Shown here: positions 1-64,000 of the stretch, piece after piece
Numbering within the stretch: the stretch's first letter is position 1
Layout: each line of letters starts with the position of its first letter
Assembly: GCA_036172245.1 (NCBI GenBank)
Contig: JAYWIR010000076.1
Coordinates: 1 to 64,000 of the forward strand
Length of the DNA: 64,000 nt
Source: Raillietiella orientalis
Lineage: Eukaryota
Direction of reading: 5' to 3'
Program-made: the position numbers and the translations under genes
Notes under the pieces: generated by a model
Databases searched by the model: none
The model's input: only the letters and a program-made list of their open reading frames with translations
Told to the model about the DNA's origin: nothing

Positions 1-2130
1 GGAAGAGCCGCGCCCGGTGCCCTTGCGGTCGCAGTCGATCTGCGTAAAGCGTTCGATTGCGTCGACCAGGAACTCCTTCTGGAGCTCCTGGAACGCTTGG
101 GATTCCCGGCCGTCTTCCGGGCTAACCTGCGCTCCTGCTGGCGCTTCGCTCTGATAAACATCTCTTTTAGCGGCCGGCATGTGTACGGCGTGCCGGTTCG
201 GCGTGGCATAAGGCAGGGTGACAGACTGAGCCCCATGCTCTTCAGCATCTACTTCGAGCTGGTGCTGAGGGCATACAGGGTGACTCTGGCAACCCTGCCA
301 AGCTCGTGTCCCGGCACGCCTGCCGTGTCGGCCTACGCCGACGACCTTCTGCTCCTGCTCCCCGGGTCCACCCCGGCGTCGGCGCTCGAAGATTTCTTTG
401 AGTTGCTGCGCCGCGAAATTGGCCTCGAGGTGAACAGAGAGAAATCTTCCATCGTTCCAACATCACCACAACTTCTCAACAATACGGCGTGGGCGGGAAG
501 GCCGGACTGGATCCGCTAGGGGATCCCCACGGGCAGGTGCTTCAAGTACCTTGGCGTTCCGTTGGGGGAATTCTGCGTTGCAGGAGCCTGGTCCGACCGT
601 CTCCAAAAGGTGGAGTTGGCGATCGGCCCGTTCCGGAACAGCAAGTTTTACTTGCAGGAGCGGTCCGCGGTGTGGAACGCGTTCGCGGCCCCCCTCCTTC
701 GCCCCTTACTTTTTGTTTGTCCCGCCCCTCCCATCATACAGAGACGGACCAAAGCCCTCTTGAGGACTGCCCTTTGGGGCACAGCGAGGTCGCGAGTCCG
801 ATTGAAAGACTTGTGCGCTCCACGCAGGGATGGTGGCTTGGGCCTTCTTACGTTGGAGCGCATCCAACTTCAAACAACAATTCGAAAGTTAGCCCTCGCG
901 GCTAGCTCATGGATGACGCCATGGTGCGATCCGGCACGGCTCCTCGCCAGAAGAGCGACCGGCTGCGAAGGATTGTCCTCGATCCTCGTGGCCTACCAGC
1001 GCAGCCTCTCCAACTGTGGCCCCGATCTTCGCCAGATGGTCGCCCTGATGAGGGAGAATACCTGGATCTCCTGCCTCCCCGCGAACTGTACTGCCTGGCT
1101 TCAGGAGTCAGCTTCCGCGTGGGCTAAGATCAACAGCACGAGCGAGGTGGATTATTTAAATAGTTAAAATCATTTTATAATTCATAGATATTAAAATCTT
1201 TCATTACCTAGAAAATATTTCAATTTTTCAATCCTTTCGTACTAAGAAAATATATTATTATTTAAAGATAGAAACCAATCTGGCTTACGCCGATCTAAAC
1301 TCAAATCATGTAGAATTTTCAGTCGAACAGAATACAACTGCCTACGACGAGGACCGTACGCTCGACAGCCGCTGCAAGATATTATCAACACGCCCCGGAA
1401 GTTTCTGTGGTCTTCTTTCAGCCCCCTTGCCCCCGTTCTGTCCTCCCTAAAAAACACTAGGAGCAGCAACGAGCGGGCATCGTGGGAAGTGTCCTGCCTC
1501 ATCCGAGGCAGGAAAAAACCTTTAAATGCGTGGACGACTCGGGAGCTCACGGACGCTGCCACCCCGAGCGTCCCGCCTCACGGACTTGCGCGCTGGGGAG
1601 AGCTGCTCGCAATACCTCCGGAGGAGGTGAAGTGGCCCCCAGCGTGTTGGGATTGCGGCACACTTCCGTTGAAGTGGCAGGAGACAGCGTTGCTATTTCT
1701 GCACTGGGGACTGTTAAGCAGAGCACGCCTGTCTCACTGGACACTGGGGAATGTGGATGCCCGCTGTGTCGAGTGCGGAGAAAGAGAAACCTTCCCGCAT
1801 CTCACCCTCGAGTGTGTCGCCCTGGATGGACTCTGGAGTCGAATCGCCCCAATCCTCCACCTTCCAGTAGGCGACCCTATGGAAATTTACCGTCGCCTCT
1901 TTCTGCGTGACGGCCTGCGCCCCGCTGCGTCTCTAGCAGTCCTCTGCTGCGTGCGCGGCATTGTGCAAAGGTGGCACGCCAGAAGAAGAGGCCCAAGATG
2001 CAGGGACGCCATCCACTGGACGACGATCTCTTTAGAGACGGCGACAAGGTGGCGTCTACCTTTCACAATAAAAACCGAACTTGACTGCATCCTCAACAGG
2101 ATGCGGAGGACCGACCCAGGCGCCCAGTGA
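1..2130 (+). pseudogene. ORF2 remnant (reverse transcriptase + C-terminal zinc-binding domain), internal stop and NUMT interruption
   Basis: ORF pieces 97-519, 562-1167 and 1489-2130 are collinear with the near-intact ORF2 at 45800-49400. Confidence 0.9.
1150..1331 (-). pseudogene. rrnL: NUMT: fragment from the 3' end of the animal mitochondrial 16S (large subunit) rRNA gene
   Basis: AT-rich insert containing TCCTTTCGTACTA (1232-1244) and GATAGAAACCAATCTGGCTTACGCCGATCTAAACTCAAATCATGTA...AGTCGAACAG; 1290-1311 resembles the universal 16Sbr primer CCGGTCTGAACTCAGATCACGT. Confidence 0.85.
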
Positions 2131-2389
2131 TCCCTTCCCTGCCCCCCACCTCTCCCCATACAACTGTTTCCCTCCCCGTTATCTCTCTTTTTGTTTGTTT
2201 TTGTTCTGGTTTCCCCTTCCCATGCGCCTCCGGAATGGACCTAACCGGTCTATGCACCGGCAACCGACACGTCCAGCAAGGTGGGAGAACCCAGTGTTTC
2301 CCCACAGAAAACATCTTTTTTAAAGACTTTATTATGTAATTTTTGTAGAAAATTAGAATAATAAATGCCCCGGCATATCCGGGTGACAA

Positions 2390-3447
2390 TCGTCGGCTGC
2401 AGCCGAGCATTCGTCGCCAGCGTCATCGAGCAGAAAAGCCGCTCCAGACTGCCAAACCTGGCGCTCGGCCCTGCCCTTGTACTCCGCCAGACGCCGGACG
2501 CCCGAACATCGGGATAAGGTACGCGCCTGCAGATAGGATCTGCTGTTCGCGACACCCTTCCCGAAGCCGCGGGGAAGCAGGTGCAAGGGGAACCGGCAGC
2601 ACAACTCGCGGACCGATCTTTTCAGATCGTCTTAATCCTTGAGTTCACGGATGGCGAAGCCCCGGTGGTGTTGGCGAAGATGCTCCGCCGCCTCCGAATT
2701 GCTAAGCCAGTCAGCCGGCTGGCTCCAGACATTCAACGGAGGCCCTCTGCCAGGCGGGAGGAGCTTGAACTCCTGTCTTGGATGATCCGAAATCACGGAC
2801 AGCAGGAGCCCTCTCCGACCTACTCTTGAGAGCAGGTGTTCATCGAGGAACGCATGGTCCGACGATCTCTCCATCGCGGGCTTACCAGCAAGCAAGTTTT
2901 GCAGGCACACGGACGAGCATACCTCGCTCACCAGTTGCTTCTCCCTCAAGCGGCATCTCTCCTCTGTTAGCAGGTGGACGTTGAAGTCTCCTGCAAGGAG
3001 GTGCGCCACGTTAGGGCCGGAGTCAGCAAGCCAGCGGCTGCGCAGGCCACCCAGGAATGCGAGTCGCTGGGCGTTATGCCGGACGCCGCTCGGCGCGTAG
3101 ATATTTGTAACGACCATGTCGATCGATTCAGACCACCTGAGGACAAGTTGGCCCACACGACCTTGCTCGTCGAAACAAGCGTTCCGCACCGCCTACGCCA
3201 CCCTGCCTCGGACGAGGAACGCGACTCCGCACGTGTGCGCGGAGCCTTGCCGCCAGTGTAGCGTCCCGCCCGCGCGCTCTTCCAGATTCGATGCCTGCCT
3301 TTTGGAGATGCTTTGTATCTCCTGGAGCAGCACCAGATCGAACGCGCGCAAAGCGTTGGCTACTGTCCGCATTTCGTCGGCATCACGCAGCTCGTTTACA
3401 TTTCAACAGGCCACAGTGACGCGACGAGCGGACGCGAGTCCACGCAT
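2390..3447 (-). pseudogene. ORF2 N-terminus, AP endonuclease domain, disrupted
   Basis: MRGLASARR..NVN..LLQE..NIYAPSG..GDFN..SDH. Confidence 0.85.
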
Positions 3448-3449
3448 TA

Positions 3450-5389
3450 CTGCTGCGGACATGACGGCGTGCTTCTCGCCCCGTCCTGAGAGAAGTCAGC
3501 TGGTAGGAGATTGGATTGGGAAGTGGAAATGGTCCCGTTCGCCTCCACATCGTGCCCAGCTCACTCCTGGGAGCCGAGGATCATCGCCTCGGTCTCCGTG
3601 CAGGAGCCGGATCCGCCTCCAACAACAGGCTCGTGCTTTCGCACTTTAGTTCGGCACGCTACCGGCTTACCCCGGGATGCGCGCTCCATTTGTTTGAACT
3701 CGGACTCCACCTCGGAGTCCGAGTGCCTGGCGCGAGACTGGCGTTTTGCCTGTGTCTTTTCGTTTCGGCACGTAGAGGCCTGCCCCTCCCGCGCGGGGGT
3801 CGTCGCAGTCGCCAACGCAGCTTCCGGAACTTTGGTTTCCGCATCCGCCCTCTCGCGCGAGGCGACAGAGACAGAGCACGCAGCTGTAGTGCGTACCTGG
3901 GTACGCACCTTCTTCGGGGTGCTTCGCTTCTGTCTCCCACCCACCTTAAGGATGGGGAATATTGAAGGGTCAACCTTCTTCTTCCCCTTTGTGGGCGTCC
4001 TGGAAACGCGAGTCCAGCCCGCGTCGGGGACGCCATCCTGGGAGGCCGACGCCTCCCTTATTTGTTTGGCCGGAGATGCCGGCTCAGGTTTCGCGCTCGC
4101 GACGGAAGACGGCTCCGTATCCGTTACGCGCTGCAACTGCTCCTTAGCCGGTGCGGAAGAAACGGCAGTCATTGCCGCCGTCACGCGACGCGCTATTGCA
4201 GCCTTCGCTGGTCGTGCCTTCGCCGTGGAAGACGTGATCTCCGCGGCCGTGGGAGGAGACTGCCGTTCACAAGCAGCTACGAGAGTGCCCGCGCACGTTT
4301 CCCGTGTGTTCCGCTGCACGCGGAAATGGACGCCGACGGTTCAGCAACCTTCATCGAGTGCGTGCCTGCACTCTTGGACTGCTTCGAAGGGGGTGATTTG
4401 CCTCCAGGGCGCGGTGGCTTCTTTCGCGTCTGCGTGGCTGTCTGGGATGGTGGCTTCCCTGGAGCAACCGCGCTTTTTTTCGCGGGACCGCCACTCGATG
4501 AAGCCCTGCCCTTCTCGCCAGATTTCTCCCGTGGCACAACGGGGGATTTTTTCAGCGCGGACAGGGTCGATTGTTGGTGGCATTTCGCCTGCCGTTGTTT
4601 CTTCAGCTCAGCGCACCCCTTAATGGAGTGACCGAGGTGTTTACAATAGCGGCAGTTGCGTGAAGGGCACGGCCACGGACGGTGGCCCTCTGCACCGAAA
4701 ATGCTGCAAGCCGGTCGCTGACCGGCAAATTTAAGGTGGACGATCGCATCGCCCACCTGCAAGTGCGGAGGCATTTGCCTCCTATCCGCCATGGTGACAC
4801 GCTCCATGGCAAGTCCGCTGTGGAGATATGCAATCCTTTTAAACGAATTGTCTGCTCTCCACAGCGCGTGCATCGTGGCGAATGCACTAAGTGCACCGAC
4901 GAGCACGCGATAGGGCGTGTCCACCTTGACGACGGACAATCGGACCACAAACGACTGGTCCATGGACGACGGGACGACCTCCTTCCCGCGGATATTTAGC
5001 GGGGTGCGGAGAAGGCGCTGGACTAGGGATGCCTCTTTGCAGTGCACCTCCCAGTGTCCGAGCGCGTTAGCCGTCAAGTCGGCCAAGAGGTCGTCCTGAA
5101 GGACCCCAACGCGCGAAAGCTCATCCCACAAATTTTCTCCGACCCCGTCGGTAATAGCAACACTCACCGGATAACAGAGAGCAGGCTTGCAGCCATAAGC
5201 TGCATATACCTGCAGCTACGCTTCGTCGGGAGGTGCTCCGTTGGCTGCCGCCGCCTTGACGACGGCAGCGAAGCTTCTGGCAGGCGGCGAGACACAAGAT
5301 TCAGAGGCGGACCGCGCATCTGGAGTAGAGTCTCCAAAGCCAGTAGAAGCCTCCACATCCATCTTTTGCTGCAGGGGCTCCGTGGACAT
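3450..5389 (-). pseudogene. ORF1 (gag-like nucleic-acid-binding protein, CCHC zinc knuckles), disrupted
   Basis: ORF pieces 5216-5422, 4277-5167 and 3561-4319; similar to ORF1 at 16170 and 62730. Confidence 0.75.
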
Positions 5390-5468
5390 CACAGTGGACG
5401 CACTCGGGCACACCACACACAAAAAGACGGAAAGGAATCACGCTCGAGGAGCAACACAGAACACGTCC

Positions 5469-5676
5469 GTGCTCCGTTATCGTGGAGCGTATTCCCGACC
5501 GCTGCGAAAAAGAACTGGCCGCTATCGACAACAATCCCTCTGTTGACTCTGTCAACAGCAAGGGAAGCGAGCCGGCGGCGGCGTCCGTCATCGGCACCAC
5601 CATCGACGACGTAGCCTTCGCGCGAGCCGCGGAGGAGCTGGCTGACTCGTTGCAGCCGGCCGCCCCCAAGGCCAGT
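5469..5676 (+). mobile_element. Orphan ~210-bp piece of family B ORF1 between two element 5' ends
   Basis: CSVIVERIPDRCEKELAAIDNNP..AEELADSLQP matches B ORF1 at about 22080-22290 (minus). Confidence 0.85.
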
Positions 5677-5765
5677 TAGAGGACGTGTTTCTCCTTCACT
5701 CCCGAAAGAGTAGTAGGAAAGCTTTTTTCTTGTGTGTGGAGTTTTGTGTACATCGTCGGTGTCCA

Positions 5766-6459
5766 ATGGCCACGATGCCAGAGGGCACCGCGATGGAGGT
5801 AGGAGTGAGGGAGGTTAGTTCGCCCCCACAGCCTACTGAAGCAGGGGCAGCCGCCCGGAATCATCCCCGGCCACGCCAAGGACATGGATTGCCATGGTGG
5901 CCGCGCCCAGCGCGGAAGCCATGGCGGAGATGGCCGCATACAAGGCCTCCGGGTACAAGCCTTCCCTCGTGTACCAGGTAGGCGACTTGTTTGACGGCAG
6001 GACTGCACGCGCATCTAGCAGTGCGCTGCAGGAAGCGAATATACTAGAAAAGGTTCTTGACGGCCTCTCCGTCCTCAGCCGCGAGCAGCAGGTCGAGGTG
6101 GTGTGTGAGGACGTCACCTTGGCTCACCGCCTGATTCATGTGCCGCTGAACGCTGACGGCTGCAAGATCCTGCCATTGTCAATGGACCGCTCCGTGGTGG
6201 TCCACATGACTGGCATTAGCAGCGGCATGACTCGCTCTGCGGTCGGAGAAGAACTACGAAAGTTCGGGGAGGTGCACGCACTGTGGCCCAAACCCACCAT
6301 TTTTGACGGCTACGGTAGCCTTGTTGGTGGTCAGGCTGCAGCGCGGGTCACCGTAAAGGAGAATTGTGGGCTTCCCCACAAACTACAGGTGGCACAAGAA
6401 AACGTCGACTTGTGGTATGTAGGGAAGCCCCGGTATTGCGGGCATTGTGATACCGTGGG
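5766..6459 (+). pseudogene. Family A ORF1, N-terminal half, truncated by internal deletion
   Basis: MVAAPSAEAMAEMAAYKASGYKP..LWYVGKPRYCGHCDTVG, then jumps into the endonuclease. Confidence 0.85.
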
Positions 6460-8021
6460 ACGTCCAGGAGATCGAAACCATCGCGGGGGGTCGGCTGTAC
6501 TGGCAATGCGCCATCCGCAACACCTACAAAGTCCCGTTCTTCGTGAAGCCGGCCATCGACGCTGCCGTGAAGGGCGTGCGCTTCGATGACGACGGTCGGG
6601 TCGGTCAGCTCACTCTCAGCTGGTCCGACTCGATCGAATTGATCGTCACGAACGTGTACGCCCCAAGCGGGAAAGGGGGATACAGCGACCGTACCAGGTT
6701 GCTGGAAACCCTGAAGCGCGATTGGCTGGCCGACAGAATTGTGCGGAAGGCACACCTGATAGCTGGAGACTTTAATCTCCGTCTGCTGTCAGGTGAGCCC
6801 GAAGCACAAGAACGCACGGTCAACGAGTTGTGCGCTGCCATGCGCACGCGCAACTTGTTGGCGGACGCGGAGGGAATGGACCGCATCATCGATTACTTCT
6901 TCCTGGATGCCGACCTGTGCTCACGGGTCGGCAAACGGGGGAAAGTTGCGTCGACGCTGTCGAACCATTCCAGGATAATCGCCGAGGTTTGCTCGCGCGA
7001 CAAAGGACCCCCGTCCAGAGCGTGGCGGCTGCCTGGGGACTGGACGCGGATCTCAGGTGCGAAGAAACACCTTCGCGAATTCCTGAGAGCAGTCACACTC
7101 CTCAGTCTCAAAGATTGGGACCTCTTCAAGGCCTCGGTCCGCGAGTTCTGTGAGGAGTTCCCCCTGCACCACCTGCACCCCGGATTTGGGGAGGGGGCTC
7201 GGAACCATAGGGCCTATATACAGGCTCGCCGGTACGAGAGGACCCCCAATGTCCGTCGCCTGGCCGAATATCGAGCCGGGGCCGAGCGCCAAGCCTGGCA
7301 ATCCGGGTCGGTTAGCTTGCTGGACGACCAGGGCTGGGAGCAATCGGCCCCACCCGCGATCAGGCACCTCGTGCGGCATAACTATTCCTCCCTCTACGCT
7401 AGGGCACCCCCAGAGCGGGACGCATCGCGGCTCCTGCTTCCGGACGGAGCCCCGGCAATGGGGGAGGAAGGGAGGATCAGCCTCGACGAGCCTCTTTCCA
7501 CCGGTGAAATTCTCGCCGGTATTAAAAGGCTCAAGAGGCGTAAGGCGCCAGGGGAGGACGGCCTGCCTGCGGAATTCTTTCAATGCTTCGCAGCAGAGCT
7601 GGCCCCCTTGTGCTTTAGTTGACCGGGCTAATCCGAGACGAAGGCGACGCTCCCGCCTCGTTTCGGTCAGCCCGTGTGAGGCTCCTCACGAAGGGAGAAG
7701 ACCTGAGATCCTTAGGCAACTGACGTCCGATCACAATTGTGAATACGGACGCCAATCTGGTCGCTAAACTGTGGGCTTCGCGTCTAGCACAGGTGGCAGA
7801 TTCCATAATTAGCCCGGAGCAGACCTACGCTGTTCCCGGGCGAATTATGGATGCCAACCTGTTCTTCGCGAGCACATGGTTCCATGTGCAGCGCTGCCTA
7901 AGCGACAGTGGCGGAAAGATTGGCAACCCCACTTTAAGGCCGCCAGCTAAGCTAAGAATGGACACCCGGGCTGGGAAGGGGGCCGTAGCGATCGCGGTCG
8001 ATCTCCATAAGGCGTTCGATT
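6460..8021 (+). pseudogene. Family A ORF2, endonuclease to first half of RT
   Basis: NVYAP, GDFN, KAPGEDG, RPITIVNTD, EQTYAVPGR, DLHKAFD. Confidence 0.9.
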
Positions 8022-8237
8022 CTCACCCGAATTTCGCCGGGGCGTTTATTGTAAAATAAACATTTACAAAGACGTGCGGTGGCTGGACCATTGCTCCAGC
8101 CACGCACGAAGGAACACAGAGCCTGCCGGGACACCGGTTCGCAGACCGGCACGGTCCACCACGGCATCAGGGGGAAGGGGAAAAAACAAAAAACAAAACA
8201 AAAGGAAAAGAAAAAACTGGCAGGGTACAGGAAGGGA

Positions 8238-10242
8238 TCACTGTAGCTGGTGAAGCCGTTGCATCCTTTGCAGGATGCCGGCAAGCTCTTGCTGTATGCT
8301 TGGATCCAGGTGGGGCCTTCGCGGCGCTCTCCTCAGGAACTGAGAGGCTGGCTGGATGGCACCCTGGTCGCGTTGTCCTCCCGTAGCCTTGCACCAAGCG
8401 AAGACGATCGCGCGTAGGCAGCACAAAGCTGCTAACGAGGGCGCTGGCCGAAGAGCGTCAGCAACGAAGAGGGCTTTCAGTGCGTCCTTGGGGTTGTCGC
8501 AGCGTATTCCGATGGCCGCGGCAAAGCGAAACCAGAGGGGCCGAAGGGCAACACAATCCACTGGCAGGTGGGGTAGGGAGTCCCGTTCCCCAGACCTGAC
8601 GCAATTGGGGTCCACCTCTCCCCAGGTCCAGTGGTTTCGGCGGGCGTTGCAGGGGAGTCCCCAGTGCTGCAACAGGAATGAGGACTACTGCCATTTTTAG
8701 GGGAGGGTGGAGGTGTTCATTAGTACCGGGGGCCACTTCAAACGTTCATTGGGAACGTCGAGCAGCGCGCTTCAGCGAAGAAGTCCATAGGGAGGCGTAC
8801 TCGGGGTGGCAGCGTCAGTTAGCTGACCCGTCTTCCACTCTCCTATCTTCTCCTTTCCGGAGATTGTAACTGAAACCTCCCACTTCGCCGCAACATCGCT
8901 GTCCAGATCTTCCATCAGGGAGGGCAGCGCAGCAGAGAGTGGGGTTCTTCCTGCACACGCTCTTTTCTTTGGATCCTCCAGGATCTCGCATAGCGTGCAA
9001 CTTCTGTAACCCCCAAACATCAACCTTCGTTGGGAGCGTTGCATGCCGAACTGTCCTCTCGTTCGAACGGCTTCCTGCAACCAGGCACTACCGTTCAAAG
9101 GGAGACAGGTGAACAATCCTGGGTTTTTCCGGTACAGCGGGGCCACCCTCCGTAGCTGGAGTCCGCATCGGTTGACGCGGCGATGGAGTGCAAGAAACGA
9201 CGTCAGTCCCGTCTTTCCGGTGGCTTGCTGGAGAAGGAGACGTGCAGCGACGCACCAACAGGTGCACCACAACTCTGGAACGAGTGCCGACAATCGGAAC
9301 TGGATCTGAAGCTCCAGCCGCTCCGGCGTCAGGAGGCCCAGACCACCGTTTCGACGAGGAGCGCACAAGTCCTTTAAGCGGACACGGGCCCTCCCGTTGC
9401 CCCAAAAAGCGATACAGAGGAGGTCCTTTGTCCGCTTTTTAATTCTCTCTGTGGAGGGGCAAAGAAAAAGCAGGGGGCGGAAAAGAGTAGCCGCGAACTT
9501 CTTCCAAACCGCGGACCGTTCAGGCAGGAAAAACCTGCCGCCTCGGAACGGGCTGATCGCCGCCTCTACTTTTTCAAATCAGCAGGACCACGCTTCCGCA
9601 GGGGAGTATTGTTTCAACGGCACACCAAGGTACTTGAAGTACCTCACCGTGATGATCCCCAAACGGACCCAGTCCTGCTGCCCTGCCCACGCCGTACCAA
9701 CTGGCATCACGGACGACTTCGCCCTGTTCACCGTAAGTCCGGTTCCCCGATACAGCAGGTCGAAGAACTCCTCGACCACCTCAGCCGGGGTGGACATAGG
9801 GAGCAGCAGCGGAAGGTCGTCCGCGTACGCTGAAACGGCCGGCGTACCAGCACAGTGGTGCGGCAGGTGCGCCAGAGTTCCCCTGTACGCTCTCAGTACC
9901 AACTCAAAGTAGGTACTGAAGAGCAAGGGACTCAGGCTGTCTCCCTGCAGGATCCCACGCCGCACCGGCACGCCGTGCACGGTCTGCCCGCTGAAAGTAA
10001 CGTTGATGAGCGCGTCGCGCCAGCAGGAGCGCAGATAGGCCACTAATGAGGCCGGGAAGCCCAAGCGTTCCAGAAGCTCCAGAAGGAGATTCTGGTCGAC
10101 GCAATCGAATGCTTTCCGCAAGTCGATTGCGACCGCAAGGGCTCCCTCCCCCACCCGACCATCCAACCCTTGCCGGAGCACGCACCGGAATTCCGGCTGC
10201 GCACCAAGCTCCTTTCATGTTGGAGCTCTAGCCAGGTGGAAG
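8238..10242 (-). pseudogene. Family B ORF2, RT second half + C-terminal domain, disrupted
   Basis: IDLRKAFD, GILQGDSLSP, YADD, YLGVP; closely similar to 51600-53627. Confidence 0.9.
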
Positions 10243-13200
10243 TTTCCACGCGGTCACGCCGGGGCGTTTATCGCTAAACACTATGTTTTCGCGATTCCCC
10301 GCTACGGCCAATAGTTCTTTGGACCTGCCGGGAAGCCGGCTCGCAGAGCAGCTTGACTCTCCTCGGTAGCGGAGGGGGTAGGGGGTAAAAACTAAAAGAT
10401 AAATAAAAGGAATAAACGAAAAGAAACTATTTGAGGGGCCGGGAATGGATCACAGTCCGCTGGAGGAAGAGACCATCCTTTCTAGGATGCCCTCGAGGTC
10501 CCTCTTCATTGTTCCCAGATGGGTACAGCCGATCGCGTTTTGCAGGTTTCGACCAGCGTGTACGATGGGATCCCTGTCGCTGCTTCCTCTGTTGGCTGCG
10601 CTGCACGCGGCCACAATCCCTCGGAGGCAGCAAAGTGCTGCCAGGGCTGAGGCTGGTGTCAGGGCGTGCCGCACGAAGAGGAGTCTCATAACGTCTCTGG
10701 GGGTGCTGCCTACCGGCATTGAATGGTTCGTAGCAAAACGTTCCCACAAGGGCCGGAGGGCACCGCAGTCCACGAACAGATGGGGGAGGGATTGCTTCTC
10801 CCCGCACACTGCGCATTTCTGTTCAACATTCCCCCACGTCCAGTGGTGGCGGCGTGCGTTGCAGGGAAGACCCCAGTGCAACAACAACAGCGCCGTTTCC
10901 TGCCACTTTAGGGGTAGGATTGATGAATCAATGAACGACGGGGGCCACTCTAGGTCATCCGTCGGGATGCCAAGCAGCTCGCCCCATCTCCGTAGTCCAT
11001 GTGGGTGAATTCTTGGGGTTGCGGCGTCTGCCAGTTCCCTCATGGTCCACCCGCTTAGATTCTTCTCCTTGCCCGCTATCCTGCAGGATACTTGCCATCT
11101 CGGCTTCCGAATATTTTGGAGCGCCCTCCGTAGGAAGGGCAGCGCCGTGGCCAGTGGGGTCGTCTCCGCCCAAGTGCTTCTGGCGGGACACTCGAGCATG
11201 TTCCGCAGCGTGCAGCGGGTGTAGATGCCGGTAAGCAGGCCGTTGCAAAATTCTTCACTGATATTGTTTATCTTTGCCCAAGTTCCAACTGTTTCTTCCA
11301 GCCATGCGCTGGAGTTGGCAGGGCTGCAGGTCATCCACGCGTTCTCCTTTGCCAGGGTGGCCATGCGTACCAGGAGAAGTCCATCTTCTTTTTTTCCGGC
11401 CGGGGCACAGAAGAAAAGACGTGGATCCTTCAGTCCCGGACACACGTCTGGCGAGAAGGCGGGCCGGTACGCACCACGGGGTGTTCCACATATTCGCTGC
11501 GATGGCTAGAGTACGCCACCGCAGTTGTGTTTCCATTCACTCCATCGTCAGGACTCTGAAACCTCCGTCCCGACGTGGAGCGCACAATTCTTTTAAAGTC
11601 ACACGAGGCCTTCCGCCGCCCCACAGGGCGATACGTAGGAGGTCCTTCGTTCTTTTTCTTAATTCACGGGATACGGGGCAAACAAAAAGCAGGGAGCGAA
11701 GGAGGGGGGCCGCGAACGCGTTCCACACCGCGGTTCTCACAGCAAACGTCGGTTGAGAACACTCCCGACGACGCTGGTGACGGCGAAGACTGGCAGACGG
11801 TACAGCCACGAAGAAAACACGGGCGTCCCGAACGAAACGCGGTGAAAACAAAAACGAAGCGCGAAAAACCGTGCCGCGCAATGCTCCGCGCGTGTTCGGT
11901 AAAATTAGAACGTGTGGAGGCACCCGATGCCGCCTCCGGGGGAGCAATCCTTCCCCTCGCGTCCGCCGAAGCCGCGACGGTCGATGGTAAAAGCTCTGGC
12001 GAAACAGAGGGGGAACCGCGCGCCGCGCTCGACGCTATCGAGGAGGCCGCCTTCCAGCAGGCGGTGGAAGAACTCACGGCTGAACTGCAAGGCCGTGAAA
12101 AGAACTCGCGAAAAGGCTTGCAAAGGCCGGCCGCGAGGAAGGCTCCGGAGGCAGGTGAGGCCGATCCGGACGTCGAAAGTGCGTCCTCTTCAGCGGAGGC
12201 GCCACCAAAGAAGACGGGACGTAAGTCTCAGAATCCCAGGAGGCGCATCCGGATCAACAAGGAGGCGGATGAATCGGCCCCCGAGGGGGAAGCCGGCAGC
12301 GTGGGGGGCGAGGGTGGGAATATCTCATTCCCCGACACCGTGCAGCTAGCGACCCCCATGGAGGAGGATGTGCAGGTGGGTGAACCCCTACTTCCTCTAC
12401 AAGGCCCCGACGACGAATCGTCCTCCATGGAGGAGAGAGAAGCGGTGCGTAACGCACCCCCTCCTCCTAGCGTCCCTCCCGACAAGGTGGCGGGAGCCCC
12501 ATTGCCAATTTCCCAGGATTAACACCTGGACTCGCCTGTCGCCGTAGGATACGCGTAGCCTGCTGGAACGTCAACGGGCTGCGCGATGACGGCAACAGGC
12601 GGGACACGGACGACATCCTGCGTGACTTCGACCTGGCACTCCTGCAGGAGATCCACGTGATCACCGTGGAGAACGCCCAGGAGATCGAAAGGATCGCAGG
12701 GGGTCGTCTGTTTTGGCAATGCGGCGCTCGCAACACCTGTGGCGTCGCTTTTTTTATGAAGCCAGCGGTCGCTTCCTTCGTGAAGGACGTAGGATTCGAC
12801 AAGGACGGTCGGGTTGGCCAGCTTATCCTTACGTGGTCCGACTCGATGGACCTTGTCGTGACTAATGTGTACGCTCCGAGCGGAGGACGCGGGTACGGGG
12901 AACGTTCCCGGTTGCTCGAAACCCTGAAGCGCGACTGGCTGGCGGATACAAACGTACGCAAGGCACATCTGATCGGTGGGGATTTCAACATCCGCCTGCT
13001 CTCAGGTGTGCCTTGCAGGCAAAAAGACGCAACCAACGAGTTGTGCGCCGCTATGCGTACGCGCAACTTGCTGGGAGACCTACCGGAAATGGCCCAAAGC
13101 GTAGACCACGTCTTTCTTGACGCCGACCTGTGCCCACGTGTCGGCAGACGAGCGAAACTTCCGTCGACGCTATCGGACCACTTCCGGTTGATAATCGAAA

Positions 13201-14627
13201 TTATGTCACGCGACAAAGGACCACCATCCAGGGCGTGGCGTATGCCAGGGGACTGGACGCGCATCTCCGGTGCGGCGGAACATCTCCGTCAGTTCCTGAG
13301 AGGCGTCATCCTCCGCAACCTCGAAGACTGGGACCGCATGAAGGTCTCGGTCCGCGAGTTCTGCGAGGATTTCCCTTTGCACCGCCTGCCCCAAGGATTT
13401 GGTGAAGGGGCCCGAAACGAAAGGGCGTATTTGCACTCCCGTCGTTTCGCAAGGACCCCTGACATCCGTCGCTTGGCGGAATACAAAGCCGGGGCCGAGC
13501 GTCAAGCATGGCAAACCGGAACGCCCATCGTGCTAAACGATTTGGACCAGGAACACTCGGAGCCGGCTTCGATACGTCGCCTCGTGCGCGGATTTTACTC
13601 CTCTCTCTACGCAGGGGCACCTGCGGAGTGGAACGCTTCGCAGCGCCTGCTTCCAGATGGAGCCACGGTCATAGATGAGGAGGAGAAAGAAAGCCTCGAC
13701 AAGCCTTTTACGACCGGGGAAATCATCACCGCGATGAAAAGGCTTAAAAGGCGTAAGGCGCCAGGGAAGGACGGCCTGCCGGCGGAGTTCTTTCAGTGCT
13801 TCGTCGTAGAGCTGACCTCCCTGGTGCTCAAATTGACATCGCTGATCCGAGACCAATAGGAGGTTCCTTCCTCGTTTCGGACAGCCAGGGTGAGGCTCCA
13901 TTCTAAGGGAGGAGACCTTAGGAAATTAAGCAACTGGTGTCCGATCACCATAGTGAACACGTACGACAAGCTGCTGGCCGGAATGTGGGCTGCGCGGCTG
14001 GGACAGGTAGCTGACAGCTTCGTCAGCCCGGAACAGACGTACGCTGTTCCCGGGCGAAGCATGGAAGCGAACCTGTTCTTCGCCAGCACATGGTTCAATC
14101 TACAATACGAAGAAAAAGAGAAGAAAAAAAGAATAAAATGACGACAAACCTAATTTGGGTACGCCAGTGCGGCAAACCAGGGACTGCCGGGAAGGGAAGG
14201 GGGCTTTAGCGATCGCAGTCGATCTGCACAAAGCGTTCGATTACGTGGACCAGAAACTCCTTCTGGAGCTCCTGGATCGCATGGGCTTCCCGGACACTTT
14301 ACTGGGTTATTTGCGAGCCTGCTGGCGCAATGCGATCATTAACGTATTTTTTAGAGTACAGCATGTGTTCGGCGTACCGGTGAAACGCTGCATCCGGAGG
14401 GGAGACACCCTGAGTCCCCTACTCTTCAGCACCTATTTCGAACTGGTGCTGAGAGCATACAGGGTGACATTGGCTGCCCTGCCAAGCTCGTGTCCAGGAA
14501 AGCCGGGCGTGTCGGCGTACACTGACGATCTTTTGCTCCTGCTGCCCATGTCCGCCAAGGATTCGGCAGTCGAAGATTTCTTCGAATTGTTGAGCCATGG
14601 AACAGGACTACAGGTGAACAGGACGAT
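10243..14627 (-). mobile_element. Tx1-like element, family D type, 5'-truncated with 5' inversion (3' part 10243-11732 on minus; inverted part 11740-14627 on plus)
   Basis: Flanked by perfect 12-bp direct repeat GCCAGGTGGAAG (10231-10242, 14628-14639); 3' hairpin 10271-10243. Confidence 0.88.
12519..14627 (+). pseudogene. ORF2 endonuclease + RT (inverted segment), disrupted
   Basis: WNVNG, LLQE, GGDFN, SDH, KAPGKDG, DLHKAFD, YTDD. Confidence 0.9.
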
Positions 14628-16055
14628 GCCAGGTGGAAGCGTGGAACAGGATCGCCTCCATGCTTCGTCATATGCAGCATGTGTCAGTTCCGTGCTAAGG
14701 AAGATGTTGGCAACCCGTCCCAACCTCTCTGCTTAAACCTTAGCTAGCAACTTGGCGTCCGCATTCACTATTGTGATGACACGGCAGTTGTTCATGCTCC
14801 TGAGATCTCCTCCCTTAGGGAGGAGCCGCACCTTTGCCCAACGAAACGAGGCGCGAACGTCAACTGTCTCGCGTATCAGCAAGGTGAGTTGCAGTACCAG
14901 GAGGGTGAGCTCAGCCGCGAAAGCTTAGTTTAACTCCGCGGGCAGGCCGTCCTCTCCTGGAGCCTTGCGCCTCTTGAGATTTCCGATGGACCAGAGGATC
15001 TCGTTCAGCGTGAAAGGCTCGTCGAAGGTCTTTCTCTCCTCCTCCCCGGTCGCTGGAGCGCTTTCCAGAAGCAGGAGTCGTGAGACGTTCCTCTCCGGAG
15101 GTGCAGTGGCATACAGGGAGGAGTAGTAACTCAACAGCAGGCCGCGGATTTGGGCGGGTGCCGAGTGCTCCTGGCCCTGATCGTCAGGGAAGGTGGCCGA
15201 ACCGGACTGCCAAGCATGCCTCTCGGCTCCCGCTTTGTATTCCGCCAGCCTGCGGATGTCAGGGGTCCTGGCGTAACGACGGACCTGCAGGTAGGCTCGT
15301 TCGTTACGGACCCCAGTCCCAAAACCCGTAGGTAGGTGGTGCAGAAAGAACTGGTCGCAGAACTCCTGGACCGATCGCTTGAAGCGGTCCCAATCCTGGA
15401 GTGTCCGCAGCCTGAAGCTCCGTATGAACGTGCGAAGATGTTACGCTACGTCCAAAAGCTTCCGCCAGTCCCCTGGGAGATGCCACGCTGACGAGGGGGG
15501 GCCCCTGTCGCGCGGATGGATCTCAAGGACTAGCGGGCGATGGTCGGACAGCTCGGCGGTAACTTGCCGCGCCTGCCCAAGCGAGGGCACAGGTGCTCGT
15601 CAAGAAACACGTGGTCAATGCTGTCCTCCATCCTCAGTGCACTGACCAACAAATTACAGGTGTGCACTGCCATGCACACCTCGTTGACGAGGTCACGCTT
15701 CTTTTTCTGCCCATCTGGTTTCAGGCGAACGTTAAAAGCGCCTGCAACCAGATGGGCATTCCGCACGCCTACTCCGATCAGCCAGTCGCGCCGGAGGGCA
15801 AGGAAAAACTCTTTCCTCGCCCTCCTGTTGATCAGATCCGCGCCGCTCGGTGCGTACACGTTTGTGACGATCAGATCGATCGAGTCGGACCACCTGAAAG
15901 TCAGCTGGCCGACACGACCGTGATCGTCGAACCGTACGCTCCGAGCCGCGGCCCCGACAGCTGGCCGAAGCAGGTAGGCGACACCGCAACTTTTCGGTCT
16001 CCCACACCTGTACCATAACCGCCCTCCGGTGATCCGTTCGATCTCCCGGTCTCGT
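14628..16055 (-). pseudogene. Family B ORF2, endonuclease to start of RT, disrupted
   Basis: YAPSG..FNVRLKPDGQKKKR..SDH..KAPGEDG..NADAKLLAKV; homologous to 44600-45593. Confidence 0.88.
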
Positions 16056-16169
16056 ACAGTACAGACGTGTTTCCGCGTCTATCCGCGCCAACGATGGGGC
16101 AACTTTGTGCCTGCGTTTTTGCTCGCACTTGTGTGTTCCTGTGCAATCTGCCAAGTAGCATAGTGCAAC

Positions 16170-18073
16170 ATGGCCAGTACACAGGATAGTGTGGAGCAGC
16201 AAGCCACTGGATGCACTTCAGCTGCAGTTGAAGTGGCCGCATTCTCCGTAATGGTTTCCTCGCCCCCGGTGCGGAGTTACTCCGCCGTTACCTCCCAAAC
16301 ACCAGGACCCTGCGATGCGGAGTTCCAGGCATATGTGTCATCAGGATACATGCCTGCACTCCGTTATAAGGTCAGTGGGCCCCTTAACGGGAGTATCGGT
16401 CGTGAGCTCAATGATGAGCTCGTCCGGATCGGCGTTCGCGAGGAGGAAGTCCTTGCCATAATGCCTCCTGGCAGGATGGAAAATACGAAGATTCGGTACA
16501 AGAACGCAGCACTTGTGCAGCGCCTTCTCCGTACGCCGTTGACCTTCAATGGCAAGGAAGTCCTACCTACCGCGATGGACGACTCTTTTGTCGTTCAATT
16601 GTGTGACATCGAACCGGAAATCTCCTACCGCGATATCGTAAGTGTGCTGGCGAAGTTCGCCACCGTGCACGCTCTGTGGAGGAGGCGAAATCTTCTTAAG
16701 GATTTCCCCTCTGTCCACATTGGACAAGCCTCCGCGCGGATCACCGTCGCGAACAGGCGTGTTGTGCCTGAGCAGCTGCAGGTGAACGGCACGGTCGTTC
16801 ACCTGTGGTTCATAGGCCAGACTCGCGCGTGCGAGCAGTGCGGCAAGGATGGGCACCGAATTAGAGAGTGCCCCTCTCCAAGATGCCGCTATTGCAAAGA
16901 TTCCTGGTACGAAATCAAAAAGTGCCCGGTACTTGCAAGAAAAAGAGCCGCAGCGGAAATTCTTCGGGTTCAAGAGACCACTGAACGAAAAGCCGCAGCG
17001 GCAAATAAAAAACGTCGTCCGCAAAAACTCGCAAAAAAACCACGAGCGATCCGCGGATGAAAAGAAAGCATCCTCGCCCGCAACGCCCCGTAAGGGGAAA
17101 GTCACGGCGGGGAAGCCAATTAAAAAGGGGCGCGAGGGTTTGACGCGTGCCGTGCCTTCCCTCTCTGCCGAACTCGCAGGCACCTTTCCGAGCCAGGAAC
17201 CAGGAAATCTCCGTAACACCCTGGAGGGAAAGGTAGGAAAACAGGAAGATCGCAACAGTGCGAAGACTTCTTGCCCCGTTCCGTTGTACCTTCCGAGTTC
17301 CGGACAGCCCCACTGCAGCGCAGGCCCCTCTGCAAAGGCTACGAAAGCCGTAAAAATCCGCGTCGGGACGAGCAAAAGCACGCTGCATGCAGTCGTCCCA
17401 TCGCCAACTCGGCAGGAGAAAAGCAATCTCCCGGCTGTCAAGAAGTTGACTCCGTTGCCGCCTTTTAAAGGCGTAGCGAAAGCAACGCCCCCAGAGAACG
17501 CAGCGAAAATCGCTGAGGTTTTCGCAACTACTGTCGCGGAAGCCTCCGAAAATCGCGAAGGCGAATGGAATCATGTGGAGTGGAGGAAAGAAAAATCTCC
17601 AAAAAAAGCTCCGCAACATCCATCCGTGAGCTCTTACAAAGGAAAAATGCATTCGCGGGAATACGAAAACATGCGCAACTTGTGCCTCTTCCAAGGAAAA
17701 AGCCAGCGCCTTCAACGCGTGCAAGTCCGCTCCTTTGACTGCCGAGAAGACCATTCCAATGCAATCGGAAGGATGCAAGCGCACGTCGATCGTGCGAGCA
17801 TCAGACTCCGCAAAGGAGTCCGATAGCGCCCCTGAACGACGCGTTACTTGCGCGGGAGCGAGCGCCCGCAGGGCTGAAGCCCTGAGGCGTGACACTCGCC
17901 GCGGAACGGCGAGTGCTCACCCCGGAACCCACAGGTTCTGCACCCGGGAAGGAGCACCCGATTACGTGCAGCACAGTTGAGGACGGTGGCGACCGCGCCC
18001 TCCAGCCCGTCGTGCGGCTTCGTGCCCGCTCGCCGGGTGAGGCGAGCACCACGGCCTCGCTTTCCCAGCCGTG
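16170..18073 (+). pseudogene. Family F ORF1 (CCHC knuckles, long basic tail), frameshifted
   Basis: ORF pieces 16170-17060 and 16849-17826. Confidence 0.8.
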
Positions 18074-21000
18074 ATGAGGGCAATCGCGTCTTCTCGTCGT
18101 GTTGCCGTAACGTCTTGAAACGTCAACGGGCTCCAACACGAGAAGAAGAGGCGACTAGTGGCTGACGCTCTGCGCGCCTTCGACTTCACGCTCTTGTAGG
18201 AGATTCACAGCATCTCCGAAGAGCAGGCTCGTATACCTTGATGGACACTTGCTCTCTCGAGTGGCTCGGAGAGGTCCCGTGCCGTCCGTGCTTTCAGACC
18301 ACAACAGGCTCGAGTTCGAGTTGCTCCCGCCAGGCAAGGGGCCTCCAAACTGTTTTTGGAGGATGCCGGCAGACTGGCTAAGCCACCAAGAGGCGGCTGA
18401 GCATCTTCGCAAGTACCTCCTCGGCTTTGCCATAAGTGAGCTCGAGGACTGGGACGATCTGAAAAGTTCGGTCCGCGAGTTCTGCTGGCGGTTTCCCTTG
18501 CACCAGCTTCCGCGGGACTTCGGAGAGGGCGTAGCCAACAGCAGAGATTTTCTGCAGGCCTGCTCCTTTTTCAGGCGCGCGGACTTGGTCGATTATCCGA
18601 GTACAAGGCCAAGGCCAAGCGCCAGATCTGGCAGTCAGGAGCGACAGTTCTGCTTGATGACCAGGACCGGGAATGCTCGGCTCCAGCCGACGTGCGACGG
18701 ATAGTCAGGCGCTATTACTCTTCTCTGTATGCAGAGGCACCGACGGAACGCAGCCTCTCCCGGCTGCTTCTGCCGATTGATGCACCTGTTGTAGACGAGT
18801 AGGAACGCGCGCGTCTTGATGAGCCCTTCACGGCCGAGGAAATTTCCTCGGCCATCTCGGGGCTCAAGAGACGAAAAGCGCCAGGCGAAGATGGGCTCCT
18901 CGCGGAATTCTTTCAGTGTTTTGTGGCGGAGCTCATCCTTCTGGTGCTCCAACTCTCGTGGCTGATGCGAGACTCGGGCGATGTCCCCGCCTCGTTTCGC
19001 TCAGCGAAGGTGCGTCTACTGCCGAAAGGCGGAGATTTGCGCCAACTGAACAACTGGCGTCCGATCACATTAGTGAATTCGGACGTCAAGTTGTTCTCGA
19101 AACTTTGGGTGGGGCGGATGGATAGGATCGCGGAATCCTTGGTAAGTCCGGAGCAGACGTACGCTGTTCCTGAGCGGTCCATGGACGCGAATCTCTTGTT
19201 CATCCGCACATGTCTGCAATTGCAGCATCGTGTGGCGGTGGATCGTCGTGCGGTAGCGATGCTTTCGATCTCTCACCGAAGGAGGCGCGGGACGCAAAGG
19301 GAGACACCGGGAGCCTTGGCGGTTGCAGTCGATCTGCACAAAGCTTTCGATTGCGTGAGCCAAAAGCGTCCTCTTGAACTTGTGGAACGTCTGGGTCTTC
19401 CGGCATCCCTGTTGGCGTACTTGCGCTCCTGCTGGCGCCACGCGATTACATCCATTGTTTTCAGTGGCTGTCGCGTGTACGGCGTGCCGGTACGACGAGG
19501 AATTAGGCAGGGTGACAGCTTAAGCCCACTGCTCTTTAGCATCCATTTTGAATTGGTGCTGGAGGCTTACAGGCTGACGCTAGCCAACCTGCCGATCTCC
19601 TGTCCAGGTACGCCGGCCGTGGCAGCCTATGCCGACAACCACCTTCTCCTGTTGCCCATGTCCATCCCGGTGACATCGCTTTAAGACTTCTTTGAGGTGA
19701 TTCGTCGCGGTGCGGGCGTGAGCGTTAACAGGAGTAAGTGTATGGTTGTTCCGTTGGGTACGACGTGGGAGGGGCAGTCCAACTGGATCGGTCTGAGAAT
19801 CCCCACGGGCAGGTACCTCAGGTACCCTGGCGTGCCGCTGGGCGACTTCTGCATCTGAGAAGCGTGGTCGGACTGCCTTCGGAAGGCAGAGCGTGCACCT
19901 GGCCCATATTCAGGAGGCCATTTCGTCTTGCCGGAACGGGCCAGCATCTGGAACATCTTCGTTGCCCCCCTCCTTCGCCTCCTGTTTTTTGTTTGTCCAC
20001 CCCCCCAGGAAGTCAAAGTCTGGGAGCAGCGACTTCTACGCAAAGCGTTGTGGGCCGCTGCTAGATTCCGTTTTAGACTTAAAGACTTGGTGGCGCCGCG
20101 TCAGGATGCAGGCTTGGGCATCCTCGACTTAAACAGCATCGAACTGCAGGTGCAGTTCCGCATGCTGTTGCTGTGTGCGAAGGCTGTGGTGTACGCCGTG
20201 GTGCTCACCCGCACGCCTTATACTGAGGCGCTGCTCGTGAAGCCAGGGACTGATTTCGGCACACCAGAATTGGGTTTGGCTTTCCGCTAAGGCAGCTGTC
20301 CTGATTGCTGGAAGCCCAAAGCTGGAAATTCTGCCGCCTCATGAACATTAATGCATGGCGGCAGGAATCTTTTTCATCGTTGCAGCTTCCGAAAAAACGA
20401 GCCCGGAAGATCTTCGGCGCCTGCGACTTCTCCTCAGTCATCCAATGGACGAAGTCATGCAGGACAAGAAGATGTCGGATCGTCTGGCCGCCACACCACT
20501 CGCCGCAGCGCTGTCTGCCCTCAGGGCAAGCAACGACGGTTGCCTGCCGGCGGAATGAGAGTTCTCCTTCAAAATAGCGGGAGTCAGTAAGCTCCTCGGC
20601 AGCTGGACGACAAAGGAGCTGGTGCAAGCCGCCAACCTTTGGAATCGGGCAAACGACCTGCTTCGGTGGAGTAAACATTGAAGTGTGCCCCCCGAAGAGA
20701 TTGTGGTTCCCCTTGTTTGTTTGGACAGCTCCGTGTTCCCCCTAAAGTGGAAACAAGACGTGATGCTTTTTTTACATTGTGCATTCCACTGTAATAGGAG
20801 CGATGCATCGTTTCCGGGGGAACTGCTTTGCCAAACTGTTTGAGGTGCGGAGAGATCCAGTCTTTTCCGCACCTTTTGCTGAATTGCGATGACCTCCGGG
20901 AACTGTGGCGTAGGCTCACTTCGGCCATCATGCAACAAGGAGGCACTGCCATTGATGTGCTGCGGCGCTTCTTCAGCAGAAATGGACTTTCGGTTGGCGC

Positions 21001-21190
21001 GATTGTCGCAACCATGTTTTGCGTTCGCGCTATTGCGAAGGCCCGCTACGCCCTGGAGTTTTCAGCGCAGCGAAGGGAGGCTCACCTGCTTGCAGCTCAA
21101 TTCATGGAGAAAGCTGCATGGTGGTCTCATCTCCGTGACAAGATGAATGAGTTCATCATCGGGATACATCGCCGGTTTACAGACCTTTGA
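18074..21190 (+). pseudogene. Family F ORF2 (EN with internal deletion near 18230, RT, C-terminal domain)
   Basis: NVNG, SDH, KAPGEDG, WRPITLVNSD, DLHKAFD, YADN, CLRCGEIQSFPHLLLNC. Confidence 0.88.
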
Positions 21191-21720
21191 GAACGGCGAA
21201 ATCCGGTGACCCCTTCGACCTCTCGCCCACCGATATCCCGTCGCCGTTCGCTCGGTAAAACTTTTCGTGCCCATGCTTTTATCCCCGTTTCTTGCAGAGC
21301 GATCCCAAAGACCCTTATCTCGTCCTCCTTATTCATTGTTTTGATTTTATTTTTGTTTCTTTGTGTTCCCCGCCTCCGCACACCGTTCGCAAAACTGTTA
21401 CTCTGGCCTGCGTGCCAGCAATATTCTCTTCATTCTTGTGCAGTCGTCGGTTGGGACTTTGGTTCCCCACTGGTTTATTTTGTATAATTGTTTTTTTGTT
21501 TATGTTATATGGAATAAACGCCCCGGCGTGACCGGGTGAGAAATCTCTTGCGCTTGTTTTGCGGAGATCACGCGGATCTCCTGCAGCAGCGCAAGGTCGT
21601 GGGACTCCATAAGGGTTGCCATGTCTCGTCTTCTGCCGGCGTCTGTCATGCCGTTGACGTTCCAAACGGCGATGCGCAGACGACGGCGGGAGGAGATTCC
21701 CAGCATTACTGCTGGGAAGA

Positions 21721-23330
21721 TTAAGGTGCGGGGGAGCCCTCCTCTTGCGAGGAAGGCGGGATGTCCATGGGGGTTTCGGCCTTCTCAGGCACCTGAGGCA
21801 CCTGTTCGGCCTCAACCCCCTCCATCCCTTCCGTGTCCGCGCGTGGGAGTCTCTCAGGAGACGGTTCCCGAGAGTTTCCCACGCTCATGGGACCCTCGCT
21901 TGCGGAAGTTATCTTTTCCCCTTCGACGGGAGAGGCGGGCTTCCTTGGCTTTGTGGACTTACGTCCAGCCTTCTGGCGCGGTGCCGTGGAAATGGAGGCT
22001 GCGCTTCCGGCCTCCACCTCGGGGTCTGAAGTGGGGGACTCCTGAGGGGAGGCAAAACGCCTTATGGCCTTCTTGCCAACCTTGGAGGGTTCTGGCTGCA
22101 ACGTGGCAGCCAGTTCCTCCGCAGCTTGCGCGAAGGCTACGTCATCGATGGTGGTGTCGATGACGGGCGGTCGCCGCCCCCGGCTCGCTCGAATCGCTGT
22201 TGACGGAGTCAATTGTGGGGTTTTCGTCGGTAGCGGCAAGTTGTTTTTCGCAGCGGTCGGGAATACGTTCCACGACAACGCTGCATTCTTTTATCTGCTC
22301 GCTTGCCTGCTGTTTTTTCTGGCGGTACACGATCTTTTTCTCTAATCTCCTCTCCTTCTTTGATTTTGTGGTCGTTGCCAATTGCCACCCATTCTCCTGG
22401 CCTGCTCCCTCAACTTTTTCGGCGTTGTTTGCCGGGGTCTCGGGTGCGGCGTGGGCCTTGGGCGCGGGTGGCACAGCCTTCGCGGCAGCTTTCGCCGCCA
22501 GCCTTTTCTGCAGAAGCCGGGCGCGTTTTTTAAGGTTTGTCTTGAAAACCACCCACACTGCTGCTTCAAGGCACACCTACCTCGTGTTACACATTGTCCC
22601 GTTTACTTGGCACTGCACGTTGGGACACCTCTTTTTGAAGTGGCCCGACGTATTGCAGAAGCCACAGTTTTTCGGCTTCCCTACATACCAGAGGTCGACG
22701 GTTTCGCCTTCGATCACCAGTTTGTGGGGAAGAGTGCAGCCCTCCCGAACGGTCACGCGCGCAGCCGTGAGGCCGGTTTGCAGCCCCGGGTAGTCCTCGA
22801 AAGGACTTACTTTCGTCCACTGCGCGTGGACCGTTCCGTATTCCTCCAACGCGACGCGAACCTGTTCCTTGCGCATCCGCGCGTTAACACCTAACAGGTG
22901 GACCACCATGCTACGGTCCAGGGTAGTGGGGAGGAGCCTGCGCGTCCCCATCACAACGGGGGTTTTGAGCAGTCGTTGGGCCTGCTCTGCATGCGTGGAG
23001 ATGACCTCAACGTACTGACCCCTGCTGCAGATGGTCATAGCGCTGAGCTCCTCCTCTTTCACATCAAGAGCGCGCATGCCCTTCGAAAAGGCGCGCGCTT
23101 TCTAAAGAATAGACATTGCCTACCTTGTAGAACAATGAGGGGTTATACCCCTTCTCCAAATAGGCTGACAATTCCGCCGCGGCTGCAGGCGATGGCGCCT
23201 ACACAACGGCGGTCCACGCCCGCGCTGCAGCGGGAACCGATTCTGTAAGGGCGGATGCGCCCACCTCCATCGCCTCTGAAGTCGGCGTTGCCTTTGCCCC
23301 CTGGTCATCCTTGGTGTTCGCGGCAGGCAT
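21721..23330 (-). pseudogene. Family B ORF1 (CCHC knuckle), frameshifted
   Basis: LWYVGKPKNCGFCNTSGHFKKRC; homologous to 39550-40524 and 55816-57170. Confidence 0.85.
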
Positions 23331-23424
23331 CGCTGCCTGATCGACCACCGATCCACACGACGCTAGCACTGGGGGAGACTGCTTGGCACAAGGAGCACCG
23401 AGAAAACACGTCCGCCCTAGAGCG

Positions 23425-25323
23425 CACAAGGCGGTCGACTGCGTTGACCAGGAGCTACTGTTGGAGCTCCTGGGTCGCATGGGTTTCCCACCCTCCCTTC
23501 TCTCCTTCCTGCGCTCGTGCTGGCGCAACGCCATCGTTAACATCTGCTTTTCTAGCCAACAGGAGTACGGCGTGCCGTTGCGGCGGGGCATACGGCAGGG
23601 CGATAGCCTCAGTCCCCTGCTCTTTAGCACCTACTTTCAGTTGGTGCTGAGAGCATACAGGGTGACTTTGGCTGATCTGCCCAGCTCGTGCCTCGGCACG
23701 CCCGCCGAAGCAGCATACGCCGACGACCTTCTGCTGATGTTGTCCATGTCCGCCCTGGCAGCCGAAGTCGAGGATTTCTTCGACCTGCTAAGTCGTGGGA
23801 CTGGACTGCGGGTAAACAAGGCGAAGTCGTCGGTCGTACCGGTGGGTGCGACGTGGGTTTGACGGCATGACAGCATTCGCTTGGGGATCCCCGCGGCCAG
23901 GTACCTGAAGTACCTGGGTGTCCCGTTGGGGGACTTCTGCCTCGCAGAAGCCTTGTCAGGTCGTCTCCAAAAGGTAGAGTTGGCAATCGGCCCGTTCCTG
24001 GAAGACAAGTTCCTTCTGCCGGAACGGGCCGCGTTGTGGAACGCGTTCGCGGCTTCCATCCTCCGCCCCCTGCTTTTTGTTTGCCTCGTCCCACGTGACA
24101 TCAAAAAGAGGACCAATTTCCTACTCCGCATCGCCTTCTGGGGCAGCGGGAGGCCATGTGGGCCTCTAGATGACTTATGCGCTCCTCGTCGGGACGGCGG
24201 TCTCGGCCTCCTGACGCTGGAGCGCCTGGACATACAGCTGCGATGGCGCACCCTCGCCATCGCAGCAGAGTCATGGTGCACCTTTTGGTGCGTTCCGGCC
24301 CGCATCCTCGCCTGCCGTGTGTCCAGGACGCAAGGACTCGCGTCGTGCCTTCTGTGCTCTGGCAGGAAGGTCAGAAGATGCGGCCTCCTCCGTGGGCGCA
24401 TGAAAGCCCTGGTGAGATACAACGGCTGGACGGTATGCAGCCCCGCCAACTTCTCCGCCTGGATGGAGGAATCCGTTGCGACGTGGGCCAAGCTGAACCT
24501 CCAGACTTCCGCGGACTGGAACCGCCTGCGATTCGGCCCCAATGCCTGCTGCACACTGCGGAATACTCTGGAGTGTCCCGCCAGGAGCACGTGAGCGGAG
24601 ACTACCCCTCTAGCTTCGACCCTGCCCTTCCTACGAAGGGCTTTAACCAGCGGCCGCAAGCCAGAGTGGCAAGTCTCCTGCCGAATCGCAGGCAAGGAAA
24701 AGAAGATGAGCGGTTGGACCATGGGAGAACTGGCAGATGCCACGACCCCGAGTGCCCTCCCGTGTGGACTTCGTCGATGGGGCGAGCTGCTCGGCATCCC
24801 GACGGATGACCTGAAGTGGCCCCCAATATTAACAGGATCCAGGCTTCTCCCCCTGAAGTGGCAAGATTCGGCGCTGCTGCTGTTGCACTGGGGTGTACCC
24901 TGCAACGCGCGCCGCTTCCACTGGACGCGGGGAAGTGTAAGGCTTGAGTGTGCCAGATGTGGGGATAGGGAATCGCTCCTCCACCTACTTGTTGACTGTG
25001 CTGCCCTCCGACCCCTGTGGGAACGGTTCGGGACGACCCTCAAGCTCCCAATGGGCAGCGCGCCCAGAGACGTTCTTCGGCCCCTCTTCGTGCGGGACTC
25101 CCTGCAGCCCGCCGCAGCCCTCGCAGCCCTCTGCTGCATCCGGGGCATCGTGGCGGCCTGTAGCGACATTCGCGACGAAGGAGTGGATGCCAACGCGAGG
25201 GATGTCATCCCGTATGCGGTCTGCTTCATGCAGAGAGCTGCGAGATGGCCCCATCTGGGAAGCATGAAGATGGACCTGGAGGTCATCCTGCGAAGGATGG
25301 GCATTCCTCCCAGTGGATTGTGA
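23425..25323 (+). pseudogene. Family A ORF2, second half of RT + C-terminal domain
   Basis: GIRQGDSLSP, YADD, YLGVP, CARCGDRESLLHLLVDC; in-frame stops. Confidence 0.9.
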
Positions 25324-25547
25324 TTTCTTCCTTTCCTTCCGAACTCTTTTTCGTTTTCCTTATCTTTATTTTTTCTTTTTGTTTTGATCCCTTTCCCCCT
25401 CCACTGCCGAGGAGCGTCACGCCGGGCTGCGTCCCAGCGTCTCGGCAAGTCCGGTGTTGTGTGGCCGTTTGTGGGGCCTCGTACCACGTTTATGTAGAGT
25501 TTTTTCAATAAACGCCCCGGGCGTAACCGGGTGTCAACCACCGCTGG

Positions 25548-27245
25548 GCGGACGTGTTTTTCCTTCGCCCCCAATATAGTAGTAGGAAGGCTTCATCTCA
25601 GTGGTTTTCTAGGGCGGAATATCGTTGATGTCCGATAGCAACCTTGCCTGAGGACACCACGATGGAGGTAGGTGTGTGGGAGGCTTGTCCATCCCCGCAG
25701 CCTACTGGATATGGAGCAACCGTCCCTAGGTCATCCCCGGCCTCGCCGAGAGCATGGAGGGCCATGGTGGCCGCGCCTAGCGCGGAAGCCATGACGGAGA
25801 TGGCCGCCTACCGGGCAGCTTGGTACAAGCCTAGCTTAATATACCAGGTAGGCAATCTTTTTGATGGGCGAACTGCACTCGCCTTTACGAAGGCTCTGCA
25901 GAACGCCAACGTACTAGAAAAGGATCTTGACGGCTTATCTGTGCTTAGTGGGGGTCAACGCGTCGAGGTTGTCTGTAAGGACATTACCTTGGCGCAAACT
26001 CTGATCATGACCCTGCTGAGCATGGATGGGCACAGGATCCTGCCAGTCACGATGGACCGCCCCGTAGTGGAATATCTGACCAGCATCACCAGCCGCATGA
26101 CGCGGTCTGCGGTTGGTGAAGAATTGAAGTAGTTCGGTGAGGTACACGCGCTGTGGCTGTCACACCTTCGAGGACTACAATAGCCTTTTCAGGGGGCAGA
26201 CCGCCGCGCGTGTAACCGTGAAAGAGGGTGGAGCGCTATCTCACGAGCTGTAGGGCTGCCAAGAGCCGGTAGACCTCTGGTACGTAGGGAAACCCCGCTA
26301 CTCTGGGTACTCTTACACAGTAGGACACTTCTGCAAGAGATGCCCGAATATACAGTGCCACCTGTGCGGAAAGCGTAGCCACGTTCAACGCGTGTGCCCC
26401 AAGCGCCCCATTCCGCTGCCACCTGCCGCCAAAAAGGCGCAGATAAAATGGTGAAGAAAGACGCAAGACCTAAAGTTGAAAGTGACATGCAGAGGCTGCC
26501 AGCCCTCAAACTTAGACGCATAATTCGGAGGAAAGACCTTCCAAAGTAGTGGAAGGGGAAGAGGGCTGGCAGGCTGTAAAAATCCGAAAGGAAAAAAAGG
26601 TTCCGAACGAGGAACCCACGAAAGGGGAGAAAAAGCCGGCCGGTAAAGCGAAAAAACCTGGGCCGCTCTCAGAAACTCTGCGGCAGTGCACGGTGGCACA
26701 TGAACGCATTGCCATTCCCGAGGCGGCCACCCGGGGCGACAAGCCTCCCCTCGTCGTTTACGCTGCGTCCGAGGCTCGCGACGGCGAACCCTCTGTGCAA
26801 ACAGAGGGTGAGCAGTGCGACGCGCGAACCGACAGCGAGGACGCCGCGTTCGCGCAGGCGGCGGATGAGCTCGCGGCCACGCTGGTCGCGAGTGAGAAGT
26901 CCTCTCGCAAGGCCGTGCGAATGCCGGCTCCGGCAAAGAAGACCCCCTTGGTGAGTTGGACCTGGAGGCCGGAAGCACATACTCCCCCTCGGAGGCACCT
27001 CCAGGAAGTCGAGACCCAAGTCCCAGAAGCCCAGGAGGCGCCTCCCCTCCACCAGCAAGGAGAAGACGGAAGCGGTCGCCAGCGTGGGAACCCCGGAGGA
27101 GGAACTCCCACGCTCGGAAGCCGTCGAGCAGGCGACACCCCTGGAGGAGGGTTAGCAGGGGGGCGAAGCCCTCCCTCCAGTCGCCGTGCCTGAACAAAAC
27201 CGTCCCCAAGGAGGAGGGCCAACAGGTAGGCGCGTCACCACCTAC
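25548..27245 (+). mobile_element. Tx1-like element, family A, 5' end and degraded ORF1 only
   Basis: 5' motif 25550; MVAAPSAEAMTEMAAY..; similarity ends near 27245. Confidence 0.87.
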
Positions 27246-30200
27246 TGCAGCGCTTGCGCACTTGGAAGTCTGCTGCAAGTGGCTCCACCTGGATCCAGTA
27301 GTGTACAAAGGGGTTGCTGTCACCCTGAGCTGGTTCCAAGACAAAGCTGAAGAGCACTTTTACCTCTTTTCTTCATCTGCTCAGTGTCCCATTGCATCCT
27401 CCTGAAAACAGACCGACGTGACAGAGACTAAATTATTCTGAACATTTTCTGTTTGACGCGAACTGCCTCTCAAACTTGTTTCCTTCTTTCCTTCGAAATT
27501 CCCGTTCCGGCGTGAGAGCTAAGGAAGCTAGGGGGACAGATTGCATATGCTGCGCCAAAAGTTGCGATCCAAATTCATATTTTAGATGTTTTTCATCAAT
27601 TCATTTTCTTTTCTAGTTTTCGAACAGCGACTATCTTCAACAAATATCGTACTAAAAGTGTGCAAAGGACTCACGGATAATATTTGTTGAGAGATTAACA
27701 ACGGCTCGCTGGGAGTCTCACGATGTCTTCATGCTTCCATGAAAAATAGTGACGTTTTCTGGTTCTCCAGATCAAATAAACATCTTCAACTGAACTGGAT
27801 AAAATTTTTATTCTGGCGTTCCATGAGTTTTTACGTGGGACATGCAAACGTTGTAGAAAGCAAGATAGATGGTGTGAAAGTGCTCACACGATGCCGTAGG
27901 CGCATGCACACGTGACTGTGCATCTATTTGTACAAGGAATTCATGCATGCATCTCACGCTTAATACGAATTTATTACGTGGAATATCAAATCCAAATTGG
28001 AAATACTGGGATAATCTACGAGATAAAATAAGGCGAAGGGAATCATTTGGTGATTGCGCAATTTTTTGTTGCTGAGGAAGATAGGCTGTGATAGCAAACT
28101 TTCCAATAATCTAACGTCAGGAATCCACGTATGCTAAGCAAAGTGCATACAAAACTTGGTGCTGCCGCAGCTATTTAATACAGAGTTTGCGATGTGATCC
28201 GTTTCGACAAGTACATAGGATGCTATGGATAATGAGAATCTGTTGAAGTCAAGGCACATTGCTGAACAAAGCGTTTCTCACCATGTGAACTCTTCACTTC
28301 GTACATTAACAGATTTTCACGGAACAATGTACGGAGATTTCACAGTAGTGGTGACTATCTATTTGCACAAGTCGCATTCAGGAAGGTCGGGAAAGCTACA
28401 CCCACCTGGTAGCTAACAAATCTGTAGGGCAATCGAATACCCAGACGGCTTCGTCTTACAGAAAAGAATTCTCTGATTGCTAGCACGCAATTCATGTATA
28501 GATCTGTGATAGAGGAAACGTAGTCGCCGAATGTTGTGGTGCGCACCCGAGAGAATGGGATGCAAGTTTTGCAACAGACGACTACCCTGCCCTCAAGATC
28601 ACATATTTTCCTTGTTCTCAGAATGTGTTCGCTGCTTGGGAAGGAAATCTCACACGGTGCCTCTGTCGCAAGCGTGGAAACTGCAGATTCGCAACAAGCA
28701 AAACTATTTTCGTATGTAAAACAGACAACGAAAAGTGCCTTTCCTTTCATATTCGCAAAGACTTTGAAGCGTTGCTCTGTTTGTGATTTGGAGAGCGTTT
28801 CCATGTGTCCTATGATTTAGAGTGCACAGTCGGTGGACGTTCACTCTTATGAGCGTTCTATCAGTGCTATCAGCACCTGAAACTAACCTGCGTAGGAAAT
28901 CCATCTCCAGAAACTGTCAACACAACCACCTTTTCCACAGAAGGATTTCTTCGTGTACCTTGGTGATCGCAAGGAGTTTCTCAAGCCTGACTGATTGCTT
29001 TGGTTTGGTATTCACTGTTGCATTGCTTCCAACGTTGCAAAGAGGCACTCAGAATTTTTTCTGCTTTCCGCAATGGAACACAAACACCACAGATTAATGT
29101 GTGGATGAAAGAAATTTTGTCTCCAGGCTTCCGATGATTGATGAGTGACTCAGAGACAGCGGTAGTGACATCCGCATTTTCTAATGCAACTGGATGATTA
29201 ACTGAAACTACTGCTTGAGTTCGAGTACCGTTTCATCATCCGAGGACGACTGTCTGCGTGGGAACGAGCTCACATGCATAGGGAGGCACGCCGTACTGCA
29301 TGACACTATTTCAATAACAGATTTTTCGGGGTTTTGCGGGAACAGTTTTCATATCGCAAAGGGCGTCGTTATAAAAAGCGAATATTCCTTCTCGTCACCT
29401 CATTTCCATAAGGATCATTGTCCGTTGTCTCTTGAGACCTTTTACACCATGCTGGAGTCGGTAAGAAGGAGAAACAAAAAAGAACTGAACCTTAACATAG
29501 TCATCCGGATGTAGCTTCACTGCCACGTGCTATGAACCTCGGTTTTTTCAAATCAGCAGCGATGTGTCACCAATGATGTAAATAATGGCATTGATGCTAG
29601 TTGCGTTCCGAAGGAAGCAATACGATGACGGCGGCACAGCGAAATGTCGTCACATCCCATGCGCAGTAGAGAGGCCCCAATTGGATACGAAGTTTTTATT
29701 AGCGAAATATTGTCTTTAGCTCTCTTTACGTGCTTTGTTAATTTCGCTCTTCTTATTGCTTTTAGAAATTCAAGTTTATAGCAGTTGACCAAATCAGAAA
29801 AATGAAAATACGCATCAGTGCTACATCAAGGGCTTCTTCAGGCTCTCTGCTCCAGCTTTGATTCCCAGTTCGGGAAATACCTTAACCGGTTTTGGTATTG
29901 AAGAAGGCGTTTGGCAATGAAGCCCAACGCCTTTCGGGTAGGGCTCCACAATCCCCTACTTGCCGTAGGTGTTTGCATACGCAAGCTTCATGCCAGTACT
30001 TCTGCAGTGCGTCGAATTGCAAGTAACATAATCGTCAAAAGTTTCGCTGAGGGGTCTCAAAAGCGAACCTTTTACTTCTGACAAGCCTTTTTCTCTAGAG
30101 ACAGATGAATTTTGCGCGCGTTTAAAGCCAATGCCACCACAATTCTGAATAGGCGCTCAAAGATGAATAGAAAAGTCTCTATGGATTTTCCTAGAATATA

Positions 30201-33200
30201 TCCTGAAAGAGAAGACCACACCTTTCGTTGTCAAAACATGCAGCTATGCGATGCATCCGCAAACGCGGAGATCGCGTAATCACCATACGAGTCTTGTGGA
30301 TAAATGCATTCTGCAGAGATACTTTAACCAGTGGTTTTGAGTGTTAATAGTAAAAAGGATAACGATTTTATTGTTTTGGAGTAGGGTTTTACAATCAGTC
30401 GTTGCCTGCGGTGGTTTTCCATCTCCACGTTTTCCTGGAGTTCGTGTTGTTGCCATCAACATATTATAAGCCTTTGCTTTGCAAAAAGAAGAGATCAGCG
30501 TTACCATTCTGCTCTTGAAACAGTGTATACTTAGGACAGCATGCGCGCTCCTTTCCGCTGACACGAATTCGACGACCAATCGTTACCGTGTAGTCGTAAT
30601 CGTGGAGATGATGTTTTGGTCCCCGAACGAGTCGAAGCATTCTCTCCATACCAGATAAATCCGAACCTAATGGCCATGGAATGCAGGAATAACTGAAAAC
30701 GAGAAACTGCTTCTCGTGTTCAGGAATATCATTTACACGATCCTTTTTTGAAAGGCAGGACGAAGATTGATGCTGCTTTCGAAGTTTCCGCGCTTTCAGA
30801 GATAATATAGTGGGATTCGCAGTATGGGCGATTCTTCTTCCTTGGCGAAACTCCATGAGTGCTTTTGAATTTTTGTACCAAAAGCGCAGTCCAGCATCCT
30901 TGTTTTCACTTTTCCTGTTCTTGCGCTGTCTGGAGATTATACGCCTGTGATCCTCTAAGTAACATCTGCGTCAAGAAGTCCGTATCCTAGGTGGGAAATA
31001 GGCGGATCTGGTGATTTGAAAAAACTGGTTTCCATTCTTCTCTTAAATTTAATCCCAACGAACAGCAAAAGAAATCAGCGCCTTCGCACGGTCGCACGTG
31101 TTCCATCTTCTCAAGTACATTGGTTTCGTCCCAGTTTCAAGCGGAATTTCAATGTGCAGCCTTCCATACATTACTCATGTTAGTTGAGGCGCCTGTATTG
31201 GTTGCGCCTGAGAAGCATCTTTAGGTGCACAGTTCCTGGGAATACACCGCTTGTAATTTCGGCACTATTCTTTAGTCGGTAGGATTCGGAAGAGGTTAAT
31301 CATCCGTGCTGAGACGATCCATGGCCGTGCCATGTTTACTCCAGGCGTCCGATGCGTGTACCCCATTGTGATAAGAAAAATTCTTTATATACTCGCTTGC
31401 AGACGTTGCTAAGGCAAGCAGCATTTGCGAAAGGACACTTATTGTTTGTGAACTAAAATCGGCTGAACTATTGAAGATGATTCGCTATCTCCTAATGTCG
31501 CTGTTCATCATAGGGTCCTGTGGATGGACCGCTAAACGTGGCCAGATAGAACTTAAAAACTGGATACATGGCATCAATCCTCCGAAGGTATAAGTTGTTT
31601 TTGGGATTTCCAATCTGAATTTGGCCGGTTTGCTATGTACCGATGGTAAAACACCGTCTGCCGTAGGCAAGGAAGCGAATTTCTCTGCCTCTTGTTCGAT
31701 ACATGTAGCGTTTTCAAGTTAGAAAAATGCACTTGCGGCTTCGGAGAAGTCTGGAAAATTTGCTGCAGGACTAGCGATGTGTTGCGTCGAATGTTTGTTG
31801 AAAAGTGTAAACCGTTAAGGAGAGAATGATAGTAAGAAAGAAAAGAGTGTACTGAATGCAGTTGACCAATTCAACTGAATCTTCTTTGCTTCCAGAGTGA
31901 CTTCGTCTTTGACAGTTGCAGTCCAAAAACTAGGGATGTTCTTGATGCAAATCTTCTGGTCGAACCAGATCCGATACAAATCCCAGGAACTATTCACTTT
32001 CAGCTGAGTGGCGACCAGAAAATTGAGATCAATAGTAGCTTATCGGTAAGGGTCATTCCATGTTCACACATCTTCAATCCTTTCTAAACCAAGCGAACGA
32101 TCTGAGTGCGCAGTTTGTTGAGTAAAATTCCGATTCCAGTATGGGAAGCAGATTTCACTTATGCATTTCTGATTACAGGTCGTTATCTATGTGGTGAGAT
32201 ATGATTTTGACCAACTGACTAAAACAGCTTACCAGGATGAATTCTACGTTTACGAATATGAGGACATCTGCACGTTCTATTCAATAGTTGGAGTCCTCGG
32301 AGAATGTCCTTTATCACCTCACCAATTTGATCACCAGTTTGAAATCGATGTGTCGAGAATCACTTTTTCAAAAGGCGATTACTTCGCTACCCTGAATATT
32401 CAGCAGAACTCGCAAACCATTGTGTGTTACCAGTCATATTTTAAAATTGAAGTTTCATCTTGACATTCTGACAAATAAAGCCCATACAAAGTTGATCATG
32501 AAGCCTAAAAAGGTTTCTCTGTGCCTCACCACTTTTTGTCGTGCCACATTTCAACAGGTTTCCAATTCACCTTTTTACTAAGCAAAACCTATTGCCATTC
32601 ATTGTGTATGAACGAGACGAACGAAACATCTCTGACTCCTGCCACATCTTAATTGTTTCCAGACAAGCGGCGTACTTGAGGTATCTTCTAGGAAAAGTGA
32701 AAATTTCGACGATTTGTTGATGCGCTCGCATCACATTTTGCGGATCAATGACGTCTGAAACGAGCATCCACGCTGGGTAACCTAGGCTACCACTTCCGAT
32801 GATAGCATCTTCTCCCTAACATAAAAGCAGCTTGTATGTGTCACTCCTACCGGTTGCCTGTTTGAGTGAGGAGTCGGGAGGAATGGATCCCTATAGCACT
32901 GAATGGTGCTTGAGGAACGAGGCGCTGCCACGGAACTCTGTCAATGGTATGTATTTTCATGGTTGCCAAAGAAGGACACCGCATCTGATGTTTTCTTACG
33001 GTTTACCTCTTTGCTCCGTATTCTTTTGCGTTTTGAACGCGATCAAATTCCCGAATGCTCCTCTCTTCTTGCGTGCCAACTAAAAATATGGATGGTGTTG
33101 CGCCCTTTCAGTGATATTGTGCGTCTCTCCCACGACCTCTTTTTTTCGCCTTATACAAAAGTACCCAGACTTCTACCGCCTATTGAGGGATATTCTCAAC

Positions 33201-36019
33201 AACGTTTGCCGTAGGACACCTCCCCGTCCATAGCAACGCGTTCCTCACTTTCCATAGCAGCAGACTGGTTTCAACGTCAGGTCAACATTCGAAATTCTTT
33301 CGATTCCTGCATAGCGTTTCATAGAAACAGAGGAGGAAATACATTCAAGCGTGTTGCGAAACTCTACACGATCACGTCCACGGAAAAAATGGTTTGTCCC
33401 GCTTTTTACTAACGGTCTGATTAGTACACGCACGAAAAATCGAATAAAACTATGCATAAAACAAATTCAAAATGTTTGTTGCGAGATGGCAAAAGGTTGA
33501 CAGTGTGTTCGACTACGACGGGTTCATTGGTTGAAGATTGGATACAATTTCTGACACTCCAGATGCATAGTTCAACCTCCTTTGTGTTGACCGTTTCTGT
33601 TTGCAGACTGCGCGTGCCCTCAGCATGAGGTAAGTATCTGCTCCGCGGGGGACTAGCAGGTGCGCTTCACGAGCAAAAGGAAGCTTCACAATGTCTGCGG
33701 CATTGATATAGGGCATTTAGAGCGGTATCGCCAAGCGTACACATAGAGGCTCAAGTAAAACTCTGTCAGTGGTCAGTTTCGTCTGTCTGTCTTTTGGCAC
33801 GCCTAGCGCCATCATCCTCACTCTGCTATGTGCAGTGCAGGCGCTGCGTTTTCACGGAATTTCTCGGCGATGCAACAGCACCAGGCACTGTTTCTGTCAC
33901 CATGACGGAGGATTGCCGCTGTGCTGCAACGCAGAAGATCACATGAGTGTTTCCCGGAAATTCCTAAAAGCTTGCTGCATGGGAGAAGCCCCGTTGCAGG
34001 ACAAGCAACATTTCATTGCCCGCTAGCTTCCGTCTTATGCGCACGCTAAGAATCTTCATTTCTGCTGGAAAGCTACATGCGCCTGCAGTGGAGGCTGGAT
34101 TCAGGCGTTTCAACTCTTCTCCAAGTGTGGGCGGCATCAGCTCACGAACAAGAATCGAAATTGAAAGCATTTTGCTAGTGCAGGTAAGTTTCTCTTGCAA
34201 GGACCGTGGACTGTCCATGCCTTCCTAGAGCGGCACCTTTAGGATGCACTCTCCCAATGTGGACTTTGTGATCATCGAACGGGCACCAATGACTCAGACA
34301 GTTGCTTCTAGTCATCACAATGTCCGCTGTTCTTTGACTCATGCATGCATTACAAAATAGTTTACAGTTTGGCGATATTCAGTATGCAGAAAGCCTGCCT
34401 TTTTTTGATTGGCGACTGTAACTACAAACGGCCAACTTTCCGTCTTCCGAAATCTTCCTTCGTAGTTCGAATGTGCTCGTAGCATGCGGGACGTGTCGCT
34501 TTCCAAGAGAATTCATGGCCACCCCTCTTTCGTATGCAAAAACTGTCAAACGTGTGATGCACCAACACGGGCAGATTCTTTGTTGAGAAAGAGATTTTGC
34601 ATCCTTCCGTGATATATCGCGTCTTCTGCAAATGCAGATTTGGAGCCGCGCACTTGCTTGTCAGCAGAACGTGATGTCCCGCATTTCCACGCAAGGAAGG
34701 TGAAAGTCGCAAGTACATGCTGTTGCAAACTTTTGTACAGTGATCTGTAGAGAAGTTTATCGCTCAAATCAGAAAGCTTATTAAGCATACCTCTCACTTT
34801 CAACTCTGATGGTCAAGCAAACATCCCACCAAAACTTTTTAGGAATGGAAGAAGATAAATATTGAAGTGAAACAAGTTTCTCAACTCACGATATATCGGC
34901 ATATCTTACTTCAGGGAGTCTCCTACAAACATAAAAGAATTCGTTGGCTATCTCCATACAGATACTCTCAGATAGGTTAATCGGGCGCACCTTTACTATA
35001 CGCCCTGAAAGCTGGATCGTTTCCTTCTGTTTTCTCTTTTTTTACGCTGGTGCGATCTTTCTTATGAAGAAACGTGTTAATCCGTCCCGACTGGCTTCTT
35101 GGCCTTCACCGAAAAGGAGTAACGTAGAACGTACTTGGTCTGTCCACTAGGGTTCCTACAATTGCCCCAATGCGTTCTTCAATGTGCCAAAAAGCTACTG
35201 AGTTCAAAAGGCGGCGTAAGAAGGATGTACTCTCCGCGCAATCGGGTTCGTCCGAGCTCACCGTCTTCTCCGTCCAATGGCGTTGAACACAAGCTGCAGA
35301 GAAAATTTAAAGGCTAATGTGGATCTGCATCTGGTAAGGTAGGGTGACTCTATTCCTGCAATCTCTGGTTCTCTTCAGGAATGGTGCTAGCAATACCGCG
35401 CTGCTCGCTTGAGCGTTGCTGTCCTCGTTGCAGTGCACCACCTGTTTCAGCATCCATCAGTTGTCTGATTGTGCTGAGATTCATGAACTTGAGCCTGCCT
35501 TTAATCTGGCAATAGGATGTCCACGCTAAGGATGTTGGGGAATTCGGCTTATTTCCATGTTTGTTTGGACCTTATTTTTTTCGAAAAACTGCTCCATCTT
35601 TTCGGAAACCTTTTTTTTGGGGGGGGCATTGTATCTTCAGCAAAATTGTCAGTGCAATGGATGAATGGATGCACAATAGTTACTGTCGCATAGCATTCCT
35701 GGATCCGAACTCTTTTTTACGAGCTACAATCATCAATACAAGCAACAGCTAGCATTTTCTTCGCTTTCTGGAACATTGCGTAAGCCGAAATTTTCGATCT
35801 GTTAGTTAATTTTTTTTTTTATTTGCCATACTGAGTTTTAAATATGGCGTCGCGACCACGTTGCGCGCATATGGCAAGCTCTTGACGCGCGCAAGGTGAC
35901 TGGAGTTGATCCTGTACCCCCCACGCCGTGCTTGCATTCACTCCTGTACTGCCTTAGCGCTCTTTTGTGGAAAATTTCCCATTATTTGAATTAAATGAGA
36001 GCAAAGATTTCTTGAATCC

Positions 36020-39000
36020 ATGGAAGTTCTAGAACAAACTTTGGAATGCTCCTTTTTACACGGTATCCGTGGTTTATACATTTGCATTTCGTTTTCACGT
36101 CCACGTGAAAAGACCTTAAAGAACCTTGCCCATGCCCTATTCCTGACTGTAAATTCGCATCCTAATCCGAAGGCACAATCGTCCACGTAACCTGAAAGAA
36201 ATCTGACAAGTATGCATGTTGTAAATCCCCAATGCTCTACTTGCTTTTGTGACCAATGCGATTTTACTGCGGACCTGTTCCACTATTCCTCTGACTCTCA
36301 TAAATGTACCCACTCAATTCGAAATGTAAAGCTTCCTGGTTCCCTGAAAAAACTTAAATATCCGTGCCCGTCCTGTGCATCCAGCTTCGACCGTAAAAGC
36401 TACCTCTCTACGCACAATGGGACAACACATGGCACACATCGAGAACCAAAAAGTCGTTACTATACGAATTCTTTGACGAAATTTTCAGCAAAGAATATTA
36501 ATACCGAAATTCTTCAGGAAAGCCCTTTAACTTCAGCTCTTTGGGAACTTAACTGCACGAACATTACCTCTCAGGAAGTTGTGTTCACATTACGGAACGC
36601 TCAGGACACTGGCCTTGGAAATGATGTAATCTCCCACTCCTTCCTCCTAACAGCTGATCTAGACGGATCTTGTCTTGTCACCCTTTACAATGTTTGTATT
36701 CACCACTTGCGAATCTCTAAAGACTGGAAGAGTTCACGTACATTTTTGATTCTAAAATCTGGAGTATATGACCCCACAGATGTAACACACTTTCGTCCCA
36801 TCGCCATCTTCAACACCATGGGCAAACTGTTCTGTAACACCCTCGCGAAACGGTTGCGAACGTGGATCCTCAACATTGGAATCTTTGGACATCATCAGAA
36901 GGAATTTCTTCTTTATGATGGTGTTTTAGAACAAAACTTTGTTCTGACTACTCTAGTCGAGCGCTACCGTGTCCACCACAATGACATTGCCATCGTGTGG
37001 ATAGACTTTAAAGACGCGTTTTCCTCCATCGCTCACCAGCTCATCTTAGACACGTTGACCTTACTAGGGGCTGGTCATCAATTTCATTGTATCATATCCG
37101 TGATGTATTCGGAATCTACAACAACAATTGTAAGCACGGAAGGAACTACTTTCCTGATTCCAATCCTTTCCGGAGTACTCCAAGGGTGCCAGAAATGTGG
37201 TTTATTATTTAACATCGCGCTCGAACCTTTTCTCAAAATCCTGAGGCACCAACACCCCTCTATCATCTCAATTGCATATGCAGATAGCAAGCTCCATAGA
37301 CAAGCTACAACTTGCCATCACCGTATTTGCTGATGCAACCCGTGCTGCAAACTTACAAATCAACCCCAATAAATGCGGCTCGTCTCAACCCATGTGCAAA
37401 ATACATCGCTGTCTGCGATTGGTGCACCAATTCGGTCTCTTTCCTTCCAAGAAACGTATAACTATCTAGGAAAACCAATTGGTTTTAGAAACCTTATGCA
37501 TGATGGAATCGAAGATACGTTCATTACGCGCTTCAAAATTATTGCAGAATCCTCGTTAGCTCCATGGCAGAAAGTAGATGAAATTAGAACCCTTTACCTG
37601 CCATCTTTTGTAAACGACTCACGCCTCTGTACAAAACCCAAATCGTCTTGGGCCAAGATTGACAAAGTAATACGGAATGCGTTTAAGCAACTTATTCTTC
37701 CCTTACTCAAGGCTCATCCAACGAATACCTTTACGAAAGTGTCCGTGATGGATGCTTTGGGATAATGCACCTCGTCGAAGAAGCACGAACCATAATAGCT
37801 GACTCTGCGTTCAAGCTGTTAACATGCACGGATTTCCAAGTGACCGATCTTGCCTTTTCGACCCTTTTCAATGCTGTACGTAGAAAGGCTCAAGCTCTAC
37901 CCGACCTACTTCTCTTTGCGCGATACCTCAATGGATGCTCTTCGTCTTCTTTAGATCGCCCAAGTGGTGATTTCACACGATGCGGTTTGCATTACGGGAA
38001 GCAAAGAAACCTCTACCCATAACGTGGAACTCAGAGGATAATAATGTGACGCTCTCCATTTCCTTTCCTGAACATGAAAACCCCAAAATTCAACCGTTCC
38101 CACAACGTAGACAAGTAGCACAAACGATACGTGCTCAGTTTGAAGAGCAAAAAGGATTATCACTTCAAGCCATGCCAGACCAATGTAAGACAATGGAATG
38201 TGTATCCCTTCACCAAGCCTCCATGTCATTCCTACCCTTATGTGATGGATTCCGTTTTTGCAGTCTGGCGTTTCATACACCGCACCCTGCTAAACCAATT
38301 ATTTCTTAACGGAAATCGAGTAAAACGTGTGACCTTGAACAATGTCCAAATTGTGGTTATCTGAAAGAAACATTGGCCCATGTTCTGTGTCATTGTCCAA
38401 TCCAACTTGGAACAACGATCACTCGAAGACATGACTTTGTTGTCGACACACTGTACGAGATTCTCTCCTCTCTATGGCCTGTTGCCTAGAAACATCGCTG
38501 GGTCGATGTGCTGAACTACACCCTCCCTCCCAACATTTATCTACAAAGTGCGTATGCATCTTTGATAATCGACGTTGTGGTCTGTTTTCAAAATAGTGCA
38601 TCATCTCTAGAGCATGCTCGAGAAGGCAAAATCCGTAAATATGCGGAGATCCAAGCGGCGTTTAGGCAACAAGACCTATGAACCATCAACCAAGCCTTTG
38701 TGATCGAGGTGCTTGGGTCATGGGATTCCGAAAACGACAAACTCTCAAAATTGCTCGGCATCCCTTACAGAACAATTGCCTCGATTTCCTGACACCTATG
38801 CATCCAAATTATAAAGTTCTCCAGGGACATATACCTCAATCATATCTCTAAGCCCAAACCTCCTGATTATCCAACGGGAAACCTTGAAGGAAGTCTCCAC
38901 CATGAGAACCTGGACCAAGCACACACAGAGCCATTTTCTGTATCTCGAGAGGAAACACAAATCCACTCAGATTCCAGCATAGATCCCCCAACAGATGACA

Positions 39001-39195
39001 ACATTTACGAAGGCTCTACTACATTTCTAATAGTAAGAGCTATCCAGGTACTAACAGCTCTCTGAAGACGACTCAGATACAAAAGACTAATTAAAATGCT
39101 CCACATTAACAACTATGTACTCAAAGACTTCCAGTTCCAGCGAAACTGAAATTCGAAACTTGTAATAAAAACTGAACTTCATATAGGAAAAAAAC
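36020..39195 (+). mobile_element. Degenerate restriction-like-endonuclease non-LTR retrotransposon, NeSL/Utopia-like
   Basis: N-terminal C2H2 fingers (CPSC..H....H); RT motifs FRPIAI, WIDFKDAFSSIAH, GVLQG, AYAD, YLGKPIG, LAPWQK; WRFIHR; CPNCG..ETLAHVLCHC; RHD, IIDV, KIRKY, LGSWD; A-rich 3' end. Ends are approximate. Confidence 0.85.
36212..38850 (+). pseudogene. Single ORF: zinc fingers - RT - CCHC - restriction-like endonuclease; multiple frameshifts and stops
   Basis: ORF pieces 36212-37333, 37373-37765, 37765-38022, 37980-38309 and 38131-38364, plus downstream motifs read by hand. Confidence 0.85.
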
Positions 39196-39234
39196 GTAAC
39201 AGAAAATGTCGCAAAAAAAACTTCCAACCAACTC

Positions 39235-39445
39235 AATTAAAATACTGAAGAGCAAGGTTATGTAACTGTAGCACTGCCTGATACACCGCTATATTAGCAC
39301 ACTGTACACGTGGCAGCCGTTGAAAAAGATGGGAATCAGCGCGTGACACCAGCGAGTTGGCAAATAGGCCACATAGGGTACCAAGAGACCGAGACGTTCT
39401 AGGAACTCCAGAAAGAGATCCCGATTCACGCAGTAGAACGCCTGG
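39235..39445 (-). mobile_element. Highly degraded Tx1 RT fragment starting at the KAFD motif
   Basis: Reverse strand reads approximately QAFYCVNRDLFLEFLERLG..IFFNGCHVYSVLI*RCIRQ..LLFSI, collinear with KAFDCVDQ..GIRQGDSLSPLLFS. Confidence 0.75.
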
Positions 39446-39449
39446 CTTT

Positions 39450-40524
39450 AGTTTTCTTGGTGCTCCTCAGTGCCGGAAACCCTCCCCTTAGATCGAAGTG
39501 TTCAGTGTTTCCGTGATCGATCAGAGAGCGATGTCTGACAGGACCACCAGCGAGTGCCAGTGGACGGCGGCAGCGTCACCCCAGAGGCGAAGGTGATGGG
39601 AGCATCCGCCCATACAAAATCGGTCCCCATTGCAGCCGGGCTTCGAGCGCCGTCGTGGCGGCGATGTCACCTGCAGCCGCGGCAGAATTGTCAGCCTACG
39701 TGGAGGAGGGGTATAACCTCACATTGCTCTACAAGGTAGACAATTTATATTTTTCAGAGAGTGCGCACGCCTTTTCGAAGGGAATCCGTGCTCTCGATGT
39801 CAAAGAGGAAAAGCTCAGCGCTATGACCATTCCCAGCGGGGGTCAGTACATTGAGGTTATCTGCAAACAAACAGAGCTGGCCGAACGACTGCTCAAAACC
39901 TTCGTAGTGATGGGGACTCGCAGGCTCCTCTCCATTACGGTGGACCGCAGCATGGTGGTCCACGTATTAGGTGTGAAAACGCGGATGCGGAAAAAACAGG
40001 TTCGCGCAGCGTTGCAGCAATTTGTAACGGTTCACACACAGTGGTCGGAGCGTAGTCCTTTTGGGAAATACACGATGCTGCAATGCGGCCTCACGGCAGC
40101 ACGCGTCACCATTCAGGAGGGCTGGACTCTTCCACCCAAACTGGTGGTCGGCGGCGAAACCGTCGACCTATGGTATGTGGCGAATCCGAAGTACTGCGGC
40201 TTCTGCAATACGTCGGGCCACACGAGGGGAGTGTGCCCTAAAGCAGCAGTGCGGGTAGTTTCCAAGAGAAACCTTGAAAAACGTGCCCGGGTTCTGCAGA
40301 AAAGGCTGGCGGCGAAAGCTGCCGCGAAGGCTGTGCCACCCGCGCCCAAGGCCCAGGCCGCACCCGAGACCCCGGCGAACCACGCCGAAAAAGTCGAGAA
40401 ATCCGGTCAGGAGCGTTGGTAGCAGGTGGCAACGGCCCGAAAGAGCAAAAAGGAGAGATGATTAGAGAAAAAACTCGCGTACCACCAGAAAAAACAGCAA
40501 GCCAGCGAGCAGATTAAGGAATGC
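39450..40524 (+). mobile_element. Tx1-like element, family B, 5' UTR and ORF1 up to QIKEC
   Basis: 5' UTR like those at 23400 and 57240 (minus); ORF 39655-40422 with YCGFCNTSGHTRGVC. Confidence 0.9.
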
Positions 40525-40529
40525 TGCCT

Positions 40530-41240
40530 TTTTAGCTTATTACCCGGTTGCGCCGGGACGTTTATTATAATATCAACTGGGAACTGTGTTACCAGGCAAG
40601 GGGAACAGCAGATGGGGAGTAGATTTCCCGGAACCCATGCCGGGCACACTGAGAGTTCGGAACGGGAGGGTGGGGGACAATAAATAAATAAATTAGGTGG
40701 GAGGACAGGGACAGGGGTATGCAGTTTAAGCGTTCCTATTCTCAGAACTGGCGGTGAATGCCGCCGATCTCCGTCCTCACTTCTGCTCCCAAGTGTGGCC
40801 AACCGGCAGCCATTTGCAGGTCGCAGGCTGCGGTGTCGGGGACCGATGTTGGGACTGCTCGCATCTGCAATACGTGGCGGGCACTGACAATGGCGCGGAA
40901 GCAGCAGATAATTGCGACGACCGCCCCAAGAGATAGGCCGCCACGCGTGAAGAAGCGGCGCATCCAATGCATTTCGGTCTGTCCGGGGTGCAGGAGCGCT
41001 GAAGACAGCCGCCGCCACATCTCCTGGAGGGCACCGCATTCAAACAGCAAATGCGGAAGCGATTCCACCGCTCCGCATTCGGCACAGTTCGAGGAAGCAA
41101 CTCCCCCAGAAACAAGATGCGCGCGCTGATTGCAGTACAAACCCCAATGCACCAGCATAAAAGCGTTTTGTTTCCACTAAAGGGGGAAGGGAGTCGCGTC
41201 CAAACACGCAGAAGGGACCGCAAGTACATCGGTGGGCACC
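40530..41240 (-). mobile_element. Tx1-like element 3' end (C-terminal domain resembling family F)
   Basis: CAECGAVESLPHLLFEC; 3' AATAAACGTCCCGGCGCAACCGGGT at 40566-40542. Confidence 0.87.
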
Positions 41241-44020
41241 CCGAAGAGTGCTACCAGTAAGTCGGCAAAAAGGAAAAGAGGAAGATGCTTATCAAGGAGC
41301 AGGAAGCATCTCTTACCCCAGAAAGAGCAGCGGAAGGCGAGAAAATGGAGACAGCACAGGAAGAAGCAAAGGTGGAAAAAGAAGCCACACAGGTGTCGCA
41401 GGAGGTTCTGCAATCCACCGAGGAGCTGGAAAAACTGGCGGAAGAAGTGATGTAGGTGCAAAGCGGGCCCCAGCAGGAGCAAATCCTGCAGAAGATCTGC
41501 AACGCACAGGAGAAGGTGAACCAGGTTGTGGAGGTCACCGAGCGCGAGACGCTAGAAGAACAGCTTCTCGACGTAAGGGCGAACTTCTGCGCCAAGGTCG
41601 AGATAGAGGCGCTATCTCGAAAATTGATCGCGCGAGCCGAACACTCTACAGAGGAGGCGGAAGTAACCGACCTCACCGGAACAGAGAGCGACGCCGGCAG
41701 CGAGAAGCCCGCTGCTTCTTTATCGTCTGGAAGAACACGCTCTCTCAGACAGAAGAAGCTCAGGAAGGCCAAGAAATAGGTCTTCCCCTTTTATGGCCTC
41801 TTTCCTATCGGCCGCCAGGAGGCTGAACATCGCCTCCTGGAATGTAAACGGTGTGGTCGACCAGGGAAAAAGAGAAAGGATTGTGCGGACCATCGCACAA
41901 CAAGACATAGTGTGTCTGCAAGAGACCCACAAGATGGGTCTCGAGATTAGTCAGCGAATGGAACGGCGATTCAACGGGCAGATGTTCGTCAGCGAGGGAG
42001 AACGGAACACGCAGGGTTTGGCGGTCCTAATCAACAACCACTTGGCCCCCACTATTCTGGAAATGTTCTGTCCTATTCTGTTCATCGGCGTGCGACTGGC
42101 CTGGTCCGCTACTGTTCACCTCATCCTGGTGAACGTGTACGGGCCGCACAGGCTAAAACATCGTTGTGTGGAGGCGCTGCATGCAACACTCCGGCAAAAG
42201 GTCGCCCCCAACGACGTCGTGATTGTTAATGGCGATCTCAACATATTGGATGAGATCACTCACTCCCAAGACGCCAGAGGAAGGACGGCGTATCGGCGGC
42301 TATCCGAAGAGTTCGGACTGGTGTGGCGAACTGCAAGTCACAAGCCGATCGATCACGTCCTGCACAGCACCGAACTTGAGAATTGCATCCAGGGTTTTCG
42401 AGACATTATGACCACGGTGTCCGATCACCGCCTGGTGCGGTTTTCCCTAAGAACGGAGAATCCTCGGCGGAGGCAAGGCACCAGAGCGGCGCTCATCAGT
42501 ATTTCCGCCTGGTTCGAGGCACATCCTGGACATCAGGTGGTCCTGGAGGCGGTTCTGAAGACCACAAAAATCAGAAGAGTCGCCGACTGGGACAGCTGGA
42601 AACACAGGATACACCTGTTTTCAAATATGCAATTCGGGGATAGGCGCTTGAGGCAGGAGGCGTACGGAAAGCTGAACATCCAAGATCGCTCACTCTCAAA
42701 GTACTTCGAGGAGTACGAAGGAAGGTACTTCTTCCATAATGTAAAAGGGAAAGTCGGGATGCTGGAGAAGAGAAATCTGGCAACAGATATCTTCTGCATC
42801 TAGTGCGGCTATCAAAGTCGACACACGTCTGAAGATATCGTAGATGCCTTCAAAAGGCATTATACGGACCACTTTCGACGCGAACAACAGTGTCCACCTA
42901 CGCAAAACACCTTCCTGGGCTACCTTGAAAAGAATCTTGACGACCTCCAGCGGAAGAGACTGGAGGAAGATTTTACCGAAGAAGAGGTGAAGACTGCATT
43001 CGGACAATTACGCAAGGACGTGGCAGCCGGCCCTGACGATGTTTCCATCTCTCATTATCAGAGATACTTGCACTTTTACCTGCGTTTATTTCACCAGTTG
43101 ACCCTTTGCATTCGACAAGAAGGACGACTACTGGAGTCCTTCTACGAGAGCAGGACAAGATTGTTGCCGAAAGGAGGCGACCTATCCAGGATATCATAAT
43201 GGAGGCCAATCTCGATGCTTAACTCGGATGCCAAGTGGTTGGCCAAGATTTGGGCCAACCGCTTAGGCAAAGTAATGTCGTGGCTGATATCTTATGTTCA
43301 GACGTGTGCGGTACCCATACGCCACGTGCTGGACAATGTCAAGTGCGCGCAAGCTATCGTGGGTCTTAGCCGATACTTCGGCGAGAACCTGGCGCTAGCG
43401 TTTACAGACATGGAAACAACCTTCGACACCGTCGACCACGGGATGCTGCTGATGATTTTGGAAGAGCTGGGACTTTCAGAATACTTCAGCATCTTCGTGC
43501 AAATGATCCTCCAAAATCAAAGCTTCCGGATGAAAATCAATGAAATGGAAACGGCAGTCATTCGGATGGAACGAGGAGTTCGGCAGGGCGACTCTCTAAG
43601 TCCGATGCTGTTCGTTATCTATATGTAGGCGCTCTCTTCTTTCGTCGAGAAGAACGGACGTTTGAACGGAGTGACCGTAGACGACCAGAAGCCCACCCAT
43701 CTGGCCTACGCGGACGATCTCCTTTTCTTCATAAGAGGAGAGAGGGATCAACAAACGTTCTTGGATGTGGTAAGCCTAATTAAAGATGGACTAGGCTTGA
43801 AGATCAATGCTTAGAAGAACCAGCTTTTGGCTGTCGGAATACTGGATTCTCCGCCCTCACGGGGAGTGGATTCCGTACGGCAAACGCGGCCAAGTACCTG
43901 GGAGTCTACATAGGGGACGACACCGTGTCGAAGCTACTGTAGACGGAAATCCTGGGGAAAACGGCCAAGGAGGCAGCAAAATACACTCGACTGGACTTTG
44001 GGATGAAGCGAAGGGCCGGT
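41240..44020 (+). mobile_element. Divergent L1/Tx1-like element (family H): ORF1 C-terminal part, EN and RT
   Basis: ORF2 from 41793: SWNVNG, CLQETH, NVYGP, GDLN, IDH, SDH, AAGPD, RPISMLNSD, GVRQGDSLSP, YADD, YLGV. Confidence 0.9.
41793..44020 (+). pseudogene. Family H ORF2 (AP endonuclease + RT), disrupted
   Basis: ORF pieces 41793-42803, 42987-43199 and 43215-43628. Confidence 0.9.
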
Positions 44021-44590
44021 ACCTTCAGCCACAAGGAATTTCGATGGCTGCGACGATTTCCACTGTTGGTTGCATCCGCGCCATCGTCACGGTCCGAAAG
44101 CTGCTCTAGAACACTGGACAGCAATGTTGTGTCCCTAGGAAGGCAGCAGACTTCATCGGGTCTGCAGCTGGGTGGCGACACTTATGGGAAGACACAACGG
44201 AGCAGCTAACCGGTATCCATCGTCGGAAGAAAAACGGCTTAGAACGACGAACCCGGTGATCCGCCCTTATTTTATTTTTAATTGAGTTCTTTGTTCTCGA
44301 ATCCGTTTCCACATACGCTCCGCAGTGGTTTTGGTGCTGAAACTTTCCAGTTTCCCGGTGACTGCAGAGCGTCACCAAAGTTTACTGGCCCACTCCTTCA
44401 GTTTAAATTTTTTTTTTTTTTTGGTTTTGTTTTTCTTTTTGGACTCCAGTCAGTCGTCCGTGTTCTTCCGTTTTCCTGGCCTGCGTGCCAGTGGTGAATC
44501 TCCGCAAACATGTCTTCATAGTCGTGGGCTGGAAAGAACTCTTTCTAGCTCGTCTATATCAACAAACGTCGCGCCGTGACCGGTGAAAAA
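44020..44590 (+). mobile_element. Short Tx1-like 3' end (family F-like C-terminus and 3' UTR)
   Basis: CIRAIV..AAGWRHL..LTGIHRR matches the C-termini at 21020-21190 and 40742-40900; degenerate 3' hairpin 44561-44590. Confidence 0.75.
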
Positions 44591-45799
44591 TTTCAAAAAA
44601 TTTCAACGTTCGCCTGAAACCAGATGGGCAGAAAAAGAAGCGTGACCTCGTCAACGAGGTGTGCATGGCGGTGCACACCTGTAATTTGTTGGCCAGTGCA
44701 CCGGGGATGGAAGACAGCATTGACCACGTGTTTCTTCACGAGCACCTGTGCCCTCGCGTGGGCAGGCGCGGCAAGTTACCGTGCGAGCTGTCCGACCATC
44801 GCCCGCTAGTCCTCGAGATCCATCCGCGCGACAGGGGCCCCCACTTGTCAGCGAGACGTCTCCCAGGGGACTGGCTGAAGCTCCCGGACGCGGCTAAACA
44901 TCTCCGCACTTTCATACGGAGCTTGAGGCTGCGGAAATTACAGGATTGGAACCGCTTCAAGCGGTCGGTCCAGGAGTTCTGCGACCAGTTCCCTCTGCAC
45001 CGCCTACCTACGGGTTTTGGGACCGGGATCCGTAACGAACGAGCCTACCTGCAGGCCCGTCGTTACGCCAGGACCTCCGACATCCGCAGGCTGGCGGAAT
45101 ACAAAGCGCGATCCGAGAGGCAATCCTGGCAGTCCGGTTCGGCCACCTTCCTGGACGACCAGGGCCAGGAGCACTCGGCACCCGCCCAAATCCGCGGCCT
45201 GCTGCGGAGTTACTACTCCTCCCTGTATGCCAGAGCACCTCCGGAGAGGAACGTCTCACGACTCCTGCTTTTTGAAGGCGCTTCAGCGATCGGAAAGGAG
45301 GAGAGAAAGACCCTCGAGAGCCATTCACGATGGACGAGATCCTCTCGGCCATCGGAAAGCTCAAGAAACGCAAGGCTCCAGGGGAGGACGGCATGCCCGC
45401 AAAGTTTTAACAACTTTCGCGGCTGAGCTTACCCCCTTGTTACAGCAACTCACCATGCTGATACGAGAGACAGGTGACGTTCTCGCCTAGTTTCGTTCGG
45501 CAAAGGTGCGGTTCCTCCCTAAGGGAGGAGATCTGAGGAGCATGAAGAACCGGCGTCCCATCACAACAGTGAATGCGGACGCCAAGTTGCTGGTTGCCAC
45601 CCGGTCACGCCGGGGCGTTTATTAAAAATTCTCTTTGATTCGTGGTACGATGCCCCACTACGGCCAACTCAACTGGACCTGCCGGGTCGCCGGTACGCAG
45701 ACCAGCGCGACTCTCCTCGGCAGCGGAAGGGGGTGGGGAAAAAAACAAAAAGAAAAATAAAACATAAAAACAAAAAGATTTGGGAGGGTTGGGGAGGGA

Positions 45800-48700
45800 T
45801 CACTGACCACTGGGAGGAGGGTCCATCCTTCGCAGGATGACCTCGAGGTCCGTCCGTGTAATTCCCAGTTGGAGCCATCTGGTCACAATCCGCAGGTAGC
45901 GGACTGCAAGTACGACGGCATCCCTGTCGTGGCTCGGTCTTCTGACAGTGCTCCAGCACGTCACAATCCCGCGTACGCAGCAAAGTGCAGCCAGGGTAGC
46001 GGCTGGACGCAGGGCATCATGCACGAACAGAAGCCGAAAAACGTCCTTGGGCTGGCTGCCCTCCTGGAACCGTAGGGAGGCACGAAGACGTTCCCACAGG
46101 GGTCGGAGGGCAGCACAATCAACGAGGAGGTGGGGGAGGGTTTCCCGTTGCCCACACCTGATGCAGGTAGGATCTACTCGACCCCTGGTCCAGTGGTGAC
46201 GGCGTGCGTTGCAGGGTGGACCCCAATGCAACAACAGAAGCGCCGACTCCTGCCACTTTAGGGGGAGGATCCTAGAACCAATTAATACCGGGGGCCACTT
46301 CAGGTCATCCGGCTGGATGCCGAGTAGCTCACCCCATCTCTGGAGTCCTCTCGGCTGGACACTAGGGCTACTGGCGTCCGCCAGTTCACCCGTGGACCAG
46401 CCGCTGATCAACTTCTCCTTGCCTGCGATGCGGCAGGAGACTTGCCACCGAGGCTTGCGGCTGCTGGAGAGCGCCCTCCTCAGTTAGGGCATCGCCGTAG
46501 CTAGGGGGGTTGTCTCTGCCCACGTGCTTCTCGCGGGACACTGGAGTATCTTCCGCAGAGTGCAGCGGGAATAAGCGCCGCGTCGCAGGCAGTTCCACAT
46601 CTCTCCGTTCTTCTGGTTTATCGTCGCCCACGTGCCCGCTGTCTCCTCCAGCCATGCGGAAGAGTTCGCGGGGCTGCATACCATCCAGCCGCTTTCCTTC
46701 GCCAGAGTTGCCATGCGTCCAAGGAGAAGTCCGCATCTCTTGAACTTCTTGCCACGGCAGAGAAGACAGGACGCGAGACCCTCCGTCCCGGATACACGGC
46801 TGGCAAGCAGTCGGGCCGGAACGCACCAAGGGGTGCTCCATAACTTCGCTGCGATGGCAAGGGTTCGCCACCGCAGCTGAATCTCTACTCGCCCCATCGT
46901 CAAGAGGCCGAGAACGCCATCCCGACGTGGAGAACACAAGTCCTTCAACGGGACTCGGGGCCTCCCTCTTCCCCAAAGGGCAATTCTCAGGAGGTCCTTT
47001 GTCCGTTTTTTCAACTCTCTGGGGACGGGGCAAACAAATAGCAGGGGGCGGAGTATAGGAGCCGCGAACGCGTTCCATACCGCGGCCCGTTCCGGAAGGA
47101 GAAACTTGTCTTCCAGGAACGGGCCGATCGCCGTTTCCACTTTTTGGAGACAGCCGGACCACGCTTCCGCAGGGGAGTAGTCCCCCAACGACACACCAAG
47201 GTACTTCAAGCACCTCGCCGTGGGGATTCCCAAGCAACCCAGTCCTGCTGCCCAGCCCACTCCGCACCGACTGGAACCACCATCGACTTCGCCCTGTTCA
47301 CCGTAAGTCCGGTCCCGCGTCTGAGCAGATAGAAGAAATCCCCGACCGCCTTCGCCGGGGTGGACATCGGCAACAGAAGCAAAAGATCGTCGGCGTATGC
47401 TGCAACGGCGGGCGTGCCGGGGCACGAGCTCGGCTAGGGGGCCAAAGTCACCCTGTACGCTCTCAGCACCAACTCAAAGTGGGTGCTAAAGAACAGGGGA
47501 CTGAGGCAGTCGCCCTGCCGTATGCCCCGCCGTACCGGCACTCCGTACGCCATTTGACCTTTGAAAGAGATATCGATCAGCGCGCTGCGCCAGCAAGAGC
47601 GCAGATAGGTCAGTAGGGAGAGAGGGAAGAACATGCGTCCCAGGAGCTCCAGCAGGAGATCCTGGTCCACGCAGTCAAACGCTTTGTGCAGATCGACTGC
47701 GATCGCTAGGGCTCCCTTCCCCACCTGGGAGTCCTGTCCCTGCCCGGCTGACGCCCCCAAAGCGGGGCTGCCAATCCTTCCCTCTTCCTTTTCTTGACTA
47801 CCCTGCACATGAAACCATGTGCTCGCGAAGGAGAGGTTGGCCTCCATACTTCGCCCGGAAACAGCGTAAGTCTGCTCCGGGCTAATTATGGAATTGGCCA
47901 CCTGCCCCAGACGCGAAGCCCACAGTCCGGCGATCAACTTGGCATCCGTGTTTACAATTGTGATCGGACGCCAGTTGCTGAGTTTCCTGAGGTCTCCTCC
48001 TTTCGGAAGGAGCCTCACTCTGGCTGACCGAAACGAGGCGGGTACATCGCCTTCATCTCGGATGAGCCTTGTCAACTCAAGCACCAGGGGTGCCAACTCT
48101 GCCGCGAAGCATTGAAAAAACTCCGCAGGCAGGCCGTCCTCCCCTGGTGCTTTCCGCCTCTTGAGCCTTTTGATACCGACGAGAATTTCGCCGGTGGTAA
48201 AAGGCTCGTCGAGGCTTTCCTTCTCCTCCTCCCCTATTGCCGTGGCACCGTTCGGAAGCAAGCGCCGAGAGGCATCTTGGTCCGGGGGCGCCCTGGAGTA
48301 AAGGGACAAATAAAAACGCCGCACGAAGTGCCGTATTCTAGCCGGAGCCGAGTGCTCCCGGTCCTGGTCGTCCAACAAGCTTGCCGATCCGGATTGCCAG
48401 GCTTGACGTTCGGCCCCGGCTCGGTACTCTGCCAGGCGACGGACATTGGGGGTCCTCGCGTAACCACGGGCATACAAGTACGCTCGTTCGTTACGGATGC
48501 CCTCCCCAAATCCCCGGGGCAGGAGGTGCAAGGGGAACTCCTCGCAAAACTCGCGGACCGAGGCCTTAAAAAGGTCGCAATCATTGAGACTGCGGAGGGT
48601 GACGCCTCTCAGGAATTCGCGAAGGTGTTCCTTCGCACATGAGAGTCGCGTCCAGTCCCCAGGCAGACGCCACGCCCTCGATGGGGGGCCCTTGTCGCGC

Positions 48701-49400
48701 GGGCACACTTCGAATATCAACCGGAAATGGTCAGACAGCTCCGCCGCAACTTTCCCTCGTTTGCCGACCCGTGAACACAGGTCGACATCCAGGAAGACGT
48801 GGTCGATGCTGCTGACCATTTCCGAAAGATCCCCTAACAAGTTGCGCGTGCGCATGGCGGCGCACAACTCGTTAGCCGTCCGTTCCTGTGCGTGTGGCTC
48901 ACCTGATAGCAGGCGGAGATTAAAGTCTCCCGCTATCAGGTGAGCCACGCGCACGTTCGCTTCCGCCAGCCAGTCGCGCTTCAGGGTTTCCAGGAACGCC
49001 TTACGTTCCTGGTACCTGGTAGGACCGCTCGGAGCGTACACATTTGTTACGACGAGGTCGATCGTGTCGGACCACCTGAGAATCAGCTGGCCGACACGAC
49101 CGGCTTCGTCGAAGTGCACGCCCTTCACGGCTGCGTCGACTGCCGGCTTCATAAAAAACGCGACGCCGCAGGTGTATCGGGTGCCGCATTGCCACATCAG
49201 CCGTCCCCCTGCGATCCTTTCGATCTCCTGGGCGTTCTCCGCGGTGATCACGTGGATCTCCTGCAGGAGTGCCAGGTCGAAGTCACGCAGGGTGGCGGCC
49301 GTGTCCCGTCTGTTGCCGTCGTCGCGCAGCCCGTTCACGTTCCAGCAGGCGACGCGTAATCGACGGCGACAGGCGAGCCCAGGTGTTACTCCTGGGAAAG
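45800..49400 (-). pseudogene. Family D ORF2 (AP endonuclease, RT, C-terminal Cys/His domain, ~1200 codons); in-frame stops at 47434 and 46484
   Basis: ORFs 47434-49524, 46484-47425 and 45800-46411 are in one frame; all canonical EN and RT motifs are present. Confidence 0.93.
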
Positions 49401-51398
49401 TGGCAATGGGGCTCCCGCCACCTGGTAGGGCGGGACGGATGGAGGCATGGGGGCACCGCCCAGCGGTTCTCCCACCTCCATGGGGGCCGATTCCTCGGCG
49501 GACCGCAACGGTTGAAGGGAGCATGCTTCACGCACCTGCTTCCCCTCTTCCATGGGGGCCGATTCCTCGACTGCGATGGACGGCAGGGGGGAGCGGTTCT
49601 CAGCTGTCTGCTCCCCCTCTTCCATGACCATCTTCTCCGCAGGCTCCACCGGTGGAAGGGGGAGGCAATGCCCTACCTGCTCCCCCTCCTCCATGGGGGT
49701 GGCCGGCTGCTCGGTGGCGGAGGGTGGGAAAATTCCTCCCTCCGTTCCCACGCTGCCGGCTTCCCCTTCGGCTGCCGGTGCGTCCCCCTCGCTCTTCGTC
49801 GGGATGCGCCTCTTGGGATTCTTGGACTTCCGTCCAGTCTTCTTCGGAGGCGCCTCCGTGGAAGAGGACGCACTTCCGGCATCCGGGTCGTGGTCACCTG
49901 TCGGAGGTGCCCTGGTCGCGGCCGGCCTTCGCAAGGCCTTTCGCGCGCCGTTCTCACGGTCGGCGAGTTCGGCCGCGAGCTCTTCCGCCGCCTGCTGGAA
50001 GGAGGCCTCGTCGATCGCGGCGAGCGCGTCGCGCGGTTCCCCCTCTGTTTGCACAGAGGGTTCGCCTTCCGGGATCGCGTTATTGTCGGCGTCGACGCGG
50101 GGGATATCTCCACCGGTGGCGGTCTCGGGTACCTCCACACGCTCCAAAGCGACCGAACATTCGCGGATCAACGCGCGCCGTTGTCTCCTATTTAAAGGAG
50201 ACGTCGCGGGTTCCGCTGTCGATCCTTCGGTTTTCTTTGGTTTTTTAGCTTTAGGCTTCGCCTTCTGCCAGCCTTCGCTCTTTTCGGCGTCGTCGGTAGA
50301 TTCCACTACGGGCGTTTGCTGTACGGGCTCGGGCTCCGCCTGTGGGTTCCGCCTCACGGGCGCCTTCGCAGGGTTTTCCGTAGCCTCCGCGCGTTTCCCT
50401 TTGGCCTTTTTCAAGGCAGCGGGAGCCGGAGGTTCGTGCTTCGGGCACACTTTGCGGAGGAGGCCCTTCTCTCCACAGTGGAAACACTGGATGCGAGGGC
50501 ACCGCTTTTTCAGGTGCCCTTTGGCATCACAGTGTCCACAGTACTTGGGCTTGCCCACGTACCAGACGTCGACGGTCTCGTTGCCGACGTCTAGTTTATG
50601 GGGTAGCCCACCGTTTTCGTGGACGGTTACACGCGCATCAGCCATGCCACTAAACAGTCTTCCGTAACTCTGGAAGACGTTGGTCTTGGGCCATAGCGCG
50701 TGAACCGTTCCGTATTTTCCGAGTTCCTCCTGCACGTCGGCTTTCGACATGCGGAGGGTGACTCCCGTGAGGTGCGTCACCACGGAGCGATCTTCCGTTA
50801 CCGGGAAAACCTTTCGGCCTTCCAGTGTGATTGGTGTATTCAGGAGGTGTTGAGCAAGGCTTGCATTTCTGCAAGTCAGCTCCACCCGCTGACCACCACT
50901 CAACACGGAAAGACCTTCCAGGTCTTCCTATTTTACGTTCAAACGCTGCAACACCCTTTCGAAGTTGCGAGCGGTTTTCCCGACAAACAGATTGCCTACC
51001 TTGTATATCAGGGACGGATTGTATCCCTGCTCCAGGTATGCTTTCTGCTCGGCGAGGGCTGCAGGAGATGGGGCTGCAGCCACTGAACTCCAGGTCTTCC
51101 GCGATGCTGAAGACGCATTCGAGGGTGCAGGTGCCCCCTTTTTCAAGGAGGCGGTTGAGCCCTTTTCCAGGGTTGCGGTTGTACCCTTTTTCAAGGGGGC
51201 GGTTGCACCCTGTTCCAGCGGGGCTATTGCCCCCTTTTTCAAGGGGGCCTTTGCCATCGCTTCCGAGGTGGCGGTTGCCCCCTTTTTCAGGGGTGCGGCT
51301 GCCGTCGCCTCCGTGGGATCGATTGCCCCCACCTCCGTGCGTTGGGGAGAGGAGCAAGCCCCTCCCCCTCCTATATCCATCGCGGTGTCCTCGGGCAT
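49386..51398 (-). pseudogene. Family D ORF1 (two zinc knuckles, acidic repeat tail); one in-frame stop at 50928
   Basis: ORFs 50928-51398 and 49386-50906 are in the same frame; CGHCDAKGHLKKRC, CFHCGEKG. Confidence 0.9.
51128..51300 (-). repeat. 24-bp tandem repeat (about 7 units, APLKKGAT-like) in ORF1 N-terminus
   Basis: Recurrent GCCCCCTTTTTCAAGG at 24-nt spacing. Confidence 0.85.
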
Positions 51399-53846
51399 TT
51401 ATGCCATTGGACACCGCAGATGCTCAACACACAAACACAAAAGAAACCAAACGCTTTACACCAGGCGCGGAGGAGCGCTACAAAAACACGTACGCACGCC
51501 AAGTTGCTGGCTAAGGTTTGGGCAGAGCTTCTGGGACGGGTTGCCAACATCTGCATCAGCCCGGAACAGACATGCTGTTCCCAAGCGAAGCATGGAGGCG
51601 AACCTGTTCCACGCTTCCACCTGGCTAGAGCTCCAACATGAAAGGAGCTTGGTGCGCAGCCGGAATTCCGGTGCGTGCGCCGGCAAGGGGTTGGAAGGTC
51701 ATGTGGGGGAGGGAGCCCTTGCGGTCGCAATCGACTTGCGGAAAGCATTCAATTGCGTCGACCAGAATCTCCTTCTGGAGCTTCTGGAACGCTTGGGCTT
51801 CGCGGCCTGATTAGTGGCCTATCTGCGCTCCTGCTGGCGCCACGCGCACATCAATGTTACTTTCAGCGGGCAGACCGTGCACGGCGTGCCGGTGCGACGT
51901 GGGATCCGGCAGGGAGACAGCCTGAGCCCCTTGCTCTTCAGTACTTACTTTGAGTTGGTACTGAGAGCGTACAGGGGAACTCTGGCGCACCTGCCGCACG
52001 ACTGTACCGGTACGCCGGCCGTTTCAGCATACGCGGACGACCTTCTGCTGCTGCTCCCTATGTCAACCTTGGCTGCGGCGGTCGAGGAGTTCTTCGACCT
52101 GCTGCATCGTGGAACCGGACTTACGGTGAACAGGGCGAAGTCGTTCGTGATGCCACTTGGTGCGTCGTGGGCAGGGCAGCAGGACTGGGTCCGTTTGGGG
52201 ATCATCACGGTGAGGTACTTCAAGTACCTTGGTGTACCGTTGGGGGACTACTCCCCTGCGGAAGCGTGGTCCGGCTGCCTCCAAAAAGTAGAGACGGCGA
52301 TCGGCCCGTTCCGAGGCGGCAGGTTTTTCCCGCCTGAACCGGCCGCGGTTTGGAACACGTTCGCGGCTCCTCTCCTCCGTTCCCTGCTTTTTGTTTGCTC
52401 CCCCACAGAGAGGATCAAAAAGCGGACGAAGGACCTCCTCCGTATCGCCCTTTGGGGCAACGGGAGGGCCCGAGTCCGCTTAAAGGACTTGTGCGCTTCT
52501 CGTCGGGATGGTAGTCTGGGCCTCCTGATACTGGAGCGGCTGGAGCTTCAGCTCCAGTTCTGATTGTCGGCACTTGTTCCAGAGTTGTGGTGCACCTGTT
52601 GGTGCGTCCCTGCACGTCTCCTTCTCCAGCAAGCCACCGGCAAGACGGGACTGACGTCGTTTCTTGCACTCCGTCGCCGCGTCAACCGATGCGGACTCCA
52701 GCTAAGAAGGGTGGCTGCGCTGTATCGGAAAAACCCAGGATTGTTCACCTGTCGACCGTTTAACGGTAGTGCCTGGTTGCAGGAAACCGTTCGAACGTGG
52801 GGACAGTTCGGCATGCAACGCGCTCAACAGGAACGTAGGTTCCCGTCAGGGGGTTAAAGAAGTTGCACGTTCCGCGAGATTCTGGAGAATCCAAAGAAGA
52901 GAGCGTGGGCAGGAAGAACCCCCCTCGCTGCTGCTCTGCTCTCCCTGATGGAAGATCTGGACAGCGATGTTGCGGCGAAGTGGGCGGTTACAGTAACAAT
53001 CTCCGGAAAGGAGAAGAAGGTAGGAGAGTGGAAGACGGGCCAGTTAACAGACACTGCAACCCCGAGTACGCCTCCCAAAGGACTTCTGCGCTGGGGCGCG
53101 CTGCTCGATGTTCCCATTGAACATCTGAAGTGGTCCCCGGTGCTCATGAACACTTCCGCCCTCCCCTGAAGATGGCAGGAGTCGGCTTTCCTGTTGCAGC
53201 ACTGGGGAATCCCCTGCAACGCCCGTCGACACCACTGGACCTGGGGAGCATGGGACCCCAATTGATTCAGGTGTGGGGAACGGGAATCCCTCCCCCACCT
53301 GCTAGTGTATTGTGTTGCCCCTCGGCCCCTTTGGTTTCGCTTTGCCGCGGCCATCGGTACCCCCTGCGGCAACCCCAGGGACGCACTGAAAGCCCTCTTC
53401 GTTGCCGACGTCCTTCGGCCAGTGGCCTCGTTAGCAGATTTGTGCTGCCTACGCGGGATCGTCACCGCTTGGAGCAAGGCTACGGGAGGACAACGCGACC
53501 TGGGTGCCATCCAGACAGCTTCCCAGTTCCTGAGGAGGGCGTCCTGATGGCCCCACCTGGATCCAGGAATACAGAAGCAGCTTGCCGGCATCCTGCAAAG
53601 GATGCAACGGCCCCACCAGCAACTGTGATCCCTTCCCTTACCCTCCCAACTTTTCTTTTCTCTTTTGTTTTGTTTTTTGTTTTACCCCCTTTTCCCTGCT
53701 GCCGTGGTGGACCGTGCCGGTCTGCGAACCGGTGACCCGGCAGGCTCTGTGTTTCTTCGTGCGTTGCTGGAGCAATGGTCCAGCCACCGCACGTCTTTGT
53801 AATAGTTTATTTTCCAATAAACGCCCCGGCGAAATCTGGGTGAAAA

Positions 53847-55815
53847 TCGATGGCCGGCTTCACGAAGAACGCGACCTCGCAGGTATTGCGGATGCCGCAT
53901 TGCCAGTACAGCCGACCCCCCGCGATCGTCTCGATCTCCTGGACGTCTGCCGCGGTGATCACGTGGATCAGTTGCAACAGGGCCAGGTCGAACTTCCGCT
54001 GGTTGTCTGTTGTATCTCGCCTGTTACCGTCGTCGCGGAGCCCGTTGACATTCCAACAGGCGGCGCGAATCCGACGGCGACTGGCTAGCCCAGGTGTTAC
54101 TCCTGGGAAGATGGCAGTGCGGCGTCCGCCACCTGCTGAGGCGGGACGCTAGGTGGAGGAGCGGGGTCAGGTGCTGAAGGCACCTGGTCCCCCTCCTCCA
54201 TAGGAAACTGTACGTCGAGCGAGTCACCCATAGGTGGGGTCGCGCCTACCTGTTCGCCCTCCTCCTTGGGGGCGGGCTGTTCAGGGTCGGCGCCTGCAGG
54301 GAGGACTTTACCTCCCTGTTCACCCTCCTCCATGGGGGTGGCCGGATCGACGGCTTCCGAGCGTGGGAATTCCTCCTCCGAATTTCCCACGCTGGCGACG
54401 GCTTCCGTCTTCTCCTCCTCGCTGGTGGAGGGGAGGCGCCTCCTGGGCTTTTGGGACTTGCGTCCCGACTTCCTGGGGGGTGCCTGCGAGGAGGAGGATC
54501 TACTTCCGGCCCCCAGGTCTAACTCACCTGTGGAAGCTTTCTTCGCCGGAGCCGGCCTACGCACGGCCTTGCGCGAGGGGTTCTCACGCTCGGCCAGCGG
54601 AAACGGCAAGGGGAGGATCGACGCTCCGGGTGGCAATGTCGGGAACGACGATTCGTTCCAGTGCCACGGTGCATTCGCGCAAATTTTTCGAGCGCGGACC
54701 GGGTTTTTTCGGCTTACCGGCCGTCTTGCGCTCTTTGCTCTCCGCGGGTGGGAGTTTCCTTGGCTTTCTGGCCTCTACAAGCTGCCATCCCTCTTCGCCT
54801 TCCACCGTTTCAGAAGGTCTATCCTCTGGCTTACGCGCCGGAGGTTGAGGTGTTGGCAGCTTGTGCTGGCCCTTTTCTACTTTAGGTCTAGAGACCTTTG
54901 AAGCGCGTTTCCCCTGCGCTTTTTTCGCGGCATGGGGAACCGGGATGAGGCGTTTGGGGCACACGCGCCGAACGTGGCCCCGCTCCCCGCACAAATGGCA
55001 TTGTATATTGGGACACCTTTTACGTAGGTGTCCCACGGTATCACAATGCTTGCAATACCGGGGCTTCCCTACATACCACAGGTCGACGTTTTCTTGCGCC
55101 ACCTGTAGTTTGTGGGGAAGCCCACAATTCTCCCTTACGGTGACCCGCGCTGCAGCCTGCCCACCAAAAAGGCTATCGAAGCCGTCGAAAATGGAGGGTT
55201 TCGGCCACAGTGCGTGCACCTCACCGTACTTCCGTAATTCCTCACCAACCGCTGACCGCGGCATGCGGCTGGTGATGCCAGTCATGTGGACCACCACGGA
55301 GCGGTCCATTGATACTGGCAGGATCTTGCGGCCGTCTACGTTCCGCGGCACATGGATTAGGCGGTGAGCCAAGGTGACATCTTTGCAGACCATCTCGATC
55401 TGCTGCCCGCCGCTGAGGACGGAGAGGCCGTCCAGATCCTTCTCAGTAACATTCGCGTCCTTCAACGCTTTGCTGAAGGCGCGCGCTGTCCGGCCGTCGA
55501 ACAGGTTGCCTACCTGGTAGACTAGCGATTGCTTGTACCCGGAGGCCTTGTATGCGGCCATCTCCGCCATGGCTTCTGCGCTGGTCGCGGCCACCATGGC
55601 GCTCCATGTCTTCGGCGTGGCCGGGGATCATTCCGGGGCGGCTGCCCCTGCTCCAGTAGGCTGTGCGGGCGAACTAGCCTCCCCCACTCCCACCTATATC
55701 GCGGTGTCCTCTGGCGTCGTGGCCATTGGACACCGACGATATACACAAAACACCACACACAAGAAAGCGCTTTCCTACTTCTCTTTGAGGAGTGAAGGAA
55801 AAACACGTCCTCCAA
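53847..55815 (-). mobile_element. Tx1-like element, family A, 5' end, ORF1 (55726-54097, one frameshift/deletion) and start of EN
   Basis: 5' motif 55810-55801; CKHCDTVGHLRKRC, CHLCGERGHVRRVC; WNVNG; cut at FVKPAID. Confidence 0.92.
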
Positions 55816-57260
55816 CTAGCCTCGGACGGGTCTGGCTGCAACGATGCAGCCAGCTCCCCCGCCGCACGCTCGAAGGCGGCGTCATCGATCACGGTCTCCA
55901 TGACGGACGCTTCCGTTGGTTCGCTCCCCACGCTGTTGACATTTTCAACAGTGCTCGTCGGTAGCAGCGATTTCTACCTTGCGGCGTTCGGCGGGAACGC
56001 GTTTTACGACGACGCTGCATTCTTTTAAATTCTCGCTAACCTGCTGCTTTTGATTTTGGTGAGCGAGCTTTTTTTCAATTCGTCGTTCTTTCTTCGACTT
56101 TTCCTTTTTCGCTGTGGCTACTTGCCATTCCGGCATCTGTGCGCTTTTGTCGATCTTTTCGGCATTCGTTGTTGGGGTGTCGGCTGCGGCCTGGACCACG
56201 GGTGTGGGTGGCACAGCTTGAGCAGCAGCCTTCGCCGCCAGCCTTTTCTGTAGCAGCCGCGCGCGTTTTGTAAGGTTCCTTGCGGAAACCACGCGCACAG
56301 CGGATTGTGGATACACTTCCTTCGTGTGGTCCATTGTCCCGCTTACCTGGCACTGTATGTTGGGGCACCTCCTTTTGAGGTGCCCCGACGTACAGTGCCA
56401 GGTATGCAGAAGCCACAGTATGTGGGCTTCCCCACGTTCCAGAGGTCGACGCTTTCTTCGCCGACCACCTGTTTGTAGGGAAGGGTAGAGCCCTCCCGAA
56501 CGGTTACACGGGCAGCCGTGAGGCCGCACTGAACTGTGGTATAGTCCTCGAAAGGACTAGGCTTGGTCCATACTGCATGGACCGTGCCTTCTTTTCCCAA
56601 CTTGGCTCGTAACTGTTCTTTCCGCATCCGCGCGGTAACTCCTAAAAGGTGGACCAACATACTGTGGTCCGCCGTAATGGGAAAAAGCCTGCGTGTCTCC
56701 ATTACCACGGAGAATTTGAGCAGACGTTGGGACAGATCTGCATGTTTGCAGATCACCTCTACGTACTGCCCCCCGCTACGAATGGTCATAGCGCAAAACT
56801 CCTCCTCTTTAACATCGAGAGCGCTCATTTCCTTCGAAAAGGCGAACGCACTCTCAGAAGAAAACAAATTTCCTACCTTGTAGAATAGTGATGGGTTATA
56901 CCCCTCTTCCACATAGGCAGATAATTCCGCCGCAGCTGCAGGCGATGGCGCCGACACGACGGCGCTGCACGCCCGCGCTGACGCGAAGACCGGTTTTGTG
57001 GGGGCGGACGCCATACCTCCTTCGCCACTGGAGGCGACGTTGCCGCCACCCCCTGGCACTCCACCTTCTCTAGAGGCGACGTTGCCGCCGCCACCTGGCA
57101 CTCCATTTCTTCAGGAGGCGACGTAACCACCGCCTTCTCACACGCACTGGTGGTCGTGTCAGGCATTCCTGCCTGATCGACCACCACCACACGCGAAGCC
57201 TACTCCTAGGGACGGTTTCCAGCATGAGGAGCATCGAGGAAACACGTCCGTTCTAACCGA
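55816..57260 (-). mobile_element. Tx1-like element, family B, 5' end and partial ORF1
   Basis: 5' motif 57249-57240; AAELSAYVEEGYNP..; cut at LQPDPSEAS. Confidence 0.9.
57025..57135 (-). repeat. 42-bp tandem repeat (about 3 units) in family B ORF1 N-terminus
   Basis: GAGGCGACGT at 57031, 57073 and 57115. Confidence 0.9.
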
Positions 57261-57276
57261 CGTAAAGCTTTCGATT

Positions 57277-60215
57277 TTTACCCGGATTTCTCCGAGTCGT
57301 TTATTAAAAAAATAAACTTTGTAAACAAATCATTAATGGCTGTGGCAATGCTCCAGCCAGAAGCTAAGAACCACGGCGCCTGCCAATTCACCGGTTTCTA
57401 GACCGGTACGGTCCACCAAGGCAGCAGGGGAAAGGGCAAAAACAAAAAAACTGAACAAAAAAAAAAAACAAAGGGTGGGAGGAACGGGAAGGGATCACTG
57501 TTGCTGCTGGGGCCGCTTCATCCCTCTCAGGATGCTGCCAAGCTCTTGTTTGTTGTGAACATCCAGGTGGGGCTATCGCGACGCCCTCCTCAGGAATTCG
57601 GAGGCACACTGGATGGCTTCCTGATCGCTAGGTCCTCCCGTCGCCGTGCTTCAGGCGGCGACGATCCCACGAAGGCAGCACAAGGCTGCTATGAAGGAAG
57701 ATGGCCGCAGGGCGTCGGCAACGAAGAAGGCTTTTAGTGCGTCCCTGGAGTTGCTGCAAGGGATACCGATGGCCGCGGCAAAGCGGAACCAAAGGGGCCG
57801 AAGGGCAACACAATCCACTAGGAGGTGGGGGAGGGACTCCCGTTCCCCGCACCTTACACAATTGGGATCCATTGCTCCTCAGGTCCAGTGGTGTCGACGG
57901 GCGTTGCGGGGAGTCCCCAGTGCTGCAACAGGAATGCCGACTCTTGCCATTTCATGGGGAGGATGAAAGTGTTCATAAGAATCGGGGGCCACTTCAGATG
58001 TTCAATCGGAACATCCAGCAGCGCTCCCCAGCGCAGAAGTCCATTAGGAGGCGTACTCGGGGTCGCAGCATCAGTTAGCTCGCCCGTCTTCCACTCTCTC
58101 TGCTTCTTCTCCTTCCCGGAGATTTTTATTGTAACCTCCCACTTCGCCGCAACATCGCTGTCCTGATGTTTAACTAGGGAGTCCAGCGCAGCAGCGAGGG
58201 GGGTTCTTCGTGACCACGCTCTCTTCTTAGGATCCTCCAGGATCTCACGGAGCGTGCAACTTCTGTAACACCCAAACAGGAACCTTCGTTCCTGATGGGA
58301 GGGTTGCATGCTGAACTGTCCCCACGTACGAACGGTTTCCTGCAACCAGGCACTACTGTTCGCGGGAAGACAGGTGATCCATCCTCGATTTTTCCTTTCC
58401 AGCGCAGCCACCCTCCGTAGCTGAAGCCCACATCGGTTGATGCGGCTTCGATGGAGTGCAAGAAACGACGTAAGTCCCGTCTTGCCGGTGGCTTGCTGAA
58501 GGAGGAGACGCGCAGGGACGCACCAACAGGTGCACCACAACTCCGGCACAAGTGCCAAAATTCAAAACTGGAACTGGAGCTCCAGCCGCTCCAGCGTCAG
58601 GAGGCCGAGACCGCCGTCCCGACGAGGAGCGCATAAATCATCCAGAGGCACACGTGGCCTCCCGCTGCCCCAGAGGGCGATGCGAAGTAGGTCTTTTGTC
58701 CTCTTTTTAATGTCACGGGGACATGGCACACAAAAAGCAGGGGGCGGAGGATGGGAGCCGCGAAGGCGTTCCACACCGCGGCCCGTTCCGGCAGAAGGAA
58801 CTTGCCTTCCAGGAACGGGCCGATTGCCAACTCTACCTTTTGGAGACGACCTGTTTAGGCTTCTGACTAGCAGAAGTCCCCCAACGGAACGCCGAGGTAC
58901 TTCAAGTACCTTTCCGTAAGGATCCCCAAGCGGATCCATTCAGGACGTTCGACCCACGTCGTACCAACCTCCACCACCGATGACTCCGCCTTATTTACCC
59001 GTAGTCTAGTCCCGCGGCTTAGCAGATGGAAGAAATCCTCGACTGCGGCTGCCTGGGCGGACATGGGCAAAAGGAGCAGAAGATCATCGGCGTTAGCCGC
59101 TACGGACGGCGTACCTGGACACGAGCTTGCCAGCGCAGCCAATGTCACCCTGTGTGCTCTCAGCACCAGTTCGAAATAGGTGCTACAGAGCAGGGGACTC
59201 AAACTGTCACCATGCCGGATGCCGCGCCTCACCGGCACGCCGAACACGTGCTGTCCTCTGAAAAGCAAGTTGATAATCGCATTGCGCCAGTAGGCGCGCA
59301 GGTAGACCGATAAGGTGTTCGGGAAGCCCATGCGATCCAGGAGCTCCAGAAGGACTTCCTGGTCCACGCAATCGAACGCTTTGTGCACATCGACTGCGAT
59401 CACTAGAGCCCCCTTCCATTCCCGGTCGTCCCTTACTTGCTGCGCTGCCGCTCCCAAATCCGGTTTGTCGACATTTCATTCTTTTTCCAAATTTTTCTCG
59501 CGTTGCACATGGAACCATGTGCTTGCGAAGAACAGGTTCGCTTCCATGCTTCGCCCGGGAACAGCGTACGTCTGTTCCGGGCTGACGAAGCTGTCAGCTA
59601 CCTGCCCCAGTGGCGAAGCCCACAGTCCAGCCAGCAGCTTGACGTCCGTGTTCACATTCGTGATCAAACGCCAGTTGCTTAATTTCCTGAGGTCTCCTCC
59701 CTTAGGGAGGAGCCTCACCCTGGCTTACCGAAACGAGGAAGGGACATCGCCTTGGTCTCGGATCAGCGATGTCAATTTGATCACCAGGGGGGTCAGCTCT
59801 GCCGCGAAGCTCTGATAGAACTTTGCTGGCAGGCCGTCCTCCCGTGGCGCCTTACGCCTCTTGAGCCTTTTAATAGCGGTGATGATTTCACCGGTCGTAA
59901 AAGGCTCGTCGAGGCTTTCTTTCTCCTCCTCCCCTATTGCCGGGGCTCCATCTGGGAGCAAGCGCCGCGAGACGTCCCACACCGCAGGTACCCTGGCGTA
60001 AAAAGAAAAGTAAAATCCACGCACGAGGCGACGTATCGATGCCGGGTCCGAGTATTCCTGGTCCAGGTCGTCCAGCACGCTGGGTGGCCCGGATTGCCAG
60101 GCTTGACGCTCGGCCTCGGCTTTGTACTCGGCCAAGCGACGGATGTCAGGGGCCCTCGCGAAATGACGGGTGAGCAAACACGCTCTTTCGTTGCGGGCCC
60201 CCTCACCAAATCCCC
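57277..60215 (-). mobile_element. Tx1-like ORF2 and 3' end; apparent recombinant (A/D-type RT, B-type C-terminus and 3' UTR)
   Basis: Similarity switches near 58580-58620; 3' hairpin 57305-57277. Confidence 0.85.
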
Positions 60216-60219
60216 TTTG

Positions 60220-62651
60220 TGGAGAGAGGACGTGCTTTTCCTGCGCTCCGCCTGCGTGGCAAGGCGAGTGGTTTTTCCTTGAGTGGTTTCTGCGTGCACA
60301 TCGTCGGTGTCCGATGACAGCGTTGCCAGAGGACACCGCGATGGAAGTAGGCGTGGGGGATGCTTGTTCGTCCCCACAGCCTACTGGATCAGATGCATCC
60401 GCCCCGGAATCGTCCCCGGCGACGCCAAGGTCATGGAGCGCCATGGTGGCCGCGCCTAGCGTGGAAGCCATGGCCGAGATGGAAGCCTACAAGAAAGCGG
60501 GGTATAAACCCTCGCTAGTCTATAAAGTAGGCAACCTTTTCGATGGGCGAACTGCACGCGCCTATACGAAGGCGCTGCAGAACGCATATATTTTCGAACA
60601 AGATCTTGACGGCCTCTTCGTCCTCAGCGGCGGGCAGTGAGTCGAGTTGGTATGCAAAGATATCACCTTGGCCCAACGCCTGATCACAGACCCGCTGATC
60701 GTTGATGGTCGGAAAATCTTGCCGGTGACGATGGACTGCTCGGTAGTGGTCCATCTCACTGGTATCTCCAGTCGCATGACTAGGTCAGCGGTTGGAGATC
60801 AGTTGCGAAAGCACGCAGAAGTGCACGCGTTGTGGCTGAAGCCCACGATTTTCCAAGGCTACAATAGCCTTTTCGGAGGTCAAGCTGCGGCGCGTATCAC
60901 CGTAAAAGAGAGTGGTGCGCTTCCCCACAAGCTGGAGGTCTTCCAAGAAGCGGTGGACCTCTGGTACGTGGGGAAACCCCAATTTTGTGGCTACTGCAAT
61001 GCAGTAGGGCATCTACGAAAAAGGTGCCCGAACATTGTGTGCCACCTATGCGAGGAAAAGGGTCACGTTCGGCGCGTGTGCCCCAAGTGCCCCACCCCGG
61101 TGCCCTCTGCCTCCAAAAAGGCGCAGGGAAAACGTGGAAAGCTGGTAGAAAGACCAGTTCGCGAAAATAACCGTTCCCAACTGCCAGCCTCCCTTCCTCC
61201 CGTACAGGCGTCGGAGGAAAGAGCTCCCGTGGACGCGGGATTAAAGGAGGGTTGGCAGCTAGTTCAGGCCAGAAAAGAAAAAAAGGAAGTGATAGCAGAA
61301 GAAAAGTAAGAGAAGAAAACTGCCGGCAAAAAGAAAAACGCCGCGCCGCTTTCAAAAAAACAACTCCGCGAATGCTCGGTGGCATTGGAACGCTTAGCCG
61401 TTCCTGCCGAGGCCGCCCGCGGCAATCTTCACGAAACAGCTGATGCGGACGCGATGGATACTCGCGTGGACGAGCCCATTCTACGTTTAGAGGGTGAGAC
61501 GCGGGACTCGCGCGCCGACAGCCAGGACGTCGCGTTCGATAAGGTCGCGGAGGAGCCCGCGGCAACGTTCGCCGTCAGCTATGACGCCGCGCTCGATAAG
61601 GTCGCGAAGCAGCCCGCATCAACGGTCGCCGCTGGCGAAGACGCGGCCTTCGAGAAAGCGGCGGAGGAGCTCGCAGCAACGCTCGCCGAGCGCGAAACCC
61701 CGTCGCGCAAGGGAGTACGAAGGCCGGCTCCGACGAAGATGGCCCCCGCAGGTGAGTGCGACCTGGGGGCCGGAAGCGCATTCTCCTCCTCAGAGGCACC
61801 CCCCAGGAAGTAGAGACCCAAGTCCCAGAAACCCAGGCGGCGCCTCCCCTCTACCAGCGAGGAGGAGAAGCCGGAAGGCAGCGACAGCGTGGGAATCCCG
61901 GACGGGAACTCTCACGCCCGGAAGCCGTCGAGTCCGCCACCCCCATGGAGGATGGTGAGCAGGAAAGTGAAGTCCCCCCTGCAGTCGGGGAACCTGAGCA
62001 GCCCGAACCCATGGAGGTGGGCGAACAGGTAGGCGCGACTCCACCTGCGGGTGATCCGGCCGACCCGCCGGAACGGTTGGAGGGGGAATAACGGGTGCCT
62101 TCAGTACCTGTCCCCCCTCCCCCTCCAACTAGCGTCCCGCCCTAGCAGGTGGCGGACGCCGCATCACCGTTTTCCCAGGACTACCACCTGGGCTCGCCAG
62201 TCGCCGTCGGATTTGCGCGGCCTATTGGAATGTCAACGGGCTGCGCGACGACGGCAACAGGAGACATACGGCCGACACCCTGCGTGAGCTCGACCTGGCG
62301 CTGCTGCAGGAGATCCACGTGATCTCGGCGGCGGATGTCCAGAAAACAGAGACCATCGCGGGGGGTCGGCTGTACTGGCAATGCGGCTGCCGCAACACCT
62401 GCAGGGTCGCGTTCTTCGTGAAGCCTGCCATCGACGCTGCCGTAAAGGGCATGCGGTTCGATGACGACGGTCGGATCGGCCAGATGATTCTCAGCTGGTC
62501 CGACTCGATCGACCTAATCCTCACAAACGTGTATGGCCCCAGCGGCAAACAGGGGTACCGCGACCGCACCAAATTGCTGGAAACCCTGAAGCGCAACTGG
62601 CTGGCGGATACCAATGTGCGAAAGGCTCACCTGATAGCGAGAGATTTCAAT
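60220..62651 (+). mobile_element. Tx1-like element, family A type, 5' end, ORF1 and EN up to (G)DFN
   Basis: 5' motif 60228; CGYCNAVGHLRKRC, CHLCEEKGHVRRVC; WNVNG, LLQE. Confidence 0.92.
61526..61690 (+). repeat. 57-bp tandem repeat (3 units) of the DAAF..AAEELAATL helix in ORF1
   Basis: Units start at 61526, 61583 and 61640. Confidence 0.88.
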
Positions 62652-64000
62652 CGAGTGCGGACGTGTTTTTCTTCGCTCTCGTCTCCGTGCTTTCATCCGC
62701 TTCATCTTGGCGTCGTACATTTTGACGACGATGTCGAACCAACCCGGAGCTACTGAAGTTGGAGGAACAGCATCCGGATCTGCAATCGCGGAACCGACGG
62801 CCGCCTCCACTTCGTCTTTCTCGCCAATGGAGAGGAGTTTTGCTGACGTTGCTGCCACAGCAGCCGTCAAAGGGAAACCACTCGACGAGTCGGAGTTGCG
62901 GGAATACCTAGCCCAAGGCTATAGACCTGCTCTCCGATATAAGGTGAGTGGTTTTCTTTCTGCGCGCGACGGGAATCAGTTCAACGGTGAACTGACCCGT
63001 GTTGGCGTGCGGGAGTACGACCTCCTCGCCATTATGCCCGTGAAGGATATGATCTATTTCAAGGTGCGTTGCAAAGACGCTGCACTTGTGCAACGCTTGC
63101 TGCGCACCCCGTTGTCGATACGTGGCCAGAAGTTCTTCCCGGCCTCCATGGACGACTCATTTGTGGCGGAGATTTTCGACATCGAGTCGGAAATCTCCGA
63201 TATTGATATTCGGAATGCGTTGGCGAAATTCGCCACGGTCCATGCGCTGTGGAGGGTGCGTAGCAACCTCAAGGACTTCCCGTCCATACACAGCGGAAGT
63301 CGCTGGAGTCCGGCTTACAATGCCGGACCGCCGTCTGCTACCCACCAAACTACAGGTGAAAGACACGGTCGTTCGCCTGCGGTCCGCGGGCAAAGTAAGA
63401 ACGTGCGAGCAATGAGGGAAAAAGGGGCATTGTTTGGATAAATGCCCCTCTGGAAAATGCCGTTATTGCAAACTATCCGGACACCAATTGAAAAATTCCC
63501 CGGATCTTTTGCGAAAAAAGGCAGCCGCGGAGATCCATCTTAAAAAACAAAGCGCGGATAAAAAAAAAAAATCTGCGAAAAACCTGGAGACCCTACGGCA
63601 CAAATTCCGTAAAAACGCGAAGCGGAATGTCGCCCCAAAGCAGCAGGATAACTCATACGCAAAGCCCTGCGCGCCCCCTCTCGCGGCAGGGAAGCCGCAA
63701 AAGAAAGGGTGCGGGGAATCCGGGGCAATGGTAAGTCCCCCTTATGCGCAATCGCTGTCCTTCGCAAGCACGCCCGGCTCTCTCGGAGTTCGAGCAACCG
63801 GCGGGGACGCCAATGGACAACGGCGGTAAGGACACTTCCAGTACCGTCAGATCCATTCCTTCACCTCCTGCAGTGGCTGAGAAGCCCAAATCAAGTAAGA
63901 AGGGTTGTGCCGTGTCGACTTCGAAAGTCGGCAAAAAAGAATCCGCGTCGCGATCCAACATCGCGAAAGCGGAGAAAAATCTCACGCCGTCGCAGTCGGA
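62652..64000 (+). mobile_element. Tx1-like element, family F, 5' end and ORF1 (runs off window)
   Basis: 5' motif 62659; GYRPALRYKVSG..LVQRLLRTPL, as in ORF1 at 16170. Confidence 0.9.

Follow-up and report, generated by a model that had tools for sequence, protein, structure and literature searches.

Nested LINEs in a 64-kb window of Raillietiella orientalis: an island probably formed by insertion of sister families at preferred short sequences

Elements of the window

The window, i.e. the whole stretch of 64,000 nucleotides that was analysed, consists almost entirely of LINE sequence. A scan of 44 ORFs detected Exo_endo_phos in four, RVT_1 in six and zf-CCHC in two, and a 697-aa ORF of the element R carries PF03372 (E=1.8e-12) and PF00078 (E=3e-12) together. 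On the basis of these domains and of the marks of target-primed reverse transcription described below, the elements are APE-type non-LTR retrotransposons (LINEs). The L1/Tx1 group is marked by one or more CCHC zinc knuckles in ORF1 and by zf-RVT, a C-terminal zinc-binding domain after the RT; the Tx1 clade is the grouping in RT phylogeny with Tx1L, Keno, Kibi, Koshi, and Mutsu. The elements described here are candidates for this placement: in the window, zf-CCHC was over the cut-off of 20.8 bits in two ORF1 pieces (24.0 and 22.5 bits) and zf-RVT was under its cut-off of 27.5 bits (25.4 and 24.0 bits). The nearest named relatives come from a sea turtle (35%), a clownfish (30%), and a monitor lizard (27%), in each case as an unnamed or hypothetical protein. 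A metagenome scan for these families returned chance bacterial matches only. Run X1, perhaps not independent of the source, contains 9% of the sampled words, and one of its contigs bridges the junction between E23 and E24 with 36 nt on the host side; over 1,376 nt it differs at 53 letters and has 2 gaps.

The left part of the window begins with E1 (1..2390, plus strand), the 3' part of a LINE that extends from near the RT KAFD codons to the 3' end and is truncated by the window start. E1 has a B-like tail, GGGTGACAAT, and lies antisense in E2 at 2390. E2 (2391..5468, minus) is an F-like LINE running from its 5' end at 5468 to mid-ORF2, where the E1 3' end terminates it. The E2 5' end adjoins, in antisense, the KEC site of H3 (5469..5680, plus), a 212-nt fragment of B-family ORF1 that spans the interval between its KEC and A sites and is 83% identical to the ORF1 of B2, which is intact at both sites. 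A1 (5681..8021, plus) is an A-family LINE from the 5' end to the RT KAFD codons, with an internal deletion of ~1.1 kb at ~6460 and a probable continuation in E13. B2 (8022..23413, minus) is a full-length B-family LINE that X and F split into three pieces (8022-10242, 14628-16045, and 21546-23413), and its 3' end stands exactly after host TTCGATT (KAFD), antisense. X (10243..14627, minus) is a single A-superfamily insertion with a twin-priming-type inversion, its sense part being 10243-11733 (ref 4412 to the 3' end) and its inverted part 11734-14627 (ref 1168-4213). F (16063..21545, plus), a full-length divergent LINE of 5.5 kb, lies antisense in the endonuclease region of B2; its flanks are without a target-site duplication and include a 17-nt filler at 16046-16062. 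E13 (23414..25537, plus), an A-superfamily RT that starts at the KAFD codons and runs to the 3' end, adjoins the B2 5' end at its left edge and is followed, after a spacer of 12 nt (25538-25549), by E14 (25550..27359, plus), an A-superfamily 5' end and ORF1 that stands head-to-tail after E13 and is 3'-truncated against a low-GC block.

In the right part, E15 (39226..39444, minus) is a decayed old RT fragment that starts at the KAFD codons (here QAFY) and adjoins the 5' end of E16. E16 (39445..40530, plus) is a B-family 5' part with a degenerate 5' end, is 77% identical to B2, and is terminated at the ORF1 KEC codons by the 3' end of E17 (40531..41250, minus, right edge approximate). E17, a 5'-truncated F-superfamily 3' part with 47% amino-acid identity to the F C-terminus, is antisense in the E16 KEC site. 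E18 (41300..44592, plus, left edge approximate) is a very divergent LINE with endonuclease and RT and 27% amino-acid identity to R; its 3' end, which is degenerate and has a doubled AAAAATTTC tail, adjoins the GDFN codons of B1. B1 (44593..53850, plus) is a B-family LINE that starts at the GDFN codons and runs to its 3' end, present in two pieces (44593-45593 and 51496-53850) on either side of R. R (45594..51493, minus) is a full-length A-superfamily LINE of 5.9 kb, antisense in the B1 RT NADAKLLA codons, with one stop in ORF1 and one frameshift and one stop in ORF2. The 3' end of B1 lies antisense, at the KPAID codons (53850), in A2 (53851..55810, minus), an A-family LINE that is 88% identical to A1, starts with its 5' end and is terminated in the endonuclease region by the B1 3' end. 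The 5' end of A2 in turn terminates E21 (55811..57249, minus), a B-family 5' part that ends at the ORF1 A site. An RT remnant of 27 nt ending in AAAGCTTTCGATT (KAFD; 57250..57276, plus) stands between the E21 5' end and the E22 3' end, both antisense to it. E22 (57277..60227, minus) runs from its 3' end to ref ~2975 and is a mosaic, since its RT is nearer to the A superfamily despite a B-type 3' tail; recombination between families thus occurs. E23 (60228..62658, plus) is an A-superfamily LINE from the 5' end to the GDFN codons, where it is terminated by the 5' end of E24 (62659..64000, plus), an F-superfamily 5' end and ORF1 with 59% amino-acid identity to F that is inserted in sense at the E23 GDFN site and truncated by the window end.

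These elements form two nests, one per half of the window, each four deep and alternating B<-A<-B<-A, and the nested families are mutually 40-80% identical. The reciprocal nesting that had been proposed for the A and B families is borne out: B lies in A at 8022 and 53850, and A lies in B at 5681 and 55810. The second-level positions are unlike between the nests (B2 at KAFD, B1 at KPAID), and no case of B in B or A in A was seen within the window.

Element ends, insertion marks, and recurrent junctions

The 5' motif GGACGTGTTT has 11 matches in the window at one mismatch or fewer (4.2 expected), a count reached in 0 of 100 shuffles, and 10 of these are element 5' ends. The match at 46037-46046, inside R ORF2, was rejected as an element end. 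The 3' motif AATAAACGCCCCGG has nine matches at two mismatches or fewer (0.5 expected), all of them 3' ends. To these are added an eleventh, degenerate 5' end at ~39445 and a tenth, degenerate 3' end at 44560-44592. The 3' ends have a common layout of AATAAA, then a GC inverted repeat and a tail specific to the family, both short; poly(A) was absent from all 10 in the window, and compensatory change in the inverted repeat was found in 0 of 5 pairs. The statement that every mapped terminus adjoins another element held for all 10 clear 5' ends and nine clear 3' ends, as well as for the one degenerate end of each kind. The flanks are LINE ORF1 or ORF2 sequence, or the end of another element beyond the 12-nt or 27-nt spacer. 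As the window is almost all LINE, insertion into a LINE is the default expectation here.

Marks of target-primed reverse transcription include target-site duplications, 5' truncation (E17, E22, and B1) and the inversion in X. R is flanked by a perfect 15-bp target-site duplication (15/15), ACGCCAAGTTGCTGG, at 45579-45593 and 51496-51510, and the corresponding site is empty in B2 at ~14746-14761. X has a perfect 12-bp duplication (12/12), GCCAGGTGGAAG, at 10231-10242 and 14628-14639, with an empty site in B1 at ~51614-51625. The junctions are true insertions, and these two have both a target-site duplication and an empty-site paralogue. Twin priming of L1, an inversion with deletion, was reportedly described by Ostertag and Kazazian in 2001. 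The layout of X is exactly this, with antisense ref 4213 to 1168 followed by sense ref 4412 to the 3' end, all between the perfect 12-bp duplications; the difference is that X is a LINE which lacks poly(A) and has a specific tail. The copies of a presumed 16-nt duplication around B2 agree at 13 of 16 positions. The B-family 5' junctions also have an extra, odd stretch of ~11 nt. Two head-to-tail pairs, E22-27 nt-E21 and E13-12 nt-E14, have spacers of target-site-duplication length, as expected if a single nick site serves for two insertions.

Recurrent junctions were found at four sites: the RT KAFD codons, the A site of B ORF1, the KEC codons of B ORF1 and the GDFN codons of the endonuclease. 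At KAFD, four junction sets with antisense B-family ends were found (8021/8022, 23413/23414, ~39444, and 57249-57277), two of them at the identical nucleotide. The 3' ends of B2 and E22 stand at the same base, exactly after host TTCGATT, in the same orientation, and on the same strand, ~15 to 27 nt upstream, stand three B-family 5' ends, as a target-site duplication would place them. B had been placed at RT KAFD before, and these four sets agree with this; two B-type 3' ends, those of B1 in A2 (KPAID, 53850) and E1 in E2 (2390), lie elsewhere, at the look-alike sequences GCC ATC GAT T and GCC GAC GAT T (KAFD: GCG TTC GAT T). At the A site, the 5' ends of A1 (5680/5681) and A2 (55810/55811) stand in sense at the same base; three A relatives, R, X, and E23, occupy three further, different sites, so that a fixed site is true only for A proper (n=2). 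The recurrence claimed for KEC and GDFN is present with two junctions each, 5468/5469 and 40530/40531 for KEC and 44592/44593 and 62658/62659 for GDFN. Insertion at the same nucleotide and in one orientation into independent target copies was thus found for B2/E22 and A1/A2, and near-complete confinement to a single target was not seen in the window, B1, E1, R, X, and E23 being at other sites.

The motif AATCGA[AC][ACG]GC occurs seven times in the window; six occurrences are KAFD sites, two of which are occupied. For GCNNNCGATT, four of 17 sites are occupied, a figure that is circular because the occupied sites themselves supplied the motif. The window has another eight KAFD copies without an interruption, and the KAFD site is therefore far from saturated. 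Between the B-type tails (GGGTGA N AATCGA) and their four targets, the overlap amounts to 2 to 6 nt. B's own RT bears nearly the same sequence as the KAFD target, so B may also be able to target itself.

Origin of the recurrent junctions

A total of 16 junction events was tallied, of which 5 are defined by the host 5' boundary only and are less secure. These five could reflect chance 5' truncation. Eleven of the 16 events are antisense to the host. Under uniform placement on a 5.9-kb element in two orientations (200,000 simulations), 0.62 close pairs are expected among the 16 events and nine were found, a number reached in none of the simulations. For a conservative set of 12 events, two pairs lie within 30 nt (p=0.04), and the same two pairs coincide within 2 nt (p=0.0003). 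Such recurrence at a few short sequences speaks for insertion into sister elements under the direction of sequence, and against random nesting.

The account that we regard as probable is a transposon island that arose from successive insertions of sister LINEs at preferred short sequences. At least five related lineages of APE-type LINEs (the A superfamily, B, the F superfamily, E1, and E18) would have built the island through repeated target-primed reverse transcription; they share the conserved ends, GGACGTGTTT at the 5' end and AATAAA, GC inverted repeat and family tail without poly(A) at the 3' end. Each lineage would nick its own preferred short DNA sequence, where the 3' tail of its RNA would be able to pair. 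The B-type nick would fall directly after ...GC NNN CGATT, a sequence that is the antisense strand of the RT K-A-F-D codons in most sister families and that two other coding sites have in degenerate form. A would target B ORF1 at a single site, elements of the F type would target the KEC and GDFN codons, and the A relatives R, X, and E23 other sites with a common CCA..TGG-like core. Because the targets belong to coding DNA of the sisters that is conserved and multicopy, new copies would land in old ones, often at the same nucleotide, and a re-used site would give a head-to-tail pair with a spacer of target-site-duplication length. Recognition looks like that of ~10-nt sequences with 3'-end microhomology, and the endonuclease together with 3'-end pairing presumably determines the site.

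The elements might instead be drawn to this part of the chromosome, be it heterochromatin or a LINE cluster of centromere-like type as for Zepp and ZeppL, with the exact base set by weak nick and microhomology preferences and with mutual targeting as a by-product. The near-complete LINE content of the window suits this account, as do the 13 of 17 GCNNNCGATT sites that are empty and the spread of B-type ends over 3 host positions and of A relatives over at least 4; for Zepp-type L1 elements, one cluster per chromosome is also described, formed by insertion into existing copies (PMC8226300). We consider both regional attraction and a by-product origin of the mutual targeting unlikely, since junctions recur at the exact nucleotide with the same orientation and the same 5'-junction offset, two pairs among the 12 conservative events fall within 2 nt (p=0.0003), and head-to-tail pairs have spacers of target-site-duplication length. 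A short preferred motif would be required in any case, and the account therefore overlaps with insertion at preferred sequences.

Copying of ancestral events by segmental duplication, composite retrotransposition or gene conversion is less likely still. H3|A1 and E21|A2 share their junction position within one 86%-identical self-alignment, an odd ~11-nt stretch is common to the B-family 5' junctions, and mosaics such as E22 show between-family recombination, all of which would fit copying. However, among 26 junction positions examined, this pair (5680/55810) is the only one spanned by a self-alignment, and its host parts are identical at 151 of 206 positions (73%) and its A parts at 688 of 778 (88%; Fisher p=4e-7). 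H3 is moreover closer to the empty B2 copy (172/207, 83%) than to the other host. At KAFD, the hosts E13 and E15 are 57% identical and their inserts B2 and E16 77%, and the second-level sites differ (B2 at KAFD, B1 at KPAID). These results support independent events and not copied composites. The original prediction had named copying by segmental duplication as a test of its own; as the repeats are not inherited composites, that test does not refute it.

Indiscriminate nesting within a transposon graveyard, with junctions that coincide by chance, or wrong assembly of the repeats is very improbable: dense repeats are error-prone in assembly and run X1 holds only 9% of the sampled words, but mis-assembly cannot create perfect target-site duplications with empty-site paralogues, the clustering is far above uniform expectation, and a contig of run X1, possibly not independent of the source, bridges E23|E24.

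Comparison with known LINEs and implications

Several target-specific LINEs have been reported from other genomes. Xenopus Tx1L inserts into the DNA transposon Tx1D (Kojima, 2015, PMC4494074; review PMC6719617), and crocodilian Tx1 families prefer Mariner-N4_AMi, specific LTR retrotransposons or a position ~300 bp from the Harbinger 5' end (PMC4494074). The elements of the window resemble such Tx1-group LINEs in being APE-type, in recurring at a defined place inside another multicopy transposon and in having sister families with different targets. They are unlike them in that they have coding motifs of sister LINE families from their own group as targets, that the nesting is reciprocal (A in B, B in A) with at least four levels, and that the specificity looks looser, with several sites per family. 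The L1-type Zepp and ZeppL LINEs of Chlorella, Coccomyxa, and Chlamydomonas insert into their own copies and form one cluster per chromosome (PMC8226300). The resulting island of LINEs nested in LINEs is like the one described here, but Zepp, as described, is one family in itself with arrays of mostly 5'-truncated 3' ends that carry poly(A), whereas here several diverged families cross-nest, many 5' ends are kept (11 in 64 kb), poly(A) is lacking, and junctions recur at defined codons. R1, R2, TRAS/SART, Keno, Mutsu, and Utopia, the site-specific LINEs of rDNA, telomeres, and small-RNA genes, share with the present elements the use of the same nick site in independent target copies, a pairing of the RNA 3' end with the target (probable here) and head-to-tail pairs; their targets differ in being host multicopy genes or repeats and not other LINEs.

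The preferred reading of insertion at short sequences upholds much of the mutual targeting that the original prediction put forward, namely the insertions themselves, their recurrence at homologous positions, their independence and their reciprocity. The evidence fits recognition of a short DNA sequence of ~10 nt; a targeting of one another's genes as such is conjectural, and the reading as a mutual safe harbour is only partly supported. The arrangement may act as an adaptive harbour, and the nesting may hold genome-wide. A more far-reaching proposal, which we put forward tentatively and hold somewhat more likely to fail than to stand, is a guild of at least five LINE lineages, each specific for a different ~10-nt coding stretch of the others within ORF1, endonuclease or RT, including the antisense KAFD catalytic motif, GDFN, and KEC. 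If such a guild exists, each new copy would be both a strike on a rival and a fresh landing pad, and the result would be LINE islands in alternating layers (B<-A<-B<-A), which propagate themselves and are cheap for the host genome. The families would then form a reciprocal network of transposon-on-transposon parasitism.

Elements, lineages and termini

The elements in the window belong to the APE-type LINEs and encode ORF1 together with an EN-RT ORF2. A Pfam scan of 44 ORFs, each of at least 200 aa, has identified Exo_endo_phos in four ORFs, RVT_1 in six and a CCHC knuckle in two, and zf-RVT was slightly below its cut-off in two ORFs. The coordinate reference (ref) is R, a full-length copy of 5.9 kb on the minus strand (45594–51493). 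Lineages were defined by pairwise identity in six reference windows, which distinguished an A superfamily (A1, A2, E23, R, X, E13, and E14; mutual identity 70–87%), a B lineage (B1 vs B2 88–96%; E21 and E16 74–79%) and an F superfamily (F, E2, E24, and E17; 40–60% identity at the protein level), with E1 and E18 as loners outside these groupings. Copy E22 (57277–60227) is a mosaic with an RT 83–85% identical to A-superfamily copies and a B-type 3' end and tail, which, read from sequence, implies that families recombine or that templates are switched between them. Word-indexed protein searches with R ORF2 gave 3 and 9 matches, the best of them 69% identical and from a metagenome contig, and an exhaustive protein search returned 82 at E<=1e-30, of which all except two were at most 41% identical; among ten of these that were looked up, one had a name and came from a sea turtle. 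The nearest named relatives are turtle, fish, and lizard proteins (27–35% identical), which do not establish a clade assignment, and the protein atlas returned generic endonuclease/RT clusters only.

The original prediction had mapped recurrent 5' and 3' termini, and these have proved to be real. The 5' motif GGACGTGTTT has 11 matches in the window at one mismatch or fewer vs 4.2 expected (0 of 100 shuffles reached 11); ten are element 5' ends, and the other, at 46037–46046, lies within ORF2 of a full-length copy. All nine matches of the 3' motif AATAAACGCCCCGG at two mismatches or fewer (0.5 expected) are element 3' ends. Reading of the sequence added one degenerate 3' end (44560–44592) and one degenerate 5' end (~39445). 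Poly(A) is absent from every 3' end in the window; the 3' ends carry AATAAA, then a short GC inverted repeat, then a family-dependent tail of 3–19 nt. The CCCGG/CCGGG inverted repeat is able to pair in 86% of cells. A stem-loop was rejected as a proven structure because the helix showed no compensatory change and was no better than shuffles, and RNAalifold preferred a different hairpin, of 4 bp, at the 3' end; the repeat is conserved in sequence, and a structural role is thus an inference. The first ~25 nt (GGACGTGTTT..GCTCC; e.g., at 5681, 23413, 25550, and 62659) and the last ~35 nt (AATAAACGCCCCGG..CCGGGTG; e.g., at 8022, 21545, and 45594) are conserved between lineages with proteins only 30–60% identical, which suggests strong common constraints on transcription start and RT recognition. 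A search of metagenomes with the 3' terminus (AATAAACGCCCCGG, gap, CCGGGT) turned up five loci, none with similarity to element proteins; these were rejected as apparent coincidences in contigs rich in GC. Rfam gave no match within the window.

Nested and clean insertions

The window outside 27360–39225 is resolvable into nested insertions. In the left half, the B ORF1 fragment H3 (5469–5680) is followed by A1 (5681–8021), which is broken at the codons of the RT motif KAFD by B2, a full-length minus-strand copy (8022–23413) broken in turn by X (10243–14627) and the full-length F (16063–21545). E13 (23414–25537) is the probable remainder of A1, and E14 lies head-to-tail downstream of it after a 12-nt spacer. 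In the right half, E21, the 5' part of a B copy, is cut in ORF1 by A2, which is cut by the 3' end of B1, and R interrupts B1. By this nesting order both halves alternate B<-A<-B<-A (B<-A being an A copy inserted into a B copy), in line with the reciprocal A-B nesting that had been claimed. At ~6460, A1 is without ~1.1 kb, the latter half of ORF1, whereas its sister A2 (88% identical) retains this part at 53962–55030. A 651-codon open frame without a Pfam match, antisense to E13 ORF2 (23637–25592, minus strand), is probably a side effect of the high GC content of the coding sequence. Tandem repeats that differ from family to family occur in N- or C-terminal ORF1 parts of R (24/48 nt; 51132–51303), E21 (42 nt; 57030–57124), and E23 (57 nt; 61509–61689). 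The 11.9-kb block at 27360–39225 has 43–47% GC amid DNA of 55–63% GC and is flanked by the 3'-truncated E14 and a decayed fragment, E15. No long direct or inverted repeats were found in it, and Pfam gave nothing informative besides one RT-like ORF (36191–37330; PF00078, E=1.2e-13; best relatives ~30% identical).

R and X are textbook cases of clean insertion. R is flanked by a perfect 15-bp target-site duplication, ACGCCAAGTTGCTGG (45579–45593 and 51496–51510), and its site is empty in B2, which is 90% identical to B1 and runs through uninterrupted. X has a perfect 12-bp target-site duplication at 10231–10242 and 14628–14639, and its site is uninterrupted in B1. The layout of X is that of twin priming, antisense from ref 4213 down to 1168 and then sense from ref 4412 up to its 3' end. 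One insertion accounts for X as a whole, including its twin-priming-type inversion and an internal gap of ~200 nt, and the rearrangement is of L1 style although the LINE is without poly(A).

Recurrent target sites and their independence

Junctions recur at a few sites, named here by host codons, and the recurrence is nucleotide-exact, with empty-site controls inside the same window. At KAFD, host ...GC(G/T)TTCGATT is followed exactly by a 3' end in two cases, B2 and E22, and three 5' ends (B2, E21, and E16) lie ~15–27 nt upstream, all antisense. E22 and E21 form a head-to-tail pair separated by 27 nt at this site, the arrangement expected from one nick site used twice, and eight KAFD copies elsewhere in the window are intact. 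The prediction that B inserts at KAFD holds for these ends but not for B1, which ends in A2 at GCC ATC GAT T, or E1, which ends in E2 at GCC GAC GAT T; both sites resemble the KAFD target GCG TTC GAT T. Likewise, the fixed site of A in B ORF1 is shared by A1 and A2, whose 5' ends follow the identical base (empty in B2), but the A-superfamily copies R and X lie elsewhere, in NADAKLLA codons and in a variable RT stretch, respectively. F-like copies were expected at KEC (B ORF1) and GDFN (endonuclease). At KEC, E17 (with its 3' end) and E2 (with its 5' end) flank an 8–10-nt overlap in antisense, and at GDFN, E24 (5' end) and E18 (3' end) flank ~10 nt in sense orientation, but F lies elsewhere in the endonuclease region. 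The E18 junction at GDFN could be a chance 5' truncation of B1. Antisense orientation was seen in 11 of 16 events, in line with the two-thirds estimated earlier.

A 41-nt target-site duplication of B2, carried by E5 and E13, was rejected because its first 11 nt do not match; from the sequence, a duplication of 16 nt (13/16 identical) plus 11 extra nt fits better. Stretches of ~11 extra nt with a YTAG core in common occur at B-family 5' junctions (23414–23424, 57250–57260, and ~39445–39450), between the 16 nick-adjacent host nt and GGACGTG. They resemble RT sequence that intact copies have ~41 nt away from the nick and may be a leader from an ancestral flank or a recurrent deletion. In run X1, 546 contigs, mostly 85–95% alike, were matched to the window, 9% of sampled words were present, and one contig spans the E23|E24 junction; joints and loose ends of these contigs were rejected as breakpoint evidence, being paralogue cross-matches.

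Repeated junctions could also descend from composites copied as a whole. Among 26 junction positions examined, one pair (5680/55810) lies inside a self-alignment; identity is 151/206 (73%) for its host parts and 688/778 (88%) for its A parts (Fisher p=4e-7), and 172/207 (83%) for H3 vs the empty B2 copy. At KAFD, identity is 57% between the hosts E13 and E15 and 77% between the inserts B2 and E16. Insert identity above host identity is the opposite of the expectation for copied composites, and the incongruence at two sites supports repeated independent insertion. Chance was modeled by uniform placement of 16 events on 5.9 kb in two orientations; nine pairs within 30 nt were seen vs 0.62 expected, and 0 of 200,000 simulations reached nine. 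A conservative set of 12 events, with five boundary-only or same-remnant events dropped, bar the B2 5' side (never counted separately), retained two pairs, with p=0.04 for a distance of 30 nt and p=0.0003 for 2 nt.

Targeting mechanism and significance

B-type tails (GGGTGA N AATCGA) have a 2–6-nt overlap with each of four targets, and AATCGA[AC][ACG]GC occurs seven times in the window, six of them at KAFD. Insertion would proceed by a preference for the nick site together with pairing between the 3' end of the RNA and a ~10-nt target, which would happen to be a conserved RT motif read in antisense. Because B's own RT carries GCATTCGATT, there is no sequence argument for self-avoidance by B. 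By inspection, a CCA..TGG-like core appears to be common to A-superfamily sites. Overall, the observation itself is confirmed and its interpretation as mutual targeting is partly supported: recurrent sites, independent events, and reciprocal A-B nesting favor it, but several B-type and A-superfamily copies lie at other sites. A safe-harbour role of the nests is a possible reading, as is targeting of the region.

LINEs are already known to insert into other transposons. Two reports (PMC4494074, PMC6719617) describe Tx1L inserting into Tx1D and crocodilian Tx1 families inserting into elements of the Mariner, LTR, and Harbinger types, and another describes Zepp and ZeppL nesting in their own copies (PMC8226300). 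No description of a cross-targeting LINE network was found in the literature, a weak absence as subscription journals and Repbase Reports were mostly uncovered. The window adds several diverged sister LINE families that land reciprocally and repeatedly in each other's conserved coding motifs. For studies of specificity, the elements supply APE endonucleases that are candidates for recognizing short targets. If genome-wide, the pattern would be a natural case for the diversification of endonuclease or RNA-tail specificity among sister LINEs, for the growth of transposon-only islands, possibly centromere-like, and for the competition of transposon families by mutual disruption.

Follow-up and report, generated by a model that had tools for sequence, protein, structure and literature searches.

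A LINE family that inserts recurrently at one site in the ORF1 gene of a sister LINE family

LINE family A inserts recurrently at a single site in ORF1 of its sister family B. We regard it as nearly certain that these site-specific insertions comprise many independent events, spread over at least four types of B and at least two waves. Two of them, locus 1 and locus 2, lie in the window, a stretch of 64,000 nucleotides at the start of contig C76 of a 210 Mb genome in 491 contigs.

Two LINE families nested in each other

Related LINE pieces make up a mosaic over the whole window except about 27.4-39.4 kb and its final stretch, with profile matches to endonuclease, RT, zf-RVT and zinc-knuckle domains. 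A cytoplasmic actin gene of the genome, which reads as invertebrate-type in translation, suggests an animal host. The pieces that concern A and B are:

2850..5470 (-): LINE of family C2, inserted antisense some 200 nt upstream of the A site, with its 5' end against the B piece
5475..5672 (+): locus 1 host, a 200-bp piece of B ORF1 with the target (5663-5672) at its end; 83-89% identical to other B
5673..6461 (+): first part of an older-wave A copy (lineage A1), from the 5' end through the leader into ORF1, whose ATG is at 5766
6447..8019 (+): ORF2 piece of sister lineage A3; 90% identical to an A3 copy, 83% to A1
8008..23419 (-): full-length B, antisense at the RT motif DLHKAFD; both ends and a duplication of about 10 bp read
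22067..22099 (-): empty A target in uninterrupted B ORF1; exact match to the empty-site pattern
23425..25538 (+): remaining A3-lineage ORF2 and 3' end; 90-93% identical to A3 copies, 78% to A1
25547..27244 (+): another A-like lineage (5' part), following the A3 3' end in tandem; 76% identical to A1
45591..51493 (-): full-length A2 (ORF1; ORF2 with APE and RT), antisense inside the B copy of the next line; junctions read
51499..53850 (+): 3' part of a B copy, antisense in the locus 2 A1 copy; 95% identical to the B of contig C10
53847..55818 (-): A (A1) 5' end, ORF1 and start of ORF2; 96% and 93% identical to a copy on contig C10
55819..57249 (-): locus 2 host, the 5' 1.4 kb of a Bb-subfamily B copy with the target (55828-55819) at its end

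At locus 1, the A1 segment is 89% identical to a full-length young A copy and clusters with two other old copies (support 100/96). The A3 ORF2 piece joins it over a 15-nt overlap (6447..6461), and locus 1 is thus an A1/A3 composite. The B copy that follows is interrupted by other LINEs at about 10242-14628 and 16045-21543, and its 3' end (8008-10242) is 92% identical to the B copy of contig C10. The A3 3' end carries AATAAA, a hairpin and a short A tract, and B is absent in front of the A-like 5' part behind it. At locus 2, the host is 74-77% identical to Ba-type B and 4-8% from another Bb copy in 200-bp windows. Its A copy, from the young wave and a star-like young clade, has a zf-CCHC match above cut-off in ORF1. 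The B copy lying in this A1 copy occupies a non-canonical insertion site, which also starts with CGA, and the A2 copy inside that B matches Pfam Exo_endo_phos and RVT_1 and has a duplication of about 13 nt.

Other arrangements in the window are worth recording in their own right. The C2/B-ORF1 junction of locus 1 recurs at 8 other loci among 64 (9 including locus 1), the C2 5' end lying against B ORF1 at window position 5470, in L004, L023, L024, L025, L027 and others. A decayed R2/NeSL-like LINE with N-terminal zinc-finger-like motifs and RVT_1 occupies 36191-38300 (+), in a stretch of 43% GC, and Rfam gave no match near it. At 39451-44400 (+) there is a more distant B-like LINE, 77-79% identical to B at its 5' end, with an APE ORF at 41667-42803 and without A at the corresponding position. 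At 62642-64000 (+), family D has entered the GDFN motif of A ORF2 in sense, a junction seen at the identical position each time in about 13 of 29 fetched 10-kb loci.

Lineage A1 of A is 5.6 kb long. It starts just upstream of a GGACGTGTTT motif, common to the 5' ends of most LINE families in the nests of the window and genome, and its 3' end carries AATAAA, a short hairpin and a 3-nt A tract. Window ORFs of A and its sister lineages match Exo_endo_phos, RVT_1 and, weakly, zf-RVT. In a structure database, the best solved relative of A1 ORF2 is human L1 ORF2p (E 1e-46), with further matches to R2 (6e-12) and to the L1 endonuclease. With its L1-group features (N-terminal APE, RT, C-terminal cysteine motif, no LTRs, target duplication), A is an autonomous L1-group LINE with a CCHC ORF1 and with APE endonuclease, RT and zf-RVT. 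B is a sister family of about 5.5 kb, its ORF2 59% identical to that of A in an alignment whose B row is frameshifted near the end.

In the RT tree, a single long branch (100/100) unites the LINE families of this genome with one metagenome protein and falls among L1-type RTs of animals (fish and frog included), plants and fungi, in a reference set with no named Tx1 member. Gag-like CCHC zinc knuckles in ORF1 are typical of the Tx1 clade, and by architecture and behaviour A and B are likely members of it. The metagenome protein, P0001, a record without DNA context, is the closest relative elsewhere, at 65-70% identity and next to B inside the radiation; its position in the tree indicates that a related organism or sample probably carries such elements. 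A metagenome scan gave at least 80 loci, with at most 31% identity among the matches listed, and the ESM Atlas gave generic RT clusters only.

A shared junction at two loci

An earlier note on this DNA had proposed that A entered the same nucleotide of B ORF1 twice in the window. Much as it described, positions 5631-5750 (+) align through the junction with a reverse-complement stretch, here 55741-55860, with a single 1-nt gap; identity is 39/50 bases to the left of a GGACGTG motif and 30/34 from the motif on. The shared site holds, and its placement shifts: the note had it at 5677 and 55815, and the true junction lies about 4 nt upstream: at locus 1 the match to empty B ends with base 5672, and at locus 2 with 55819. 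The CAGT/TAGT assigned there to B is part of A, and A and B share a little microhomology, a few nt long, at the junction. On the minus strand, B without an insertion runs on as CCTCCAAGGTTGGCAAGAAG, also as first noticed, with its empty site at 22067-22099.

Searching the genome with a 321-base junction query yielded 796 candidates, and the 40 that were scored are all near-full-length, with locus 1 among them. Because reversed-pattern controls in the genome searches also gave 0 matches, the junction is not a product of chance. The right-hand B flank is absent at both window loci, and the evidence for insertion was drawn from other loci.

The two window copies differ by 28% on the B side and by 14% on the A side. 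Nor are they each other's closest relatives, which the earlier note had named among the signs that would refute it, since 53-58 other copies are closer on either side. The A copy of locus 1 belongs to an old clade with three members in three host types, and that of locus 2 to a young burst. They represent separate insertion waves, so A has held to this target over two waves or more.

Flanks of A across the genome

We surveyed the ends of A with patterns that ignore the flanks (28 nt inside the 5' end and 24 nt at the 3' end, exact matches), and read all 111 ends found, 64 at the 5' side and 47 at the 3' side; a survey by exact pattern is weighted to young copies and under-counts truncated and old ones. 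Upstream of the 5' ends, B ORF1 runs to the same site in 60 cases, and another A 3' end with the target pentamer is found in the other 4. Behind the 3' ends we read the B continuation CCTCCAAGGCTGG 33 times, an A 5' end 7 times, other sequence 6 times and a contig end once. The flanks of A copies are not random either, as they would be under the note's refuting condition: the B site, or a tandem there, is found at 64/64 5' ends and at 40/46 readable 3' ends. With B ORF1 at 60/64 5' and 33/47 3' flanks, A far exceeds the share of flanks (>20%) by which PMC4494074 recognises target specificity. Locus 1 deviates from the exact 5' pattern; with this locus included manually, the B-flanked loci number 61. 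Six loci were read end to end as B-left, A and B-right, and a pattern search of the genome found 83 empty B sites. Duplicate loci inflate the event count slightly; C5:3576903 and C297:533, for example, are identical on both sides.

The six off-site 3' ends comprise two 5'-truncated copies (0.5 and 1.4 kb), two long copies that run into A-type ORF1 sequence, one A3 and one for which no 80-bp alignment was obtained. Five of the six flanks begin with CC, and a few looser A insertions likewise start at a C run. A might accordingly be thought to target a chromatin compartment or the LINE clusters themselves, the site being a local hot spot of a loosely specific endonuclease. Its copies are indeed clustered in LINE nests, and the CC starts suggest that a short motif is sometimes enough. 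CCTCC-like pentamers are, however, common in the GC-rich nests, yet a single site accounts for 40 of the 46 readable 3' ends, and sister lineages in the same nests have other fixed sites. We consider this explanation unlikely as the whole account, although compartment targeting may act jointly with sequence specificity.

As a separate observation, 16 of the 64 A 5' matches belong to contigs that break off 523-534 nt into A ORF1 (C17, C22, C26, C32, C37, C38, C51, C55, C60, C64, C67, C75, C118, C184, C197 and C297). The A 3' end at C13:2533083 runs into A ORF1 from nearly the same place, a possible secondary self-target, and the contig breaks may be an assembly effect of such self-nesting.

Anatomy of the insertion site

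The A site is NNN^CCTCCAAGGC on the sense strand of B ORF1, at the codons P-S-K-A/V. Its 3' junction is fixed, the end of A being followed by CCTCC. The left side retains CCTCC or CCTCCAAGGC, a target duplication of 5-10 bp, and the same few bases stand between tandem A copies, for which there are 8 distinct junctions. The 5' junction is constant in length and foreign in its bases: in place of AAGG, which the empty sites have, it reads GCGG in 27 and ACGG in 9 of the 61 loci, so that one or the other occurs at 36/61 5' junctions and at 0/33 B-right flanks. CAG-CCC precedes the target at 14 of 50 filled sites passing the same left pattern and at 0 of 83 empty ones (p=3e-7). The host at C46:52412 is Bc on the right and farther to the left, yet the 30 nt that end its left flank are Ba-type. 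Extended donor tracts on the left side were considered as well, and are not a general feature of the loci.

We propose that A inserts by target-primed reverse transcription (TPRT) at this single B ORF1 site. As the TPRT model would have it, the bottom strand is nicked just before CCTCC and synthesis is primed there, the nick being set by the endonuclease, perhaps with pairing of the RNA 3' end to the nicked primer as help. Full-length A RNA would carry about 10-35 nt of upstream B sequence; the cDNA would then anneal to the target, prime the second strand and overwrite a few bases of the flank. Such an upstream leader is the simplest reading of the foreign junction bases and, in our judgement, probably the correct one. 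Read-through from B is plausible because A sits in sense 1.3 kb behind the B 5' end. Alternatively, error-prone repair could change the flank bases at the junction.

A ribozyme at the 5' junction was also considered. The five weak Rfam matches (E up to 10) include no known ribozyme family, no other known RNA family was recognised there, and the RNA fold of the junction has a z of -1.3; a divergent ribozyme might still be present. A hairpin with a 5-7-bp stem, made of target bases and the first bases of the element, is possible in A1, A3, E, C2 and B (for example L064:1479-1503), at p<0.05 against shuffles in 2 of 11 junctions only. An in-frame fusion of B ORF1 with A ORF1 is open in 33 of 57 scorable loci, the other 4 of the 61 having no anchor. 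All but one of the in-frame loci have the 86-nt type of A leader, and L031:356-3526 forms one frame of 1057 codons. We treat the fusion as incidental, the 84-nt leader type and both window loci being out of frame.

The flanks also bear on whether one or two insertions could have spread over B copies by gene conversion or ectopic recombination, in the manner of rDNA-like concerted evolution. Dense repeats favour ectopic exchange, and the last 400 bp of some B-left flanks have a mosaic make-up. On the right the host type nevertheless holds from the first base, and on the left it holds to within about 35 nt, whereas conversion of 5.6 kb into hosts diverged by 20-28% would bring long donor flanks, and long donor-type tracts on both sides of A are not seen at most loci. 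The T/A tract at the 3' end also varies in length, and tandem and truncated off-site copies require reverse transcription. Spread by conversion is therefore very improbable.

Independent insertions rather than copies of one chimera

Divergence on the two sides of the junction supports separate insertion events. Over the 61 loci, the median distance is 20.9% on the B side (190 bp) and 3.1% on the A side (480 bp), and the nearest neighbour is identical on both sides at only 3 loci. B-side and A-side distances retain a residual correlation (r=0.34, p=0.0005), which old copies diverged on both sides, together with a few duplicated loci, can explain; composite duplication does take place in some cases. 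At 18 two-ended loci, where any B 5' and 3' ends more than 6 kb apart were paired by position alone, B-left and B-right agree closely (Mantel r=0.87, p=0.0002), and the correlation of the B flanks with A is not significant (r=0.13-0.24, p=0.06-0.19). When hosts are assigned to four types from our flank reads, the host label changes 29 times on the A tree against a shuffled mean of 28.6, with 133 of 200 shuffles as low. Because this tree is star-like and only 5 of its 57 inner branches have good support, events cannot be counted on it. Both A leader types (84 and 86 nt) are found in Ba, Bb and C2-interrupted hosts.

The second reading in the earlier note was an old duplicated chimera, here taken as a single B-A chimera multiplied by segmental duplication or as a composite element. 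It could draw on the residual correlation, on the identical or near-identical locus pairs (C5:3576903/C297:533, the C11 and C13 sets) and on the fact that the entire region is a repeat nest, but is refuted as a general cause and has next to no probability left: A copies that differ by 0.2% occupy B hosts that differ by 20-24%, host types are scattered at random over the A tree while left and right flanks agree by host type, 83 sites of the same B types are empty and the tandem junctions are of 8 distinct kinds. Site-specific insertion, the first reading in that note, is borne out by the flank census and by the decoupled divergence of A and B.

Fixed sites of B and the sister lineages

A pattern for the B 3' end gave 93 genome matches, 30 of which were read and their flanks classed by reading and blastn. 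Twenty of these ends lie antisense at the RT motif DL(H/R)KAFD, 2 are tandem and 8 are elsewhere, and nearly all the junction flanks begin with TCGA. The hosts at the RT motif are A1, A2, A3, D and B copies; four are closest to A1, at 88-90%, two of them seemingly duplicates. In the window, B lies at the RT motif in the A3 body of locus 1 and at the looser site in the A1 copy of locus 2. We had considered that the B of locus 1 was nested in the same A copy whose 5' end lies there, but the interrupted body belongs to lineage A3, not A1, so the case for reciprocity rests on other loci. Targeting between A and B is reciprocal, with B going antisense into the RT motif of A-lineage copies.

Further recurring sites were seen among fetched loci that had been selected for A, rather than in flank-blind counts: D in sense at GDFN, C1 and C2 antisense in B (in its LQEIH region and in its ORF1, respectively), A2 at a DAKL motif and A3 at GFGEG. 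ORF2 proteins with different fixed targets are 52-76% identical. Separately, C11:4629719-4642182 and C13:2461221-2473684 hold the same three B junctions in mirror order, as a segmental or haplotype duplicate.

Discussion

Known targets of site-specific LINEs are rDNA, snRNA and tRNA genes, microsatellites, telomeres, DNA transposons and LTR elements. In the open-access literature we found no LINE that aims at one nucleotide of another LINE's gene; Repbase Reports, the 2004 survey of Kojima and Fujiwara and the supplements of PMC4494074, with further Tx1 targets, lie outside that scope. The present analysis contributes an insertion in sense into ORF1, documented by counts over the whole genome, by empty sites, by phylogenies of A and B that are decoupled and by overwriting of the flank.

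Target-specific groups of APE-type LINEs are the Tx1 and R1 clades, according to PMC4640811. PMC4494074 gives as Tx1-clade targets Tx1D for Tx1 (Xenopus), Mariner-N4_AMi for Tx1-Mar, Harbinger for Tx1-9_AMi and LTR elements for Tx1-8_Crp and Tx1-4_AMi, and also snRNA genes, microsatellites and DNA transposons. A resembles the Tx1-clade LINEs as an animal APE-type two-ORF LINE with a site inside another transposon and with tandem copies that enclose the target duplication. It differs in that its target is coding sequence of an autonomous LINE of the same radiation, which inserts back.

R1 and R2 offer a second comparison. In PMC2718515, Drosophila R1 arrays are explained by new copies entering the target duplication 5' of one already in place, and an upstream RNA leader is proposed for melanogaster-type R1, as it is for R2 in PMC3774820. 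A is like R1 and R2 in its fixed 3' junction, target duplication and tandem arrays; their uniform 5' junctions are ascribed to target sequence upstream on the RNA, and the leader that we propose for A would act alike. Unlike them, A has a LINE ORF1 rather than 28S rDNA as its target, and its RT is L1-like; unlike R2, its junction has no match to a known ribozyme family.

Zepp of Coccomyxa forms nests of one LINE family, with one cluster per chromosome (PMC3446292). A shares with Zepp the formation of LINE clusters by nested insertion; here, in contrast, several families occupy fixed mutual sites, on many contigs with several clusters each (C26, C5, C13). Compared with Zepp-type self-nesting, A goes into B, with 1 apparent self-insertion among 47 3' ends.

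More speculatively, and with doubt outweighing conviction, we picture these autonomous LINEs as a self-contained community in which each lineage would have become specific for a coding motif of a fellow lineage, and in which A1-to-B and B-to-A1 insertion might close a cycle. Lying in sense behind the B promoter, A might be co-transcribed, and a short B-derived leader might prime the second strand, so that the host would be both disabled and exploited. This would be a cycle of the R2/rDNA type with a competitor LINE replacing the rDNA.

A takes aim at a gene of its sister LINE, which itself inserts into A-lineage copies. Related ORF2s with different targets form a natural panel for studying how APE endonucleases and RNA ends change specificity, and the system suits a test of mutual insertion as safe haven against attack on a competitor.

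Follow-up and report, generated by a model that had tools for sequence, protein, structure and literature searches.

Targets already known for site-specific LINEs are rRNA, snRNA and tRNA genes, microsatellites, telomeres and some transposons. Homing endonuclease genes, inteins and group II introns occupy conserved catalytic motifs, including polymerase motifs, offering a parallel to the LINE family described here (family B). The rDNA-specific LINEs R1 and R2 home, as B would, to a multicopy and strongly conserved sequence, one that is hard to mutate. They differ from it in that the B target would be the polymerase gene of another selfish element and not a host gene, and R2 has a restriction-like endonuclease where B has an APE. 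Among LINEs of the Tx1 clade, found in animals (Kojima, 2015, PMC4494074), several are described as specific for other transposons: Tx1L in the Tx1D piggyBac, Tx1-Mar in Mariner-N4_AMi, Tx1-8_Crp and Tx1-4_AMi in LTR retrotransposons, and Tx1-9_AMi in Harbinger (Kojima, 2015, PMC4494074; Kojima and Jurka, 2015, PMC4640811). These accounts also report tandem copies of Tx1-type LINEs around a 16-bp TSD (PMC4494074, PMC4640811), and tandem copies flanking a single TSD are known there as a mark of one target having been hit repeatedly (PMC4494074). As far as these accounts go, family B behaves like the target-specific LINEs of the Tx1 clade: it is an APE-type member of the L1 group, chooses one sequence within another transposon in fixed orientation (four of five strict copies, in the window only), has a TSD of about 16 bp with tandem copies sandwiching a single TSD, and follows the logic of a safe harbour in multicopy DNA. 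Unlike the targets described there, that of B appears to be the stretch that encodes the catalytic RT motif A in other LINEs, some of them close relatives of B itself, and not a DNA transposon, LTR element, RNA gene or microsatellite. Searches for such a target or for nested LINE insertion found no description of a LINE with an RT catalytic motif as target in the open-access literature, a scope that excludes RepBase-type reports.

A second comparison is with the L1-like elements Zepp and ZeppL from green algae (Craig et al., 2021, PMC8226300; Higashiyama et al., 1997, cited there), which nest in existing copies and so build LINE-only clusters, as seen here. Zepp is described as forming tandem arrays of mostly 3' ends owing to 5' truncation (PMC8226300), unlike the present array, which has full-length copies (B1, R and F) in mixed orientations and is not made mostly of 3' ends. 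B is further set apart by its antisense insertion at one defined codon block; the description of Zepp cited here mentions no specific RT-motif target (PMC8226300).

The window (the whole 64-kb stretch of DNA analysed) is a nested pile of L1-group LINEs, APE-type and decayed, in which every catalogued insertion, of whatever family, sits within another LINE (Table 1). The copies are old (73–90% pairwise identity, with broken reading frames), and no sign of current activity was found among the LINE copies of the 64-kb window. Pfam searches identified Exo_endo_phos (E 1.8e-12) followed by RVT_1 (E 3e-12) in the ORF at 47437-49527(-), and other copies were alike. Against solved structures, the RT region of ORF2 was closest to human LINE-1 ORF2p (E 4.8e-39, aa 387-692), compared with only about 1e-8 to 1e-9 for R2 proteins. 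Matches to zf-RVT were weak (25.4 and 24.0 bits, under the 27.5 cut-off), and zf-CCHC was identified in two ORF1 copies (24.0 and 22.5 bits, over the 20.8 cut-off). On sequence comparison, family B is an L1-group LINE of APE type, with APE and RT domains in ORF2 and a predicted CCHC knuckle in ORF1. Its conserved 5' terminus is NNYTAGRR-CGGACGTGTTT, and its 3' terminus consists, in order, of AATAAA, a small hairpin and GGGTGARAA, without a long poly(A). As expected for the L1 group, insertions in the window carry TSDs of 15, about 15 and 12 bp, and one copy is 5'-inverted. The elements have a GC content of 58–60%, and TCGA and CGA are very frequent in them. Positions within elements are given relative to R, a full-length A-type copy.

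Table 1. Features of the LINE array around the B insertions, in window coordinates (R followed by numbers denotes positions in the reference copy)
Feature	Position	Strand	Details
Host A1, left part	5681..8021	+	5' end GGACGTGTTTC at 5681, runs to KAFD codons; 80% nt identity to R2286-3846; ORF2 aa 93-619 (tblastn)
Left TSD copy (J1)	8006-8021		In host A1; CATAAGGCGTTCGATT, then reverse complement of B-type 3' end
B1, 3' part	8022..10242	-	3' end ...AATAAACGCCCCGGCGAAATTCGGGTGAGAA abuts TCGAACGCCTTATGG (KAFD reverse complement); 90% identical to B2
A-type element nested in B1, sense orientation	10243..14627	-	12-bp TSD CTTCCACCTGGC at 10231-10242 and 14628-14639; 5' part inverted (11875-14626 reads +, 10243-11733 reads -)
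B1, middle part	14628..16055	-	ORF2 aa ~92-556; 90% identical to B2 44601-45591
Element F, full-length, more diverged LINE, antisense in B1	16056..21542	+	Own TSD of ~15 bp at 16041-16055 and 21543-21557, 10/15 identical
B1, 5' part	21543..23424	-	ORF2 start, ORF1, 5' UTR; 5' terminus CGCTCTAGGG+CGGACGTGTTTTCTCGGTGCTCC
Right TSD copy (J3)	23425-23440		In host A1; CACAAGGCGGTCGACT, B 5' end before it
Host A1, right part	23425..25539	+	Right TSD copy to A-type 3' end; R3832-5930, ORF2 aa 614 to end
J4 host, diverged RT fragment	39226..39445	-	Begins at degenerate KAFD codons CCAGGCGTTCTACTGCG, 39429-39445; ORF2 aa 615-687, 42% identity, E 4.6e-8
B-type 5' part at J4	39446..40534	+	5' UTR and ORF1 aa 1-145; 81.9% identical to B1 5' part
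B2, middle part, 5'-truncated	44590..45593	+	Stops in TSD of nested R
R, full-length A-type, antisense in B2	45594..51495	-	15-bp TSD ACGCCAAGTTGCTGG at 45579-45593 and 51496-51510; not at KAFD
B2, 3' part	51496..53846	+	3' end ...GGGTGAAAA abuts TCGATGGCCGGC (53847-53858)
E5, 5' part of A1-like element	53847..55813	-	88% identical to A1
B4, B-type 5' part interrupted by E5	55814..57260	-	5' terminus TCGGTTAGAA+CGGACGTGTTTCC
KAFD 16-mer (J5)	57261..57276	+	CGTAAAGCTTTCGATT, single TSD between B4 5' end and B3 3' end
B3, 3' part of B-type copy	57277..60215	-	R3006-5930; 3' end ...GGGTAAAAA abuts TCGAAAGCTTTACG

An earlier note had listed five B junctions at (H/R)KAFD codons of RT genes. Its coordinates and sequences all hold; the junctions represent four insertions at three sites. 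At the first site lies B1 (8022-23424, minus strand), a single full-length copy in host A1. Its pieces are collinear in reference coordinates, and the TSDs that each of the two nested elements carries show it to be continuous. The empty site of the nested 10243-14627 element is found uninterrupted in B2 at 51614-51625. Given the continuity of B1, a single insertion into A1 accounts for both TSD copies, at 8006-8021 and 23425-23440. These copies are identical at 13 of 16 positions, and so are the 16-mers J1 and J5; TSD identity is therefore non-discriminating, and it is the structure of the nest that pairs J1 with J3. The second site is junction J4 in a diverged host, where an F-like element on the minus strand cuts the B-type part with its 3' end at 40535. 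The third has a single TSD sandwiched by tandem B copies (B3 3' end, 16-mer, B4 5' end).

All KAFD junctions in the window have B antisense to the host, as had been claimed, and exactly 10 nt separate CACGTCCG from the H/R codon in each case (23407-23414 and 23425; 57243-57250 and 57261). A TSD over KAFD, put at about 16 bp in the earlier note, is supported within the window at 14–16 bp. Matches to AARGCNKTCGAYT with at most one mismatch occur 10 times against 2.5 expected (0/100 shuffles reached 10), and every one of them is an RT motif-A site. Seven of these ten KAFD sites are empty, bearing out the claim of unoccupied sites; they lie at 46, 10103, 14230, 19340, 47673, 51742 and 59370, and include B's own three. 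An unbiased catalogue of element ends comprised 10 usable 5' ends plus J4, and nine 3' ends. KAFD adjoins 3/3 B-type 5' ends and 2/3 strict B-type 3' ends (2/4 with the B-like element el1). Four of five strict B insertions (B1, B3, B4 and that at J4) are at KAFD, a share that becomes 4/7 once el1 and a B-like element at 5468, neither of them at KAFD, are counted. None of nine non-B insertions is at KAFD (R, the 5'-inverted A-type element, F, A1, E5, c25550, c60228, 62659 and 40565). By hand arithmetic, the chance that one insertion falls in a given 7-bp window in a given orientation of a host of about 5.9 kb is about 6e-4, and that at least two of four further B events match is about 2e-6.

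The miss among the strict copies is B2 (3' end 53846), whose target in host E5, again antisense, is a look-alike site, AAGCCGGCCATCGA, in the endonuclease (APE) part of ORF2. It reads AAG-CCG-GCC-ATCGA-C, compared with AAG-GCG-TTCGA-T at the target, and the similarity extends beyond TCGA (AAGSCG...TCGAY). The TCGA at this junction is host sequence, as intact homologues are present at 62434 and 6548-6559. With B2 and el1 elsewhere, the specificity for KAFD is a strong preference and not absolute. The observed junctions and TSDs, the constant orientation, the three sites' independence of one another and the contrast with non-B elements argue that B integrates with strong preference for the RT motif A codons (H/R)KAFD in other LINE copies, a reading to which we assign a probability of about 0.68.

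The same junctions might be explained by a loose, short nick preference (roughly NCGA^) combined with targeting of LINE arrays or heterochromatin at the regional level. KAFD, a conserved motif that would by chance offer the favoured short sequence in many copies, would then be a hot spot without dedicated recognition of 14–16 bp. All four 3' junctions of B and B-like elements come after CGA on the nicked strand, two of them outside KAFD (B2 at 53847 and el1 at about 2386), which agrees with such a nick, as do the seven empty KAFD sites and the confinement of all insertions, whatever their family, to LINEs. However, despite the abundance of TCGA and CGA, four strict B copies share one target and one orientation in three host subfamilies, and the off-site target of B2 resembles KAFD beyond TCGA; we regard this explanation as unlikely. 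A single ancient B insertion spread by segmental duplication and blurred by gene conversion or recombination, without any target preference, would account for the closest-relative pairs (A1/E5, 86–88%, and B1/B2, 90%; 86–90% overall), which keep the same relative orientation, and for the junction of B ORF1 with an A1-type 5' end being found twice, the 5' ends of A1 and E5 sharing one position within a B-type ORF1. It would also fit the deletions in the nest: at 39–57 kb the host parts expected past B2, B4 and E5 are absent, so that deletions or rearrangements occurred there. Some segmental duplication may have taken place in the region, and gene conversion among arrayed copies may blur any comparison of flanks with elements. 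As the origin of the KAFD junctions, duplication is nevertheless improbable. The host flanks of J3 and J4 are 60.0% identical (129/215), whereas the adjoining B 5' parts are 81.9% identical (767/936), and this greater divergence of the hosts makes a single duplicated junction unlikely. Different subfamilies are represented among the hosts: an H-codon A-type, an ERLG type and an R-codon type. A-type elements and B/F-like relatives are among the KAFD hosts. The J3 host is nearest to R (81%, GRMGFP type) and the J4 host to B's own RT region (65–67%, ERLG type); the TSD has CGT (R) at J5 and CAT/CAC (H) at J1/J3. Furthermore, the closest pair, B1 and B2, has unlike junctions (KAFD versus the APE-region site), and the B-TSD-B arrangement at 57261-57276 requires, on either view, that one target was hit twice. 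The view that the junctions are not paralogous copies of one insertion was thus upheld on flanks, subfamilies and codons.

Rearrangement at the conserved motif (template switching, twin priming or ectopic recombination) in place of insertion is very improbable. A twin-priming-like, 5'-inverted element does exist (10243-14627), and conserved motifs offer microhomology. Against this, the 5' and 3' termini of B1 are both complete and canonical, with the 16-mer duplicated on both sides, and the identical precise B 5' terminus adjoins KAFD three times. Host and B are moreover of different subfamilies, the left part of A1 sharing about 67% identity with its counterpart in B1, and hence the two arms do not derive from one RNA.

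If B has the preference for KAFD proposed above, integration would proceed through target-primed reverse transcription. The B endonuclease would nick the host sense strand directly after ...AARGCNTTCGA, where we infer the nick to lie, and the 3'-OH released would prime cDNA synthesis from B RNA; priming from the nicked host sense strand would therefore always place B antisense to the host. A second-strand nick 14–16 bp upstream would produce the TSD CAYAARGCNTTCGA(TT), and a further hit on one TSD copy would yield tandem B-TSD-B. Read-through transcripts of a donor already in a KAFD site would carry a UCGAACGCCUU... tail, which might pair with the nicked target and could sharpen specificity, as proposed for other target-specific LINEs, where target sequence lying downstream in the template RNA may help precise priming (PMC4494074). 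The respective roles of the endonuclease and of RNA–target pairing, and any benefit to B, are putative.

Every KAFD insertion splits the RT of its host at the catalytic motif. Being multicopy and not freely changeable by active LINEs, the target would be a safe harbour; that the host is unable to mutate it away, as the earlier note held, is a reasonable inference rather than a result. Since every active LINE must keep the KAFD codons, the target would be renewed for as long as LINEs are active. A LINE addressed to catalytic-motif codons in other LINEs would represent a new type of target choice, in which each hit disables a rival by dividing its RT, and homing of B would account for the growth of LINE-only arrays. 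B would also be a natural case of an APE endonuclease reading 14–16 bp (CAYAARGCNTTCGATT being the putative site), of relevance to retrotransposon-based insertion tools for multicopy safe-harbour sites. A more far-reaching reading is possible, although we lean somewhat against it: an L1/Tx1-like lineage with true sequence-specific homing to KAFD of other LINE RTs, relatives included, splitting the RT of its competitors in antisense at a target that active LINEs cannot mutate, with A1, E5 and possibly c25550 homing in turn to one site in B ORF1. The array would then reflect reciprocal site-specific warfare and not passive nesting. A metagenome scan for relatives returned none; the best relatives in databases, from mixed taxa, stood at 69% identity or at 37% or less.

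The window is packed with related non-LTR retrotransposons in decayed copies, at a GC content of 55–63% except at ~27.4–39.2 kb (~44%). Pfam searches identified one frame of 697 amino acids (47437–49527, minus strand) with Exo_endo_phos and RVT_1 domains, RVT_1 in many other frames, CCHC knuckles in two ORF1 frames and zf-RVT matches below threshold in two frames. The RT region matched human LINE-1 ORF2p with an E-value of 4.8e-39 and R2 proteins with only ~1e-8 to 1e-9; the far stronger match to L1 places the elements of the window among the APE-type LINEs of the L1 group. An exhaustive protein search revealed one relative at 69% and one 69% fragment, all others being at most 41% and from mixed taxa; word-indexed protein searches gave three matches each. 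The high score of a turtle match reflected repeated RT fragments inside one gene model. Compared with a turtle LINE fragment, the 697-amino-acid frame has a G/S/Q-rich RT insertion of ~35 amino acids directly upstream of motif A (residues 566–600).

The most complete and intact copy in the window, the A-type element R, served as coordinate reference, with the KAFD codons (RT motif A, (H/R)KAFD) at ~3832–3846 and the 3' end at ~5930. R contains an ORF1 of 513 amino acids and the APE-RT frame of 697, is flanked by a perfect 15-bp target site duplication (TSD), ACGCCAAGTTGCTGG, and is nested antisense in the B copy B2 at codons ...DAKLLA..., with KAFD lying ~250 bp farther downstream; B1 retains the homologous site empty (~14746). 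At all element ends, the families have in common GGACGTGTTT at the 5' terminus and, at the 3' terminus, AATAAACGCCCCGG-N5-6-CCGGGTGNNAA, which closes with a short inverted repeat and GGGTGNNAA without a long A tail; an AATAAA signal lies 20–25 nt from the element ends and the terminal A's number just 2–5. The small inverted repeat, present with wobble variants, is plausible as a real hairpin: RNAalifold gave four pairs, one of them covarying, and the statistics of single folds were not significant (z −0.15 to −2.2). Scanning metagenomes for AATAAACGCCCCGG returned 120 loci, five in a loosely hairpin-like context and none a relative of these LINEs. Copies were assigned to B by a 3' loop GAAAT with GGGTGARAA and the 5' signature YTAGRR-CGGACGTGTTTYCTCGRTGCTCC; B begins with YTAGRRCGGACGTGTTTYCTCGRTGCTCC and ends in ...CCCGGCGAAATNYGGGTGARAA.

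An earlier note had proposed that B inserts antisense at the KAFD codons of host LINEs with a TSD of ~16 bp, at five junctions. The junction sequences were all recovered where it had placed them, and the 10-nt spacing it described is exact. In an alignment against seven uninterrupted KAFD sites, host sequence is normal through ...CATAAGGCGTTCGATT up to 8021 and is followed by the reverse complement of the B 3' end, while at 23425 the B 5' end is followed by host sequence picking up at CACAAGGCGGTCGACTGCGTTGACCAG... The lone 16-mer at J5 has a B 5' end on one side and a B 3' end on the other, and at J4 a degenerate copy, CCAGGCGTTCTACTGCG, running on as AFYCVNRDLFLEFLERLG, comes after a B 5' end. 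The target reads CAYAARGCNTTCGATTGCG and the corresponding site in B itself AAAGCATTCGATT; AARGCNKTCGAYT has 10 matches in the window against 2.5 expected, every one of them an RT motif-A site.

Coordinates of B copies, junctions, hosts and neighbouring elements
Feature	Coordinates	Strand	Remark
J1	8006–8021		B 3' end side of B1
J3	23425–23440		B 5' end side of B1
J4	39429–39445	−	beside a B fragment
J5	57261–57276		between B4 and B3
B1	8022–23424	−	
B1 pieces	8022–10242, 14628–16055, 21543–23424	all −	collinear in R coordinates and at protein level
A-type element in B1	10243–14627	+ over 11875–14626, − over 10243–11733	inverted 5' half
B2	3' end 53846		
B2 target	53847–53858		codons KPAID, APE region
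A1 copy of B2 target	6548–6559		unoccupied
B3	57277–60215	−	
B4	55814–57260	−	
R	45594–51495	−	coordinate reference
A1	5681–8021 and 23425–25539	+	host of J1/J3
E5	5' end 55813	−	A1-like
A1/E5 start sites	5670–5685 / 55806–55821	+ / −	same B ORF1 position
c25550 junction	25528–25560		
el1	3' end ~2385		B-like; antisense around aa 396 of ORF2; not at KAFD
5468 element			on the minus strand; antisense in a B ORF1; B-like, not at KAFD
RVT_1 frame	36191–37330	+	
D	41667–43625	+	separate LINE

As positions the five junctions at KAFD stand; as events they amount to four insertions at three sites, since J1 and J3 belong to one copy, J5 to two and J4 to one at a third site. The first gap between the collinear pieces of B1 is occupied by an A-type element bounded by a perfect 12-bp TSD, CTTCCACCTGGC, for which B2 carries the empty site; with its 5' half inverted and ~200 bp missing at the inversion junction, the anatomy of this element looks like twin priming. 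The second gap holds F, a full-length diverged LINE with a TSD of ~15 bp (10/15 identical). With both gaps explained by TSD-flanked nested elements, B1 is, on its structure, one element, and J1 and J3 are the TSD pair of a single antisense B insertion of ~5.5 kb in A1. This pairing rests on the nest and not on the identity of the TSDs, as J1 agrees with J5 as well as with J3 (13/16 in both cases). An origin of J1 by twin priming was discarded, since its two arms belong to different subfamilies. At J5, B copies stand in tandem around one TSD, an arrangement that excerpts of PMC4494074 describe for Tx1-mobilised elements, with Kojima's explanation of sequential insertions into one target. We also considered J4 as the missing 5' junction of B2, whose 3' junction would then be a deletion product; this was ruled out, the J4 host being 60% identical to the right part of A1, not ~86% as expected of the other half of E5, and the B part of J4 being 82% identical to B1, not 90%. 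Parts of the nest at 39–57 kb are missing, and all copies in the window are old and broken.

Derivation of the three KAFD sites from one duplicated junction does not fit the relationship between flanks and inserts, the grouping of the hosts or the TSD codons. Over 220 nt beyond KAFD, the hosts at J3 and J4 are 60.0% identical (129/215), as against 81.9% (767/936) over the first 1 kb and 72.9% (153/210) over the first 220 nt of the B copies beside them. The J3 host clusters with R (81%, ...LLGRMGFP...) and the J4 host with the B-type RT region (65–67%, ...LERLG...); the hosts thus differ in subfamily, a point on which the proposal invited a check. The TSD codon is R (CGT) at J5, as in el1 and in B's own sites, and H at J1/J3. 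Gene conversion within arrays is a formal possibility.

Specificity was assessed on element ends catalogued blind to KAFD. Of 11 matches to the 5' motif, the one at 46036, inside R ORF2, was dropped as a chance match; all nine matches of the 3' motif were kept, and J4 was added from the alignments. Four of the five strict B copies lie at KAFD (B1, B3, B4 and that at J4, not B2), or 4/7 when the B-like el1 and 5468 elements are included, as against 0/9 non-B elements (R, the inverted A-type element, F, A1, E5, c25550, c60228 and the 62659 and 40565 elements). Overall, the analysis confirms the earlier observation and, within the window, supports its interpretation. By our own arithmetic, two or more additional B events would coincide in 7-bp window and orientation within a ~5.9-kb host with a chance of ~2e-6. 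The 3' end of the exception, B2, adjoins TCGATGGCCGGC, in which TCGA belongs to the host, since intact homologues at 62434 and in A1 read GCCGGCCATCGAC. The B2 target is AAGCCGGCCATCGA; on the host sense strand it reads AAG-CCG-GCC-ATCGA-C, compared with AAG-GCG-TTCGA-T at KAFD, and to judge by this alignment it is a KAFD look-alike with one extra codon. The nick falls after CGA on the priming strand at 4/4 B or B-like 3' junctions.

From these junctions we infer how B may insert. The B 3' end would be joined to the host sense strand, ending ...GCGTTCGA-3', and cDNA would begin TTCTCACCC, which places the probable first nick directly behind TTCGA or as many as two T's beyond it, the sequence being compatible with both. 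A second nick would lie upstream on the other strand, placed by the duplicated 14–16 bp, and recognition of an asymmetric site would account for the fixed antisense orientation. TCGA is palindromic, and if a donor resides in such a site, RNA reading through it might end in UCGAACGCCUU... and could anneal to the nicked target; work cited in PMC4494074, as excerpted, indicates that target-specific integration is strengthened when target sequence is co-transcribed.

Judged from this one window, B is most likely a LINE of the familiar target-specific sort whose target is of a new kind. According to the portions of the literature drawn on, most target-specific APE LINEs fall in the Tx1 and R1 clades, and transposons are among their targets (PMC4640811); Tx1 elements insert into piggyBac, Mariner, Harbinger and LTR elements, showing TSDs of ~16 bp and tandem copies around the TSD (PMC4494074), and nested insertion of Zepp, aimed at existing copies, leads to their accumulation (PMC8226300). 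B resembles these LINEs in its way of working and differs in its address, the catalytic-motif codons of other LINEs. Searches of the open-access literature directed at this target and at nested insertion of LINEs found no published description of a LINE with an RT catalytic-motif target.

A second recurrent site appears to lie inside B ORF1, where A1 and E5, both in sense orientation, share one start position in two B-type copies (...CCAAGGYYAGTT^). A1 and E5 are 88.3% identical (687/778) and their ORF1 flanks 72.8% (142/195), and the A1 flank is closer to the intact ORF1 of B1 (83.8%) than to the E5 flank. Elements so much more alike than their flanks point to two independent hits by a further family that has an address of its own in B. 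The 5' end of c25550 follows the A1 3' end after a 12-nt spacer, CCACCGCTGGGC, in a head-to-tail tandem like that at J5; the spacer is weakly like the B ORF1 site (8/15), so that membership of c25550 in this family is tentative.

Word matches to the window were found in one public sequencing run (share 0.08). At 80% likeness, 5620–25600 retrieved 680 of its contigs, 80–99% alike and most <90% identical, indicating that these LINE families are shared with one or more further sequenced samples. Among the contigs listed, one passes 8019 into CTGCGTGGACCAC, an uninterrupted KAFD host, and a low-depth joint (2.7) links 8515 to 23427 with five letters between; the latter might represent an antisense copy at KAFD truncated at its 5' end, and was not counted as evidence.

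The RVT_1 frame in the stretch of ~44% GC (27400–39200) was the one firm Pfam match among 53 ORFs (≥70 amino acids) at 27.3–44.7 kb, and its closest database relatives are ~30% identical. D, located between B2 and the J4 fragment of B, contains APE and RT domains; its protein is just 27% identical to that of R, with no cross-hybridisation at the DNA level.
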